A model generated the notes under the pieces. That model worked only from the letters and a program-made list of their open reading frames with translations. It ran no database searches and was not told the DNA's origin. A stretch of 64,000 nt of DNA from Pelagomonas calceolata. Taxonomy: Eukaryota. Made by a program: the position numbers and the translations under genes. This document shows, piece by piece, positions 1 through 64,000 of this stretch. The stretch lies in contig CAKKNE010000001.1 in assembly GCA_918797485.1 (NCBI GenBank), forward strand, positions 6,014,001-6,078,000, read 5' to 3'. The stretch's first letter is position 1. Each line of letters opens with the position of its first letter.

Positions 1-1302
1 CTGCGCCTCGCTTTCGACGAGACCCCGTGCGAGTCGACGTCGTGCGGTGTCAATAACGTGGCTTCACTACGGTGCGGCGGTACGATGGGCGACAGCAGCA
101 TCAGAACGGCCGTCCGGGCGTGGCTTACGGACGAGGCAGCAGCCGAGGCGACGTACGGCCATATATCGACGTGGAATACTGGGAGGGTGACGGACATGCA
201 TGAACTGTTCTCGTCGTGGACGGGAGCGAACAGGTACTTTAACGAGCCGATAGGCAACTGGGACGTCCGCAAGGTGAAGAACATGCACGACATGTTCCAG
301 AACGCGGAGTCCTTCAATCAAGCTCTTGGCAAATGGCAAGTCGGCGCTGTCACAGATATGAGTGACATGTTCCAGCGCGCGGCGTCGTTTAATCAGCCAC
401 TCAATGATTGGGATCTGTCCAATGTGCAGGACATGGAGGAGATGTTCGAGGAGGCAGAGGCCTTCGACCAGGACCTTGGCTGGTGCGTGGACATGAGCCT
501 GCGAATCGCATTTAAAAAAACCAAGTGCGAGTCGGCTGCGTGCGGCGTCGCGCAAAAGGACGTGATCGGCATATGCGAATGGTTACCACCCGTCCGTCCG
601 TGTCTCATTGGCACAAAAACGAAAAGGCGATGTTATATCACCTCAGGAACACTCATCATCGCCGTTCTGCTTGTCCTTCTTGCTGGCTTCAGCACATGCG
701 TCTGCTGTAGGAAGAAGAAGGACGAAACTTACTTCGCCGCCGCCCGCCGCCTCCTCCGCAGCTGCCTCTGCTGCTGCTGCCTCTGCTGCAGGAAAAAGAA
801 GGAAAAAGGTAGCGTTAACTCCCAACCGGATTCCCGGGCGGAGTCGCCACGGGAAGAGCCCGACGAGGAAGCGACCGCCTCCGAGTCTCTGGAGTCGCGC
901 GCCCAAGCCGCAGCCAAGGCCGAGGAGGCCGTCGAGCCTTCGTCCTTCTCGAAGCTTACCTCGTTCCTGTTCGGCGAGCGAGAAGAGGCCCCCATGGAAG
1001 AGACCCCCAAGGAAGAAGAAGAGGCCGCCGCCCTCCCCGTCGTCGCGGAAGCCGAGGAGGAGGGAGCAACCGAACAACCACCACCGCCGCCGGCGAAACG
1101 CTGGTTCTCGCGCGAGCCACCGAAAGCCGAGGAGATGCACCAGCGGGTGGGCTGTTGGTATACCTTTGCGCCGGAAGCGGCCGCGTTGCGCGCCGCCTGG
1201 GGTGAGTACCCAGGGACGCCCGACGCCCTCCAAGCGTGGCCCGGTTTCGTCCAGGTCACGAACGCGTTCCTCGACGCCAAGCTGGACGCCAAGCTGGCTT
1301 AG
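1..1302 (+). CDS. DUF285/BspA-like surface repeat protein with TM helix and Cys-rich juxtamembrane stretch (5' partial)
   Basis: ~25-aa repeats FNEPIGNWDVRKVKNMHDMF / FNQALGKWQVGAVTDMSDMF / FNQPLNDWDLSNVQDMEEMF, then TM TLIIAVLLVLLAGF and CLCCCCLCC. The frame is open from base 1 (LRLAFDETPCESTSCGV mirrors LRIAFKKTKCESAACGV). Confidence 0.8.
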   Translation: MRLAFDETPCESTSCGVNNVASLRCGGTMGDSSIRTAVRAWLTDEAAAEATYGHISTWNTGRVTDMHELFSSWTGANRYFNEPIGNWDVRKVKNMHDMFQNAESFNQALGKWQVGAVTDMSDMFQRAASFNQPLNDWDLSNVQDMEEMFEEAEAFDQDLGWCVDMSLRIAFKKTKCESAACGVAQKDVIGICEWLPPVRPCLIGTKTKRRCYITSGTLIIAVLLVLLAGFSTCVCCRKKKDETYFAAARRLLRSCLCCCCLCCRKKKEKGSVNSQPDSRAESPREEPDEEATASESLESRAQAAAKAEEAVEPSSFSKLTSFLFGEREEAPMEETPKEEEEAAALPVVAEAEEEGATEQPPPPPAKRWFSREPPKAEEMHQRVGCWYTFAPEAAALRAAWGEYPGTPDALQAWPGFVQVTNAFLDAKLDAKLA

Positions 1303-1333
1303 GCCTAATATTATCTAGGAAGAGGAAGACTAC

Positions 1334-3659
1334 TCACACGTCCAAGATGCTCCGCACGCATCCCTTCGACTCAAAGTCCGCGCTGTCCGCGAGCGACGCC
1401 GCCCCGGAGAGGTGGACGCAGGCGTGTTCGATCGCCGCGAGCGCGCCCATTCTCGCGAGAGCGGCTTCGTCGCTACAACTCTTCTGCACGGCCCCGTCGT
1501 AGTAGGCGTCCCACGCGTCTGCCAGATTCGTGGAGAGTTCCGCGCGGAAGTCCTCGAACGCGGCGAGTGCAGCGGAGAGCCGGTCGTCTGAGTTGAAATG
1601 GATAGCTTCCGCCGCCGCGGTCGCGCGGTCCGCGAAGCCCTTCGTCGCTCGTGCGAACATCGGCTGCAGCGAATCGTCTCGCGCGACGCCGGCGAGGCAC
1701 CGCGCGAGGGCGCCGAGCGAGTGCGTCGTGTCGGCCAGCGCGTCGACGAGGAGCCCCAGGGACTCGGCGTCTAAGGGCGCCTGGCACGGCGGCTCGCGGC
1801 GCGCGTCGGCGAGGCGCGCGCGGGCTGATGCCAGCGTGGCCTCGAGCCCGGCGACGCCCTTGTTCGTCGCCGCGAGCGCGTCCTCCGATCCGTCAGAGGC
1901 GGCGTCCGCGGCGCTGGACGCGGTCGCGCCGAAGCCGTCGAACCACGAAACCAGCGTGGTCCTGAGCGCAGGCCGCGCCGACCGCCGGAAGAACAGGAAG
2001 TCGAAGACGAACGACTGCAGGATGCCGATGCTGACCATGGTCACACGGAGCGAGACGAATGTCAAGTTCGTGGCGTCGATGCCGAAATCTACCAAACCTC
2101 CAAACAAGAACATCGGCGCCGAGAACGCCGCGCACTCCTGTAGATAGGCCATCGTCGGTTCGAACCACACCAGACAAAGGAAGATCCAGGCGCTCACGAG
2201 GGCCGCCGCCCAGATGAGGTGGTCGACGCTCAGCACGAGCGCAATCGTCATCGCCGCCGCGCCGGCCGACGCATTGCCAAACAGTCGCTGGAACATCTTG
2301 GTAAACGTCGCGCCCAGGGACTCCTGCACGACGCACATGACGCTGATCCCGACCCATGAACCATACCCGTCGGCGCGCCGCTGCCACGACGGCACGGCGA
2401 CCCAGAGCGACGCAAAGGCCATGTGGAGGGCGACGCGGACGGGAAATTCGAGGTGCCGGAGCCACGACACCTTCGGCGACGCCTTCGGAGGAGGCGCGGG
2501 CGCCGCTTCTGGATCGAGCTCGTGGTCGGCGACGCGCATGAGCGCTCCCGCGGCCGTCGCCAACGGCAGCCAGACGTCGTGCGAGTCGTCGTCCGAGATC
2601 TCGCGGCGCGCGCCGCCGACCGCGTCCTCCGCCGTCTTGCGCGCCGCCTTGAGGCGGACTGGATCGTCACCTTCGATCGTCACCGCGATGGCTTCAGCCA
2701 GCTCCCGGAAGGACCCGTGCAACGTCTCGACGCTCGCCGTCTTGGCCACGGCGCGCGGGGGCATGCGAGCGGCCGCGTCGAAGAGCGAGCGGAGCAGCTT
2801 GCCGCGGGCCTCGAGGTGGCCGACGCGCGCGCGTAATGATTTGGCCGAGCGGCCCACGAGGGCGAGCTCGACCGCCGCCGGCGTACAATACGGGACGGCG
2901 CTGTCGTCCGCGCGCGTCTTCAGGAGCCGCCGGCCCGTCGCGACGGCCTCGAGCTGCTGCGTGCGCGTCGCGCCGAACCCGACGGCGTCGCTCGCGAGGC
3001 GCGCGAGCTTGGCGTCGGCGTCGTTTTGGTCGTCGATGCGGTCTTGCGCCTTCCACACCGCCAGCGACGGCCACGGCACGAGCTTCGACGCCACACCGAA
3101 AGCTATTCCCACAGACGCCGTTCCGAAGACTTTCCACGCATACATCGGGTCCGCTCCTGCGCAATCAACCAGTGAGTTTTAGATGCGCCGCGACAATTTG
3201 ATTTATGCACTGGTTGGCGCCGCGCCGCGCCCCCGAAGCGCCCATGAAGAGGACCAACACCGCGCTCGGGACGAAGGCCCGCGGAATCACGGGTACGAGC
3301 CCGAGCGCGAACGAGCAGACGAACATGGTCAACGGCAGCGCCACGTCGAAGTGCTTGCGGGAGATCTGGTCCTGCCCGCGCAGGAAGATGATGACGCCGT
3401 AGGACAGGGGGGTTGCGATGCCCAGCGAGATTCCCATGACGGCGCCGAGGAGCAACCATGCGCCGAGGGAGTTCGCGTCGCGGCTGAGAACGATGATCGA
3501 CACGGCGAGGAAGCCGACCGGTAGGTTGTCCGGGACGTTGTGGCGCCCTCCGATGCCGGCGTTCAGCCACCAGAGCGCGAACCAACTCGCGACGGCGCAT
3601 CGCAGGGCCGTGATGGCGTTTTCCCGCGCGACGCGCGGCCAGCGCGCGGTCGCTTTCAT
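1334..3659 (-). CDS. FUSC/aromatic acid exporter/ALMT-like multi-pass membrane protein; exons 3659-3221, 3156-1334
   Basis: Two hydrophobic ORFs are joined in frame by a GC-AG intron at 3157-3220. Motifs WVGISVMCVVQESLGATFTKMFQRLFGN and RVTMVSIGI match the FUSC/ALMT fold. Confidence 0.7.
3157..3220 (-). mobile_element. Decayed Introner-derived intron (64 nt, GC-AG)
   Basis: Decayed TIRs ctgcgcaatcaaccagtg...gatttatgcactg (3157-3212) plus an 8-nt TSD remnant (gttggcgc vs gtccgctc). Removal fuses two ORFs in frame. Confidence 0.7.
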
Positions 3660-3992
3660 GCTTTATCTTTTGCTGTCGCGGGTCGTCTCAAATTTACCGT
3701 CGGTAAGGAATACAATATTGTGGGAAACTTGGGCTTGCGTGCCGAGACGTCGTACGCGTCGTCTTTGGCGCACTGCGGCGCACTAATAATATACGTCTAC
3801 GTACTTGCGCGCTTACGGGCTCGAGGCAAGCCCGCCGAGCGTGTGGTGTCTTTTTATACATATACATATGTATAGCATAGGTATACTAAATACCTACTAA
3901 ATCCGAGGTCTACTGAGGAATCCCCCGACGCCGACTACGCATGCATCTGACGGATCGCACCGACAACCCGCACGCGAGCAGAAATGAGACCT

Positions 3993-4016
3993 GCTAGCGG
4001 CCTGTAAGACACTAGC
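3993..4016 (+). promoter_or_regulatory. Dispersed upstream motif GCTAGCGGCCTGTAAGACACTAGC (copy 1)
   Basis: Intergenic, between divergent genes. Related copies at 12604, 13904, 34631, 39548, 44990, 46142, 48361 and 60337. Confidence 0.6.
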
Positions 4017-4140
4017 AGGAGCCGAATCCTGGAAAGCTGCCGCGCGCGCTCCATCTCGTGCTCCAAAACTCCAAAAGGGCTGCCTCTGCATGCCTACTGG
4101 TAATATCCCTCGGTTCACGCACCAAGCGCATACCTACGAA

Positions 4141-4584
4141 ATGCCTGTCAAGAACGCCTTCACCTACGGCCTGTGCCTGGCCACGCTGCTCTTCCTGCCC
4201 GTGTGGGTCCAGCACCTGACCGCGGCGGACGGCGGGATCGGCGCGATCGGCGGGGGCAAGATCTCCGAGGAAGAGATTTTCGGCAAGACGAACAAGAAGG
4301 GCGTCACCGTGGGCGGCTACCCGAAACTCATGTTTCACGCCCTCGCGATCGTCGGCAACACGGCCATCTGGTTCAGCGTTTTGTGCATCCTCGTGTCGTA
4401 CTACGGCAACATGAAGCAGAAGCAGGCCGTGGCCGGCGTTTATTTGGCCTGGGCTGTCGGCGCCGGCGTCATCCAGTACACGCACCCGTGGAACGACGAC
4501 CCGGTGTCGATGCTCGACATGCCGATGCCTCTGCTCCTCGGCGTCGTCGCCATCGTGGGCACGGGCCTCGCGCTCGAGGCGTAG
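4141..4584 (+). CDS. Small multi-pass membrane protein, unknown function
   Basis: ORF with coding-like GC3 and about 4 hydrophobic segments. Confidence 0.7.
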   Translation: MPVKNAFTYGLCLATLLFLPVWVQHLTAADGGIGAIGGGKISEEEIFGKTNKKGVTVGGYPKLMFHALAIVGNTAIWFSVLCILVSYYGNMKQKQAVAGVYLAWAVGAGVIQYTHPWNDDPVSMLDMPMPLLLGVVAIVGTGLALEA

Positions 4585-4644
4585 GTTCGCGCGCCCCTCT
4601 GTATAAATCCTACCTAAGTGGCCTTAAAACGTCGCTGCGCCACA

Positions 4645-6405
4645 CTACGTGATCACGCTCGGCCCCTCGCGGTCGACGAACGCGTGGAGCCTCGCGACGG
4701 CCTTGCCTTTATCGGCGAGGGCCTCGAGGGCCTCGGACGCGACCAAATCTAAATCGGCGTCCGACGGGTTCGCCAGGGGCCGTTCGATGTAGACGCGCAC
4801 CGTCGCTCCTGCACTTCCGGTCCCGGACAGTCGGAAGACGCAACGCCCGCCGCCGGCAAAGGCGAGGATCATGCCCTGGTTCTCCGTCGATGAGGAGTCC
4901 AGGGGGTCCACGTACGAAAAGGACGACACCGATTCGAGGTCGGGATCGGGCAAAACATCAGAACCGATCAGCGAACCCAGATGCGCCATCATCGCCTGCG
5001 CGCCCTCGGACGCGACCTCCTCGTAGTCGTGCCTGCAATACAAGTCGCGGCCGTACTCCTTCCAGTGTTGCTTCACCACATCGCCCACGCTCATGCCTTC
5101 ATTGTCAGCTAACACCGACAACCACGCTAGCGCCGCCCACAAGCCATCTTTTTCCCTCACATGGTCGGCCCCCGTGCCGAACGACTCTTCTCCACACAGA
5201 AAGGGTTGTTTCAATTCCATCAAGTTGCCGAAGAACTTCCAGCCGGTTGGCGTCTCGTAGCATTCGATGGACTGTTTTTCTGCGACGCGATCGAGAGCAC
5301 GTGACGTAGGCATCGACCTAGCGCATGCAGCTAAACCACCTCGATCCTTAAACCACTTGATGGACTTCGCCTGCGCCGCCAACACGGCCAACGAATCAGA
5401 AGGAGAAGCGAAAAAACGGTGGCCGACGATCATGTTCCTATCTCCGTCACCGTCGAACGCCACGCCTAACGCCAATTCTTCCCCTAGGGAGTCGCCCGGT
5501 GAACCATCTTCATTGAGCGACGCTCGCCGCACCAACTCCGAGGCCCACTTGAGATTTGGGTCCGGGTGACAGCCCCCGAAGTCCGGGCGCGGGTCGCATC
5601 TATAGAGTTGGGATTTGGGTACGCCTAATTCTTGGCACATGACTCTGAGAGCGGCCGGGCCCGCGGCGCCGTGCATCGCATCGAATAACAGTGAGGGCTT
5701 CTTTTTTATGAAGTTTCGTAATTTCTCGAAGTCGAAACATTCCTGGAGTTGCGCCACGTAGTCATCTAAGGCGTCTATTACCTGAACTGTGCTGTCTCCT
5801 AGCGTATAGGTACCGACCGTCGTGATGTCTACGGTACCATCCACCATATTATAGGAACTGATGGATGTAGATTTCTCATACACCGCTTCGGTCAAAAATT
5901 CTTTAGCAGGGGCGCCGTCGGGGCCCGTGTTGAACTTGACGCCAAAGTCGGCGTCGGGCCCGCCGGGGTTGTGCGACGCCGTCATGAGGATCGCGCCATC
6001 CGCTTTATTACGTCGTACCAACGCCGATGCTCCGGGCGTGCTGACGACGCCGTGCACCGGCACCACTATCGTTTTAACGCCGTTCCCCGCTAAGACTTTG
6101 AGGAAGGTCTGGATCGCTTCTTTGTTGAAGTAGCGGCCGTCTCCTCCGACGACCATGGTACCACTACCACTCGCGGGAAAGCCGCCGACGTCGCGCCAGC
6201 CCTCGACGATGGACTGCGCGAAGTTCTCCACGTAATGTTCCGTCGTCTCCCAGACCTTGGTCCTCTTTCTCAGTCCCGAGGTTCCAGGGCGCATCCCTTC
6301 GATCGGTGTGGTTGCAACGTTGAGCGCGACGCGTGACGGCTTGGACTGCACGGGCAGCACGAAGGCTTGCGTGGCGCCGAGCAGCAGCAGTGCGTGACGC
6401 ATCAT
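4645..6405 (-). CDS. PGM: Phosphoglucomutase, probably plastid-targeted
   Basis: PGTSGLRK, TASHNPGG (phosphoserine), DGDGDR (metal), GEESFGTG, FRLSGTG. N-terminal signal peptide ends ATQA-FVLP. Confidence 0.95.
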   Translation of the reverse strand: MMRHALLLLGATQAFVLPVQSKPSRVALNVATTPIEGMRPGTSGLRKRTKVWETTEHYVENFAQSIVEGWRDVGGFPASGSGTMVVGGDGRYFNKEAIQTFLKVLAGNGVKTIVVPVHGVVSTPGASALVRRNKADGAILMTASHNPGGPDADFGVKFNTGPDGAPAKEFLTEAVYEKSTSISSYNMVDGTVDITTVGTYTLGDSTVQVIDALDDYVAQLQECFDFEKLRNFIKKKPSLLFDAMHGAAGPAALRVMCQELGVPKSQLYRCDPRPDFGGCHPDPNLKWASELVRRASLNEDGSPGDSLGEELALGVAFDGDGDRNMIVGHRFFASPSDSLAVLAAQAKSIKWFKDRGGLAACARSMPTSRALDRVAEKQSIECYETPTGWKFFGNLMELKQPFLCGEESFGTGADHVREKDGLWAALAWLSVLADNEGMSVGDVVKQHWKEYGRDLYCRHDYEEVASEGAQAMMAHLGSLIGSDVLPDPDLESVSSFSYVDPLDSSSTENQGMILAFAGGGRCVFRLSGTGSAGATVRVYIERPLANPSDADLDLVASEALEALADKGKAVARLHAFVDREGPSVIT

Positions 6406-6678
6406 TTGATCGCTGCGGCAGTGATGCGACTGCTACTACAGATATTGCAGTGGCTTGTTTGCCTCTTGTAGGCTACCGCGCTGCACACGAGTTGCTGCAG
6501 TGGTCGTATATGATAGCAGCTCTTTTCTAATGCAACTATTCGAGCAATGCTTTGCCTGTGAGCCACAGATATCCGCCGCAAAGCAGGTCACGTACGCCTC
6601 GCCACGGGTTTTTTGGATCGCGTCGGCGCATCGAAAATGGCGGCAAGTACTCGTGTATAACTGATGTGTTAGTCCATT

Positions 6679-7401
6679 CTAGTACCAGCCCGTGTGGAAG
6701 GCGAACGCGACGATCGTGGGCACGATCTCCGCGGGGATCTGGGGGAATTTCGGTTCCAGGACCTTCGTGAGGCGCGCGCGGTGAGCGCGCTCGTATGCCG
6801 CCCAACTGCCCGCCGCGACGACCTTGGCGCGGTATTCACATATAATTGGGTAGTTTTGCGCGTTATACGGAGTCTCACCGTTGCACAGCCAGGTTGACCG
6901 TCCTTCAGCTACCGAACCAAACGAAAGCCGCGGTATCGGGGAGCCGGCGCGCAGAAGCAGGGCTAGTATGCGCCGGCATCTACAATCCGATAAATCTTCT
7001 GCCGGTGATCTACAATCTTCATCTTTTGATACGGCGTGGACGGAGGCGCCAGCGCTGAGCAACAACGCGGTGCATTCCACTCTGCCCATGTTTGCTGCCA
7101 TGTGAAGATTGGTTGTCCAATTATATAAACCGCTTCCATTCGGATCCGCCCCCGCGTCCAACAGAATTGACACCATTTCAGAGTGGTCTCCTACATAACA
7201 CGCATTCATGATCGGGGTCCAACCCTCACCATCTAGCGTCTCGGGATCTCCGCCGGCCGCCAAGGCGCGGCGCAGGGCGTCCACGTCGCCCGATTTACTG
7301 GCGACAACCATCGGTAGTTGCTCCCGTTCGTTATAGCTAAAGATATCATCACTGTCACTGTCACTGCCGCTCAGAGGGTCCGCAAACGCATTTTGATCCA
7401 T
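6679..7401 (-). CDS. Ankyrin repeat protein
   Basis: GWTPIMNAC...LLDAGADPN and LHMAANMGRVECTALLLSAGA. Confidence 0.85.
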   Translation of the reverse strand: MDQNAFADPLSGSDSDSDDIFSYNEREQLPMVVASKSGDVDALRRALAAGGDPETLDGEGWTPIMNACYVGDHSEMVSILLDAGADPNGSGLYNWTTNLHMAANMGRVECTALLLSAGASVHAVSKDEDCRSPAEDLSDCRCRRILALLLRAGSPIPRLSFGSVAEGRSTWLCNGETPYNAQNYPIICEYRAKVVAAGSWAAYERAHRARLTKVLEPKFPQIPAEIVPTIVAFAFHTGWY

Positions 7402-7626
7402 CCTCTACTTTTGGCTTAAAGCTGACTTATTGACTTTTTGCTCCGGGTTTGGGACCGCCGCCGCCGGCAGGACCGATTGATGCGTAAGGGAAATTTCACA
7501 GCGCAAATTATATGACCAGAGGCCACGCAGACTCGTAGCGCAAAGCGCGTACGCGACGCACGACGCGCCACCACCAGCAAAACAGGTTTTACAAGGTGCG
7601 CGCACGCCGTCGCCGAGTCGACATAA

Positions 7627-8751
7627 CTACTTAGCCAGCGCCCCCGGCGACTCGATCGCCTGCTGCAGGTCCCGGAGGAAGAGCGCCGCGTCGGCGCCGC
7701 TGATGATGCGGTGGTCGCAGGTCAGCGTGACCATCATGCGTTTCTCGATGCCCATACCGGTCAAAGCTTTCGGCAGGTGGACGATCTGCGGTTTCGCCGA
7801 CGCGACCGCTAGGATGGCACCTTGGCCCGGCGGCAGGATCGCCGCGAACTTGTCGACGGCCATCATCCCCAGATTGCTAATAGTAAAGGTACCGCTCTGG
7901 TACTCGTCGGGAGCCAATGAGCCGGACCTCGCTTTGCCCACGAGCTCCTTCCAGTTCGCCGATAAATCTGTTAACGACGTGGAGTCCGCATCTTTCAGGG
8001 TCGGTGTAATCAAGCCGCCTTCGAGCGCGACCGCTTGCGCGACGTTGATATGGGCGTTGTACTCAATCGTACCTGATGGACCGTAGGCCGCGTTTATCAA
8101 CGGGTGCTTCTTCAACGAGACGGCGACGGCCTTGGCGAGTAAGGCGGACACGGTGACGCCCTCGGGCTTGAGCTTGCGATACAGGTCATCAAAGGCATCC
8201 GTAGCAATGGTCTTGGACACGCGGAACACGGGCACATCCAAGGTCTTCTCCATGTTCGCCGCGATGGCCTGCTGCATGCCCGTCATCGGTACACTACCTA
8301 GTTGAGGGTACACATCAATGGTCGCGCCCTGCTGGATGCCCAAAGCTTCCGTCAGCGTGCCCAGGGCCCGCTTCACGTCGTCCTCCGTGACGCGGCCGAA
8401 CCTTCCCGTCGCGGCTACGGTAGACAAATCCACAGCTTCCTTCTTTGCGAGCTTCTGGGCCTTCGGGGTGGCTGTTGTGGCGCCCGGCGTCGCCACCCAA
8501 TTACTACCCTTGGCTCCTTCCACATCTCGCGCCACAATTCTCCCACCCGGGCCCGTGCCCGTGACGCTGTGGAGGTCGACCCCGAAGTCCTTGGCGAGCT
8601 TGCGCGCGTAGCCCGAGGCCTTGACGCGCGGCGGGCCCAGGGTCGCGGCGTGCAGGCGCGTCGCCGGCCTCCGTCGCGTTGGCGCGGGCGCGAGCGCCAG
8701 GGCGGCGTGCAGGGTGACGCAGAGCAGGGCTCGTCGTCTTGGTCGAGGCAT
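7627..8751 (-). CDS. Plastid pyruvate dehydrogenase E2 (dihydrolipoamide acetyltransferase)-like, lacking a lipoyl domain
   Basis: Two E3-binding repeats (GTGPGGRIVARDV, ATGRFGRVTEDDV), GTFTISNLGM and catalytic DHRIISGAD. Signal/transit-like N-terminus. Confidence 0.88.
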   Translation of the reverse strand: MPRPRRRALLCVTLHAALALAPAPTRRRPATRLHAATLGPPRVKASGYARKLAKDFGVDLHSVTGTGPGGRIVARDVEGAKGSNWVATPGATTATPKAQKLAKKEAVDLSTVAATGRFGRVTEDDVKRALGTLTEALGIQQGATIDVYPQLGSVPMTGMQQAIAANMEKTLDVPVFRVSKTIATDAFDDLYRKLKPEGVTVSALLAKAVAVSLKKHPLINAAYGPSGTIEYNAHINVAQAVALEGGLITPTLKDADSTSLTDLSANWKELVGKARSGSLAPDEYQSGTFTISNLGMMAVDKFAAILPPGQGAILAVASAKPQIVHLPKALTGMGIEKRMMVTLTCDHRIISGADAALFLRDLQQAIESPGALAK

Positions 8752-9316
8752 GATGTGATACGTGCTGCGCCGTTCGAGGCTTATCCTTTGATGAATATGT
8801 ACTGCTTTGAGGCTGCAGAGAGCCGTAGGTATGCCGCGCGGCGACGGCAAGACACGGCACAGGTGCAATTGACTGCTAGGCTTTTTTATCGTCAAGGACG
8901 CGTTGCGACGTCGACGCAGCTTGCAGCGCTTGCGGCACTGATGCGGTAGATGCCAATGGACTGCTTCGATGCTGCAGTGATGCCTTAGGAGCGTCGCGCA
9001 AGCACCTCAAACACGGCCTCGACGCACTTCACCAGGCCGATTTTTTTAGCGCGCGTCAGTACGCGTAGCGACGTCCACGCAACCTTGGGAGAGCTGGAAG
9101 ACGGATGAGTCGAAGTTCGGGACGGTTTTGGCAGGGCGTCTCACTGTCAACTCTCTGGCCATGCTGCAAATGCAGGCACCAAACTCCGCTTAAACACCAC
9201 TCCCAGAACGCAGCGATTGGGAACGTGACGGCTGGCAGCCATACTGCAGATCGTCTGCATCGCTTGCGCAATCTACGGCCCAGCATAGCCGACTGCACAC
9301 AGCAGCAAAAGCTGCA

Positions 9317-10291
9317 ATGGCAAAACGTAGCCTCTGTGCGCTCTGCGCCGTCACCGCGACCGCCCTGGCACCGACGGAAATAATAGCGGCAGTGGAGGGC
9401 CCATCACGCTGGGCCGTCGCCGCGGCGCCGCTCGTCGCGGCCGGCGCGGCGGCGCTGGCGCTCAACGCGCTGGACGAGGACGGCGCGGCGAGCGACTGGG
9501 ACCAGAGCGATCCAGGAAGATGGAAAAGCGTCTACGACGCGTGGGCGCTCGGCCGCGGCGCCGAGCTCGGGAGAAGGGGCTCGGCCATTGTCGAGAGCCG
9601 AGCCAATAACAATTGGCGCGTGCTCCTGCGCCACGGGTCCATCCAGAGCGTCACGGCCTGGGACCCTGTGGAAAATGCGCCGCGGCATTCTGTTATAGCC
9701 AACGAGTACATCAAGACAATGGCGTGCTGCGCGGTTGGCGCCAGGCGGGGCGCGCTGCCAACGAAGGCGTTGTTTCTTGGCCTCGGGGCCGGGACCCTGC
9801 CTTCTCTGTTACTGCATGAGAACGCGGACTACGTCGCGGTCGAGCTCGACGGCGGCGCGGCGGAGCTGGCGCGCGAGTACCTCGGTTTGGAAGGTGTCGA
9901 CGTGAGGATCGGCGACGCCCTGGACCACGCTTCCATAGCGCCCGGTACTTACGATCTGATCGCGCTCGACGTCTATGATGATACGAACAACGTGCCGCGG
10001 CCGTTCTGCGACCGCGCCTTCGCCGACGGTATTGCTAATGCGTTGGCGGACGACGGCGTCTTCGTGGCGAACTTCCACGTGGGGAGCGCCGACGAGGACG
10101 CGCGCGCGGATCGCGCGGCGCGCGCCTACCAATCAGCTTTCGGCGCGCTGCTCGCGGCGCCCGTGCGCTACCAGGGCAACCGCGTGTTTTCATCGCGGCC
10201 CGTCGTCGAGGCGGACGCCGTCGCCGCGGCCGAGCGGCTGGGGTGGCCGTTCGACCCGCGGAGTCGGTTGAGGCGGCTGGAGCGCGTGTAA
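9317..10291 (+). CDS. Spermidine-synthase-like SAM-dependent methyltransferase
   Basis: LFLGLGAGTLP, AVELD, GDA, YDLIALDVYD, GVFVANF. Confidence 0.8.
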   Translation: MAKRSLCALCAVTATALAPTEIIAAVEGPSRWAVAAAPLVAAGAAALALNALDEDGAASDWDQSDPGRWKSVYDAWALGRGAELGRRGSAIVESRANNNWRVLLRHGSIQSVTAWDPVENAPRHSVIANEYIKTMACCAVGARRGALPTKALFLGLGAGTLPSLLLHENADYVAVELDGGAAELAREYLGLEGVDVRIGDALDHASIAPGTYDLIALDVYDDTNNVPRPFCDRAFADGIANALADDGVFVANFHVGSADEDARADRAARAYQSAFGALLAAPVRYQGNRVFSSRPVVEADAVAAAERLGWPFDPRSRLRRLERV

Positions 10292-10413
10292 TGTCGATGT
10301 TACGGTGCTAGGAGCGCGTGTCTTAATTCGCTAGCATGTTTACCTAGGTTCTAGAACAGCTCATCGAGGTATTGCGCTGTCAGGCTAATATCCTCAAGCC
10401 TGGAGACGGCACG

Positions 10414-11466
10414 ATGATGCCAAGCCACCGTCTCGCCGCGGCAGCTATCCTCGCGACAGCTTCGGCACTCACAACAACGACACCCAAGCAGAGGCTCAGG
10501 AGCAGGCTCCAGCCGTCAAAAGATGAGCTGCTATGCGATCCCCAGAGCAAAGAGCCGCTGGCAGTGAAAGCCCAATACTTCAACGGTGTCACGAAGAAAA
10601 CGTACCAGTCGCCGACGGCGACGTACGGCACGCGCTTCGGCTTCGTCGACCTCGCGGAAGCCAAGAGACCGCGGACGGCGCGCGAGATCGCCGACGAATT
10701 GCGGGAACAGATCATCGGCCGAACAGCCGCCCAGCGCGTGCAGGAGGACACGTTCCGCAACCCCTTCGTGTCGTTCCTGTACGAGCGCGGGTGGCGCGAC
10801 AGCTTCAAGCGGAGCGGCTTCCCGGGCGCGGACGAGGAATTTGCGGAGGTCGAGGAGCTGTTCGGCGACGCGCTGAGCGGCCCGGGCGCGGACGTCGTGC
10901 TGGACATGTCCTGCGGCACGGGCCTCTTCACGCGCCGCCTAGCCAAGGCCAAGCACCCCGACACGCGCGTCATCGCCGCGGACTACTCCGAGAGCATGCT
11001 GGTGGAAACCAAAAGACGGCTGGATGAGGCCGACCTGAGCGTGGAGCTGTTCCGGGTCGACGTGGCGCAGCTCCCCTTCAACACCCAATCATTAAGTGCC
11101 GTGCACGCCGGCGCGGCGCTGCACTGCTGGGTCCAGCTCGAGGCGGGCCTCGAGGAGATCCGCCGCGTGCTCAAGCCGGGCGCGCCGTTCTTCGCGACGA
11201 CGTTCCTCGTCGGCGCCATGGGGACTGATTCATTACCGAAGGCCGTGCGCGACCGCGGCTACCGCTTCTTCACCGTCGACGAACTCGAAAAGTTATTTGT
11301 GGAGGCGGGCTTCGTCGACGTCGTCGTGCGGAAGGAGGCGCCGGCCTGCGCCGTGATCACATGCGCCGCGCCGTCATCTGCGCCGTCGCCACGATCGGTG
11401 GAGGAATGGCGGGCGGCGTGCGATGAGGAGGTCGTGTCGTTCTACGACTTCGGGGTGCGGATGTAA
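10414..11466 (+). CDS. Plastid SAM methyltransferase type 11
   Basis: FRNPFVSFLYERGWRDSF, VLDMSCGTG, AADYSESM, AGAALHCW, RVLKPG. Confidence 0.85.
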   Translation: MMPSHRLAAAAILATASALTTTTPKQRLRSRLQPSKDELLCDPQSKEPLAVKAQYFNGVTKKTYQSPTATYGTRFGFVDLAEAKRPRTAREIADELREQIIGRTAAQRVQEDTFRNPFVSFLYERGWRDSFKRSGFPGADEEFAEVEELFGDALSGPGADVVLDMSCGTGLFTRRLAKAKHPDTRVIAADYSESMLVETKRRLDEADLSVELFRVDVAQLPFNTQSLSAVHAGAALHCWVQLEAGLEEIRRVLKPGAPFFATTFLVGAMGTDSLPKAVRDRGYRFFTVDELEKLFVEAGFVDVVVRKEAPACAVITCAAPSSAPSPRSVEEWRAACDEEVVSFYDFGVRM

Positions 11467-11508
11467 GGATGCGTGTTGTATGAAATATTGCGTGGGCCTT
11501 CGTGAGCC

Positions 11509-11563
11509 TCCACGCCATCGAGGCGACGCGGCCACGGAGACAACGTCGCGTCGATGGCTTGGA
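11509..11563. repeat. Orphan hairpin built from the Introner internal motif, between convergent genes
   Basis: tccacgccatcgaggcgacg (11509-11528) and cgtcgcgtcgatggcttgga (11544-11563) are an 18/20 inverted repeat. Confidence 0.75.
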
Positions 11564-11579
11564 ATGATACTACATATAC

Positions 11580-12452
11580 TTATCGCGCATTCTCTGCCTC
11601 GATCATCTCGGCGATCGCGCCAAAAAAACCGAAGCCGCCGTCGTCCGCGTCGGGCGTCGCGTCCTTGACGCCCGCCGAAACGACGTCATGGACAAGGTCG
11701 AGGAGCGCCGGCGCTTCGCCCAGCGGCGGCGTCAGCGAGTACGGAATATTGTGCCGACTCGCCGCCTCGTCCAGCAGCGCCGGCACGTCCTCCCGGACGT
11801 GCCGCCCCTGCGACAAAAAGAAGGGGTGGCACACGATCGTGGAGCAGCCCGCCTCCACCAACGCGTCGAAGGCCTCGCCTATCGACGGCGACGCGAGCTC
11901 CATGTGCGCCGGCCGCACGATCCAGTGCTTCGGCGCCCGCGTCGTCGCGTAGCCCTCGCAGAGCCTCTCCAGCCGCTCGTTCGCCGCCGCGACCTTGGAG
12001 CCGTGGTCCACGATGATTATTCCCACGGAAGCGGGCGCCGCCTCGTACGCGTGCGGCGACACGCGCGGGTCGAAGTCCAGGCCGTCCATTGGTTGATCGG
12101 CCGCGGCCTCGAAGGCCGAGCCGTCGAGCGCCACGCCCTCCGATCCGATCAGCGCCGCGAGCGGGTCGAACGGGACCTCGTCAGTTGTGGCGGCGGCCGG
12201 GTCGCTTGGTGTCTCGTCCTCCGCCGGCGGCGGCGTCCGCGGCGCCTTCAGCGCTTCGGCCACCTGGGCCTTCTCGGTCATGCCCGACACGTCGATGCCG
12301 CGCGCGGCCGCGAGCGTCTTGAGGTCGTTGAGGCTGAATGCAGCGAGATCGTCGTTGGTGCCGCGGCGCAGCGACGGCGTGCGCGGTCGCAGTTTCGGGT
12401 GAAACGCGAGCGCTGCGGCTAGGAGTGCTGGGAACAGCGTGCGGAAGGGCAT
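11580..12452 (-). CDS. Sirohydrochlorin ferrochelatase (SirB/CbiX family), plastid-targeted
   Basis: IIVDHGS, AHMELASPSI, HPFFLSQGRHVREDVP. Signal peptide ends ALA-FHP. Confidence 0.9.
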   Translation of the reverse strand: MPFRTLFPALLAAALAFHPKLRPRTPSLRRGTNDDLAAFSLNDLKTLAAARGIDVSGMTEKAQVAEALKAPRTPPPAEDETPSDPAAATTDEVPFDPLAALIGSEGVALDGSAFEAAADQPMDGLDFDPRVSPHAYEAAPASVGIIIVDHGSKVAAANERLERLCEGYATTRAPKHWIVRPAHMELASPSIGEAFDALVEAGCSTIVCHPFFLSQGRHVREDVPALLDEAASRHNIPYSLTPPLGEAPALLDLVHDVVSAGVKDATPDADDGGFGFFGAIAEMIEAENAR

Positions 12453-12603
12453 GGCTGCTCAGAGGTGGCACTGTGTTTCACTCCTTCCGGAGAGTTATGG
12501 GTGCTTCTTCGCAAAGATCTGTTCAAGTAGACCGAGTAGCGCTGCTTGAACGTTGCGAGCTCGCCCTGTTGTCGGCCGTGCGCGTGCGCTGAAGTCTGGA
12601 TTA

Positions 12604-12626
12604 GCTAGCGGTATGTAAGACACTAG
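12604..12626 (+). promoter_or_regulatory. Dispersed upstream CTAG motif (copy 2)
   Basis: gctagcggtatgtaagacactag, between divergent genes. Confidence 0.55.
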
Positions 12627-12872
12627 AAAGCGCGGCGCAGGCTCTGCAGCCTAAACAGGGCCGCGGCAGGCAACCGAGCGCCGGAGAAATCACGAAAAGC
12701 AAGCGACAGCATCGCTGCGTCGTTGTGCTGAGGCACCGCGCCAGCCGAGCAGCAGAGAGCACGATCTCCAGCACCATCTCTGCAGCAGCCCGGTCAGGCC
12801 GCAGCAGCAGTCGTCGTGAATACTCAAGCGTGGTCGCATCGATCGTCAGCGCACCACAGAAACCGTAAGGCA

Positions 12873-13880
12873 ATGCCCATCTTCGCCAAGATCCAGGGCA
12901 AGACCCTCTACGCCGACAACGACGACGACGAAGAGTTGCCGGCTGTGTGGAAATCAAAATTTTACGGCGCGTTCGTGCTGAATCATCGCGTCGTCCTCCA
13001 CGCCATCGACGCGACGCCTGCTCGATGGCGTGGTGATGCCGGTTCCTCACCGCTCGACCGAGCCAGGACGGCCGCGTCATCGCCGAGAAATGAACGCACC
13101 CGACGCACTGGTTGATTTCCACACAGGTTGCCAGACATAAACTTGGATATCACGCACACGAAGGTGTTCCTGGGGCGGGCGGACGCGTACCCCGCCGACG
13201 AGTCCCTCGGCCCCCACATGGGCACGTGCCACAGCAAATCTGTCAGCAGACGGCACCTGACGATCAGCTGGGATCCAGATAGGGACCAATGGCAGCTTTA
13301 TGTCGACTCGAAGAATGGTGTGGTGGTGGACACCAAGTTCTGGGAAAAGGGGAAGACGGTCGACCTTTTTCACAAGTCGGCGATCAAGTTCGGCCCCTGC
13401 GCGTGCTACTTCGTCCTGCCCGGCGGCGAGGGCGAGCCCGTCATTGCCGCTTCTACCGTGGCGGCGCCCCCGCCGCCGCCGCCACCGCCGCCCGTCGCCG
13501 TGCCGCCGCCGCTGTTCGTCCCGCCGCCGCCCGAGCCGACGTCCGTCGTCGTGCAGTCGGGCGGCGAGACAAAGCCCGCCGGCCCGACCTACGCGGAGCT
13601 CGTGGCCCTGGCCTTCGCGGCGCCGGAGCTCGGCCGGCCGGAGGGCGTCGAGACGAAGGAGATCCGGGAATGGATCCTGGGCTCAGTACCCGAATGGGGG
13701 AACGCGACGGCGGCGCAGAAGAAGCTCCTCGCCGGCGGCATCCAGGGCGTATTGAGTAGAGGCGCGGAGTACGTCAAGGCCGAGAGCGCGGGCCGGAAAA
13801 ACCGGTGGCTGCGGCAGAACGTCGTCCCGCCGCCTCCTCCGCCGCCGCCGCCGCCGCCTGATAGTCAGACGCAAGGGTAA
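12873..13880 (+). CDS. FHA-domain protein with C-terminal forkhead/winged-helix-like region; exons 12873-12934, 13127-13880
   Basis: FLGR...VSRRHLTI...SKNGVVVD (FHA) and PTYAELVALAF...KEIREWI. Splicing gives DDDEE-LPDINL in frame. Confidence 0.8.
12935..13126 (+). mobile_element. Near-intact Introner element (12943-13126) plus TSD = 192-nt GT-AG intron
   Basis: Perfect 15-bp TIRs. TSD gttgccgg (12935-42) / gttgccag (13127-34). Frame restored. Confidence 0.92.
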
Positions 13881-13903
13881 ATTATTGTGAAGTTCATCAC
13901 GCA

Positions 13904-13925
13904 GCTAGCGTTGTGAGGCACTAGC
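13904..13925 (+). promoter_or_regulatory. Dispersed upstream CTAG motif (copy 3, diverged)
   Basis: gctagcgttgtgaggcactagc, 65 bp before the ATG at 13990. Confidence 0.5.
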
Positions 13926-13989
13926 AAGAGTCTGAGATTTTCGGGGTTTTGAGCGGGGTTAATCGCTGCCATAGTTGCAACAATCGGCA

Positions 13990-15293
13990 ATGGGGCGCCT
14001 CACCATTGTCGTCGCGCTCGTCGCGGTGCTAGTCGGCTACTTGATTGGCACCTCGCCCGCTGGTGTCACACCTCCCACGACGCCGCCGGGCAGTCCCACG
14101 GCACTGCTCCCGCCGTGGCCCATATTCCGCGTCGCCATCGCGCTGAACGAGTTCTTCGAGGCGGCAGCCGTGGCCACGCGCCCGCCGCCGGTCCAGGTGA
14201 AGACCCTCGCGACCGCGTACTGGCAGTCAGAGATTTCGTACTCGCTCACCAAGAGTGGTGCCATCGACGAGGTCGGTGCGGAGGGCGGCGTCGCCTGCGA
14301 GGACGTGGCTGCGAAGCTCAAGCTCGTCCCGGACTTTCTCTGCCGGATGATGCGCGCGGGCACGTTGTCTGTGTCTTCTCGGTCCTGTCCACGCCGTTGA
14401 CGCGCGGCCGACAATCACTCGTCGGGGTCCACACAGGCGAGGGCATCAAGCTCCTGAGCACGGACGCGCAGGGCAAGTACTCGCTCACGCCCGCGGGCGA
14501 CATGCTGCGCTCGGAGCATCCCGGGAGCCTCCGCTCATTTATGTTGATGATCAACGAGGAGACCACGAAGGCGTGGAGGGCGGCCGGCACGAAGAGCCTC
14601 TCGTCGGGCCAATCAGGCTTCAAGGAGGCCTTCGGCAAGGAGTGGTGGGCGTGGCACAACGAGCCGAGCCGCGCGACGCAGATGCGCCAATTCGACGCCG
14701 CCATGCGCAGCCTGAACGCCGACGTCTCCGGAGCGCTCCTCGTCGACTGGGCGCCACCCAAGGAGGACGCCCTTGTCTGCGACATCGGCGGCGGCGCCGG
14801 CCACATGACGGCCGCGATGGTGAAGCACTACCCGAAGCTCAAAGGGATCGTCTTCGACCAGCCTAAGGTCGTCGCGAGCAGCACAAAGGAGGTGCTCGCG
14901 GAACTAGGGGTCTCCGACCGCGTGTCGACGGTCGGCGGCAGCTTCCTCGAGCCGCTGCCCGCCGCGCTGTCCAGCTGCGACGCCTTCTACCTCAAGTTCA
15001 TCCTCCACGACTGGGCCGACGAGGAGTGCGTCTCGATCCTCTCGGCGATCAAGGCGGTGGCCAAGGAGGGCTCTCGGATCGTCACGACCGACTTCATCCT
15101 CGGCGTCGACGGCGCCAACATGGAGATGTCGAAGCGCATGATGGACATCAACATGATGGCCGCCAACCCGCCGGGAGCGGGCGAGCGCACCTGGGAGGAG
15201 TACGCAGCGCTCTTCGCCCGGGCGGGCTTCGCGAAGCCCTCTCAGCTCGTCAAGATGCGCGACCTCGTCTCGACGGTCGTCACAGAGGTCTGA
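13990..15293 (+). CDS. O-methyltransferase (Methyltransf_2) with N-terminal signal/anchor; exons 13990-14359, 14437-15293
   Basis: CDIGGGAGH, VFDQP, GGSF, YLKFILHDWADEE, GERTWEEY. The dimerisation region is completed only after removing 14360-14436. Confidence 0.88.
14360..14436 (+). mobile_element. Decayed Introner-derived intron (77 nt, GC-AG)
   Basis: ctgtgt at 14369, internal tccacgccgttgacgcg, ends tccacacag. The donor could alternatively be the GC at 14354 (same phase). Confidence 0.7.
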
Positions 15294-15374
15294 TGGGGCT
15301 GGGCCCGCCTTCGTGCGGCCGCATACCCTCGCTAGTCGATACCCCCACCCCGTCTTCAATTAATATATACGATT

Positions 15375-17759
15375 TTAACTCAGCATGCCCTGTACGTGCG
15401 CGTACGCGTCGGCCTCGTCGTCGGCCACGGGCGGCGCGCCGTTCATCGACCCCGGCTCGGCGTCCGGGTAGTGGGGCTTGGCCTCGCGGCCCCAGGCCTC
15501 CTTGTGGCCGTCCTGGGCGTTGCTGCCCCAGGGCGCCGTCGCGCCCGTGGGCTTCGCCGGGCGGCCCCAGTTCTGCTTGTGGCCGTCCTGCGCGTTCACG
15601 CCCCACGGCGCCGAGGGGCCGCTCTGGTCATCATACAAATAGCCGTCGAGCGGCGCTTCATTTCTGGAATGAGGATCCAGGAGCGCGGCGAAGTCCTCCT
15701 CGCAGTGGTCGAAGCGCAGGTGCTGGAACACCAAGTTGTCCAGGCCCATGTTCGCCGGGTGCGCCGCATCAATAACCGCTTCATTGGTGGGCGTGTCCCC
15801 GGCCGCCGGCGTGCGCATCTTGTCCTTGAAGAAGGTACTGTAGCGGTAGTGGCCCGCGCAGCACTCTTCGGACGGCTGGTCCTTCGAGGAAGACACCAAG
15901 CACTCGCCCGTCGCCGGCAGGCACGAGCCCTCGCCGTGGTCGGCGCGCGCCCAGTCATCCACATAAGTCGCCGGCTCCTGGAGCGCCATGATGCGCTTCA
16001 TCTGGTAGTATCTAGCTAAAGAGGGGTGCACGATGAAGAACGACGGGTCCGTCGTGCCCGAGGCCTCGAGGTGCTCGCCCTTGATGAACGTCGTCGAGCA
16101 GATGGCCCGCCCCACGCGTTTGAGGGAAGCCGAGGACGCTTGGTCCGCATAGGTTACGGAAGAGTCGCCGCCCTGGACGTTCCAGCACGCGTAGTGGTCC
16201 ACGGCCCACGCTCCGATCTTTTCGAGTTGCTCGTCGTCGTCCGGCAGGTCCTTGCACGTGAGCTGGCAGTTCAGGACACCGTCGGAATGGGGATCGTCAC
16301 ACTGGTCCGGGAAGTCGCTCAGGTACATGCGCCACATGTGCCTTTCACTGACCGTCTGGTAGCAGGAAGTATATCCTTCCACATTAACCGACTCAAAGGC
16401 GTCCAACAAGTTTTGCGTGCTATCGACGTCGAAGATCGTCCCCCCTAAACACTGGTGGATGTTCGCGTGGACCGTCATATCTTCCAGATGCGTCATGAAG
16501 GCCACGGCCGTCGTCGCCGGCTGGATGAAGTCATATAAGTCCGAGCACGTCGGCCAGGACTTCGCCGGCGACAGGCCCGCATCCACAGCATCCTTGACGT
16601 ACGCGAAGTTGACCCTTGTAACATACGGCGACGGGTTGTTGTTCCACGGGGATCGCAGGAAGCCGTAACTGTTGCGGGGGTACATGTCCCGGTCCGGATC
16701 CGTGTCCTTGAATTTCCGGACCTTGGCGAAGGCCCAGCGGCCGTCCTGGATCGCCCAGTTCTCGAAGCCCTTGTCGAAGAATTCTGTTGTAGACAACCCG
16801 TAGTGCGGGCCGACGACGACCGGATCCTCAGCATAATTCAAACTCCCGAACCACTCGGCCGTCCAGAGCGGCGACTCGAAGGGCGACTCGAGCTCGCCGC
16901 CGTCGACCATGGCCATCTCGATCGTCCAGTCCCAGTAGGGCGTCGACACGCGCGGGTCGATCGACTGCACGCTCTCGAGGACCATCGTGTCCAGGCGCAA
17001 ATGCTGGGCCAGGAACCCGGCGCCGTTGTGAAAGTGGTCGTTGTCCCTCAGAGCGCTGTTCGTGCCGTGCAACGCCAGTAATTCGTTGGAAGATATATAT
17101 TTCGACGAGTACTTCCGCCTCCCGTCCACGCCTTCGATCTCCCACATCTTCACCAAGGCATCCAAATATCTGTTCCTATCTTCTTGCGTCAGGTCGCGGA
17201 TTTCTCTCCTGACATATCTTACGAGGAGCTTGCCCTCGGAGTAGCCCTCGACGTAGCCCTGGGCGTCCATGGCCGTGCCTTTCACTACAAAGTCGCCGAC
17301 TTCTTGAATTTCATGCGATACACCATTACCATACTTGGTAATGGTAGAACCGTCGGCGGCGGTCAGAGTCCAGACGACCGTGCCCGACGTGTGGCCATCT
17401 AAATATAATTGGAAGGGCCGCCAGGCGTCGATGATTTGCGTGTCTTGAGAGGTCCACGCGTAGTCCGCCCCAATCACGCCTAAAGTCTCCACATAGTCGT
17501 TCGTCGCGCGCCACTGGAGCGTCTCCCTGTTAATCTGCGCGGCGTAGTTCGTCGCCGGTTTTGTGGACGGGGCGAGGCGCACGGCCGCGAAGCCCAGCAA
17601 GCTCGCGACGGCGACGCCGATGGCCACGCGGTCGCAGGTCCTCGGCTTCCGTCGCTTGGGCCGGGCCGCCTCGCCGCCGTAGATGACGCCGGTCTCCTCT
17701 ACTAATAAAGTTGTCTCGTCGTCGCTGTCGCTTGTGTTGTCCGCCGCGAAGGGGTTCAT
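15375..17759 (-). CDS. Tyrosinase (type-3 copper) domain protein with N-terminal membrane anchor
   Basis: YVRREIRDLT, HFHNGAGFLAQH, PYWDWT, HANIHQCLGG, DPSFFIVHP. C-terminal duplicated PWGxNAQDGHKxxWGRxAKP. Confidence 0.85.
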   Translation of the reverse strand: MNPFAADNTSDSDDETTLLVEETGVIYGGEAARPKRRKPRTCDRVAIGVAVASLLGFAAVRLAPSTKPATNYAAQINRETLQWRATNDYVETLGVIGADYAWTSQDTQIIDAWRPFQLYLDGHTSGTVVWTLTAADGSTITKYGNGVSHEIQEVGDFVVKGTAMDAQGYVEGYSEGKLLVRYVRREIRDLTQEDRNRYLDALVKMWEIEGVDGRRKYSSKYISSNELLALHGTNSALRDNDHFHNGAGFLAQHLRLDTMVLESVQSIDPRVSTPYWDWTIEMAMVDGGELESPFESPLWTAEWFGSLNYAEDPVVVGPHYGLSTTEFFDKGFENWAIQDGRWAFAKVRKFKDTDPDRDMYPRNSYGFLRSPWNNNPSPYVTRVNFAYVKDAVDAGLSPAKSWPTCSDLYDFIQPATTAVAFMTHLEDMTVHANIHQCLGGTIFDVDSTQNLLDAFESVNVEGYTSCYQTVSERHMWRMYLSDFPDQCDDPHSDGVLNCQLTCKDLPDDDEQLEKIGAWAVDHYACWNVQGGDSSVTYADQASSASLKRVGRAICSTTFIKGEHLEASGTTDPSFFIVHPSLARYYQMKRIMALQEPATYVDDWARADHGEGSCLPATGECLVSSSKDQPSEECCAGHYRYSTFFKDKMRTPAAGDTPTNEAVIDAAHPANMGLDNLVFQHLRFDHCEEDFAALLDPHSRNEAPLDGYLYDDQSGPSAPWGVNAQDGHKQNWGRPAKPTGATAPWGSNAQDGHKEAWGREAKPHYPDAEPGSMNGAPPVADDEADAYAHVQGMLS

Positions 17760-18334
17760 GGCTGCTTGCGTGCGCGCGCGCGCGCGGTCGCTCTTCGTCG
17801 CCCGAGGCTGCCCCTGGCACCGCGTGAGGGTGGATAGAGGCTGCGCTTGGCTCTTCCTTGCCTTTGCGCTGCGATGGGCAGCACAATATCGAGCCTGGCC
17901 GAGCCGAGGTCTCGCCTCGAAGCGCCAGTGTTTACCTTTTTCTTACTAGCCTACGCCGGCGCTTCGGCGGCGTGAAGGGCTCATTATCCGGGGGTCGAGC
18001 GGTGGCAGGGCTGCCGATGCGCCAGTGGCTGGGGTTTTGCGAGCCCCAACATCTCGCCCTCCTCCCAGTCCTCCTCCGAAATATACAGCGCAGATGTCCC
18101 GACGGCGGCTTGAACACCTCCTTCGTACGCTTCTACCCTTCGCCGCGCCGGACAGAAAACCCGCGAGTTAGATATCAGATCGGCCAAAAGAGCCACCAAA
18201 GTCTCACAGTGCGCGCGCTGAGTACCCAAGAGTCGGTTGCGAGTTGCTGAGGAGCCGTTTTAACGAGTGCACACCGATCACGGCTTCAGAAAGGGTTTAG
18301 GCGGCACACAGCGCAGGTGCTCTCCGGTGGCAAA

Positions 18335-18589
18335 ATGCCGAAGAGCCTCCTCGACATCCTCGTGCCCCCGTCGGCGTGCGTGCGCGGCGGCAAGCTAACA
18401 ATTCCAGCGTTTGAGCACCTCATGGGTGGAATAATGTGCGGCCTCGCCGCCTACCTGACGCACACCGTCTCCCCAAAATTTGTCTACATGTCCTTCTTCG
18501 TCTCGTTCATGCTGGTGCAGTGCGCCGTCACTGGTTTCTCGCCGCCGCGCTTGATGGGCACCTACGTGCTCGGACTGAAGCGGGACTAA
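18335..18589 (+). CDS. Small membrane protein, DUF2892/YgaP-like
   Basis: Two hydrophobic helices and VQCAVTGFSP. The 5' end may extend through an acceptor-like gcgcag at 18311-18316. Confidence 0.6.
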   Translation: MPKSLLDILVPPSACVRGGKLTIPAFEHLMGGIMCGLAAYLTHTVSPKFVYMSFFVSFMLVQCAVTGFSPPRLMGTYVLGLKRD

Positions 18590-19282
18590 ATGGCGTTCGA
18601 CGAGTCGCGGCTGCGGGCGCTCGTGCGGGGCGACAGCTGCGTCCTCCGGCCGCAGACGTATTTTGTCGCGTGGAACGGCGTGCTGACGCTTGTCTACGAG
18701 GGCTTTCCGCCCGTGTTGGCCGGCATCAAAGCCAGGCTCAACGAGGAAGACGCTCTGCCCCCGGAGAACTTCGGCTCGCGGTGGCCGAAGACGACGCTGG
18801 CGGCGCTGCAGGACGACGCCCCTCCGCTCTCGTTGGCGGAATTGACGCGCCTGCGGGCGCTGTGCGAGGAGCACGCCTCGAAGCTGAGCCTGCGCGTGCC
18901 TGTCGAGCGCCTGAGCTTCGTGTCGTACGACCAGCGCGGGCTCGAATCGGTCCGCGAGCGCAGCGATGTGGCCCTCGGGTCGGCCGTCGATGACGGCGAG
19001 CCGTCGGATGCGGAGCAAGCACGCGTCCGCGGCGTGCTGGACGAGTGGTCGGATTTGGAGACTTATCTCCCGCGCGTCAACGCGCCGGGCTCCCGCATCG
19101 GCTCGTACCGCGAGTCTTCACCCGCCGGACAGACGCTCGTGGCGTTTATCGGAGGCTCAGAGCTTCGGGAGCTCGTTGCGCAATTCCGCTCGGCGGTCGA
19201 CGCGCTGCTGCCCGGCCGCTACGCGTGGCTCGACGACGCGTCGCTGCACTGCACCGTCCGAGCGCTCGGCGTATCTACGTAA
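18590..19282 (+). CDS. 2H-phosphoesterase-like hypothetical protein
   Basis: Paired motifs WPKTTL and LHCTV. The ATG directly follows the upstream TAA. Confidence 0.6.
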   Translation: MAFDESRLRALVRGDSCVLRPQTYFVAWNGVLTLVYEGFPPVLAGIKARLNEEDALPPENFGSRWPKTTLAALQDDAPPLSLAELTRLRALCEEHASKLSLRVPVERLSFVSYDQRGLESVRERSDVALGSAVDDGEPSDAEQARVRGVLDEWSDLETYLPRVNAPGSRIGSYRESSPAGQTLVAFIGGSELRELVAQFRSAVDALLPGRYAWLDDASLHCTVRALGVST

Positions 19283-19310
19283 CCACGAAATCAATTTACA
19301 CAAAGCGGAG

Positions 19311-20404
19311 CTAGTCGCTCGGCATGCTGTCCTCCGGGTCCCCTTCCATGTCGGGAGAGACCATATACCTGTCCTCGTCTACCACCTCCGGAGACGGCGG
19401 GGCCGGCGCCGCCACACGCGTAAACACGCGGAGCTCGCCCCGCAGCGGGTTGCCGCCGCGCGAGATTCTGAGAGTCTCGTCGCAATAGGTAGTATCGAAC
19501 GCCGAGCCGTCCAGGCCCGTCGCCGCGAAGGCGGCGTTGGCTGCTCTCGCAATCTCAGGGACGTCGTAGCCCGTCTCTTCTGGTCTGTGTGCAAATCGCA
19601 AATCAACCAGTGTTGCTGACTGAATCGAGCGGTGAGAGATGCACACCGCCACGCCATCGAGCAGACGTCGCCTCCGTGAAAGTTGATTTATACACTGCTT
19701 GTGGCAAGAGCTCCGCGAATTCCGGCGCTTTGTCTCGGTCGAGGCCGGTGAGCGTCCTGTCTAGACCTGGAAATCGACCAGTGAGTTAGGTTGTGGGGCA
19801 CCCGAAATTTGATTCCACGCAGGTCTAAACGTTCGAACACAATATTCACCCGGTTCGTGCCGGCGGCTTTCCTTGTGCCGGGCGTCGAGCCGTCGCCGTC
19901 CACCGAGAAGCTGTGGTCCAGGCTCAGCGCGACCGACGCCTTCGACAGGGCCGCCAGGGGCGCTCCGATGAGCGGCAGGCCGTCGAGGCCGTCGAGCACG
20001 GCCGAGGGCCACGGCGCCACGGTCACGCAGTTCTTGACGCGGCGGCCCATCACATCAATTTTCTGGACGACGTCGCGGCCCGCCAAACCGGACGTGTCGA
20101 ACGGCACCCAGTCCGGCGGCGGCGGCGGCGCGTTGTTCGTGAATCTCAAATCCCAGTCCCCGTCGATGACCATGAGGTCCCGCGGGAACGACGGCTTCTC
20201 GTCGTCGGTCGCGGCCTTCTCGAGCGCGGCGACCGCCTCCTCGATGCGCTTCGCGCCGTCCGGCGGCGCGCTGAAGCGGTCGCTCGGCACGACGTCCGCG
20301 AGGACTTGTAGGAGGTTGGTCCGGGCCGACGCGCTGGGACGCGCCGTCATCGCGGAGAGCGCCGTGGCGGCGCCACTGCTCAGCAGCGCAATGAGGATGC
20401 GCAT
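19311..20404 (-). CDS. Plastid lipid-associated protein/fibrillin; exons 20404-19831, 19766-19706, 19584-19311
   Basis: IDGDWDLRFTN and FDTTYCDETLRISRG...GELRVFTR fall in one frame after removing two element introns. Confidence 0.85.
19585..19705 (-). mobile_element. Introner-derived intron (121 nt, GC-AG)
   Basis: ctgtgtgcaaatc...gatttatacactg. TSD cttctggt / cttgtggc (6/8). Frame restored. Confidence 0.85.
19767..19830 (-). mobile_element. Introner-derived intron (64 nt, GT-AG)
   Basis: ctggaaatcgaccagtg...gattccacgcag. TSD gtctagac / gtctaaac (7/8). Frame restored. Confidence 0.87.
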
Positions 20405-20804
20405 GCTTGCGATTTGTGAGCTGTGTGCGATGTGCTGTAATTACACAACCTGAGAGCCAAGTTCACAGTTCGCTTTGAGGCGTTCGCTTGAAGAGCCTCT
20501 TGAAGACCACGCTGAAGCGTACGATCGTCGTGCTGCTCGCTTAGTGATGCGCCTCGACCTTTGCGCTCGTGTGGGCATTAATAGCGTCACAGAGTCACTA
20601 GCATTCGACTTTGGCGCACGAGTCCTAGCCACGTAACACATACGCTCTCCGGTGCAGGATGAGTGGTGCGAAGGCTACGGCGGCAACTCGCATCCTCACG
20701 AGGACAATCGTTGAGCGCAGCGCATTTGGAGGCTCCTAGACGACAAAACGGAACAGCGGGCAGCCACGACAACACGCCTACCAACAATGCACACCTAGGG
20801 CACC

Positions 20805-22575
20805 ATGCTGAAAGCCTGGGACACGCTCGTGGGCGAGGCGCGCTGCCTCTTTACCGCATCGGTGGAGGGCGGTGAGCCGGAGGCGCTCTGCGAGGGGTTA
20901 GTAAGGCAGGTGTCCAAACTCGCGGTAGGAGCCGGCGGCCCGGGCACGACCTGCCGCGCGGCGCCGACGGACTACGGCAGTATCATCGTACAAGTGGACA
21001 CGCGCGACGGGAGCACCGAGGCGATTAAGGACGCGTTGAAGGGCAAGACGCTCATCGTGCGCGGCGCGCGCTGCGTCTTGGGATTGGCGGCGGCGGCCGT
21101 CAGGCTGCCATGTGCATCAAATCCTGTTGAAATCCGCCCCGTGGTCGAGAAGCCCCACGGAAGTATGATAAAAGACGTCTCGGAGGACGACTGGCGGCGG
21201 CTCCGGCGCCTCTTCGGGCGCCGGGCGGAAGTGCCGGGCGACAAGCGCGACGCCTGGGCGCGTGCTTTGAGAGATGCGGGCCGGGCCTACGCGGACCGGC
21301 CGTGGGCTGAGTGTCGCTGGCACCCGCCGAGGCGCGAGCCGCTCGTCGTCACCGGCCCGTCGTTCTTCGCCGCGCCCAAGAAGCAAGAGGCCAAGGAGGC
21401 GGACTCCAAGGCCGACGCGAAGGACGCGAAGGATTCTGACGACGACGCCAAGGACGACGTCGCGGAAGCCAAGGGCGCCGAGCCCTGGGACGAGCGCGCT
21501 GCGACCCGCCGCGCGACGCTGCGGCGGCGGCGGCTGATGGACAACCGGCAGCCGTGGCGCCTCGACCCCCGCGCGCCCGTCGACGAAAAGGCGCCCGTAG
21601 TCGTCGACGAGAACGTGCCGCCCGCGACGGCGCCGCCGGAGCCGGCGCCTCTCCCACAACCCAAGGTCTCGTCGGTCTTCGCCGCGATGCGCGCCGTCGC
21701 GGCGCTGACGCCGAAGAACGCCGCGGCGCCGGACGTGCCGACGGTCGCGGCGCGGCTCGCCGCGCGGCGCCGTTCCTCCCTGTGTGGAAACCAAATTTCG
21801 GGTGCCCCACGCCATCGACGCGATGTTGTCCCCGTGGATAACTAACTCACTGGTTGATTTCCACACAGGCGAGAAGGGCTTCACCCTGTCGAAGCGCGGC
21901 GAACTGGCCGTGCTCGACGAGCTCGCGCGGGCGATGCCGCAGGGCGGTCTCGAGCTGGCCGAGCCGGCGTGCTGGGGCGCCGCGGCGTCGAACGCCGTCG
22001 TCGCGCGCGGCCGGGGCGCCGCGGCGCGGCTCCGGTGGCTGGCCCTCGCGCGGCGCGCCGTCGCGGCGTCGTGGTGCTTCCTGAGCTTCGAGGAGTTTGT
22101 GCAGTCGCACGCCGACGCCGTCGAAGGGCGGAGGCGCGCGCTGCGGGAGGCGCCGATTTCCGTCGCGCAACCCACGGCCGCCGAGCCTACGATCGTCGAC
22201 GCCGTCAATCTGGCGGTCCTACCGATTTCGCGGGCCGCGGCGCCGCGGCCGCTCCCCGACGGGACGTTTACCTGGACGACGCCCGAGGAGGATGAGTCGG
22301 TACCGGTCGTCGACGAGGCCCCGCCGCGTGCCGACGTTTCTGCCGAAGGCAAGGCGCTGTCAAATTTGGAGGGCGTCTTTCCCGTGGTCGTCGCGGCCAT
22401 TCCGCAGATCGTGTCGGTCCACGTCGTTGGGAGCAGCGAAGAGGACGTCTGGCGCGTCGTCCGCTCGGCTCTCCCGGACCGAAGCAAGACGTGCCTCGGC
22501 CGGGAGGAGTTCGTGGGGGATGTGTGGCCGGCGTTGTGGGGGGCGTTTGGGGAGCGCTGGCGTTCTAAGCTATAG
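20805..22575 (+). CDS. Hypothetical protein; exons 20805-21771, 21869-22575
   Basis: Two long ORFs join in frame on removing the element at 21772-21868. Confidence 0.65.
21772..21868 (+). mobile_element. Introner-derived intron (97 nt, GT-AG)
   Basis: TIRs ctgtgtggaaacc (21780) and gatttccacacag (21868). GT lies exactly 8 nt before the TIR; the TSD is not conserved. Confidence 0.82.
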
Positions 22576-22712
22576 TTGTGTTTACATATCACGTAAGTTA
22601 GACTTGGGGGGCGCGGGTAGGCGCGCGGGGGTGGTGGCCTCGCGCGGGCCGCACCCGTGCCAGTGATAGGGAATAACACAAGTGCAGCTTATAACTCGAC
22701 TTCGCAGAGCGA

Positions 22713-24206
22713 CTACTTCCGCGACTTCTTCTTCTTCGACGCCGGCTTGCGCGCCGGCTCCGCAGCCTTGCGCTTCTTCGCGGCCGGCTTGCGCGCGGCC
22801 GGCTTGCGCGCGGCCGGCTTGCGCGTGTCGATCTCGAGGTGGCCCCGGCGGTAGCCCCGAGTGTCGGTCTCGCCGCCGAGCTGCACGTGGTACCACGAGC
22901 CGCTGCCCGTGGTGCGCTGCACGACGCCGCGCGCGCCCGTCTCCTTGATGACGACGCGCGTCCCGACCTTGACGGGCGGTAGAGCCGCCCGCTCCGCCGC
23001 CTTCGCCTCCCACTCTCTCATCTTCCTCCGTTCGTCCGCCATGCGCGCCTCCTCCTTCTTCTCGAACGCCGCGCGCGCCTCCTCGAGCGTTGGGCCCAAG
23101 TCGTTGCACACGCGTCGACCCCGCAGCGAGGACGCGTAGCGGAGGGCCTCCCGGTCCTCCAGGACCGTCGCCTCGGCCGCCGCGCGCCGCCCCATGGCGA
23201 GGAGCGTCTTGTCCTCGGCGGACGCGCCAGGCCGCTGCGCGTAGGCGAGCCGCACGCCTATGACGTCCTCGTACAGAGTCGACGTCGCAGCCTCGCCCAT
23301 CTTGTACAACGCGTCCGCGTACACGTCGAAGGCCGCGCGCTCGCCCTTGTTGTCCTCGGGGCACGGCGGCTTGCGCCGCTTGCCGTCGTCCGGCCCGCCG
23401 TTGGCGTGCTCGACCCTCACTAACTTCCGGCGCCGCCCGCAGTCGATGCAGTCAGCGACCTTGTGCGGGAACCACTCATTTACCTTCTTCGTCTTGGCGT
23501 CGGCGCCCTTCGGCATGTCCTCGCCGCGCAGGAAGGCCTCCGTGACCAGTTCGTCCTTCACGAGTGAGGCGTACTGCGCCTCGTGCGACAGGTCCTCCTT
23601 CGGCAGGCCCAGGTCCCCCAGCCGGTCAAACGTGGCGTCCTCGGAGCGCTTGTCGTTCTCCTCCTGCGCCGCTTTCTGAAACCGCTGCTGCGCCAGCGCC
23701 TCCGAGTTGCACATGCCCGGGAAGCCGGGCTTGTGCCAGGGCCCGACGACGAGGCCGTGGTCGAGGAACCACTTTTTGGCGGACGCCTGTCCAACACTCT
23801 GCACCCACCCTCCGGAGAAGAACGCGTAGCCGTGGAGCCTCACGATCTCGTTGAGTTGAGGTTTGGTCAAGTTCTTGAGATACTGCTCGACCTCGTCGGG
23901 CTTCGAGGCCGTCCAGCCGGGCGGCAGCCTCACTTTCTTCGCCCTGGCGTCGTGCTTGTAAACTGGGGCGTCCGCGCGCTTGCTGGAGATGCCCGCGGCC
24001 TCGGCCGCCTTCTTTTCCTGCTTGACGAATTCCTCCCCTGTAATCGCACCGGGCTGGGCGGAGTCGTCGTCGTCCGATTCGGACTCTGCCGCCCCGTAGG
24101 CTATGTGGCTCGGAGCGCGCTCCGTATTATATTGCTCCTCGTCGGCGAAGCGCAGCGGCGCTTTGGGCGCGCGCGCGGGCCACGCGTTGGCGCCGGTCCG
24201 ACGCAT
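22713..24206 (-). CDS. Hypothetical, probably nuclear protein with KOW/Tudor-like domain and KPAAR repeats
   Basis: Long ORF; VKVGTRVVIKETGARGVV...WYHVQL and a basic tail KPAARKPAARKPAAKKRK. Confidence 0.7.
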   Translation of the reverse strand: MRRTGANAWPARAPKAPLRFADEEQYNTERAPSHIAYGAAESESDDDDSAQPGAITGEEFVKQEKKAAEAAGISSKRADAPVYKHDARAKKVRLPPGWTASKPDEVEQYLKNLTKPQLNEIVRLHGYAFFSGGWVQSVGQASAKKWFLDHGLVVGPWHKPGFPGMCNSEALAQQRFQKAAQEENDKRSEDATFDRLGDLGLPKEDLSHEAQYASLVKDELVTEAFLRGEDMPKGADAKTKKVNEWFPHKVADCIDCGRRRKLVRVEHANGGPDDGKRRKPPCPEDNKGERAAFDVYADALYKMGEAATSTLYEDVIGVRLAYAQRPGASAEDKTLLAMGRRAAAEATVLEDREALRYASSLRGRRVCNDLGPTLEEARAAFEKKEEARMADERRKMREWEAKAAERAALPPVKVGTRVVIKETGARGVVQRTTGSGSWYHVQLGGETDTRGYRRGHLEIDTRKPAARKPAARKPAAKKRKAAEPARKPASKKKKSRK

Positions 24207-25155
24207 GATGATGAGTGCTCGATCTACGTTCGGCACGCGTGTGGCAACCACTGCACAGCGCGGGATCGGCTGAAACGCGGCGTCTGCGGCACCACTCGTA
24301 GCGCGGTTGCAGCAGCGGTCAATTGAGGTATTGATGGAGCGCTGCCAACGCGCGGTTAACTTACTGAGGCTCCTCTCGCGCCGTGCACAGCGACGCAAAA
24401 CCAGGCTCGGCGGAGCCCCAGCCTTTGAATTTATTTTGCTTGGAGCGATCCATCAAGCGGTCTGCGGGCTCATAGTCACTGGCTGATGGATGGGCAAGCG
24501 CGTGGGCGTCGCACCACGCAATCTTCTCTGAAATTGCCTGCGGACAGCTTGGCAAAAACGAGCCCGCCGCGCGCGCGTGCGCGCTGGTCGGCGAGCACGA
24601 TGCTCTGCCCGGGCACGATACCACGACGCGGCGCCAGCGCCACGATGCGCGGGCAGCAGCTCGCCCATGGCGCCTGGATGTGGGCTGCCCCAGCTCCTGG
24701 CGCCCCAGTCGAGGGTCCCGGAGCCGCGTACTGGGGCAGGGAAAGACGACGAAGTCGCGTGCGGGCCACGGCGTCACGGGCTTGTGTCGGGCGCAGCCGA
24801 CGGAGGCTACTCGCCGCCGCGCGGGCGAGGACGGCGCGCCGATAGCATCGGCGCCGCGGCTTGATTTGGACAGTCAGGCCGCGATCATTGTTGTTTGTTT
24901 GTTATGGTTACGTAAACGACCGCTCGTGCGAGTTCGGGCGCGCACGCATGGGGAGAAGAGTTAGAAACAAATCAGGTTTGGACGGGTTTTTGGCGCATTT
25001 TTAGCGCGCGCGATTCTGCGTTTACGCTCGCAACAGCGCTTGGCGGTGAAGCGGTACCCTCCAGCGATCTCCTGGTTCGCACACGTATCGTGCCCGTGAC
25101 CTATTATAGATCTGTGGCCCAGAGAGCCACTTTGCTAATTTGAAAGCACAAGCCC

Positions 25156-26028
25156 ATGCCGCGCCCGGCGAAGCGCGGCCGCGCGGACGCCGACAAGGAG
25201 TTCCGGGTGGATCCCACCGAGGAGGACGAGGACGAGGAGGAGGAGGAGCCCGTCGCCGACGACGACGACGACGAGGAGGCGCTGCGGAAGAAGCAGCGGG
25301 AAGTGGACGCGAAGAACGGTTTCGCCCTGTGGGGCGACGTGCAGCGCGACAAGGCGAAGAGCCCGAAAGGACCGCTGGCCTTCCTGCAAGGCAACAACAC
25401 GCTGGGCGACTGGACGCCGGAGAGCCGCTCGCTGCCCAAGGAGATCGTCAACGCCTACCACGAGATTGGCCACCCCATCAAACGCTGCACGACGTCGCGC
25501 GGATACGTGCGGGCGCTCATGAAGATTTGTGTAGAGTGCAACGTGCCGTTCCCGAAGCCCGGCAAGGGCTACACGACCCGCACGTGGATAGCGATGCTGC
25601 TGATCTGGTGCGCGCCGATGAGAAAGGGCGGCCGCCGGCGCTTACAGCTGGAGAGGGCGGCGTTCTTCAGCTACCAGCTGCTGAAAGTCTCCGAGAAGGC
25701 CGCGTTGGCGTTGGCGCCGCCCAAGCCCGGCGCGTGCGAACTTTGCTCGACGACGGCCATCAAGCAGCTCTTCAAGCACTTCCCCGGCGCCGACGAAATC
25801 ATCTGGGGCGACTACTTCAAGGTGACGCGCGTGGGCGACACCTTCCACATCACGGTCCTCAAGAAGAAGACGCTCCACCGCGACCACCTGGAGCTCTCGC
25901 TCCTCTTCCGCGGCTGGCTCTGCGTGCACTGCAACCGGTACACGCTCCACAAGCTCGACTCGCTCTCGAGCGACGACTACAAGGTGTTCGGGCGCCGCGT
26001 CTACGTGAACTGCACGACGTTTATCTGA
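25156..26028 (+). CDS. Endonuclease-VII-like (His-Me finger) protein
   Basis: CELC ... LHRDH ... FRGWLCVHCN resembles the CxxC...DH...RGxLCxxCN signature. Confidence 0.6.
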   Translation: MPRPAKRGRADADKEFRVDPTEEDEDEEEEEPVADDDDDEEALRKKQREVDAKNGFALWGDVQRDKAKSPKGPLAFLQGNNTLGDWTPESRSLPKEIVNAYHEIGHPIKRCTTSRGYVRALMKICVECNVPFPKPGKGYTTRTWIAMLLIWCAPMRKGGRRRLQLERAAFFSYQLLKVSEKAALALAPPKPGACELCSTTAIKQLFKHFPGADEIIWGDYFKVTRVGDTFHITVLKKKTLHRDHLELSLLFRGWLCVHCNRYTLHKLDSLSSDDYKVFGRRVYVNCTTFI

Positions 26029-26090
26029 AGCCTAATTCTAGTTAACTCGGCATAGGCATCCCCGGGGAGGAACGATGACCACGCCTCCCA

Positions 26091-26521
26091 TCGACGGAAC
26101 CGGAGCCGACGGCCCGCGCTCGGAGGGCTGGAAAAGAATTTTACCAGACAACTCCCGAGTTTATGTTCGTTTCCTTCCGTTTGTTAGTGGTAGAGTCCAT
26201 CTAGGCCGGATGAACACGTACTCATCTATTTTAGGTGCTCCGTTAGGGCCGCGCGAATCCACGAATCCGCGACCCCACGTTTCTAGGAAGATGAGCCCGA
26301 GAGCTAGGTATGCGAGTATCAGCGACGACACCATCCAGATGGACCATAACGCCGTTGTTCTATTCACAATCGACCGACTTGCCCGTTCTCCGCGGACGAC
26401 GGTGCGTACGTGGGGCACTGGATTGGCCCCAGACCGGTGGTTTATAAAATAAATTCGCGTTTGAGGCACTTCGGTTACGGGACGGGCGGCCAGCTAACCG
26501 GCTTGATTGTGTACTACATTG
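26091..26521. repeat. ~430-bp direct repeat, copy A
   Basis: Colinear with 33422-33849, e.g. tcgacggaaccggagccgacggcccgcgctcggagggc, ttccgtttgttagtggtagagtccat, ccccagaccggtggtttataaaataaatt. Confidence 0.9.
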
Positions 26522-26665
26522 CTCCGAGACCCAAAGATGCTCGGCGCGGGTCGTAGCAAAAATTGGCCAAAAAAGGCAATTCGGTCTCGAGTCATCGGTA
26601 AGTCCTATTTAGGAGTGAATGCACATAGACGTTCACTTAGACTTGGGGGGGCGCGGGGTGGTGGC

Positions 26666-29600
26666 CTAGACCTGCTCCTCTTCGACGGAGAACAGCTTGA
26701 CCAGCTCGGCGACGCGGACTTGTCCGGTAGCCGATAAGGCGCCCTTCTGGCGCTTGGCTCCTCTTCTAGCAGCTTGGAGCGCGACGATGGTCTCGTCGAT
26801 GGTGTCGCCTTGGCAGAGCCTTATAGCCGTCACGGGTACCGACTGGCCGATGCGATGGACGCGCGCGATGGCCTGGTCCTCGATGGATGTGTCGAGAACG
26901 GGATCTAAGAGCACGACCGTAGAAGCTACCGTCAGCGTTAAGCCGGCCGACTGAGCATGGTCCAGAGTCAGCAAGCACACGCCGACGGCCGGCTCGTTCA
27001 CGAAGGCCGAGACCGCCGCCGGCCGGACTTCCACGGGTAATAACGCCGGAGCGACGCAAGCTAAGCCAGAGGTCTTGAGCGCGCGCTGCGCGAGCTCCAG
27101 CGCCGAAAGGAACTGACTGAACACGACGACCTTGCTGTCTCGCCCCTTCACAACATCCACGAGTTTCTTCAGCTTCGTCGACGTCTCGGCCGCGGGCAGC
27201 GGCTCGGCGCTGTCGCAGAACCGCTCCGGGCGCGTGTCCGCGGGCAACTCCTCTTCCTTTTCTGCGGCCGCCGCGCGGCCCCGCTTCTTACGCGCCGCCG
27301 GCTTGCGCGCCGCCGGCTTTTTGCCTTTCTTGGACTTCTTCTTGGGCGGCTCCTCCTCGTCGCGCGACGGCACGCCGACGGACTCGCGGTCGCCCGTGAG
27401 GCCCGACGCCGCCAGCGACTCGCCGTAGCGCGCGGCGTTGCGCTTCACAGTCTCCAAATAGCGCTCGGCCTGCAAGGCCATGACCTCGCGCTCGGCGATC
27501 CTCGCGGAGTGCTGCAGCGTCTTGCGGGCTTGCTTGATGAAGCGCTTGTGCGGCAAGATCGCTTCGTCGCCCTTCACGTAGCTTTCAATGTCTTTCAACG
27601 GGTCGGCGTTCAGCAGGCCGTCGCTCTCGTCGCGGTCCTCGCCCATGGCCATGCGCCGGCGATTCTCCGCGCGTCGCTTCTCGTTCTCCTGGGCCCGCTC
27701 CTCCTTCGTCTCTTTTAGCCATTTCGCCACGCGCGAAGCGGGCTTCGTGACGTTCTTGACGAGCCGCGCCAGCGCGGCCTTCGCCTCGGTGAAGATGGGC
27801 CCGTCCTCCTCGTCCTCCTCGAGGTCCGAGAGCTGGCGGCCCGCGAGCCACCTGTACCACAGCGCGATGTTGTTGTCGTCGCTATCCTCGAGATGACGTA
27901 GGGCCTTGCGGAGCGCCTTGGCCGCGGCCTCCTCGTCGGGCGGCCCGTAGCGTACCGGCTTCTTCTTCTTCTTGGTCGACTCATCATCATCAGAGCCCGG
28001 GCCCCAGCCGTCGTCCTCCTCGTCGTCGGAGTCCTCCAGTCTATCCGGGGACATCGCTTCGAACGCGACCTGTGTGGAAATCAAAATTTACGGCGTTCGT
28101 GCTGAATCGTCGCGTCGTCCTCCACGCCATCGACGCGACGCCTGCTCGATGGCGTGGTGGTGGTCGTTCCTCACCGCTCGACGGATCCAGGACGGCCGCG
28201 CCATCGCCGAGAAGTGACTTAGTGAAGAATTGTCGGGTGCACCCGACGCACTGGTTGATTTCCACACAGAACGCGACGCTGAGGAAGGCCTGGGCCACAT
28301 CTAGGCGCGTCTGCTCGACGGCCGCGAGCGCGGATGGCAGGGCTTCGAGCGCCGCCTCGTCGGTGTCGAGCGTCTTGGGGCATTTGGAGGTGGGGGTCGC
28401 GCCGAAGAGAGCCGCGTGATCGGTCATCGCTCTTAACGCTAAGGTCCAGGCTTCCGGTGATTCGGCGTTGCCGGAGCCCTTCGCCTTCGGCAGACGCAGG
28501 CCGCGGCCGGCTCGCAGCTTCGCGGCTTCATCTACATCCTCCCGAGCCGCGAACTCACCTCTGGCCTTGCGCGCCCGGAGCTCTTTCTCGAGGACGCCGC
28601 GCATCTCGTGGTAACCTGTGTGGAAATCAACCAGTGAATGCACCACGCCTATCAAGCAGGCGTCGTGTCGATGGCGTGAACGCGCCATAAATTTTTGATG
28701 TCCACACAGATGATAACGGTGCGCGTACAGCACACTCTCGGCGGGCGAGGAGAGGACCTTCTGGTTTGACACGGTGAGCTCGGGCAGCGTCACCTCGTCT
28801 TCTACGTGTTTCTTCAAGTTCCTCCACATGACGAGTCTCACGAGGTTGGTGAGAGCAACTATGGCCGGCGGCCGATGATGATTTATGGCGTCGTCTAGTA
28901 GCCCTTCCCAGATCCCGTCCTTGCTGCGTGGGGCATCGCGTCGATGGCGTGACACGTGGCGCCATCGACGCGACGTGGACGTGGCACGCGATGCCAACGC
29001 GAACAACGTGAAGATAATAAAGGACGCCGCAAGAGCACGGCTTGACGGTCATAAAAGGCTCCAACTCAATGAAATAAAGTTGCGACACGAGGTCGTCGAA
29101 GCTCGACGAGAGAGGCGTCCCGGTGACGGCCCATCTATTGATCTTCGTGAGCTCGACGGCCATCTCGGGCCCGCCGGTCTTGCACATCTGAGCTTCGTCG
29201 GTCATCATGCGCCACCACTCTACTTGTAACAGGGGCGACGCGAACTTCTCCTCGCCGAGGTCCTTCTGCAGCGTCTCGAAGTTCATCAATACCACGTCCT
29301 GCTCCGCGAGGTCCTTGGCACAGATGCCCGCGCCTTTTCCGCCTCGCGTGTCGGCTGGGCCCTCGTAGACCAGCACCTTGAGTGACGGAGCATGCTTCGC
29401 GAGCTCCGTCACCCACTGCTGGACGAGCAGCGCCGGCATGACGACCAGAGTGGCCTTGATCGGCACGCGCTTGATCACGCCATCACTAATAGGTTTTTTG
29501 TCGACGCACTAAAAGTGCTTGGACGTCTCCACCGTCTCCGGCTTACTATTCAGCTGCTCGATCTCGAGTCTGAATTTATGTTCGACGAGGCGCTCCGAGG

Positions 29601-32600
29601 CGCGGCCCCCGTCCGTGGCCGTCGCGGCGCCTCTTCCCGAGCGGCGAGCCGGACCGCGGTCGCGTCTTCCCGAACCGCGCACCGTCGACCGCTCGCCGGC
29701 GAGCTCGAAGAGCCGCTCCGCCACCTTCCCCGCCCGGTAGCGCTGCTCGTCGTTCTTCTTCGGCATCAAGCACTGGGGCCAGCGGCCGGCCGGGAGCAGC
29801 TCCTCGGCGGGGCGCGGCCGCGTGACCAGCAACGCGGCCACGACGACCGTCTTGCCGAGACCTGTGTGGAAATCAAAATTTTACGGCGCGTTCGTGCTGA
29901 ATCATCGCATCGTCCTCCACGCCATCGACGCGACGCCTGCTCGATGGCGTGGCGATGCCGGTTCCTCGCCGCTCGACCAGCACCCGACGCACTGGTTGAT
30001 TTCCACACAGGCCGAGACCCATCTCGTCGGCCAAGATGCCGCCGGGCTCGTGCGTGAACTGGCCGCCCGTCGGCCGCTCGCGTTCAAACTCGGCGCGGCG
30101 CCGCGGCTCGTAGAAGTGCTGGCCGTCGCACGACACAAATTCGCGATACGCCGGGTCCAAGTTCGAAGCATCATCTACCGCGGCGTTGAAGGTGCCGTCC
30201 TCCTTCGCCTGTGCGGAAATCAAACGTTCGGGTGAGTAAGCCTAAGACGCCTCGTGCGAGGACACAAAGCACTCTCGCGCTGCGTCGAGGCGATAGTAAA
30301 TAATACCTCCAGGCCGGCCTGACGCACTGGTTGATTTCCGCACTGGCGAAGGACGATCATCCAGGCCAGCGCGCGCCTCTGGTACGGGCGCAGCGTCGTC
30401 GAGGACATGGCCGGCGGCGACGGGACCATCGGCGCCGTGGCCGACGGCCGCGCCGCTTCTAGGATCGCGAGGTGCGGCGCCGCCTTCGTGAGCTTGGCGG
30501 GCGGCGCTTCGGGAGAGGCCCACGGCGTGCCCGCGAGGATCGAGCTCTGGGCCACCTCCTGCACGGACGCGCCGGCGTCGGCCGACGCGTGCGCGAGCGT
30601 CGCGATCAGCGTCGAGAGCTGCTGCCGCGAGGCGTCGTTGCTCATGTGTGTATAGGAGTAGCGGCGTCGCGCGTAGCCGCCGTAGGGGTTCGCCTGTTCC
30701 ATCAGCTGGGGCGTCACGAGCTTGATCCAGTCGGGCTTGAGGTCGATCTCCAGCGACACGGGCACCTTGACGACGACGGACGGCGCGAGGAAGCCGATGG
30801 GCGAGTCCCCGAGCTTGGAGAGCGGCGTCGCGACGAACTTCTTCTTGCCGCGCGACACATCCCTCAAATAACCCGCGCGGTAGACGCCGTTCGGCGGCGT
30901 CTCGTCGCGTAATAGCGACCCGTTGATCCGCACACTATTCACGTCCGCCAGATAGGAGAAGATATTGTGGATCAAGATGCGGTTCGGGAGTAGCGCCAGC
31001 GACCGCTCCTGGTGCGGGCGCTTCCGGTCGCGCACGGCGCAGAGCAGCGCCACCTTGATGCGCTCCGCGAGCGCCGGCGAGACGGTGCCGTGGCGCTTCG
31101 GCGTCCAGTTCAGCCCGACGTGGCCCAGGGAAGCGCGAATGTCCATCGCGGCCGACGCGCCGCGGGGCGCCAGTAAAGCCGAAACGGCGTCGGACGTATT
31201 TGTGTCGCGGTAGCGGCTGCCGTAGCCGTAGTGGTGTGACGTTTCATGCTTCGTGCTGAGGCCGCTCGCCTCGTGCTTGAGCGCGCCGTCGGCGATCTTG
31301 AGCGGCGCCTGCTCGACGTCCGGGAGCGGCGGCAGCGGGAAGTTGCCATCACCAAACTCCTCGGCGAGCTTCGCGAGGACACGATGCGTGTCCTCCTGCG
31401 TCGCGCACTCGCGCACGAGCGTCCCGATCTCGCCGGAGTGGCACCGGCGCGGATCTTTCTTAGACAGGTACTCGTAGAGCATGCGCCGGAGTACGTCCTT
31501 CGGCGGACCTGTGTGGAAATCAAAATTTTACGGCGCGTTTGTGCTGATCATCGCGTCCTCCACGCCATCGACGCGACGCCATCGACGCGACGCACTGGTT
31601 GATTTCCACACAGCGGCGGACCCATCAGCTCGAGGGCTTTGAGCTTGGTCAAACCCTGGTTCTTGCAGTGCGTGCCCGCGCGCGTGAGCCTCGGCGAGCT
31701 CCGCGGCAGCTCCAGCTTCGTCTCGTCGCCGCCGACGACCACGGTCAGCTCGAGCAGGCCGGTCGCCTCCGTCGTCACCACATCTAAGTTCTTCGTGACG
31801 ACTATCGTCGCCGTGCCCGCCAGGTTCAGGTCGCGCGCGCACGACTCGAGGTCCAGTCGGACGTCGGCCGGGGGCGGCGGCGCTGGCGCCCCGAACAACG
31901 ACGGCGCCGGCGCCGGCGCCGGCGCCGGCGCGGGGTCGGGCCGCGACCAGAGCGTGAGCTCCGACTCCTGCAGGCCGTGCTGCTGCGCCCACGTGCGCCG
32001 CAGGCTGCCGAAGGGCTCGGTGTCGCGCACAAGCGTCCGGTACTCGGCGCCCTTGTTCACGACGCCGCCCGCCTCGAGCGACGACTCGAACCGCTCGCCG
32101 GCGATCACGACGAGGCAGATGTCGACGCCTCCGCCGCGCGCAGGCGCCGGCTTCGGCTTCGCCTCCTCTTCGTCGGCGTCCGCGGCCGCCGTGACGCGCG
32201 CCATCGCCCAGGTGTTGTCGTCCAGGCGCGCCTCGACGCGGTCGCCGACGGCGAGCGACGCGCGCCAGTCGCCGACGAACATGCCCCGCGGCGCCATGGG
32301 CCTGTCGTACCGGCCGCAGGAGATGAGCTGGCCGTCGAAAGCCGTCAGCCCGACCGACCAGCTCGCGTAGGAGTAGGAGGAGTAGGGACTAGACGTCTGG
32401 GCCGGGACGGAGCGGACGACGGCCTCGTGCCAGAAGCCCTGGTGGAGGACGTCGATCGTGTCGCCGACGCGGAGCGTCTTCTTCCACTCGCTTACTTGCG
32501 AATGGCCCATGCGCTGCTCCGCCGAGCCCCTGACGAGCGGCAGCGCCGCCGCCTCGGCCCACGCCGACGCGGGCACGCCGTAGAAGGTCTCGAGGACGCG

Positions 32601-32786
32601 CCGCTCGGTGGCCTCGGCCTTGCGCCGCTGCGCCTCCATGCGCGCGTTGGCATCTTGATAGTACGGCTGCTGACCCGTCTCCGCCGGCGGTCGGAAGTCG
32701 ACCATGGCAACCACGGTGCCGAGCTTCGGCCCGGGGCCGAGCGGCGGCGCCGGCTCCTCGGGCGCCTCGGGCGCGTCGATCTCCAT
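26666..32786 (-). CDS. Large SNF2-family ATPase (Rad5/16/SHPRH-like) with N-terminal Agenet/Tudor-like repeats and SUMO-like region; at least 6 element introns
   Basis: After splicing: LRPYQRRALAWMI-AKE, GGILADEMG-LGKT, ATLVVMP...QQW, WWRMMTDEAQ, RWAVTGTP, KVVVFSQF, GLTLTVA, EDQAIARVHRIGQ. One unexplained in-frame TAG at 29511-29509. Confidence 0.85.
28070..28277 (-). mobile_element. Intact Introner element (28070-28269) plus TSD = 208-nt GT-AG intron
   Basis: Perfect TIRs and perfect TSD aacgcgac (28062-69, 28270-77). Phase-0 join. Confidence 0.95.
28616..28717 (-). mobile_element. Introner-derived intron (102 nt, GT-AG), opposite orientation to 28070
   Basis: ctgtgtggaaatcaaccagtg...gatgtccacacag. 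TSD gtggtaac / atgataac (6/8). Confidence 0.88.
28924..29038 (-). mobile_element. Decayed Introner-derived intron (~115 nt, GT-AG)
   Basis: ctgcgtgg end and internal hairpin cgcgtcgatggcg...cgccatcgacgcg. A frame change is required here; alternative boundaries 28920-29046 also fit. Confidence 0.65.
29862..30018 (-). mobile_element. Introner element (29862-30010) plus TSD = 157-nt GT-AG intron inside Walker A
   Basis: Perfect TIRs and perfect TSD gccgagac. Removal restores DEMGLGKT. Confidence 0.96.
30209..30354 (-). mobile_element. Introner-derived intron (146 nt, GT-AG) with inverted flanks
   Basis: ctgtgcggaaatcaa...ttgatttccgcactg. Flanks tccttcgc / gcgaagga are reverse complements. Phase-0 join WMI-AKE. 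Confidence 0.85.
31509..31621 (-). mobile_element. Internally deleted Introner (31509-31613) plus TSD = 113-nt GT-AG intron
   Basis: Perfect TIRs and perfect TSD cggcggac. Frame restored (ELMG-PPKDV). Confidence 0.94.
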
Positions 32787-33421
32787 CGTTTTTTTAGCTG
32801 CGCGCTTGTTGCGCGCTTGTTGCGGTGCTTTGTGCGGCGCTGTCTTGCTCGCGCGCGCGGGCGTCTCGCGCGTCTTCGAGTCAACTGCGGCTGTGGCTCG
32901 AAATATCGCGGCCGCGGCGCAGTCTTTTGCCCCGCAAGCGACGCAGCGATGAAAGCACAGCACACAGCGATGTTACGCGCTGCGTATCGTCGCGCGTTAG
33001 TCTCGGTGCTGCTCGCAGCTTGACCAGGACCGTCTCGGCGCGCAGTCGCCACGGGACTGGCTGGTTAGCCGCGCACGCGTCCGCCCGGCCAAGAGAGGGA
33101 TCTCAAGAGTATGCAGGCGTCTAAGACGCCTTCGCGGATGTACGCTGTTTCTAGTGGTCGCGCGGCTGCACGAACGCGGGCGAATGAAAGTATCGGTAGA
33201 GCGATGATCTAAACAACCTCCCAACTTCACAATTCACCATAGCCGTCCACCGAGACCAAATAGTTCAGTGGAAGCCCGGGATCATACCCGCGCGCCTCCC
33301 GGAACCACCGCGACATTCGCGGATGAGTCTTACGGCTCGCCAAAATACACCAGCGATTGACGGCGCCATCCACCGTCCGAATAGTACATTATATCAACTC
33401 CAGCCCAGTTTTCATCCACAC

Positions 33422-33849
33422 TCGACGGAACCGGAGCCGACGGCCCGCGCTCGGAGGGCGGGAGAAGGATTCTACTAGACAACTCCCGAGTTTATGTTCG
33501 TTTTCTTCCGTTTGTTAGTGGTAGAGTCCATCCAACCCGAATCAGCGACCATTGAGCTATTTTAGATATTCCGTTAGAGCCACGCGAAACGGCAACTTGG
33601 CAGCCCCGCGTTTGCGCATAAACAGGCCCAACACCCAAATCCGCGAGTATCAGCGACGCCACCACCCAGATGGACTATAACGCCGTTGTTCTATTCACGA
33701 TCGACCGACTTGCCCGATCTCCGCGGGCGACGGTGCGTAGCCGGGGCACTGAATTGGCCCCAGACCGGTGGTTTATAAAATAAATTTGCGTTTCAGGCGC
33801 TTCGGTTACGGAACGGACCAGATAACCGGCCTGAACATGTACTACATTG
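33422..33849. repeat. ~430-bp direct repeat, copy B
   Basis: Diverged colinear copy of 26091-26521 within a lower-GC, ORF-poor stretch. Confidence 0.9.
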
Positions 33850-34630
33850 GATTAACGGTCCCGTTTACGACTCGCGCCTCGTCGGTCTCGGACCCCAGGA
33901 TCTCGCTTTAAATGGGCTCGATGACCAGATCTGCGGCCATCAGCCCGTGTACCATCACCATGGACCATGACGCGATCATTTGTTCCATGATCGACCGACT
34001 TAAGCGAGGTCCAGATCAAGATGTTCACGTCCCGAGCGTGGGCAGCCAAAAGTACCCTTCTTATAATGTAGATGTCATATACTTGTAATCCACTATCGCT
34101 GGGGTAGTATGGGGTCCAACGAGACCGCTACGGCGACTATTGGGGGCCCTCGGGTAATTGACGTTTTTGACGGGAACGGGGTGCCATCGGGTCCAAATTG
34201 CACACTTTTTTCGGGCGCAGATCGGCTCCTGGACGTCTCTCGGGGTAGGTCTGGTGGCGGGGAGTCGCCTGCACCGCATACGCCGGCGCTTGGGCCCACC
34301 GAGGGCTCTGGAAGCCATTGCCAAGTAATTCATGCTCGAATGGCTTGGAGTGTTGAGAGAATTGGCCGATAATCCCTCGAAGCGGTGGCGCATGCGGTGT
34401 AGGCGACTAACCATGTATACATACGACCCTAAGCGATCCCCGGGAGACCTCCGGGCCACGAATGGACCGGATTCCACCGGCGCATCCGCCATGGACAATG
34501 GCTGCATCGTCGCCGCGAATTAAAAAAAAACTTTTTTCGGCCCCCAGTACGTGTCCCATTGATCTCTTTGGACCAGTAGCGAACAGAACGGTACTCAAGC
34601 AGCTGCATGTCGTCGTTTTTTCCTCTGCTT

Positions 34631-34655
34631 GCTAGTGTCTTTATGCACCGCTAGC
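34631..34655 (-). promoter_or_regulatory. Dispersed upstream CTAG motif (copy 4)
   Basis: gctagtgtctttatgcaccgctagc, the reverse form of the motif. Confidence 0.5.
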
Positions 34656-34895
34656 CTCGCAAATTTCGAGGCGCGGAGACGATTGGGGTGCGAGTGCAGT
34701 TTTGCCAGGCTGTTTTCGCTGCGTAAGAAATTCTCACAGCGCGCATAGCTCGCAGTTCGGACGCAACCATCGTCTAGACGCAAAAAGCAACCACACCCAG
34801 CCAGGAGCTGGAGTGCTTAAAAAAGCCGTGTGGTCACGCAGAGCCCGCGGCGGCTGGTGGCTAGGCAGCTTAGCTCTAAGCAAAGCAAAAAAAAA

Positions 34896-37151
34896 ATGGA
34901 CCCCGCCACTCTCGCCCAGATCGCGGCGACCCACCCGCTCGTCAGGACCGTCGAGAGCGGCGAGGAGCCGACGGGCCCGGCCGCCGAGGCCATCCGAAGA
35001 CAAGTGGAGAGTCTGCTCGCCATCGACATGGAGGACCCCGAGCTGCACGAGGCCATGGACGTCGTCGCCGATCTGTGGAAAAGCAAGGGCATGGGCAACA
35101 CCGCGGAGAATAGGAGGAATTTGCGGAGCGACCTCGAGCGCCAGGCCGTCGAGCGGTGCGAGGATTTTGTGAGGCAGATGGCGCCGATGCGCGATATGCT
35201 GCGCCAGGCCGAGGCGAACGCGGATCTATTGGACCGGCAGGCGCAGGACTCCGTCGAGGACCTGGAGAGGACGGACGCGGAGACGCGGCGCGTCGTCGCC
35301 GCGCACGAGCAGCTGTTGGAGACGCGGGACCAGCTGCAGCGGGAGCACGACGCCGCCGTAGTAGTCCGTGCGGAAATCATTCATTGTTGTTCGTGGTGTC
35401 GCGTCGATGGCGCTACAAGGACAACATCGCGTCGATGGCGTGGCCATACGCCATCGAGCGGACACAACACGCACCCGCAACACACACAGGTCGCGTTCCG
35501 CGCGCGCTACGAGCTCTCGCCGAACGAGACGGCGGCCCTCGAGGCGCGCGGCGTCTACGAGGAGCGCGGCGGCGACGCGGACGCGTTCTTCCGCGCGCTC
35601 GAGCGCGCCGACGCCGCCGCGGCGGACGTGCGCCGGGCGCTGGCGGACCCGGACGGCGCGAAAGCGGAGGCGCAGGAGCACGAGCTCGTGCCGGCGGGCG
35701 ACGAGGGCGAGGCCCTCCTCGCAAAGCTGGATGGGGCGACGGCCGCGGCCTACCGCAAGCTCTTCGAGTTCGCGGCGTCGTCCTTAGGCCGGGGCGCCGC
35801 GACCGCAACCGACGCCGCCCAAAAAGCCGCCTCGTCGGAAGCCGCGGCGACGGACGCGCGGCACCCGCTCAAGCGCGCGCTCCAGGCTTTGACGCAGCGC
35901 CGCGCCCTTTATGCGGCCTGCCGCGACGCCTGCGGCGCGTCGCGGCGCGCGCTCTGCGTCGCGCGCCTCAAGGAGACGCTAGCCGAACGGGGCGCCGCGG
36001 GCGACGCGACCAAGACCACGGACCCGGCGCGCTTCGTCAGCGATTTATTAGCGTGGACGCACCAGACGCTGGCGACGGAGGCGGACGTCGCGCGCGGCTT
36101 GTTCGGCGACGACGGCCTGAAGGCGCTCGTGAGCGCGGCCGTCGAGGGGCTCGCGGCGGCCGTCGGCGACCGCATCGGCGCGGCCCTCGGTCGTTTGGTT
36201 GATGACGCGGCGGCCGCGCACGGCGTGGCCTGCGTGTGCGGCTTCTACGCGGACGCGCTCGCGACTAAAATTGGAAGGGGGCCGCTGCCCGAGGCGCTGG
36301 ACAAGGCCTCGCAGAGCGCCGCGCAGACGGCGGTCGACGCCGCGCAGCGGGTCGGCGCGGAGGCGCGGTCGGTGGACGCGCGGCGGGACGCGGCGCCGGC
36401 GCGGAAGGCGTTGGACGTGGCGGAGGCCATCGTGCGCGCGGACGCCGCGCGGCCCGTGCAGTCGTCCGAGGCGCCGGCGGCGACGGAGGCCGCGGGTACG
36501 GTGGTTGCCCTCGCCTTAGATCCGGTCCTGGCCTCGTACAAAGCGCAGCTCGAGGCGGAGGTCGCGCGCGACTTCGCGGGGCCGCCCTTCGGCGCCGGCG
36601 CCGACGCCGTCGGGAGCGGCGCCGGCGACGCGGACGCCGTCGTCGCGACAGCGGCGTGGTGCTGCGGCGCCGCGGACGATGCGTGTCGCAGATTGCGCGC
36701 GCTGCCTCTGGCGACGCCCTCGTCGACGGCGTACGCCGGACGCTTTGCCGCCTTTGCGGAAGCGTGCGCCGAGACGTGCGCGCGCGAGGCCGCGAGTCGG
36801 TTGTTGCGCCGGTGCGGCCTCGAGCCGATGCTGCTGCGCTGCCGCAAGGTCGAGCTGCTGCAGGCCAGGGGCGAGGTCCTCGGGCCCGCGGCGGAGGCGA
36901 TCTCCCGGGAGACGCTGTCGGCGGCGCTGCGCGCGTTTTACTCGGCGCTCTTCCAGGACCCGGCGCCGGACCTCGGCGCCATCGCGCCCGACGCGCGGCG
37001 CGCCGAGGCGAAATCGCTCTGCGCCAAGATCCTCGCGCACGCGCACGCGTCCGTCTACGCGCTCGCCGCGGACGAAGGCACGGGCGGCTATGGGGAGACG
37101 GACTTTTTGGTGCATTCGCCGGACCAGGTGAGAGTACTATTGGACGTGTAA
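34896..37151 (+). CDS. COG6: Conserved oligomeric Golgi complex subunit 6; exons 34896-35357, 35490-37151
   Basis: NTAENRRNLRSDLER, AFRARYELSPNE, FFRALERA, AYRKLFEF, DPARFVSDLLAWTHQ, C-terminal HSPDQVRVLL. Confidence 0.85.
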   Translation: MDPATLAQIAATHPLVRTVESGEEPTGPAAEAIRRQVESLLAIDMEDPELHEAMDVVADLWKSKGMGNTAENRRNLRSDLERQAVERCEDFVRQMAPMRDMLRQAEANADLLDRQAQDSVEDLERTDAETRRVVAAHEQLLETRDQLQREHDAAVVVRAEIIHCCSWCRVDGATRTTSRRWRGHTPSSGHNTHPQHTQVAFRARYELSPNETAALEARGVYEERGGDADAFFRALERADAAAADVRRALADPDGAKAEAQEHELVPAGDEGEALLAKLDGATAAAYRKLFEFAASSLGRGAATATDAAQKAASSEAAATDARHPLKRALQALTQRRALYAACRDACGASRRALCVARLKETLAERGAAGDATKTTDPARFVSDLLAWTHQTLATEADVARGLFGDDGLKALVSAAVEGLAAAVGDRIGAALGRLVDDAAAAHGVACVCGFYADALATKIGRGPLPEALDKASQSAAQTAVDAAQRVGAEARSVDARRDAAPARKALDVAEAIVRADAARPVQSSEAPAATEAAGTVVALALDPVLASYKAQLEAEVARDFAGPPFGAGADAVGSGAGDADAVVATAAWCCGAADDACRRLRALPLATPSSTAYAGRFAAFAEACAETCAREAASRLLRRCGLEPMLLRCRKVELLQARGEVLGPAAEAISRETLSAALRAFYSALFQDPAPDLGAIAPDARRAEAKSLCAKILAHAHASVYALAADEGTGGYGETDFLVHSPDQVRVLLDV
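35358..35489 (+). mobile_element. Decayed Introner-derived intron (132 nt, GT-AG, in frame without stop)
   Basis: GT lies 8 nt before ccgtgcggaaatca; internal cgcgtcgatggcg motifs; ends cacacag. Confidence 0.8.
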
Positions 37152-37160
37152 TATCATAAA

Positions 37161-38028
37161 CTAAAAAGAATTAGATCTTAGGCGGCGGGATTCGTCCTCA
37201 GCGTCTGCCCTTGAGCTTTCGCCTACTCGGGTCGTCGTTGACCATTTGCCCGAGCCGCGCCACTTCAAATCTTTTACGTGCTGGGGGATTTTCTCTGGCT
37301 CGTCCTCCGTGAGCATATTCCTAGTGTACAGCAAATCAAGCCAGGCTGCGTTCGTATGGGGATGAGAAACACCAAAGACTCGTTGAAAACGCTTGAAGGC
37401 GTCAATAATACTCTCCAGTGCATCAGCTATGTCGTCTCGTGTCTGGGCCCCGCCTCTGATTAACCCTTGACAGAGTTGATGCCTTAGCAATAGCGTCGTC
37501 TCGTGGTCTTCTCCTAGCTCCAGCACCGCTGCCGAAATCGTTTTACGCGTCAAGACGCAAGCTTCGGCGTGTTCGAAGTTGTGCATCAGTGAGACTGAAA
37601 GATTCAAGGCTGCTATGAAGCGATTCTCCCCGGGTTTACACTCCCGCTCCTTGGTCGATCAAAAGCTTCGCCTGCTCCGCCAGGCACGACACGTGGGCAA
37701 AGCCCGCCGTCCCGCGGCACGCACAACCGCGTACGAGGCCCTCCTTAGTCTTCCAATGCAAAGCCTGCGTGCAGATGTAGCACGTCTGGCCCTTCGTGTC
37801 CGCCGCGCACGCCTCGACCGCGACCGCGACTGCCTCCTTGTATTTTTTGTTCGCGTTGTATTGCTCCGCGTTGCCGCCGCGGTGTATTTTCTTGCACATC
37901 TGCTTGTGGCCGCGGCGCCAGTGGTCATGCTGGCAAGTGGCATCACAGTAGCGCGTCCAACATCTAACGCAACGCGGCGCGTTGTGGGCCAGTGGGGCGG
38001 CGCAGGCGGCGCATGTTGTGAGGATCAT
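37161..38028 (-). pseudogene. MYND zinc finger + RING-variant protein, frameshifted near 37650
   Basis: CAAC...CVRC...YCDATCQHDHW and CYIC...GCACRGTAGFAHVSCL stop at 37636. A helical C-terminal part continues in another frame to 37161. Confidence 0.6.
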
Positions 38029-38260
38029 TTTGCGTTGGCGGGGTGTCTGTAGGGCGTTCGCGTCGCGCGGTGTGGTTTTTGTGAGTTGAAAAATCGGGTT
38101 TTCCCGAAGTACAGGTACCTTGTTTTTTACTGAGATAGTAACAAAAGTTGTAATGCCATACCACGCGATTTTTACGGCTACCTTTTGGTTACATGGCAGT
38201 GCCTAGGAGTCAATCTCTTGGCCGCCGAACGTAGTATTTGCCTAGTAAAGCAGAGTGAGG

Positions 38261-39484
38261 ATGATGCCACTGCTCATCTGGCTTGCATACGTCGTCGTCG
38301 CGTCCCAGGACTCAGCTCGCGACTACGCGGCGCCTCGCCGGCATCCCAGTCCACGCCAGCGCCGCAACATTAGTCATGCGGCTCGTAACGCGAGCCGCGC
38401 GGCAAGACGCTTCTGCACGGGCCGACGCCAGAGCCGCGACGCCATCGTCTACTTAGGTCAGAGGACGCACTCGTCCTACGACGCGACGCGAACCATCACG
38501 CTGAACGCGTCCTTGGAGATGCTGCATGCGAACATGAGACGCACCGTAGAAGCGGCTGATGTTATAATCTTTCACGAGGGCGACCTCGATGCCATCGCGA
38601 ACGTGCGCATGTGCCTCCTGCGCGAGGAGACGGGCTGGGGACCGCCGCCGTGGCTCTCTGAAATTCCCGCGAACGAAAATTGGTCCGCGGGCTATCGCTT
38701 CATGATTCGGTTCTACGCCGTCACGATCTGGCCGACGCTTCATAGACTCGGCTATCAGTACGTGATGCGCATGGACGACGACTCGTTTATCCTGTCGCCC
38801 GTGAAATACAACGTCTTCAACGACTTGCGACGTAGGGGCGCGTGGTACGCCTACCGCACGCTCAGCAGGGAATGTCCGCTTTTTTTTGGAGAGTTCGTCG
38901 ACGGCTTCATCGCGAGCGTGACGCCCAAACTAGGCAACCGTCCGCCGCCGCGCGGGGAGTCCTACTGCAGTTCTACGGGAGCGCTGGCTTTCTACAATAA
39001 CTGGCACGTAACGAAAATATCGTGGTGGCTCGAACCGGGACGCGCGAGGTTCGCGGAGGCCTTCGATAGATCGAATCTCATTTTCACCCACCGCGCGGGA
39101 GACCTGCTCTTCCAGACGGCCTCCGTCAAGTTGTTCATGCCGAAGGCGCGGCGACGGCGGTACGCTGACTTTACGTATCGGCACCATTCCATCATCGGCG
39201 GACAGGTAGCCTTTGGCGGCATCGAGGCGGGATGGCGCGATCGCGACGCGCGGGCGACGCTTCGGGCCTACGCGGCGACGTTCGAAGGCGTCGGCAACGG
39301 CACCGGGACGACGTCGGATCTACGCGTGCGCAAGTGCGGCGTCCAGGAGGAGGTCGACGGACCGTTCCGGCCCACGCTCTACATCAGCCCCGCGCTCGAC
39401 GCCGCGGAGGCGCATCACGTGCCGCCGTCGTTTACGACGGCACCGTTCTGTGAGGAGCAGATGCCTCGGGCGGAATTCGAGTAG
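38261..39484 (+). CDS. Glycosyltransferase family 15 (KRE2/Mnt1-like mannosyltransferase)
   Basis: GYRFMIRFY, YVMRMDDDS, FYNNW, HRAGD; N-terminal signal/anchor. Confidence 0.75.
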   Translation: MMPLLIWLAYVVVASQDSARDYAAPRRHPSPRQRRNISHAARNASRAARRFCTGRRQSRDAIVYLGQRTHSSYDATRTITLNASLEMLHANMRRTVEAADVIIFHEGDLDAIANVRMCLLREETGWGPPPWLSEIPANENWSAGYRFMIRFYAVTIWPTLHRLGYQYVMRMDDDSFILSPVKYNVFNDLRRRGAWYAYRTLSRECPLFFGEFVDGFIASVTPKLGNRPPPRGESYCSSTGALAFYNNWHVTKISWWLEPGRARFAEAFDRSNLIFTHRAGDLLFQTASVKLFMPKARRRRYADFTYRHHSIIGGQVAFGGIEAGWRDRDARATLRAYAATFEGVGNGTGTTSDLRVRKCGVQEEVDGPFRPTLYISPALDAAEAHHVPPSFTTAPFCEEQMPRAEFE

Positions 39485-39547
39485 TTAGTATTTTGGATTC
39501 GTTCGAGGTGGCTCCATCCCAAAAGAGCCTTGGCAAATCTGGGCCGG

Positions 39548-39567
39548 GCTAGCGGTAAGACACTAGC
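39548..39567 (+). promoter_or_regulatory. Dispersed upstream CTAG motif (copy 5)
   Basis: gctagcggtaagacactagc, about 140 bp before the ATG at 39706. Confidence 0.55.
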
Positions 39568-39705
39568 AAGCAGGCAGCAATTCGCGCTTGTTTTTGGGGC
39601 AACAAGCCCATAATTTATCGTCAGCGCGTGTGCCTGGCACTACCGTCGTACACCTCAGCGACGTGTGCGGTAAAATCCGGACTCGCAGCGACTCCACAGC
39701 TACAA

Positions 39706-40968
39706 ATGGCCGAGCCGGAGCCAACCGCCGAGATGGACACGAGCGACGCACCAGCGGAAGCCGCAAACAACGCAGCCGCCGCGGGCTTTCTCGCGCCCAG
39801 CGACCTCGCGGCCGCCAAGGCCCAGGTCATCAGCAAGAGCGGCAAGCGCGGCTGGCTCGACTGGCGGAAATGCGACTGGGACCGCTGGGGCGCCGCGCCG
39901 CGCGCGACGGCGCCGTTGGAAGTGAGCGAGGGCCGGGCCTTTGTGCTCGCGAAGGTGCCGCTCAAGGAGAGATACGATGTGGCGTACGGCGGCGAAGCGC
40001 GCATCCATACGCCGCACATGTTGATCGAACGCATCCAGGAAAAAAAACGTCGATTAAGTTGCGTCGTCGACGCGACGTTACGACGGCCGGGCGACTTCCA
40101 TGACGTCGGGGATTGGGAGGACTGGGACGTCGAACGTATCGAACTAAGGAAGGACGCGCGGCCCTGCGTGCGGGTCCGGGACGCCGTGCCTCTCAATAAA
40201 GATTTGGATAATGCGGTCGTGGCGTGCGGGAAGGCCTGGAAGCATCCTTCTGTGGTCGTGTTTCTGTCGGTGGACGGCTGCAACACGGCGGGGCTCTGTG
40301 CCGTGGCAACCCTGATAGATCTGTGCGGGGTCGCGCCTTTAGATGCGTGGAACGGCATCCGGGCAGCCAGACCGATTTTTTCGGAGGGTCACGTCGCTTT
40401 GTTGAATGCGCGGTACCCTGGAAATAATTTCAGTTGTGACGCGGCGCCGGCCTGGTACGGTCCGCAAGCGGAGGGCGACGCGGAGGACGATCCTGAAATT
40501 GATGACGAGGCTCCGCCGCCGCAGAAGAAGCGGACGCATGAAGACGCGGCGGAACCGCCAGAAGCCAAGCCGCGGAACAAGCGGCCGAAGCTGCGCAAGG
40601 CCGCCGCCGCGGCGCCGCCGCCTCCACCAAACGACCTGCGCCACGGCGACCTGCGGACGCTGGACGTCCACGCGACGGCGCCCGACGGGACGCGGTCGCG
40701 CATCGGGGGCCTCTCCACGACCTTCGAGATGTGCCCGCCTGCTTTAGAGGTGCGGCCCGACGCCTACGACAAGGACCTGCCGAAGGTCGCGCGCTACGCG
40801 TCGTTTACTTGCACCGTCGCCGGCGACCGGGCGGGCCTCGCGGGGCTGTTGAAATACTTGCGGGATAGGAAGAAGGCCGCGGTGTTGTGCCGCGGGCCGC
40901 CGCGGATCTACCTGCCGCCCCAGGAGATCGGGGCGGACGGGGGGCTGGAATTGCGGTTCCGGGAGTAA
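39706..40968 (+). CDS. mRNA-capping RNA-triphosphatase-like (DSP fold, degenerate P-loop) fused to SPOC-like C-terminus
   Basis: FVLAKVPL, TPHMLI, VVDAT, FLSVDGCNTAG (cf. HCTHGxNRTG) and LLKYLRDRKKAAVL...IYLPP. Confidence 0.55.
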   Translation: MAEPEPTAEMDTSDAPAEAANNAAAAGFLAPSDLAAAKAQVISKSGKRGWLDWRKCDWDRWGAAPRATAPLEVSEGRAFVLAKVPLKERYDVAYGGEARIHTPHMLIERIQEKKRRLSCVVDATLRRPGDFHDVGDWEDWDVERIELRKDARPCVRVRDAVPLNKDLDNAVVACGKAWKHPSVVVFLSVDGCNTAGLCAVATLIDLCGVAPLDAWNGIRAARPIFSEGHVALLNARYPGNNFSCDAAPAWYGPQAEGDAEDDPEIDDEAPPPQKKRTHEDAAEPPEAKPRNKRPKLRKAAAAAPPPPPNDLRHGDLRTLDVHATAPDGTRSRIGGLSTTFEMCPPALEVRPDAYDKDLPKVARYASFTCTVAGDRAGLAGLLKYLRDRKKAAVLCRGPPRIYLPPQEIGADGGLELRFRE

Positions 40969-40986
40969 CGGTTATTTGACAGAGTT

Positions 40987-43407
40987 TTAGACGCTACTGA
41001 CTTCCCACCACACACGATCTCCAGAGGAATCCTCGCATTCGACCTTGGGGTACCGGGGCGGCGTCGCAGAGGTGTACCGGGGCGGCGGCGGGGGGAGGTC
41101 CAGGGAGCGACGACGCCATCGCGCGGACTTCGCGTCGACGGTGCTAGGGGCATGTGGTGGGGGCGGCGGCCGGTGGTGGCGCGCCGGCGGCGGATGTTTG
41201 GCTTGTGGTGGCGGCCGGTGCTGGCGCGCCGGCGGCGGATGCGTGGCTTCCGGTGATGCGTTGACGGGTAGCTGAGGCGCGCGGCTTTTTTGCCGCCCGC
41301 GAGCCCAGGCTATTCGTCCTCCGAGGGCGGTGAAGGAGACGACGACGAACGACGCGTAGAGCATGAGGGCAGCATTGCTGAGAAGCGGGTCCGTTTTCCC
41401 GGTGACCTTTTGTGCAGCCGTCTCCAGAATGGTGGGCCGCGCCGTGGGCACGCGCGTCGGGCTCGGAACGGGCTGGTTCGTGGGTCGCGGCGTCGGGGCG
41501 GGTTGGGGCCGAAGCGTCGGCACCGTCGTCGGTCGCGGCGAAGGTCGCTGCGTCGGCCGCGGCGAGGGCCTCGGAGACGGCGCAGGCGACGGCGCAGGCG
41601 TCGGTCGCTTCGTTGGCGTCGAGCTTGGTCTCGGCGTCGGCGCGAAGACAGGAGACGCCGTCGGGTTGCCGGGCTCGGGCGTCGGCGAGGGCGAAGGTCG
41701 CGTCGTCGGTCCCGCGGATGGTCCGGGGGAGGGCGCCGCCGACGGCTCATACGTGGGCCCGGGCGAAGGCAGATATGTCGGCACCGGCGAAGGCGACGAA
41801 GTCGGTTCCAGCGTTGGGGCAGGCGATGGTCGCAGCGTCGGTGCACGAGTCGGACCGGGTATCGGCGCCGTTGTTGGTGCGGGCGTAGGCCGCAGCGTGG
41901 GCATTGGGATCGGCTTGCGCGACGGGGCCGCGGTCGGCGCGGGCGAGGGCCGGAGCGACGGCGCAGGCGTCGGCCGCGGCGAGGGCGCCGGCGACGGTTG
42001 GGGCGTGGGCCGCGGCGTGGGCACAAAGGAGGGCGCCGGCGTGGGCCGTGGCGTCGGCGCAGGCGTAGGGCGCGACGACGGCGCCGGCGACGGTTCGGGC
42101 GTGGGCCGCGGCGTGGGCACAAATGAGGGCGCCGGCGTCGGCCGCGGCGTGGGCATTGGTGTCGGGCGCGAGGACGGCGCCGACGAGGGCTCCGGTGAGG
42201 GTCGCGGCGTGGGCACAAACGAGGGCGCCGGCGTCGGTCGCGAAGAGGGGCCCGGCGTCGGGCCCGGCGTCGGCCCGGGCGACGGCAAAAACGTGGGCTT
42301 GGGGCTCGGCGCCGGCGTGGGTCTTGCCGTCGGCGCAAAGACGGGAGACGCCGTCGGGCTGCCCGGTGTGACCGACGGCGCGGGCGTAGGTCGTGTGGTC
42401 GGCCCCGGGCTCGGCGCCGGAGACGGGCTCGGCGTTGGGCGCGTGCTGGGCGCGGGCGTCGGTCGCGGCGTAGGCGTCGACGTCGGCTGAGGCGTAGGCT
42501 TCGCGGACGGCGCCGAGGTCGGAAGTGGCGTCGGTCGCGGCGTCGGCCGGGGCGTAGGCGCCGGCGAGGGCAGCGGCGTCGGTTGAGGCGTCGGAGCCGG
42601 CGACGGCGCGACGGTCGGATGTGGAGTTGGCCGCGGCGTCGGCGCAGGTGTCGGGCGCGACGACGGCGCCGGCGACGGTTCGAGCGTGGGCCGCGGCGTG
42701 GGCACAACCGAGGGCGTCGGCGTGGGCCGTGGCGTCGGAGTAGGTGTAGGGCGCGAGGACGGCGCCGGCGAGGGCTCTGGCGAGGGTCGTGGCGTGGGAG
42801 CCGGCGACGGCGCGGGCGACGGCCTAGCCGTAGGCGAGGGCGTCGGCGGCGGCGTCGGCCGAGGCGAGGGCGCGTGCGACGGTCGCACTGATGGCGCGGA
42901 CGTCGGTCGCAGCGACGGCTGTTCGCTCGGCCGCGGCGTAGGTCCGGGCGTCGGTCTAACCGTAGGTCCAGCCGTGGGCCGTGGTATCGGCGCGGCCGTC
43001 GGTCCCGACGAGGGCGCGGGCGTGGGTCTCGGCGTCGGCGCGGACGTCGGTCGCAGCGACGGCGCGGGCGTCGGCTGCGGCGTCGAACAGTCGTACGTGA
43101 AACTCTCGCAGTCCAAGCCCTCAGTCTCGGCGAGGTCCGCGTAGCCGCACTCGACCCACGCCTCGTACTCCGCGGGGCACTCCGCGGGCCCGCTCGCGCA
43201 CCGGTCGTTGAAGGTCGCGGACGCGCCGGCGCAGTCGGGCAGCGACATGCTCTCGTCGTCGTCGTCCCAGTACGTGAACGGGTCTTCGTCGTACGTAAGG
43301 TCCGTCGCGGCCGTATAACATGTCTGGAAGGCTGACTCTTCGGCGGCGCAGGAGGAGGACACCAGGCGCGCCCGCAGCCCCACGACGAGGAGGACGATGT
43401 ACTTCAT
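40987..43407 (-). CDS. Pro/Thr/Ser-rich mucin/extensin-like cell-surface protein
   Basis: Signal peptide, Cys-rich acidic domain, long P[TS]xx tetrapeptide repeat stalk and [17 protein letters not shown]. Confidence 0.8.
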
Positions 43408-43990
43408 TTTATTTTATCTGTGCGGCTCGCACAATCAATTACAACAGAGAGAACGAAAGGGGGAGTGCTTTGCAGTGCTCCAAGCAGCGCGCCCGGCCGC
43501 AAAGGGCTGCACGGTGATGGGGCGGTCAGCGGCGGTCGCCTGCGAGCTGCAGTCGTTCTCTCGACACAGCCGGAAGGAGATCGAAGTCTGGACACTCCTT
43601 CGGAGGCGACATCCAAACGATCGAGGCCCGCTAGTGTCTCCCCGCACGCGGTCCCGCAAGGCTCGCCTACTCGTCTGTGGGTACTTCTAGGGCGTGGAAC
43701 GATGCCGACGCGACACGGGCTCGCGGGTATTTCACATCGATCAGTTGATCCGCTCGAGGCGCTGGCCGGGCTGCCTTGAGCGTCGATCCAGCAAAATCGT
43801 CTGATTTCGAAGGCGCCTGGCTGCCCCTGCACGCGTCGTCGCGTTTGGTGGCGTCTCGTCAGCCCCGCGCGTCGATTCAGCTCACAGCTTTGTAAGGCAA
43901 ACCCCAGTGGCCGCCCCCGCCCGCGCGTCGTTGGAAAGCAGCCATCAATCACCAGGCAAACCCCCTCTCTGGACGCATCAATCAATCACC

Positions 43991-44383
43991 ATGTTCGGCC
44001 CACCACTGCCGATGGGCAAAAAAGGCACGCGGTACGAGCGCGTCGGTGACCCCTGGCACCCGCGGCCCCTCCGCGTCGTGAAGGGCGCGCGGCGCCCTTT
44101 TCAGGCGACCTGCGCGCCGTCCGTCGACGCCGCGGACGGCAAGGCGTGGCACTGGGAAGGAGATAGGACGGGCCGCGGCCCGGCGAAGCTCGTCTTCGGT
44201 GTAGCATCCGAGGCGAAGGAGTCGAAAGAAGAGGAGAAAAAGGAGGAGACAACGCCGCGGCGGAAGGAAGCGAAGCCGGACCCGCTCGACGCGGTCGCGA
44301 AGGCGCTCTCCACGAGTCCGGCCGAGGCCAAGCCCGAGGCGAAGGAAGCGCCGCCATCCGTGACGCGACGACTAAAAAGATAA
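43991..44383 (+). CDS. Hypothetical protein
   Basis: ORF with ATG in caccATG context and a charged C-terminus. Confidence 0.5.
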   Translation: MFGPPLPMGKKGTRYERVGDPWHPRPLRVVKGARRPFQATCAPSVDAADGKAWHWEGDRTGRGPAKLVFGVASEAKESKEEEKKEETTPRRKEAKPDPLDAVAKALSTSPAEAKPEAKEAPPSVTRRLKR

Positions 44384-44398
44384 ACACAACATATTATG

Positions 44399-44767
44399 TC
44401 ATCGCGCCTTCCCAAGGACGCCGTAGCGCCGCAGCGCCCGCGACACGGCCGGCGTCAAAGCGGCAGCGAGCGGCAGCTTCACGGGCACGAAGAGCTTCGT
44501 GACGAGCATCGTCGTCACGAAGGTCGAGCCGTGGCGAAGCTTGTCCGTCGGCGCGCCCGCGGCGTCGAGGGCGCCGATGTCCGTCATCCAGGGCTTCAGG
44601 TCGAGGCCCGCCATCGCCGCGTGGCTCACGATCTCTAATATAAAGGGCGACGGGTCGTAGCCGAAGGTCAGCGTCGCGTAGATCGTGCTGAAGAACGTCA
44701 GCGTGACGGAGCTGTACGAGATGGCGGCCGCGGGGCCGTATTTCTGCATCAAGGCGCGCAGCGCCAT
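44399..44767 (-). CDS. FAM210/DUF1279-like protein
   Basis: KYGPAAAISY and KLFVPVKLPLAAALTPAVSRAL. The start may lie further upstream. Confidence 0.7.
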   Translation of the reverse strand: MALRALMQKYGPAAAISYSSVTLTFFSTIYATLTFGYDPSPFILEIVSHAAMAGLDLKPWMTDIGALDAAGAPTDKLRHGSTFVTTMLVTKLFVPVKLPLAAALTPAVSRALRRYGVLGKAR

Positions 44768-44989
44768 CGTGTACTGTCCGGTCCGCGCGTAGATATCGAG
44801 CGACGCCAGCGGTCGCGTTACCAGGCTCCAAAAACAGCTGTGTCTGCAAGGGGGCTCCTCACGGTGTATGGCTCGTACCGCTGGAATCCCCCGAGGCGCT
44901 GCAACAAAAACTATTGATTGTAGCTCCTAGCGTCTATTTTTGAGGGCGAATCGGCCTTTTAATAGGCTTTTATGCAGTGCCAGCAGCTT

Positions 44990-45012
44990 GCTAGTGTCTT
45001 ACAGGCCGCTAG
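44990..45012 (-). promoter_or_regulatory. Dispersed upstream CTAG motif (copy 6)
   Basis: gctagtgtcttacaggccgctag is the exact reverse complement of 3994-4016. Confidence 0.6.
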
Positions 45013-45165
45013 ATAATATCGAGCTGCAGCAAAAGCGCCCAAAACGCAGCAGCTACTAGCTTATTGACGCAGCGTGCGTGCTTTGAAATCTTCCCACATA
45101 GCCCAGGTGCCAGTGAGCGAGCAAAACTTCGATCACCGGCCCCAGCGAGGGAGAACCCCAAAAGC

Positions 45166-45365
45166 AAGCGAGGAGCCGCTGTTTCACCGCAACCACCCGG
45201 TACCAACATGCCCATACCCTTTATTCTCTAACAATATGACCTAAACAGAGCGAGTAAACGCACCCAAAGCGAGGCTGCTATTTCACCCCAACGCTTCCAT
45301 TACCGCAACTACTTCGGTACCAAAATGTTATTATCATTCATACCCTAAAATATGACATAAATCAG
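45166..45365 (+). repeat. Imperfect tandem duplication, each unit ending in a 49-nt GT-AG intron candidate (45200-45248, 45317-45365)
   Basis: aagcgagg...tttcacc...cggtaccaa...aatatgacctaaacag / aatatgacataaatcag. Confidence 0.65.
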
Positions 45366-45370
45366 GACCA

Positions 45371-46069
45371 ATGGTGAACCTCAAGTGCGACGAGACCTGC
45401 AAGGGCGGCGACAACTGCACGAACTCGCGGATCTACATCAGCGGGTTGCCCAAGGGCTGCACCGCCGACGACATCACGGACATGTTCGGCGGCCTGGGGA
45501 CGATCGCCCGCGAGCGGCCCCAGGGCCGCGGCGTCTTCCCGGACATGATGCCCTACCGCGTCAAGTTTTATGGGAACGACGACTGCCTCCTGCACTACGA
45601 GGACCCGCACGCGGCGCACGCGGCCCCCAGCTTTTTTGATGGGCAAGAACTGAAGGGGTCGAAGCTCCACGTCGAGATGGCCGAGAAGAAGCCGAACCAG
45701 GGCTTGCCCGCAGGGTATTATATACCTCCGGAGGCCAAGGGCCAGTCCTACGGCAATCAAGGGGGCGGCGGGCGCGGCCCGGGACCTCGTGGTGGCAACT
45801 ACGGCCCACCGGGGGGGCACTACGGCGGCGGCGGCGGCGGCGGCTATGCTCCGCGGCGCGACGACCGCCGGGGCGGGGGCGACTACGGCCGCCGCGACGA
45901 CCGCCGCGACTACGACCGCCGCGACCGCCGCGACGACTACGGCCGCGACCGGTCGCGCCGGTCGCGCAGCCGCGACCGCGACCGCGACCGCCGGGGCTAC
46001 GGCGGCGACCGCGGCCGCGACCGCCGGTCCCGCTCGCGGTCGCGCGGCCGGCGCCGCGGCGGCTACTGA
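45371..46069 (+). CDS. FET (TAF15/FUS)-type RRM protein with RG/RD/RS-rich tail
   Basis: RIYISGLP, YEDPHAAHAAPSFFDG, LHVEMAE; RGG and RS/RD repeats. Confidence 0.85.
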   Translation: MVNLKCDETCKGGDNCTNSRIYISGLPKGCTADDITDMFGGLGTIARERPQGRGVFPDMMPYRVKFYGNDDCLLHYEDPHAAHAAPSFFDGQELKGSKLHVEMAEKKPNQGLPAGYYIPPEAKGQSYGNQGGGGRGPGPRGGNYGPPGGHYGGGGGGGYAPRRDDRRGGGDYGRRDDRRDYDRRDRRDDYGRDRSRRSRSRDRDRDRRGYGGDRGRDRRSRSRSRGRRRGGY

Positions 46070-46141
46070 GTTCTGCTGCTCTCGCGCGCAGCGTCCGCCC
46101 GAAGTAAGAGGCACTCTATACTGACTTCTTCTCGCCGCGCA

Positions 46142-46160
46142 GCTAGCGAAAGACACTAGC
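46142..46160 (+). promoter_or_regulatory. Dispersed upstream CTAG motif (copy 7)
   Basis: gctagcgaaagacactagc, 125 bp before the ATG at 46285. Confidence 0.55.
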
Positions 46161-46284
46161 AAACACAAGCACGAGCGTCGAGCTTATATGGCTGCCCCAG
46201 GCCGCATCGATGGAGATAACGACTGAATAATAATCACAGGGCATCCTACCACACGCTGCGCCCGCGCTGACGAAGCCTGCATAG

Positions 46285-46989
46285 ATGGAAGGGCCGCAAC
46301 CACCAAGGCAACCACCGAGCGGCCCCGTCCCACCCTTCGTGCAGCAGCTCGGGCGCATGATGCAAGAGAAACAAATAGCCTGGTCCGACGCCGGCGACGA
46401 GGTCGTCGTCGCGGACACGAAGCGCTTCGCCGACGAGGTCTGCCCCCTGTACTTTAAGCATCGGAACTGGACGTCGTTTGCGCGGATGATGAACATGTAC
46501 GATTTCGTGAAGACGCCGGACGGCTCCGGCGCGCGCTTCCGGCATCCGCACTTCCGCCGCGGTGCGGAGAATGAACGGTGGCGCGTCCAGCGGCGGCGGA
46601 GCACCACGAAGAAGCGGCCGTCCACGGACAACACGGACGTCTGGGTCCGGCGCGGCCTCGTGCTCGAGCGGCGCGTCGCCAAGCTCGCGGAGGAGAACGC
46701 CCTCCTCCGACGCGTGCGCGACGTCGACGCGGCCATGGCGGCGCCGCCCCCGCCGTCGCTGGCCCCGCCGCCGGCGCCCCCGGGCGACGCCTCGTCGTGG
46801 GGCCTCTTCGGCCTCGAGGACTTCTTCTCGTCGACCGTAGATAGGTGCTGCCGCGTCGACGACGCGGCGCCGACGCCATCGGACGCCGAGGTGCGCCACT
46901 TCGCCGTGGCGGACGACAACCCCATGGATTTTGATTGGGACGAGGAGATGCTCGACCAGACGCTCGAGCGGCCGCGGATAGATCTGTAG
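46285..46989 (+). CDS. Heat-shock-factor-type transcription factor
   Basis: IAWSDAG, PLYFKHRNWTSFARMMNMYDFVK, FRHPHFRRG, followed by a coiled coil. Confidence 0.9.
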   Translation: MEGPQPPRQPPSGPVPPFVQQLGRMMQEKQIAWSDAGDEVVVADTKRFADEVCPLYFKHRNWTSFARMMNMYDFVKTPDGSGARFRHPHFRRGAENERWRVQRRRSTTKKRPSTDNTDVWVRRGLVLERRVAKLAEENALLRRVRDVDAAMAAPPPPSLAPPPAPPGDASSWGLFGLEDFFSSTVDRCCRVDDAAPTPSDAEVRHFAVADDNPMDFDWDEEMLDQTLERPRIDL

Positions 46990-47007
46990 TAGTAACGTGA
47001 TGTATGT

Positions 47008-48180
47008 TTACTCGCCCAAGCCCGGGATCGTGCGCGTCCGCAGCTGGCGCCGCTCCGAGTGCCGCCGCTTGCGCTCGCCCGTCAGCAGGAACATGCGTCT
47101 TTCTTCTTCGGTAAATCCTCTAGTTTGGCGATCATAATGCATCGTCACGTCCACCGGCGGCCCCCCAAACACCTGGCCGTAGACGGCGCAGTGCACGTGC
47201 GCCGCGCCCGCCGGCCGCCGCGGCAGCACGCCGTCGTCGACGACGCCGAACACGTCGGGCCCGCCCAATGCCCCAGCGTCCTCGTGCGCCTGACAGGCCA
47301 TGTCCCACGAGATGCCCGGGTCGCGGTCGACGATGCAGCCCGTTCCTCTAATATTCATCTTCTTGTGCGTCGCCTGGTGGTACCGCTCCTCGACGGTGCC
47401 CGTCCGCGTCCGTTTCAGGAAGTCTCTCGAGAAGGCGCCGGCATCTTTCCTAGGAGGCGCCCGGAACGCCAAAGCTGGCGTCGAGCACCGCGCGAGCGGC
47501 AACGCCCGTCTCAAAGTCAAGGTAGCACCCCTCTCGGGGTCCGCGAAACGGTTGCCCAGCGCCGCGTGGCGCGCCTCATTTGTCAACCCGCTGTGGTCGC
47601 GCCCAAAGGCGTGCGACTGCGTCTCCCAGTCGACGGAACTCTCGGGCGGCAGGAGCGACTTTCGCGGCGGCGGGATGCCCGTGAAGAAGGCCTCCATCTT
47701 CTTGGCGTGCTCCCAGGGGTTCCTACTGAAGGTCGAGTTGCCCATGGACTTGCCGTCTCCTTCAAAACTCACGAGCTTCCGGCCGAAGGGCTGGCCGAGC
47801 GCGCGCGGCGGCGGGCCGCGCGGCGGCGCCATTTCGTTCGCTTCATCTAAAAGCCAGTCCTGCTCGCCCGGCGGTAATGCTGGGCGCCGGACGATGGCGA
47901 CGGGCCGCGGCGCCGGTTTCGGCGTACTCCGGCCCGTGCGCCGCGAGCTCGCGTACGTCGTGTCACCGCCACCTGACAGCGCGTCCCAGGGGTTGCCCTT
48001 GGGCGCGTCCATGACGCTGCGCTCCTGGCCTCCAAGGCCGATCTGCCGGATCGAGTGTTCCGTCGACGAGTCGCCGTGCTCACTGGCCGCGAGCCCGGTG
48101 CCCACCGCAGCCTGGGCGGCCAGGTCGCGCTTCTGTTTGCGCGCGAGGGCCCGCATGTGGAGCTCGGCCTCGAGACGCAT
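47008..48180 (-). CDS. Hypothetical protein
   Basis: 390-aa ORF with balanced composition; no recognised domain. Confidence 0.6.
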   Translation of the reverse strand: MRLEAELHMRALARKQKRDLAAQAAVGTGLAASEHGDSSTEHSIRQIGLGGQERSVMDAPKGNPWDALSGGGDTTYASSRRTGRSTPKPAPRPVAIVRRPALPPGEQDWLLDEANEMAPPRGPPPRALGQPFGRKLVSFEGDGKSMGNSTFSRNPWEHAKKMEAFFTGIPPPRKSLLPPESSVDWETQSHAFGRDHSGLTNEARHAALGNRFADPERGATLTLRRALPLARCSTPALAFRAPPRKDAGAFSRDFLKRTRTGTVEERYHQATHKKMNIRGTGCIVDRDPGISWDMACQAHEDAGALGGPDVFGVVDDGVLPRRPAGAAHVHCAVYGQVFGGPPVDVTMHYDRQTRGFTEEERRMFLLTGERKRRHSERRQLRTRTIPGLGE

Positions 48181-48360
48181 CGTGGCGGAGGCTGCAGCCG
48201 CGACGGCGTGGAGGGGGCAGCCTTTTAATCGATGGGAGAGCGCGCGCTGCAGGCGCTCCGCTTTGTGGCTGGCGGGATTTTAACCGCGAGCACAGGCCCT
48301 GGAGGGGCGATCATGAAGTCTCCGCGTTTCCCTGACGGTTCGGAAGACGTCCAACGGGAA

Positions 48361-48383
48361 GCTAGCGGCCTGTAAGGCACTAG
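48361..48383 (+). promoter_or_regulatory. Dispersed upstream CTAG motif (copy 8)
   Basis: gctagcggcctgtaaggcactag, between divergent genes. Confidence 0.6.
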
Positions 48384-48620
48384 GGATGCCTAGCAAACTG
48401 GGCTCGCAGTGCAGCATTTTCACGGCCGTCCCCCGGCCTTCAGCGGTGGATCCCCACCGGGAGAGCACAGCTGAAGATTGCCACTAACGTGGGCTTGCGA
48501 TAATCAGAGCGCTTACAGCGTATACCGGCTTACAAGCAGTAAAGACCAGGAAGCCAGCCAGAGCCAGAGCCGGAGAGTGAGCTCAGGAGCACCTGAGAGC
48601 AGTACCAGAGAGCCAGAAAA

Positions 48621-49553
48621 ATGCTGTCCTGGCTCGCGCGATGCTGCGGCTGCGCCGACCGGCGCCGCGACCAATCGCAGAGGGGCCCGGCGGGCGCGCC
48701 GCGCAGCGTGCAGATGACGGACCGCGGCGCGAGCTACGTGCGGCTCCAGCAGGCCCTGGACCAGGCGGCGCAGCAGATGGCGCAGGCCACGGCGGCGGCG
48801 GCGGCGGCGCAGCAGGGCCCGCCGCCGGCGTCGACGAGCGCGCTGAAACGGATCCCCATCGTCCGCGTCGCCGCCGACGACTTGACGAAGGACAACGAGT
48901 GCTGCACGATCTGCCTCGAGGACCACGTGCCGGGCGAGCTCGCGGCGCGCCTCCCCTGCGGCCACCTGTTCCACAAGGACTGCGTCGTGGAGTGGCTGAG
49001 CAGGCACTGCGTCTGCCCGGTGTGCCGTTACGAGCTGCCGACCGACTCTGTGGTCTACGAGCGGACGCGGCGCGAGCACAATCGCGAGGGCGGGCGGCGC
49101 GTGCGCGTGAGGAAGCGCGAGCTCGACGCGATGAACATCCGCGCGCTGCTGGACGTGCTGAAGGCGGCGGGCGAGTCCGCGCGTGGCTGCGTCGAGCGCG
49201 ACGACCTGATTCGACGCGTCCTCACGTCGTCGCGCGTCGACGTCGTCGCCGAGACGACCGTCGAGGTGTCGCGTTCCGAGCTCGACGCGATGTCGCTCGG
49301 CGCGGTGGCGCGCCTCGCGAAGCGGGCGGGCGTCGTGATCGACGGCGCGCTGGAGCGGCCCGACGTCGTCGCATTGCTCGAACAGAGCGGCCGCGTACTT
49401 ATCGTCGACGGTGCGGCGGAGGAGACGACCTCGCCCGTCCCGGCGGCGGCCGGCGACCTCCTGGACGTGTACGAGGACGCCGACGTACCGCCGACGACTC
49501 CGCCCGTCGCCGCGGCGGGCGGCGCGCCTGACGCCGCCGATACTAGTGTGTAA
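48621..49553 (+). CDS. RING-H2 E3 ubiquitin ligase
   Basis: CTICLE...LPCGHLFHKDCVVEWL...CPVCRYELPTD. Confidence 0.9.
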   Translation: MLSWLARCCGCADRRRDQSQRGPAGAPRSVQMTDRGASYVRLQQALDQAAQQMAQATAAAAAAQQGPPPASTSALKRIPIVRVAADDLTKDNECCTICLEDHVPGELAARLPCGHLFHKDCVVEWLSRHCVCPVCRYELPTDSVVYERTRREHNREGGRRVRVRKRELDAMNIRALLDVLKAAGESARGCVERDDLIRRVLTSSRVDVVAETTVEVSRSELDAMSLGAVARLAKRAGVVIDGALERPDVVALLEQSGRVLIVDGAAEETTSPVPAAAGDLLDVYEDADVPPTTPPVAAAGGAPDAADTSV

Positions 49554-49582
49554 TTTTACTCTGTGAAGGTGCCTCTCTCCTA

Positions 49583-50539
49583 CTACGCCTCTTGCGTAAC
49601 CATCCAATTTTCCTGCGGCATGCCCGGCGACGCCTCGGCGGCCGGGCGGTCGCCGCCGTACGTCGTCCGCAGGTTGTAGAGGTTCGCGAAGTTGCTGAAG
49701 TGGGAGGCTTGCGGGTATGACGTCGGCAGCGTTGCCGGCCGGCGCACGGAGGCCTCGGGGTCGAAGATGCTGCGCACGTAGCGGAGCCGGGCGGCGCCGT
49801 CGGTGTCGGCGGCGATCTCGCCGAAGATGAGCTCGCGATCCGAATCCAGGTTCTCCTCTCCCTTGCTCGCGCAGGCCAGAGTGCGCCGCGCGGCGAAGAG
49901 GCCGCGGTCGTCGCCGGAGCCCACGACCACGTCCTGGATCATGACATCAGCCGGTTCGTAGGTCGCGTGGTAGGCGCCTAATGACGCGAGGATGGCGTCC
50001 GGGCCGATGTCGACCCCGAACGGCGACGACGCGACCGAGTCGCTCGACAGAACGTCGCGCTTCAGAACCTCCTTCGTGCCCTTGAAATCCGCGGTCGTCC
50101 AGCCTTCTGCCTTGGCCCGCAGCAGGTGCCGCGTCTCGCCCGCCGTCGCCATGACTTTGCGGTCGTCGGGCGCGCGCGTCCAGGGGCCCTCGCCGGGCGC
50201 CGCGTCGCGGTCGAGCAGCGCGGTCCGGGAGACGTACGCCTCCGCATCGACTAACTTCGAGCCCGGCTGCTGGCTGAACCACGTGCCGCCTCTGGTGCAT
50301 TCCAAGCCTAAATCCGTCTCGTAGCGGAGCGCCCACTCGACGGCCGCGCGCGGCGTGTAGGACCGGAGGCGCGCGTCGTCGACGAGGACGATGCCGATGC
50401 GCGCGTGCCAGGTCGCGCCATCGTGGATGCGCTCCAGCAGCCGCGACGCCGCCGCACGCTCTCCCAGCAATCTAGAGAGAGCACCTTTGCTCTTGTCCTT
50501 AACGACGCCCTTGAGGACGCTTGCGAGGTGGGCTTGCAT
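49583..50539 (-). CDS. Hypothetical protein
   Basis: 318-aa ORF with coding-like composition. Confidence 0.55.
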   Translation of the reverse strand: MQAHLASVLKGVVKDKSKGALSRLLGERAAASRLLERIHDGATWHARIGIVLVDDARLRSYTPRAAVEWALRYETDLGLECTRGGTWFSQQPGSKLVDAEAYVSRTALLDRDAAPGEGPWTRAPDDRKVMATAGETRHLLRAKAEGWTTADFKGTKEVLKRDVLSSDSVASSPFGVDIGPDAILASLGAYHATYEPADVMIQDVVVGSGDDRGLFAARRTLACASKGEENLDSDRELIFGEIAADTDGAARLRYVRSIFDPEASVRRPATLPTSYPQASHFSNFANLYNLRTTYGGDRPAAEASPGMPQENWMVTQEA

Positions 50540-50898
50540 GATTGCGCCTGTCTCGGATGGAGATATGGGCCGGATTTAGGAGCCTGGCTCTCGAAGCCTG
50601 CCGCTCTCAAGGCCGCGTGGTCAAGACGCAGGACTCGTCCCGGCCCCATGAGTCTGTAAGAGATCACGCAGTACGCAAGCCTCCGACACCTTTGAACCCC
50701 ACGCAAGCTCTCGGGCAGAGGCGCTGCAAAGCGGAGCGCCTCATTGCCATTGCACGTCGCGCACCCGAGGCAAGGAACTCCGCAGCGCGCAGCAGGGCGC
50801 CTCATTGCACGTCGACGCGCGCATCGGAGGCTGCCCGAGGCACAACAAGGCACTCCCACGTCTGCCGCGCTCACACCACAAGCTGCCCGCGTGCCATT

Positions 50899-52599
50899 AT
50901 GGCGGACCTCCGGGATCATCTCCCACCAGCACCAGCGCCGGCGCGAAGGGGGAAGAGCCGCCGCGAGCTCCGCTACAGCCAGGACTCCTTCGCCCAGGAG
51001 CAAGCGGCCCAGATTTTTGGACAGCTCGCCGAGCTGCTGAGCAAGGAGATGGACCGGCGGGCGGGCGGTTTTGGGAGCACCTACTTCGGCGGGCACGTGA
51101 CTCCTGCAACAATATTCAAGCGTTTAGACATCGACGACAGCGGGCGGATTAGTACCGCGGAGTGGCTTACCGTACTAAGGAGGGACCTCAAGCTCCCCCT
51201 GCTCAAGTTCACGGACGAGGACCTCTGGAAGTTGTACGACGCGATCGACGCCGACGGCACGGGCTGGATTTCATTAAGGGAATTTGCGGACTTCGCTAGA
51301 AAAACACCATACAACACTCAGTTCAAGCACCAGCAGATGATGCGCCAAGCGAGAAAACCCAAGGTCATAATGCCGGAGGTGACGAAGGCGCCCGCGAAGG
51401 GGCCCGACCAGATCGTGCCGCCGCCGCCCGAGCTCGTGCGAGCTTACGTAACACCACGTCAAGGAAAACCGTGCGCGGGCAACTACACTTCGTCAGGAGA
51501 CTGGTCCCGGCTCTGGTGGCTGCCAAGATCGGGCGACTGGTCAGCGCGCGGTAAGCAAGTCAAGGTCACGATCCAATCCCAGCAGATGCCGCATCTTTTC
51601 TTCGCGCCCAAAGGCGACTGCCCGGAGAAGGGCTGGCCGCTCCTAGTTTACTTGCATGACGAGGGCCGCAGCGCGGGCCGCGCGCCTTTACGAAGCGTCG
51701 CGCTCGAGGGCCCGCCGCAGCGCTGCGGCCGCCAGCCGGCCGCGGAGACGTCCTTCGTCGTCGTCTCGCCGCAGAAGCCCATGGACCTGCCCTGGACGGA
51801 GCCGACGGTCGCGGCCAGCGTCGTAGCGTTAATAGAGACGCTCTGCAAGGACGAAGGCCTCTGCGACGCGAAGCGCGTCCACCTGACGGGCATCGGCGCC
51901 GGCGGCTCGGGCTGCTGGGGCCTCGGCGCCGCGACCGAGTACTGCAAGCGCTTTGCGTCGATAGCGCCGGTGCGTGGAGCGCTCCGGAGCGTCGGGCTGC
52001 GGCGCGCGCCGGAGGTCCTGCGCGACACGAACATCTGGGCTTTTCATGCTTGGAACGACGCGACGACGCCCGTCGCCTTCACCGATGTAAGTGTGGGCGA
52101 GTGCGCCCGCCGGACGCGCGCGGAGATCAAGTACACGCGGCCGGACCACGGTCCCGCGGACGACCCTGTGGCCGCGCTGCTGCCGGGCGAGGCGGCGCCG
52201 ATGAAGGGCGAGTCGACGCACGTGCTCGCGTACTATCCGCCGCATCTTCCCGCCTCATCAAAACCGCCTTTATACGAATGGTTCCTGGCGAACCCGCGCC
52301 GGAAGATCAGAACGAAGGCGCGGACGACGTTCGCGCGGCTCGCCGACCCGCTCGTCTGGCAGGGGCGGCCGCGGCCGCGGTCGGCGCCCGCGGCGCGGCG
52401 CCGGCCGCGCCAGGCCTGGACGGCCTTCCACGGCGAAGTTGGGTCCCCCGGTGGCGGCGTCGACTCGGGGCCGGCCTTCTCGCGGCCCGACCGGGGACGG
52501 GCACGTTCGGCGCTCGCCCGGAGACGCCGCCCCGCGCCCTTCCACGAGAAGTACGACATTCCGCGGGACCAGCGGCTGCGGGAGAACCGTATAATTTGA
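50899..52599 (+). CDS. EF-hand pair fused to alpha/beta-hydrolase (peptidase/esterase-like) domain
   Basis: DIDDSGRISTAE and DADGTGWISLRE; WPLLVYLH, VVVSPQ, RVHLTGIGAGG, IWAFHAWND. Confidence 0.75.
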   Translation: MADLRDHLPPAPAPARRGKSRRELRYSQDSFAQEQAAQIFGQLAELLSKEMDRRAGGFGSTYFGGHVTPATIFKRLDIDDSGRISTAEWLTVLRRDLKLPLLKFTDEDLWKLYDAIDADGTGWISLREFADFARKTPYNTQFKHQQMMRQARKPKVIMPEVTKAPAKGPDQIVPPPPELVRAYVTPRQGKPCAGNYTSSGDWSRLWWLPRSGDWSARGKQVKVTIQSQQMPHLFFAPKGDCPEKGWPLLVYLHDEGRSAGRAPLRSVALEGPPQRCGRQPAAETSFVVVSPQKPMDLPWTEPTVAASVVALIETLCKDEGLCDAKRVHLTGIGAGGSGCWGLGAATEYCKRFASIAPVRGALRSVGLRRAPEVLRDTNIWAFHAWNDATTPVAFTDVSVGECARRTRAEIKYTRPDHGPADDPVAALLPGEAAPMKGESTHVLAYYPPHLPASSKPPLYEWFLANPRRKIRTKARTTFARLADPLVWQGRPRPRSAPAARRRPRQAWTAFHGEVGSPGGGVDSGPAFSRPDRGRARSALARRRRPAPFHEKYDIPRDQRLRENRII

Positions 52600-52787
52600 C
52601 TGTTTTCGACTCCCTCTATTGTTTTCGAGTTGCGCTAGTAGGACTACGCTAGTCATTAGGCTGTCACACGCACACGACTTTGCACCTCGTGCTAGCCCTC
52701 TGTGCTTTCCTGGAACAAGAGAAGCTTTCAATTACGCAGAAGACCATCCCAAAAATCGTTCAGCAGCTGGGCACCATCAGGCAAGCC

Positions 52788-55277
52788 ATGTGGCGGCACC
52801 TGCTCTTTGCTGCAAGCTGCACAGCATTAGTTGCCCCCCCGTCGGGAACCCGGCAACCGATCCGATGCAGCGCCGTACCACAACGAACCGCACCGAAGAA
52901 ACCGTCAAAGGCCAAGCTCCGGCGCATGGCCCGCACCTTGTACGTGCGGGGCGAGCGCTCTGCCGCGCGGGGCCACACGCGGTCGGCGTGCGACTTGTAT
53001 AGGGAGTGCCTGGAGCTCACGCCCCGGGACTCCTACGCGTGGCTGGCCCTCTGCAAGGTCATGCAGCGGACGAACGCCACAGCACACGAAATACGCGGCA
53101 CGTTTGCGCAAGCGGACGAATGCAATTCAGTACACATAGCCCACGCCTGGGCGCGCTTCGAAGAGGACGAGGGGCACGTCGAAGACGCGCGACACTTGTA
53201 CGAGCGGGCGTTAACTTTGGACCCCGACTCGGCCTACGTAAGACACGCATGGGGATTACTGGAACGCAAGCACAACAACCCAACGAGGGCCCTCGAGATC
53301 TTCGAGGGCGGGACGGACCAGCGGGGTCTCCTGGCCGTGGCGGCGGCGGAGACGCGATTCCATGGAGACGAGCGCGGGCTCCGGGACGCGCTGCTCGAGG
53401 TGCTGGGGACGTCGCCGTCGAGGCATGATGCTGTCGCATATAGAGCCTTTGCGCGCGTCGCGCGGAGCCCGGGCGAGCGCTGTGCTGCGTTAAGACGCGC
53501 GCTGGAGGTGGACGACTCGCACACGTGCGTCGCCGAATTGTCCGACGCGCTGGCCGATGATGCTGGGGATGTTGATGGCGCTAGACGAGTATTAGCCCAG
53601 TTCCTGGAGCGGAAGCACCCCGACTCGAGGGCTTATCTAAGCGCCGCGCGCAAGCTCGCCAACTTGGAACATGCGAACGGAGATCTGGAAAGGGCGACGC
53701 ACTTCTACGAGGCCGCCCTCGACGGGCGGGACGTGATCCCGCCGGTGGGGGTCTTCCTGGACGCGGCGCGGTGCGCCATAGATAGAGGCGACGACGCGGG
53801 CGCGCGCAAGCTGTTAACGAGGGCGACGCGCGCGCACCGCACGAAGGGGAGACCTCATATCATGCTCGCCGACCTGGAGCTGAGAAGGCAGAACTACGAG
53901 GAGTGCGAGCAGAGCCTGCAGGCGGCGATAAAGGCCGACGCGAGCGACGGGTCGGCGTTCGTCGCGCTCGGCGCGTCCCGTTTGAGAAGGCGCGACGTCG
54001 CGGGCGCCCGGGACGCCTACCGCAGCGGTTTGAAGGACCTGAAGTCCGATACGAAAGCGTACAACCGCTGGGCGCCGTCGCTCTGGGTCGCCTGGGCAAC
54101 TTTGGAAGGCGACCGGGGGCGGTACGACGAGGCCGCGACGTTGCTGGACGCGGCGCGGCGCTGGCTCTCGAAACATGCGCGGCGCCGCGAAGACGTGGCC
54201 TACGTCTACCACGCGCGCGGGTCCCTGGATCTGCGGCGGAGACGGCCGCGCGACGCCGAGGCGGTTTTTGAAGAGGGTCTGCGATTACTACCTCCCTCGA
54301 AGACGACGGGGCGGCGGGACCGATCATCAAGCTGTCTTTTGTTGGGCCTCGCCAAGGCCAAGCAGCGCATCGACGACGAAGATTATGTAAGGCACGCGTC
54401 CTCGGACCTCGCGCCGCGCGCCGCGGCGAGGCTCACGGAGCGGCGGAACCGGCCCTTCGCGCGCCGGACGTCACCAAAGACGGCGCGCGACTGCTTCGAC
54501 GCGGCGGCCAAGGCCGACGCGTCGCACGGCGAGTGCTGGCGCGACTGGGCCGCGTACGAGCTGTCGCAGGGCGCGTCCGACGACGCCGCATCTTTATTGG
54601 CGGCGGCGGTGCGCGCGGCTTGCGTGCCGGCCTCCGTGGATCTGGCCTGCGCGCACGCCGAGGCGTTGCTGTTCCAAAGGAGTGATGACAGAGAGCGGCT
54701 CCAGGCCGCGCGCGACGTGCTCGAGGCCGCGCTGGAGCGCTACGCGCAGAAGATCTGGCGCAAGCAGCGCGCGTTCTCCGACGCGAACGTGCTCGTGTGG
54801 TTCGAGGCGGCGTTGGATGGCGCCTCGGACCGCATCGCGCGGAAGGCCCGGGACGACGCGGGCGAGCTTTTAGCGAGATGGGCCGACCTCGAGATCAAGA
54901 ACGCGCCGGGCGGCGGCGACGCGTCGAAGCTCGCGGCGCTGGCTTTGTTGGCCGCGCCGCGGTCCGCGACGGCGCTCCTTGCTTCAGGTTCTGTCTGCGA
55001 GGCAAAAGGTGAGTTTCGCGAGGCCGCGGAATTCTTCGCCGAGGCCGTCGACGTCCGGCCCGACCAGGGCACGGCCTATTCTGCTCTGGCGCGCGCCCAG
55101 AAGGCGACGGGCGATTTAGGTGGGGCGCGAGCAACCCTCGCGCAGGGCATCGAGCACGCCCCGACCTTTGCGCCGCTCTGGCACGAGGCGTCCGAACTGG
55201 CGGCGATGGTCGGCGACCTCGCCTGCCTCGCGGAAATGAACGCGCGGGCGCTAGAGCTCTTTCCGAACGGCATGTAA
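52788..55277 (+). CDS. HAT/TPR repeat protein, HCF107/Mbb1-like, probably plastid-targeted
   Basis: HAWARFEEDEG...ARHLYERAL, HAWGLLE, WVAWATLE repeats; signal peptide. Confidence 0.75.
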   Translation: MWRHLLFAASCTALVAPPSGTRQPIRCSAVPQRTAPKKPSKAKLRRMARTLYVRGERSAARGHTRSACDLYRECLELTPRDSYAWLALCKVMQRTNATAHEIRGTFAQADECNSVHIAHAWARFEEDEGHVEDARHLYERALTLDPDSAYVRHAWGLLERKHNNPTRALEIFEGGTDQRGLLAVAAAETRFHGDERGLRDALLEVLGTSPSRHDAVAYRAFARVARSPGERCAALRRALEVDDSHTCVAELSDALADDAGDVDGARRVLAQFLERKHPDSRAYLSAARKLANLEHANGDLERATHFYEAALDGRDVIPPVGVFLDAARCAIDRGDDAGARKLLTRATRAHRTKGRPHIMLADLELRRQNYEECEQSLQAAIKADASDGSAFVALGASRLRRRDVAGARDAYRSGLKDLKSDTKAYNRWAPSLWVAWATLEGDRGRYDEAATLLDAARRWLSKHARRREDVAYVYHARGSLDLRRRRPRDAEAVFEEGLRLLPPSKTTGRRDRSSSCLLLGLAKAKQRIDDEDYVRHASSDLAPRAAARLTERRNRPFARRTSPKTARDCFDAAAKADASHGECWRDWAAYELSQGASDDAASLLAAAVRAACVPASVDLACAHAEALLFQRSDDRERLQAARDVLEAALERYAQKIWRKQRAFSDANVLVWFEAALDGASDRIARKARDDAGELLARWADLEIKNAPGGGDASKLAALALLAAPRSATALLASGSVCEAKGEFREAAEFFAEAVDVRPDQGTAYSALARAQKATGDLGGARATLAQGIEHAPTFAPLWHEASELAAMVGDLACLAEMNARALELFPNGM

Positions 55278-55288
55278 GACAATACTCC

Positions 55289-56653
55289 TTAGGCCGTCGT
55301 CATCCAGCCCAGCCCGAGGCCCTCCCAGTCGTAGAGGCACGTCGGGTGCCGCTCGCTCGCGTCGGGCAGGTTGCACCAGTCCTCGCCGTCGAAAAACCGC
55401 GCGTGCATGTTCACGCCGCGCTGGTGGCAGCCGCGGCCCGCGACGCAGGCCGGCTGCCGCTCCATGCACCGCTCGTCGCAGTGGTCCAGTTTTTCCAAAG
55501 GGCACTCGTGCGAATCCAATGAAGTGAAGACCTTGACCCAGATGAGGCCTCCCGCGCGCACCCGCCTCAAACAAAACTGCGGGATGCGGGCCGTCGGCAC
55601 GCCGTGGGCCTGGACCGTGTCGAAGAGGTGGCGCTCGCCGCTCAGCAGCTTGGGCGGGAGGGCCGGGCCGTTGCGCCGCGTCCGCTCGCGCCGCGACCGC
55701 GCGTTGAAGACGTGCCGATTCGAATCCTCGTGCTCCTTTTTGTGCTTCCTCAGCGTCTCGATGCGCGGCAGGTAGACGTGCACCATGGCCTCCCTTTCCC
55801 CAACCGCGAAGCGATCGTTCAACAGGAGTTCCGTGTTCACGGAGCAGCCGAAGTGCGGCACGAAGAGCTTGGCCACCGGCGACCGGTGCACGTACGCATA
55901 CGTCGCGCCGGGCACCTCCCGCGTGAAAATGGTGTCCACGCGCGCCGACACAACCACATCATACGTCCGGCCCGTCGCGACCTCGTGGCCCCGGATGAGG
56001 CCGCCCGACGCGCGCAGGCTGTAGAGGGCCCGCAGCAAATTCATGAGCGACGCCGAATTCTCTTCCCTCCCCTGCTGGATATTAGAACGTGTACGGTGGA
56101 TGCCCGCGAGCTGCGTCTTGCGGAACGACCGGATGAGGGGCGACAGCTTGTAGTCGATGACGCCCTGGTCCTCGACGGAATAGCGGCAGGGCCGGAACGC
56201 CTCCCAGGCGTCGGGGCCCGGCAACTCCACATTCACCTCCTTGCCCCGCGGGTTGTTGATCCTATCTACTACATTGGTATGGAGCAAGACGTCCGCCGAG
56301 TACGCGTGGTCTTGATATTTTAAGAGTGGTTTGAGCAGCATGTTCTCGAAGTTGATCGCCGTCGCGTTGTGTCTTATTAAACCGAACAGCGCGATGGCTA
56401 TTCTTATACCTTCGTTGCCCTGTCTATCATGAGCTTTATTCTGCAAATTACAGCGCTTCCGGTCGCCGCTCAATTCCTGCAGCCCGACGCGCGGCCGGCC
56501 CACCACCGCATCCGTCTCGGCCTGTTCCGCCTCCACATCGATGCACTTGACGAACCAGGGCGTCAGCTCCGTGCAGGGCTTCATGCCGTGGCGCTCGTGC
56601 TGCGAGAGGAAGCCTCCGTTCACGGCCGCGGCGCAGAGCAGCAACCGGCGCAT
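55289..56653 (-). CDS. Secreted/anchored glycosyltransferase-like hypothetical protein
   Basis: Signal peptide; IAIALFG, YDVVVSARVD, NDRFAVG, SGERHL. Confidence 0.6.
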   Translation of the reverse strand: MRRLLLCAAAVNGGFLSQHERHGMKPCTELTPWFVKCIDVEAEQAETDAVVGRPRVGLQELSGDRKRCNLQNKAHDRQGNEGIRIAIALFGLIRHNATAINFENMLLKPLLKYQDHAYSADVLLHTNVVDRINNPRGKEVNVELPGPDAWEAFRPCRYSVEDQGVIDYKLSPLIRSFRKTQLAGIHRTRSNIQQGREENSASLMNLLRALYSLRASGGLIRGHEVATGRTYDVVVSARVDTIFTREVPGATYAYVHRSPVAKLFVPHFGCSVNTELLLNDRFAVGEREAMVHVYLPRIETLRKHKKEHEDSNRHVFNARSRRERTRRNGPALPPKLLSGERHLFDTVQAHGVPTARIPQFCLRRVRAGGLIWVKVFTSLDSHECPLEKLDHCDERCMERQPACVAGRGCHQRGVNMHARFFDGEDWCNLPDASERHPTCLYDWEGLGLGWMTTA

Positions 56654-57040
56654 CGTCTCAGATGTGGTCTGCGGTCATCCAGCGATCGATACTGCTACTG
56701 GTGCGTCCGGTCGCCGCGCGGCACAGCAGTCGCCCCACTCTGGTCTGGGGACAGTGCTCCTCGGCAGGTGTTGGGCTGCCGCCGCGGCGTTGGCGTATGG
56801 GGCAGACGGTCCGAGGCGTGCGCTGGAGAGCACAGGAAACGCTGTGCGGGCGTATACGCCGCGATTTGCGCTTCGCGTCGCGTCTAGACCCGCACGTTCC
56901 CAAAAATCGGTTGCCGGCCGTGCGAATTCAGGGCCGTACGCATCACAGAGGGGGCCACGCGCACACAGCACGCCGCTACGATACGTCATTTGTCCCGGGG
57001 CAGCCTGCACCCAGCGATAGGCACGCCATCGACGCGCATC

Positions 57041-58543
57041 ATGGTGCCAGACAATCCGCTCACCTGCGCCGAGAAGCTCGCCGCGGCGCACGAGTCGGCG
57101 ACGCTGCTCCAGGCGAGCTGGAAGGTCGCGGACATCGTCGATGGTGCCCTGGAAGGCGCCGTCGCTAGCACTCTGGAGGACGCGAGCCGCCACCCCGTCG
57201 CCGAGGCGGCCGCCGCGGAGCTCCTCGGCGCGAGCGCGGCGCGGCACGGCGTCGAGGCGCGGCCCTGGTTATTAAGATCGCCCCACGCCGCGAAGCACGA
57301 ACGCAACGCCGTGCTGCGCGCCTGCGACCAGAACGTGAAGAGAGCGCTCGCTGCCAAGCTGGGTACGGATGAGAACTACAATGAAGCGCGCGCCGCCCTC
57401 GCGCCGGCTTTGCGAGTTGCGTACGAGCGCCACGGCGTCCTCTCCACGAAAGATGTTGATGAGAGCGCCCCGAAGCACGTCCGGTCGCTTTTGGAGCTGG
57501 TCGACGGCGCGGGCTTCCGCGCGGGCTGGGGGTGTAGAATCGAGGACGACGAGGCGTCGAAGACGGCGTCGTACGACGCGCCCGTGGCGGATACGCCCGA
57601 GGAGGCGTCGGAGGCCCTGCGCGTGATTCTGGACTGCCGCGGCTGGTCGCTGCCGCCGTCATTAAGAAGGAGACTGTGGCGGATCCGCGTCGGGCCCCTT
57701 CCCATGGCGCGGCGGGTGATGCGGGACGTTGCCAGACTCGAGGACGACGGCAAGCCCTGCTACGCGGCGCATCCCGCGGCCGGCGCGGCCTACGACGCCG
57801 CCTACAAAAGTTTTCCGCAAGCCTGGCGCCACGTCCTGGGCGAGGACGATGCTAAACTCGTCGAGGACGCGGCGGGGCGCGCGCTGATCGAGCTCCACGC
57901 GCTGAAGGGCACGTCGCTGGGGAAACGCGCGTCGACGTGCGCCGTCGCGGTCGCTTGTTTAGGGATCCGGCGAAGTTTTGATGATGGCGACCGCTTCTCC
58001 AGTTCCGAGCTGCTCTTGGTGCTGCTGCGCCTGCTGTCGCTGCCGCCGGGCCATTCGAACGACGGCGCCACCGACGGCGCGCAGCGCGTCGTGTCGGACC
58101 TCGACGAGCACGACCCCGAGTTGGCGCGGCATCTGCGCGCGGCGTCGGGCGGGCCCCAGCAATTGCGGGCGTTGCTCGCGGCGCGCGTCGACGTCTACTT
58201 GACGACGGTGTTTCCACTCGACGCGCTCCTGTTCGCCTGGGACCACTGCTTGCTAGACGGGTGGCGGGACGAGCTGCCGCGCTTTCTCGGGGACGCGTTG
58301 GGGTTGCTGCGGGACCAGCTCCTGTCCGCGACGACGCCGGCGGAGCTCGAGCTCGTGCTGCGGGACGCGCCGCGGGCGCTGCGGACGTGCGACGTGCGCG
58401 ACGCGTGGCGGGCGCGCCTCCGACGGAAGGCCGCATCTCCTATGTCGCCGACGCGGCTGGAGCGCTCCGCCTCGACGAGCAACGGCGGCGGCGACCACGT
58501 GTCGCCGACGCGGTTGCGGCGGTCGGCCACCGTTAGTTTCTAA
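57041..58543 (+). CDS. Rab-GAP TBC-like domain protein (5' end uncertain)
   Basis: LPPSLRRRLW, DPELARHL, FPLDALLFAWDHCLLDG. Confidence 0.6.
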   Translation: MVPDNPLTCAEKLAAAHESATLLQASWKVADIVDGALEGAVASTLEDASRHPVAEAAAAELLGASAARHGVEARPWLLRSPHAAKHERNAVLRACDQNVKRALAAKLGTDENYNEARAALAPALRVAYERHGVLSTKDVDESAPKHVRSLLELVDGAGFRAGWGCRIEDDEASKTASYDAPVADTPEEASEALRVILDCRGWSLPPSLRRRLWRIRVGPLPMARRVMRDVARLEDDGKPCYAAHPAAGAAYDAAYKSFPQAWRHVLGEDDAKLVEDAAGRALIELHALKGTSLGKRASTCAVAVACLGIRRSFDDGDRFSSSELLLVLLRLLSLPPGHSNDGATDGAQRVVSDLDEHDPELARHLRAASGGPQQLRALLAARVDVYLTTVFPLDALLFAWDHCLLDGWRDELPRFLGDALGLLRDQLLSATTPAELELVLRDAPRALRTCDVRDAWRARLRRKAASPMSPTRLERSASTSNGGGDHVSPTRLRRSATVSF

Positions 58544-58564
58544 TCTTGTGTTACACTATACAGT

Positions 58565-60205
58565 CTACCTCGTGCCGTGCTTGCCCCAGCGGTCGGGCGT
58601 CTCGTAGCGCGCCTCCCACGAGAACGGCACGTCTCCTTGCGCGTAGGGCCTCGGCGGACACGGGAAGGGAAGGGGCACGATGGCGCCCTCCGAGCCTTGC
58701 GTCGTCCGGAGTGGCGCGCCCAGGATCGAGGGCGTCACGAGGACGCCGAGCTCCCAGTGCATGATGAAGAGCGTCCGGCCGCCGTCCCGCACGTTGCCCC
58801 AGGCGCCGCCCGAGAGGTTCGCCGACGTGAGGACGCTCCATCGAACCGTCGAGCCGTCTCCCGACACGCGCGTCCAAGTCTTGATGTGCGGCATCGCGCG
58901 GCGCCTCGCCGTCACGAAGTCGGACGACCCGTCCTTCGTCCAGCGGCAGAGCATCTCGCGGGGCGCCTTGTCGACGTTCTTCTGCGCGCTCGGCAGAGCG
59001 CCGCCGGCACCGTAGCCCTCGACGCTCGCGCACACTTCCGCGGCGGTCGGCCACACTATGCTGAGGTCCACTTCCGGAGGCGACGGACACAACCGTTTGG
59101 GGGCGTGAAAGGCGGCCTTGAGGACGGCAAGTGGCTTCGTGGGACTCGATAACGACGAAAACTGACAGTAAATCTTGTCCGTGGGCTTCTGGGCCGCGGC
59201 GTCGCCCTCATTCGCCAGGAGCGCCGCGACGCGGTTCGCGCCAAACGAGTGCAGGTCGGCGCCCGAGTGGTAGCCCGGCGTCGAGGCGACCAATCGGGCC
59301 TTGGCACCCGAGAAATCAAATTTCCGTAGGGCTTGAGCGATGGTCAGCTGCTCGTCGCCGCCGAAGGCCGCGCCGAGGCCCATCCAGCTCTGAGGCATTC
59401 GCGCAGCGTGCTTCTGTAACGACAAAAAGTACTTGACGAGCTGCTCCTCGAAGTCGCTGGTCGCAGGGGCGCCGGCCTTCTTGATCGGGAAGTTCTGCAT
59501 CCAAATCCCCTGCGTCTTGTTGTTGATGTCGCAGGAAATAATATTGGCCGTGTGGATCGCGACCCTTAAACTATCGTCGAAGCCGATGAGGAAGGCCTTG
59601 GAGTGGTGGCAGCCATAATCATTCTTGAATCCGAACGAGAGCTTCTTCGGCGTCATGTCGTAGATCGTGGCGTTCGGGGCGCATGACCGCAAGTCGCGCG
59701 CCGACCGCGCGCAGCCGTGGAAGACGATGAGGCGTTCGACGCTGAGCAAGGGCGAGCAATACTTTTTGAACGTGTGGCCGTTGATCTGGAAGTTGCTGAC
59801 GACGGCCCACAACGGCGAGCCCGCCATCACGTCGGCGAACGAGAGCGCGCAGCGGTTGCCCGGCGAGTCCGCGCCTCCGATGGCCCGCGTCAGCAGGGGC
59901 TGCCACGCGTAGCCGTTGCTCGACGTGGCCGGCGCGGCGGACGGCGCCTTGTCGGCCTCCTCTAGCCGCGCGAGCGCCTGCTCGTAGCGCTCCTCGACGT
60001 GCGATCGCTCCAGCAAATCGGACGTGCCGAGGCCGGCGGCGCGGATCGCCTCCTTCATGACCTTGATCGATTTAGCAGGCGGAGCAGGAGCAGGAGGCGC
60101 TGGCGCCGAGCCCGTGAAGACCACGGAGGAGTCATCGCTTTCCTCGCCGCCGCGCAAGTCCACGGTGCACGGCTTTTTGGGGTGCGGCTCGCTTGGCGTC
60201 TCCAT
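58565..60205 (-). CDS. TDP1: Tyrosyl-DNA phosphodiesterase 1
   Basis: Two HxK motifs: YGCHHSK...IHTAN and AMPHIKT...TSANLS; WELGVL. Confidence 0.92.
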   Translation of the reverse strand: METPSEPHPKKPCTVDLRGGEESDDSSVVFTGSAPAPPAPAPPAKSIKVMKEAIRAAGLGTSDLLERSHVEERYEQALARLEEADKAPSAAPATSSNGYAWQPLLTRAIGGADSPGNRCALSFADVMAGSPLWAVVSNFQINGHTFKKYCSPLLSVERLIVFHGCARSARDLRSCAPNATIYDMTPKKLSFGFKNDYGCHHSKAFLIGFDDSLRVAIHTANIISCDINNKTQGIWMQNFPIKKAGAPATSDFEEQLVKYFLSLQKHAARMPQSWMGLGAAFGGDEQLTIAQALRKFDFSGAKARLVASTPGYHSGADLHSFGANRVAALLANEGDAAAQKPTDKIYCQFSSLSSPTKPLAVLKAAFHAPKRLCPSPPEVDLSIVWPTAAEVCASVEGYGAGGALPSAQKNVDKAPREMLCRWTKDGSSDFVTARRRAMPHIKTWTRVSGDGSTVRWSVLTSANLSGGAWGNVRDGGRTLFIMHWELGVLVTPSILGAPLRTTQGSEGAIVPLPFPCPPRPYAQGDVPFSWEARYETPDRWGKHGTR

Positions 60206-60336
60206 GGCTATCCAGAGCTGCGATTGATGACGCCACGCGTCTCGTTTCGAAATGACTGATCGAAGACGAACTTCTAGTGTTGCAGCGTTGCCGTAAAACC
60301 GCCTAAACGACGGGGCACAAATCGTTCCCGCAGATT

Positions 60337-60360
60337 GCTAGTGTCTTACATGCCGCTAGC
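60337..60360 (-). promoter_or_regulatory. Dispersed upstream CTAG motif (copy 9)
   Basis: gctagtgtcttacatgccgctagc, about 130 bp upstream of TDP1. Confidence 0.6.
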
Positions 60361-60521
60361 GTCGATTTTCTTCGCGGATCGCACGCTGCCTAAAAGGGCA
60401 CAAAGCGCTGACGTTGCAGTCCAGCACACGCAGCGGGCAAGCGATTCAACGCGTGAGGCAGCCCAGCTGGCAGTGAGGCAGGCAGCAGTGAGGGGAGTGA
60501 GGGGCAGCTGCCCGGACCACC

Positions 60522-62183
60522 ATGGCAGCCGAGCACGCCCATCACGACGAGCACCGCCTCGACGTGAGCAGCGTCTCGGTCATGCTCATCCTCTTGATCG
60601 CCTTCACCTTAACGAGCGAGAAGCTGCTGCACGCGCTGCACCGCCGGCTCGGGCACGGCGCGAGCGTCGGCCAGGAGATCTTCCACAAAGTGAAGGATGA
60701 ATTGATGCTCGTCGGCGTCTTAACCTTATTGTTGGACGTCGCGGAGCACTCCTTCACGCCGACGCACGACGTCTTGGAGGCCTTCGAGTGGGCGCACCGG
60801 TTGCTGTTCGTGGCGGCGCTCGTGTTGGTGGCGTTCGCCGTGTCCCTCGCGGCGGCCTGCGCCGCGCTCACGGCGCGGTACCACGCCGTCGAGGGCGTGT
60901 CGCTGCAGGGCATCCTATCGAATGAAGATCGGGAAGCGACGATCCGCGTCGCCCATACCGACGTGAGGTGGCGCGAGGCGGCGACGTACTTTGCGCTGCG
61001 GGAGGATTTTTTTGCCCGGTGCGAGCTGCCGGCGGCCTTCGCCTTCTCGCGGTACCTCGAAGGGGCGCTGAAGGAATTTATCGTCGACCAGGTCGAGATC
61101 TACGCGTCGGCGTGGGGGGCGGTCGTTTGCGTGGTCTGCGCGAACTGGGCGCGGAGCCGCTACTTCAACGTCTGGAACGGGCGGGAGACGGACGTCTTCG
61201 TCTGCGGCGGCTGGTTGCTGGTGGTGCTCGCGTTACTGTTAAAGACGCGGCAGGACGCGGCGTGGGCCCACCTGCGAAGCGACCTGGGCTGCGCCACGGA
61301 CGACGCGCTCGTCGAGGCCTGTAGAAGAGCGCACAAGCGCCGGTCGAAGGAAAAAGCGATCAAGGAGGCCGAGGCGAGCCTCGAGCTCACGATCGAGCGG
61401 CGCGAGCACCGGCGGGAGCTCGAGAGGGAACGGTCGGCGTCGCCGCCCGCGTCGCCCACCTCCCCGAAGCGGGGCTTCGTCGGCCGCCTGCAGGCGCTGC
61501 GGGACCACCGCGCGGGCCGGCTCGACGACAACCAGCACCACGCGCGCACCGCGTCCACGCTGTCGGCGTGCGTCTCGGGCGTGCTGCTCCTGGTCTGCTT
61601 CTACGGCGCTTTATTACTATTACGCTACGGCGCGCTCGCCCTCGAGGTCTCCCGGTCGTACTTCGTCGCGGCGGCGCTGCCCGTCGTCCTCGTCTGCGAC
61701 GTCGTCCGGCGCCTCGTGCACCGCACGTCGTTCGTCGTCGCCGTGTCGCGCGTCGACGAGGCCGCCGTCGACGAGGTCCTGGAGGCGTCTTTGCAAACCT
61801 CGCATGACGTCGCGGCGCTCCGCGTGACGTTCAGGCAGGCGTTTGCTGCCCACGGTGGGAAATCACGGGCGGACCTGCGGGCAGTATTTGATCACTTCGA
61901 AGCTTCTGGGGATGGGGAATTAGATAGGGACGACGCGCGGGCGCTCATCAAGTGGGTCCTGAAACGGCGGATCTCGAAGGACCACTTCGACCGCGTCTGG
62001 CGCGAGCTGAACGTCGACGAGATCGGCGGCATCGGCTTCGCGGACTTCTCGTCGTTCTTCGACGACCCGGCGTTCCAGACGCCTCTGTTGGAAGCTCCTG
62101 GGATCGACCTCCGCGGCGTCGCCACGAAGAAGAAGAAGCGCTCGTTCTTCCACCGCAAGAAGAGCACTAAGAAGGTAGACTAA
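60522..62183 (+). CDS. MLO-like multi-pass membrane protein with C-terminal EF-hands
   Basis: EKLLH...KVKDELMLVGVLTLLL, FAFSRYL; EASGDGELDRDD and NVDEIGGIGFAD. Confidence 0.7.
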   Translation: MAAEHAHHDEHRLDVSSVSVMLILLIAFTLTSEKLLHALHRRLGHGASVGQEIFHKVKDELMLVGVLTLLLDVAEHSFTPTHDVLEAFEWAHRLLFVAALVLVAFAVSLAAACAALTARYHAVEGVSLQGILSNEDREATIRVAHTDVRWREAATYFALREDFFARCELPAAFAFSRYLEGALKEFIVDQVEIYASAWGAVVCVVCANWARSRYFNVWNGRETDVFVCGGWLLVVLALLLKTRQDAAWAHLRSDLGCATDDALVEACRRAHKRRSKEKAIKEAEASLELTIERREHRRELERERSASPPASPTSPKRGFVGRLQALRDHRAGRLDDNQHHARTASTLSACVSGVLLLVCFYGALLLLRYGALALEVSRSYFVAAALPVVLVCDVVRRLVHRTSFVVAVSRVDEAAVDEVLEASLQTSHDVAALRVTFRQAFAAHGGKSRADLRAVFDHFEASGDGELDRDDARALIKWVLKRRISKDHFDRVWRELNVDEIGGIGFADFSSFFDDPAFQTPLLEAPGIDLRGVATKKKKRSFFHRKKSTKKVD

Positions 62184-62204
62184 TGTCGTTAGTCCTAGGC
62201 CCCG

Positions 62205-64000
62205 TCAGTCCGTCGGCTCGCCGAGGGGTGGGAGCCGCCCCGCCTTCGCGAGGTCGATGATCTCCTTCATGCCCTTGACGGCCTGCTTCAAATTCGGCCA
62301 CGCGGGCCCGTACGACATGCGGAGCCTGTACGGAAATCGAGCCTAAGTCAAGCCGTGGACGCATTATTCGAGACGCGGTGCTCCGCTTGTCAATATACGG
62401 CGACTTGTGGAAGCGGCGGCGGTGGAAGGGATTCACGTCGAAGAATATGCCTGGCACGCAGATGACCTTGTGTCGGACACAATACTCGAAGAACACCACG
62501 CAGTTGTTCAGCGGCGGCGGCAACGCCTGTGCGGAGAGACTCGTGTCGGCCTCCACGCCATCGAGCAGACGCAGTACGCTACCGAGACGTCCGCCCAGAT
62601 GTAAAAGGTGCTCTTCGGCACGCGCGCCTTGATGCCCATCGCCTCGAGCTCCCGTACCATGTAGTCGCGCTTCTCGCGGAAGTGCGCCTGCAGCGCTAGC
62701 GCGTCCTTTTCCACAAATCCAGGCTCGAGCAAGGGAACCGCGGCCTTTTGCAGCGGGTTGTTCGTGCCGCCGTCCATGAAGGAGCCGATGCTTCCCAACA
62801 CATCAATGCAGTGCTTCGGTCCCACCACCCAGCAGCAACGCCAACCCCTGCGGGAAGATCGCGTCGATGGCGCGGAGCGTGCAAACGGAAAGACGGACGC
62901 GGGAGGCGAGCGGCAACCGCCAATTTTTCGTGAAGCCGTTCACAATACATATAGGGTCCTTGTTGACATCTTCTACGAACTCCGCCGACGAGAGCGTGTG
63001 GAAGGGTCGGCCACTCGATGAGTCCTGCTCGTACATGTAGTGGGAATAAAATTCGTCCATGAGCATCATCGTGTTCTCCTGGCGCGCGATCTCGACGTAT
63101 TGCCGTAGAGTGTCTCCCTCAATCGGCTCGCCCGTGGGGTTCGCCGGGTTGCTCCAGAGAAACGCCCCTAATCCATGCAGTTGGATCTGGCGGCGTAAAT
63201 GCTCGGGCGACGTTCGCAAGCCGTCCTGGTCGTGGGCGATGGCGATCGGCGCCACTCCTGTGAACTCGCCGAGCAGTTGCTGGTACGCCGTGTAGTCCGG
63301 GAGAAAGTAGCCGACGTTGACGTTGTGGAGCGACGCCATCAAACGAGAGAGTCCCGCGCGGCCGCCTGGAACGATGGCCACGTTGGCCGCCGTATATTGC
63401 GACTTCTTGCCCTGGCGGAACCAGTGGTTGTAGTACTGGGCGACGGCGTCGCGGAGGTCGCGGCGCCCGTTGACGTCTCCATACTCATTCGTCTCGTCGT
63501 CGAGCTCGACGGCCAGAGAACGCTCCGGGCCGCCGATGGGCCCCGTCTCCGGCGCGCCCTGGCCGAGGTTGCCCCACGCGGGGTCGCCGGCGCCCTTGAA
63601 TCCCCAGCGCTTGGCCCGCGTCGTCGCCTGTGTGGAAATCAAAACTTCGCGGTGCGTGCTGAGTCGTCACGTCGACCTCCACGCCATTGACGCGTCGCCT
63701 GCTCGATGGCGTGGCGATGCCGGTTCCTTATTCGACGGTTTCAGAGCGGCGGCGTCATCGCCGAGAAGTGACTTAGTGAAGAATTATCGGGTGCACCCGA
63801 CACACTGGTTGATTTCCACACAGGTCGTCGCGTAGATGACGCCCGTGCGGCTCTGCATGGACATGATCTCCTCGCAGTCCGACATGGATTCCTGGACTTC
63901 CTGCCTGTGTGGACGTCGCGTCGATGGCGTCCATCTGTATTTGATTTCCGCACAGCCTCCTGCGTGGCGAGCACGGCGAGCAAGCCCTGGAGCTGATCCT
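62205..64000 (-). CDS. Class I/II PLP-dependent aminotransferase (5' partial); 5 element-derived introns
   Basis: Spliced product reads TGVIY-ATTRA, NLGQGAPE, SNPANPTG, DEFYSHY, GFTKNWRLP-GWR, FYIWADVS-ALP, PGIFFD, K-LRMSYGP; stop TGA at 62207-62205. Confidence 0.9.
62326..62386 (-). mobile_element. Decayed Introner-derived intron (61 nt, GC-AG) with inverted flanks
   Basis: ctgtacggaaatc end. Flanks gcggagc (62319-25) / gctccgc (62380-86) are reverse complements. Restores YIDK-LRMSYG. Confidence 0.8.
62527..62582 (-). mobile_element. Decayed Introner-derived intron (56 nt, GT-AG)
   Basis: ctgtgcgga...cctccacgccatcgagcagacgcag plus 8 nt to the GT. Phase-0 join. Confidence 0.82.
62848..62911 (-). 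mobile_element. Decayed Introner-derived intron (64 nt, GC-AG)
   Basis: ctgcgggaagatcgcgtcgatggcg. Removal restores the PLP motif TKNWRLPGWR. Confidence 0.82.
63628..63831 (-). mobile_element. Intact Introner element (63628-63823) plus TSD = 204-nt GC-AG intron
   Basis: Perfect TIRs and perfect TSD gtcgtcgc (63620-27, 63824-31). Confidence 0.95.
63905..63963 (-). mobile_element. Short Introner-derived intron (59 nt, GC-AG)
   Basis: ctgtgtgga...gatttccgcacag. TSD cttcctgc / cctcctgc (7/8). Frame restored. Confidence 0.88.

Follow-up and report, generated by a model that had tools for sequence, protein, structure and literature searches.

Inverted-repeat-bounded elements spliced as introns in a Pelagomonas calceolata genomic window, with likely origin from a non-autonomous DNA transposon

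Coding regions in a 64-kb stretch of the Pelagomonas calceolata genome (contig CAKKNE010000001.1; hereafter the window, meaning the whole stretch analysed) are interrupted by short inserts, which raises the question of whether these are introns made by a mobile element and, if so, by what kind. An earlier note on the sequence had described 18 copies of a miniature inverted-repeat transposable element (MITE) family with 15-bp terminal inverted repeats (TIRs) and 8-bp target site duplications (TSDs). In all likelihood, the TIR-bounded repeats are spliced out scar-free and stem from a non-autonomous, probably hAT-derived DNA transposon, the transposase of which is presumably encoded elsewhere. 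The window has a base composition of 65% GC, matching sequences come from marine metatranscriptomes, and the closest named homolog comes from a Parmales stramenopile (63%).

The reported 15-bp TIRs were borne out by a scan of the 64-kb window, which returned 17 matches at ≤2 mismatches against 0.01 expected. Both TIRs are perfect in 5/18 copies and both match at 13/15 or better in 8/18. Five young copies, located in three unrelated genes, share 86–98% identity over aligned bases. The elements are short, non-coding, bounded by TIRs and TSDs and hairpin-forming (fold z -3.75), as MITEs are, and like introners they constitute sequence-similar, multi-copy introns at non-homologous gene positions. 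When their interiors are compared with those of the five young copies, 17 of the 18 inserts outscore all 300 shuffles, the exception being insert 62326, for which 235/300 shuffles score as well and whose weak membership rests on a right TIR matching at 12/15. Inserts 3157, 14360, 19767, 62848 and 28924 score 29–35, the background of 756 windows having its 99th percentile at 30, and at these sites internal similarity alone would be marginal evidence; it is marginal or absent in 6/18 overall. Both orientations are present, the subterminal motif CACTGG lying at the acceptor end in six copies and at the donor end in five, with seven left without assignment. The intron count leaves out two family-core matches, at 11499-11563 and at 57022-57036. 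Poly(A) reads connect element ends to many foreign flanks, indicating that the genome carries multiple copies of the family outside the window.

All 18 inserts can be read as introns of 56–208 nt (GT..CAG in 11, GC..CAG in 7) whose removal restores the host frame, as the earlier note had worked out by hand. The acceptor CAG lies inside the TIR, and in copies with a recognisable left TIR the GT or GC donor, co-opted from the upstream TSD as proposed, sits at position -8; copy 30209 has its donor at -9 and inverted flanks. TSDs match at 8/8 in four copies (28070, 29862, 31509 and 63628) and at 7/8 in three (12943, 19767 and 63905), exactly as first described, and their 8-bp length is that of hAT elements. 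The direct TSD match is ≤4/8 in seven copies (14360, 21780, 28924, 30209, 35366, 62527 and 62848), and in two of these, 30209 (10/11) and 21780 (7/11), the flanks are inverted rather than direct. TIR decay is accompanied by a poorer TSD match (Spearman 0.72) and a shorter intron (0.65; n=18), which fits an old-to-recent series and, together with the empty sites described below, supports the proposed recent-to-old wave of intron gain. All 18 stand as readable introns, of which only eight keep both TIRs well and seven have lost the direct TSD; the inserts are likely to be intact or decayed copies of one mini-transposon.

RNA data cover 20 of the 64 kb (12.3–32.3 kb), with 95 joints there beyond those listed. 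For five of the 18 inserts, splicing at the predicted ends is visible in raw poly(A) reads of the expected strand, a direct observation of the cell's scar-free removal of the mini-transposon from RNA; one transcript-like contig supports the predicted boundaries of five more, and the other eight were not seen in RNA. On the plus strand, the young copy in an FHA-domain gene (12935..13126, comprising element 12943-13126 with TIRs at 15/15 and the upstream TSD, 7/8) forms a 192-nt GT..AG intron whose joint 12934>13127 is carried by 28 + 22 poly(A) reads and 2 contigs. The degenerate plus-strand copy at 14360..14436, a 77-nt GC..AG intron of an O-methyltransferase gene (TSD 3/8), is skipped in 19 + 10 reads and 2 contigs, settling one of two boundaries that had been called ambiguous. 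The remaining three are on the minus strand: a 121-nt GC..AG intron at 19585..19705 (TIRs 12/12; TSD 6/8; joint 19584>19706 in 55 + 39 reads), a 64-nt GT..AG intron at 19767..19830 with a palindromic TSD (7/8; skipped in 62 + 45 reads), and the young copy at 28070..28277 (element 28070-28269; TSD 8/8), a 208-nt GT..AG intron of an SNF2-family gene that is skipped in 19 + 9 reads and 2 contigs.

Elsewhere in the SNF2 gene, the transcript-like contig differs in length from the genome by 374 nt, the sum of 102, 115 and 157. This arithmetic is the basis for three minus-strand GT..AG introns, of 102 nt at 28616..28717 (TSD 6/8), of 115 nt at 28924..29038 (a degenerate copy with its TSD gone, the second ambiguous boundary being set here), and of 157 nt at 29862..30018 (a young copy with TSD 8/8 that interrupts the SNF2 motif DEMG/LGKT). 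A stop codon is present at 29509-29511. Contig pieces also end at 30354, the edge of a 146-nt minus-strand GT..AG intron (30209..30354), and at 31500, on one side of a young minus-strand copy with an internal deletion (31509..31621; 113-nt GT..AG intron; TSD 8/8) across which the frame joins. The degenerate minus-strand copy at 3157..3220 (TSD 5/8) lies in a FUSC-domain gene, and the 64-nt GC..AG intron predicted there is supported by the reading frame, with a joined ORF of 753 aa; a homolog search with the FUSC-domain protein gave one match, which does not span the junction. Frame likewise supports the predicted 97-nt GT..AG intron at 21772..21868 on the plus strand (TIRs 14/15 and 15/15; direct TSD 1/8; 558 codons with a single terminal stop), for which no splice joint appears among the 15 RNA joints listed. 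The degenerate plus-strand copy at 35358..35489 is a stop-free, in-frame 132-nt GT..AG intron of a COG6 gene (TSD 4/8), and 13 of 15 homologous proteins cross its junction without an insert, the other two starting inside the intron frame. Among single-ORF proteins looked up, 14/16 exist whole, and the claim that the family accounts for nearly all coding introns in the window is plausible.

An aminotransferase gene on the minus strand holds five inserts between 62326 and 63963, and all five sites are empty in the related contigs L070 and L071 (one contig per site). The sites of the 61-nt GC..AG intron at 62326..62386 (TSD 5/8), and of two introns with the family core, a 56-nt GT..AG intron at 62527..62582 (TSD 2/8) and a 64-nt GC..AG intron at 62848..62911 (TSD 1/8), are empty in L071. 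The two youngest, a 204-nt GC..AG intron at 63628..63831 formed by a young copy (element 63628-63823) and a 59-nt GC..AG intron at 63905..63963, are absent from L070, which retains a single TSD copy at each and matches at 28/28 nt over the 63628 junction. Aligned with four homologs (61–69%), the joined aminotransferase runs gap-free through all five intron positions. L070 in turn contains a family-like intron (494-555) where the window site is empty. L070 is a short contig that might derive from partly spliced RNA, and intron loss could explain why a relative lacks an insert.

In a single relative, absence by itself does not distinguish gain from loss, and transposons might instead have entered or replaced old introns at ancestral positions, with no intron gained. 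We regard this as extremely improbable, and already largely refuted, given that the element occupies the entire intron save one TSD copy, the other copy being coding sequence, and that only one TSD copy is present in L070 at each of the two young sites, while all three older inserts are missing from L071. Spread through RNA, by reverse splicing or intron retrotransposition rather than cut-and-paste DNA transposition, would accord with the lack of a detected transposase and with the sense-spliceable position of 18/18 inserts. It is nonetheless very unlikely, as the donor lies outside the element, varies by site and equals the target sequence, and both orientations occur with an 8-bp duplication and TIRs. 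An 8-bp duplication plus TIRs is the mark that a DDE transposase leaves.

A narrower alternative accepts the young copies as true introners and treats 62326, 14360, 3157, 28924 and 62848 as unrelated or as members of other introner families, of which P. calceolata has eleven on record (Gozashti et al. 2025, PMC12130899). The likeness of these short introns could come from GC-rich hairpin sequence and a common CAG end, and their scores are 16–35 where the background 99th percentile is 30. We consider this a possible but doubtful account: four of the five outscore all 300 shuffles, they show the family core, the subterminal motif or a right TIR of 11-12/15 in register with the acceptor, and the two checked, 62326 and 62848, are missing from L071.

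Under the preferred reading of transposon-derived introns, insertion would duplicate 8 bp at the target, as the TSDs and empty sites suggest. Where, read along the sense strand, the duplicated 8 bp open with GT or GC, their upstream copy serves as donor, and the terminal CAG of the TIR provides the acceptor whichever way the element faces; that splicing takes out the element and one TSD copy is shown. Insertions without a usable donor would presumably be purged. Ageing copies shrink and lose TIR and TSD similarity while keeping their intron status. TSD position 7 is A in 7/11 recognisable TSDs (background 0.145; p=2.6e-4, post hoc), which fits the hAT target patterns NTNTANAN/NTRNNYAN as tabulated in PMC3014272. 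The hAT superfamily MITEs described there resemble the present family in 8-bp TSD, short TIR and A-rich TSD position 7, but have YARNG ends, whereas the young termini here are CTGTG and do not match that motif. CAGTG donor-side ends were found only in three older copies (3157, 19585 and 30209) and in one L070 intron. A Pfam search of 37 window ORFs (169 ORFs listed) found no transposase and no autonomous element. An EndoVII-like gene at 25156-26027 was rejected as mobiliser, its Pfam score of 23.3 bits being under the cut-off and no family TIR being nearby; it has atlas matches of 0.81-0.82, which are leads only, and no PDB match at E < 0.1.

Whether the family had been described was left open in the earlier note and is probably answered by GT/GC-donor TIR introners published for P. 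calceolata. Guerin et al. 2022 (PMC9481584, Suppl. Note 3) count 956 putative IEs in the species, and its fam2 comprises 340 copies of ~202 bp classified as TIR DNA/hAT (PMC12130899, supplement file 8), which 'co-opt 5', carry 3'' and have gt donors in 281 and gc in 42; the fam2 entry states no length for the TSD. Set beside these by description only, the present copies are alike in GT and GC donors, AG acceptor and conserved TIRs, and copies 12935, 28070 and 63628 give 192-208 nt near the published length peak of ~210 nt. A search of supplement text on P. calceolata introners brought up neither the 15-bp TIR string nor the published consensus, the logo being a figure; in the wider literature searched, the string turned up in one paper, whose topic is unrelated. 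Accounts of the Aureococcus anophagefferens introners of Huff et al. 2016 (in 10.1101/2020.10.14.339549, PMC9481584, PMC10228655) give one carried splice site, the other from the TSD, ~210 nt and both orientations, a likeness in splice geometry, orientations and length by description, not by TIR sequence. Similarly, in 10.1101/2020.10.14.339549, ILE classes 6, 8 and 10 of Polarella glacialis have an 8-nt TSD starting GH that gives the donor, and both orientations, again a likeness of description rather than sequence; Polarella is a dinoflagellate, and GA donors are allowed there. The system repeats what is known of pelagophyte introners and is likely already catalogued in P. calceolata. Its value is that the copies, from young ones of 208 nt to remnants of 56 nt, form a clean series of ages verified by RNA, and that wild relatives show empty sites.

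Published counts put introners at ~15% of P. calceolata introns, whereas decayed copies appear to be most introns here. A bolder and rather unlikely proposal is that nearly all introns in the ordinary gene-rich DNA of the alga, far above the published share, descend in decayed form from a single hAT-MITE lineage, which became an introner through a CAGTG->CTGTG terminus change, which would place the CAG acceptor at the opposite end, and that hairpin-driven template switching inverted some TSD flanks (30209, perhaps 21780), erasing the transposon footprint. CAGTG ancestry would predict an autonomous element with CAGTG ends. A limited literature search on whether TSDs of introns undergo template switching found nothing relevant, which leaves absence unproven. 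If this proposal were true, introner counts in compact algal genomes would be large underestimates, and the origin of introners from ordinary transposons, a question raised in PMC12130899, would be traceable to one terminal base. Beyond the window, 53 single TIR matches in viral contigs, none resembling the element interior, were taken as chance. A TIR scan of prokaryote genomes gave 16 loci, of which L058 alone marks a true end of the element; it sits at the very tip of a MAG contig of 2.7 kb and is probably a eukaryotic contaminant, and a metagenome scan yielded 2 loci from 128 candidate stretches. The new leads are small: the inverted flanks in two copies and the hAT-like CAGTG start in three older ones.

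The terminal inverted repeat (TIR) CTGTGTGGAAATCAA and its complement have 17 matches with at most two mismatches across the whole window (GC content 65%, genes densely packed), against 0.01 expected, and these are arranged as convergent pairs spaced 89-200 nt apart. A self-search of the window, followed by reading of the sequence, recovered the degenerate copies and led to 18 candidates that agree in number and range (3157-63963) with those proposed as intron-generating elements in the earlier note (copies are named here by their start). On the host sense strand, 11 of the 18 have GT..CAG ends and seven have GC..CAG. Both TIRs are perfect in five copies and match at 13/15 or better in eight. 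The 8-bp target site duplication (TSD) matches at 8/8 in four copies, 7/8 in three, 6/8 in two, 5/8 in two and at most 4/8 in seven. TIR integrity correlates with both TSD match (Spearman 0.72, p=7e-4) and copy length (0.65, p=3e-3; n=18 for each). Five young copies (12943, 28070, 29862, 31509 and 63628) are 86-98% identical over aligned bases, internal deletions being the main difference. Similarity to these five exceeds all 300 shuffles in every copy except 62326 (17 of 18; 3157 was scored using a preliminary boundary), with scores of only 29-35 in five copies where the 99th percentile of background windows is 30. The introner family is real and well supported and its kind is already known; the value left lies in its decayed copies, CAGTG termini and inverted flanks.

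Splicing leaves no scar, and in both orientations the donor is given by the bases with which the upstream TSD copy begins and the acceptor by the TIR end. RNA was compared over 12,300-32,299, where 11 of the 18 copies fall, using raw poly(A) reads from a single sample sequenced in two runs (X21 and X22) and two contig sets presumed to be RNA (X5 and X7). Five family introns are among the 15 joints listed (of 110), with skips of 192, 77, 121, 64 and 208 nt, all on the expected strand; X21 supports them with 19-62 reads and X22 with 9-45. The remaining listed joints are cross-mapping among copies or skips in the multi-copy region without splice-site ends. Pieces of X5 record 5 end at 28060, 30354 and 31500, and two of them are separated by 1,565 nt against 1,939 genomic nt. 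This shortfall of 374 nt (102+115+157) supports 28616, 28924, 29862 and 30209 jointly, given no other indels, and a piece end of the same record supports 31509 from one side only. Copy 21780 also falls within the compared stretch; no joint for it is among the 15 listed of 110, and depth upstream is about 3-4. Element ends are joined to foreign sequence in hundreds of reads (1,126 and 504 in X21 for two flanks), so further copies exist, some of them kept in poly(A) RNA. The joined SNF2-family ORF (1,759 codons) is open but for an in-frame TAG at codon 954 (29509-29511, minus strand), between helicase motifs I and Ia. Contig arithmetic leaves no space for an extra intron, so either the allele is null, the assembly is wrong here or the TAG is read through; it has no row among the RNA/contig differences listed.

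Scanning metagenomes for one exon of the aminotransferase gave two loci of relatives. The first (L070, 1.1 kb) has exons 90-97% identical to the window aminotransferase and is without the 63628 and 63905 inserts, with a single TSD copy at each site. This locus also has two family-like introns of its own; at the site of one of them (494-555) the window is empty. Because it is short, this locus may be partly spliced RNA. The second (L071), on a 30-kb contig with neighbouring genes as in the window and about 80% identity, is without 62848, 62527 and 62326; the 5' part of its aminotransferase is non-homologous and so says nothing on 63628 and 63905, and there are apparent frameshifts. The joined aminotransferase has no gap against four homologs at any of its five intron positions. 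Of 15 proteins homologous to COG6, 13 run through the 35366 junction with no insert and two start inside the intron frame. It follows that those sources splice or lack the intron, and that some close relatives have it. L071 has a family-like element too (score 49); this element and the altered aminotransferase copy fall at L071:1-140 and 2900-3250. Introns at different positions of the aminotransferase in two lineages (window 62549-62582, L070:493-526) have 34 nt in common at 94%. The shared stretch takes in the donor region GTAGCGT and may point to a subfamily with its own donor.

We infer cut-and-paste transposition by a transposase not seen here, in which insertions without a donor would be purged and copies would decay as they grow older. 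An origin from hAT elements is likely, not established. It is favoured by the 8-bp TSD and by A at TSD position 7 (7 of 11, or 8 of 18 over all copies, against a background of 0.145; post hoc), the latter fitting target patterns in PMC3014272. Counting against it, young-copy termini do not fit the hAT terminal motif YARNG. CAGTG stands at the donor-side end of three older copies (3157, 19585 and 30209) and one L070 intron and may be the ancestral terminus; its occurrence in a subterminal repeat as well weakens this reading, and recurrent mutation is a possible source of these ends.

Direct TSDs of at least 6/8 flank six of the eight copies with both TIRs at 13/15 or better. The flanks of the other two prolong the inverted repeat, matching in inverted orientation at 10/11 in 30209 (per-site p=5e-5 relative to randomly paired flanks) and 7/11 in 21780 (p=0.017). 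Those of 19767 likewise match at 7/11, which is accounted for by a palindromic TSD. At 30209 the predicted fold pairs the donor region with the exon that follows, and a template switch across the hairpin could have replaced the upstream TSD copy. The case for inverted flanks is strong in one copy only.

PMC9481584 and its preprint give 0.45 introns per gene for P. calceolata and a length peak of 210 nt. They also count 956 putative IEs, in which the donor is GT or GC, the acceptor AG and the TIRs conserved. Pelagomonas as host is in keeping with the GC content, occurrence in marine metatranscriptomes, a stramenopile as nearest named homolog and the agreement with these papers. In PMC12130899, 11 P. 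calceolata introner families are described, among them fam2 (340 copies, ~202 bp, TIR DNA/hAT, 'co-opt 5', carry 3''), and PMC9860276 reports introners from MAGs of Pelagomonas, Pelagococcus and Aureococcus; Huff et al. (2016) is taken as related in 10.1101/2020.10.14.339549, PMC10228655 and PMC11282704. The TIR string is absent from the searched supplement text of PMC9481584, PMC12130899 and PMC9860276 and from the searched text of relevant papers. This leaves sequence identity with the published family unproven, though quite probable; the family has very probably been catalogued in P. calceolata already.

Among the matches in prokaryote genomes, one contig assigned to a bacterial MAG has an exact element end at its very tip (L058:2639-2673), probably algal contamination. 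TIR-pattern matches at L055, L056, L059, L060, L063, L068 and L069 all belong to one Prevotellaceae MAG. Two of them form an inverted pair separated by about 3.8 kb; the matches have no similarity to the element interior and are probably an unrelated bacterial mobile element. Within the window, the family core occurs without TIRs at 11499-11563 and 57022-57036, one between convergent genes and one directly upstream of a start codon, perhaps as remnants in UTRs. A strongly expressed, apparently multi-copy gene (25156-26027, plus strand) with a weak Endonuclease VII-like C-terminus adjoins a ~430-bp non-coding segment present in two copies (26091-26521 and 33422-33849; 82-88% alike, about 7.3 kb apart), and gene and repeat are possibly another mobile element. 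The genes ending at 22713 and 26666 (the latter SNF2) have similar 3' flanks and lysine/alanine-rich repeats (about 22600-22840 and 26635-27320), a likeness that suggests local duplication.
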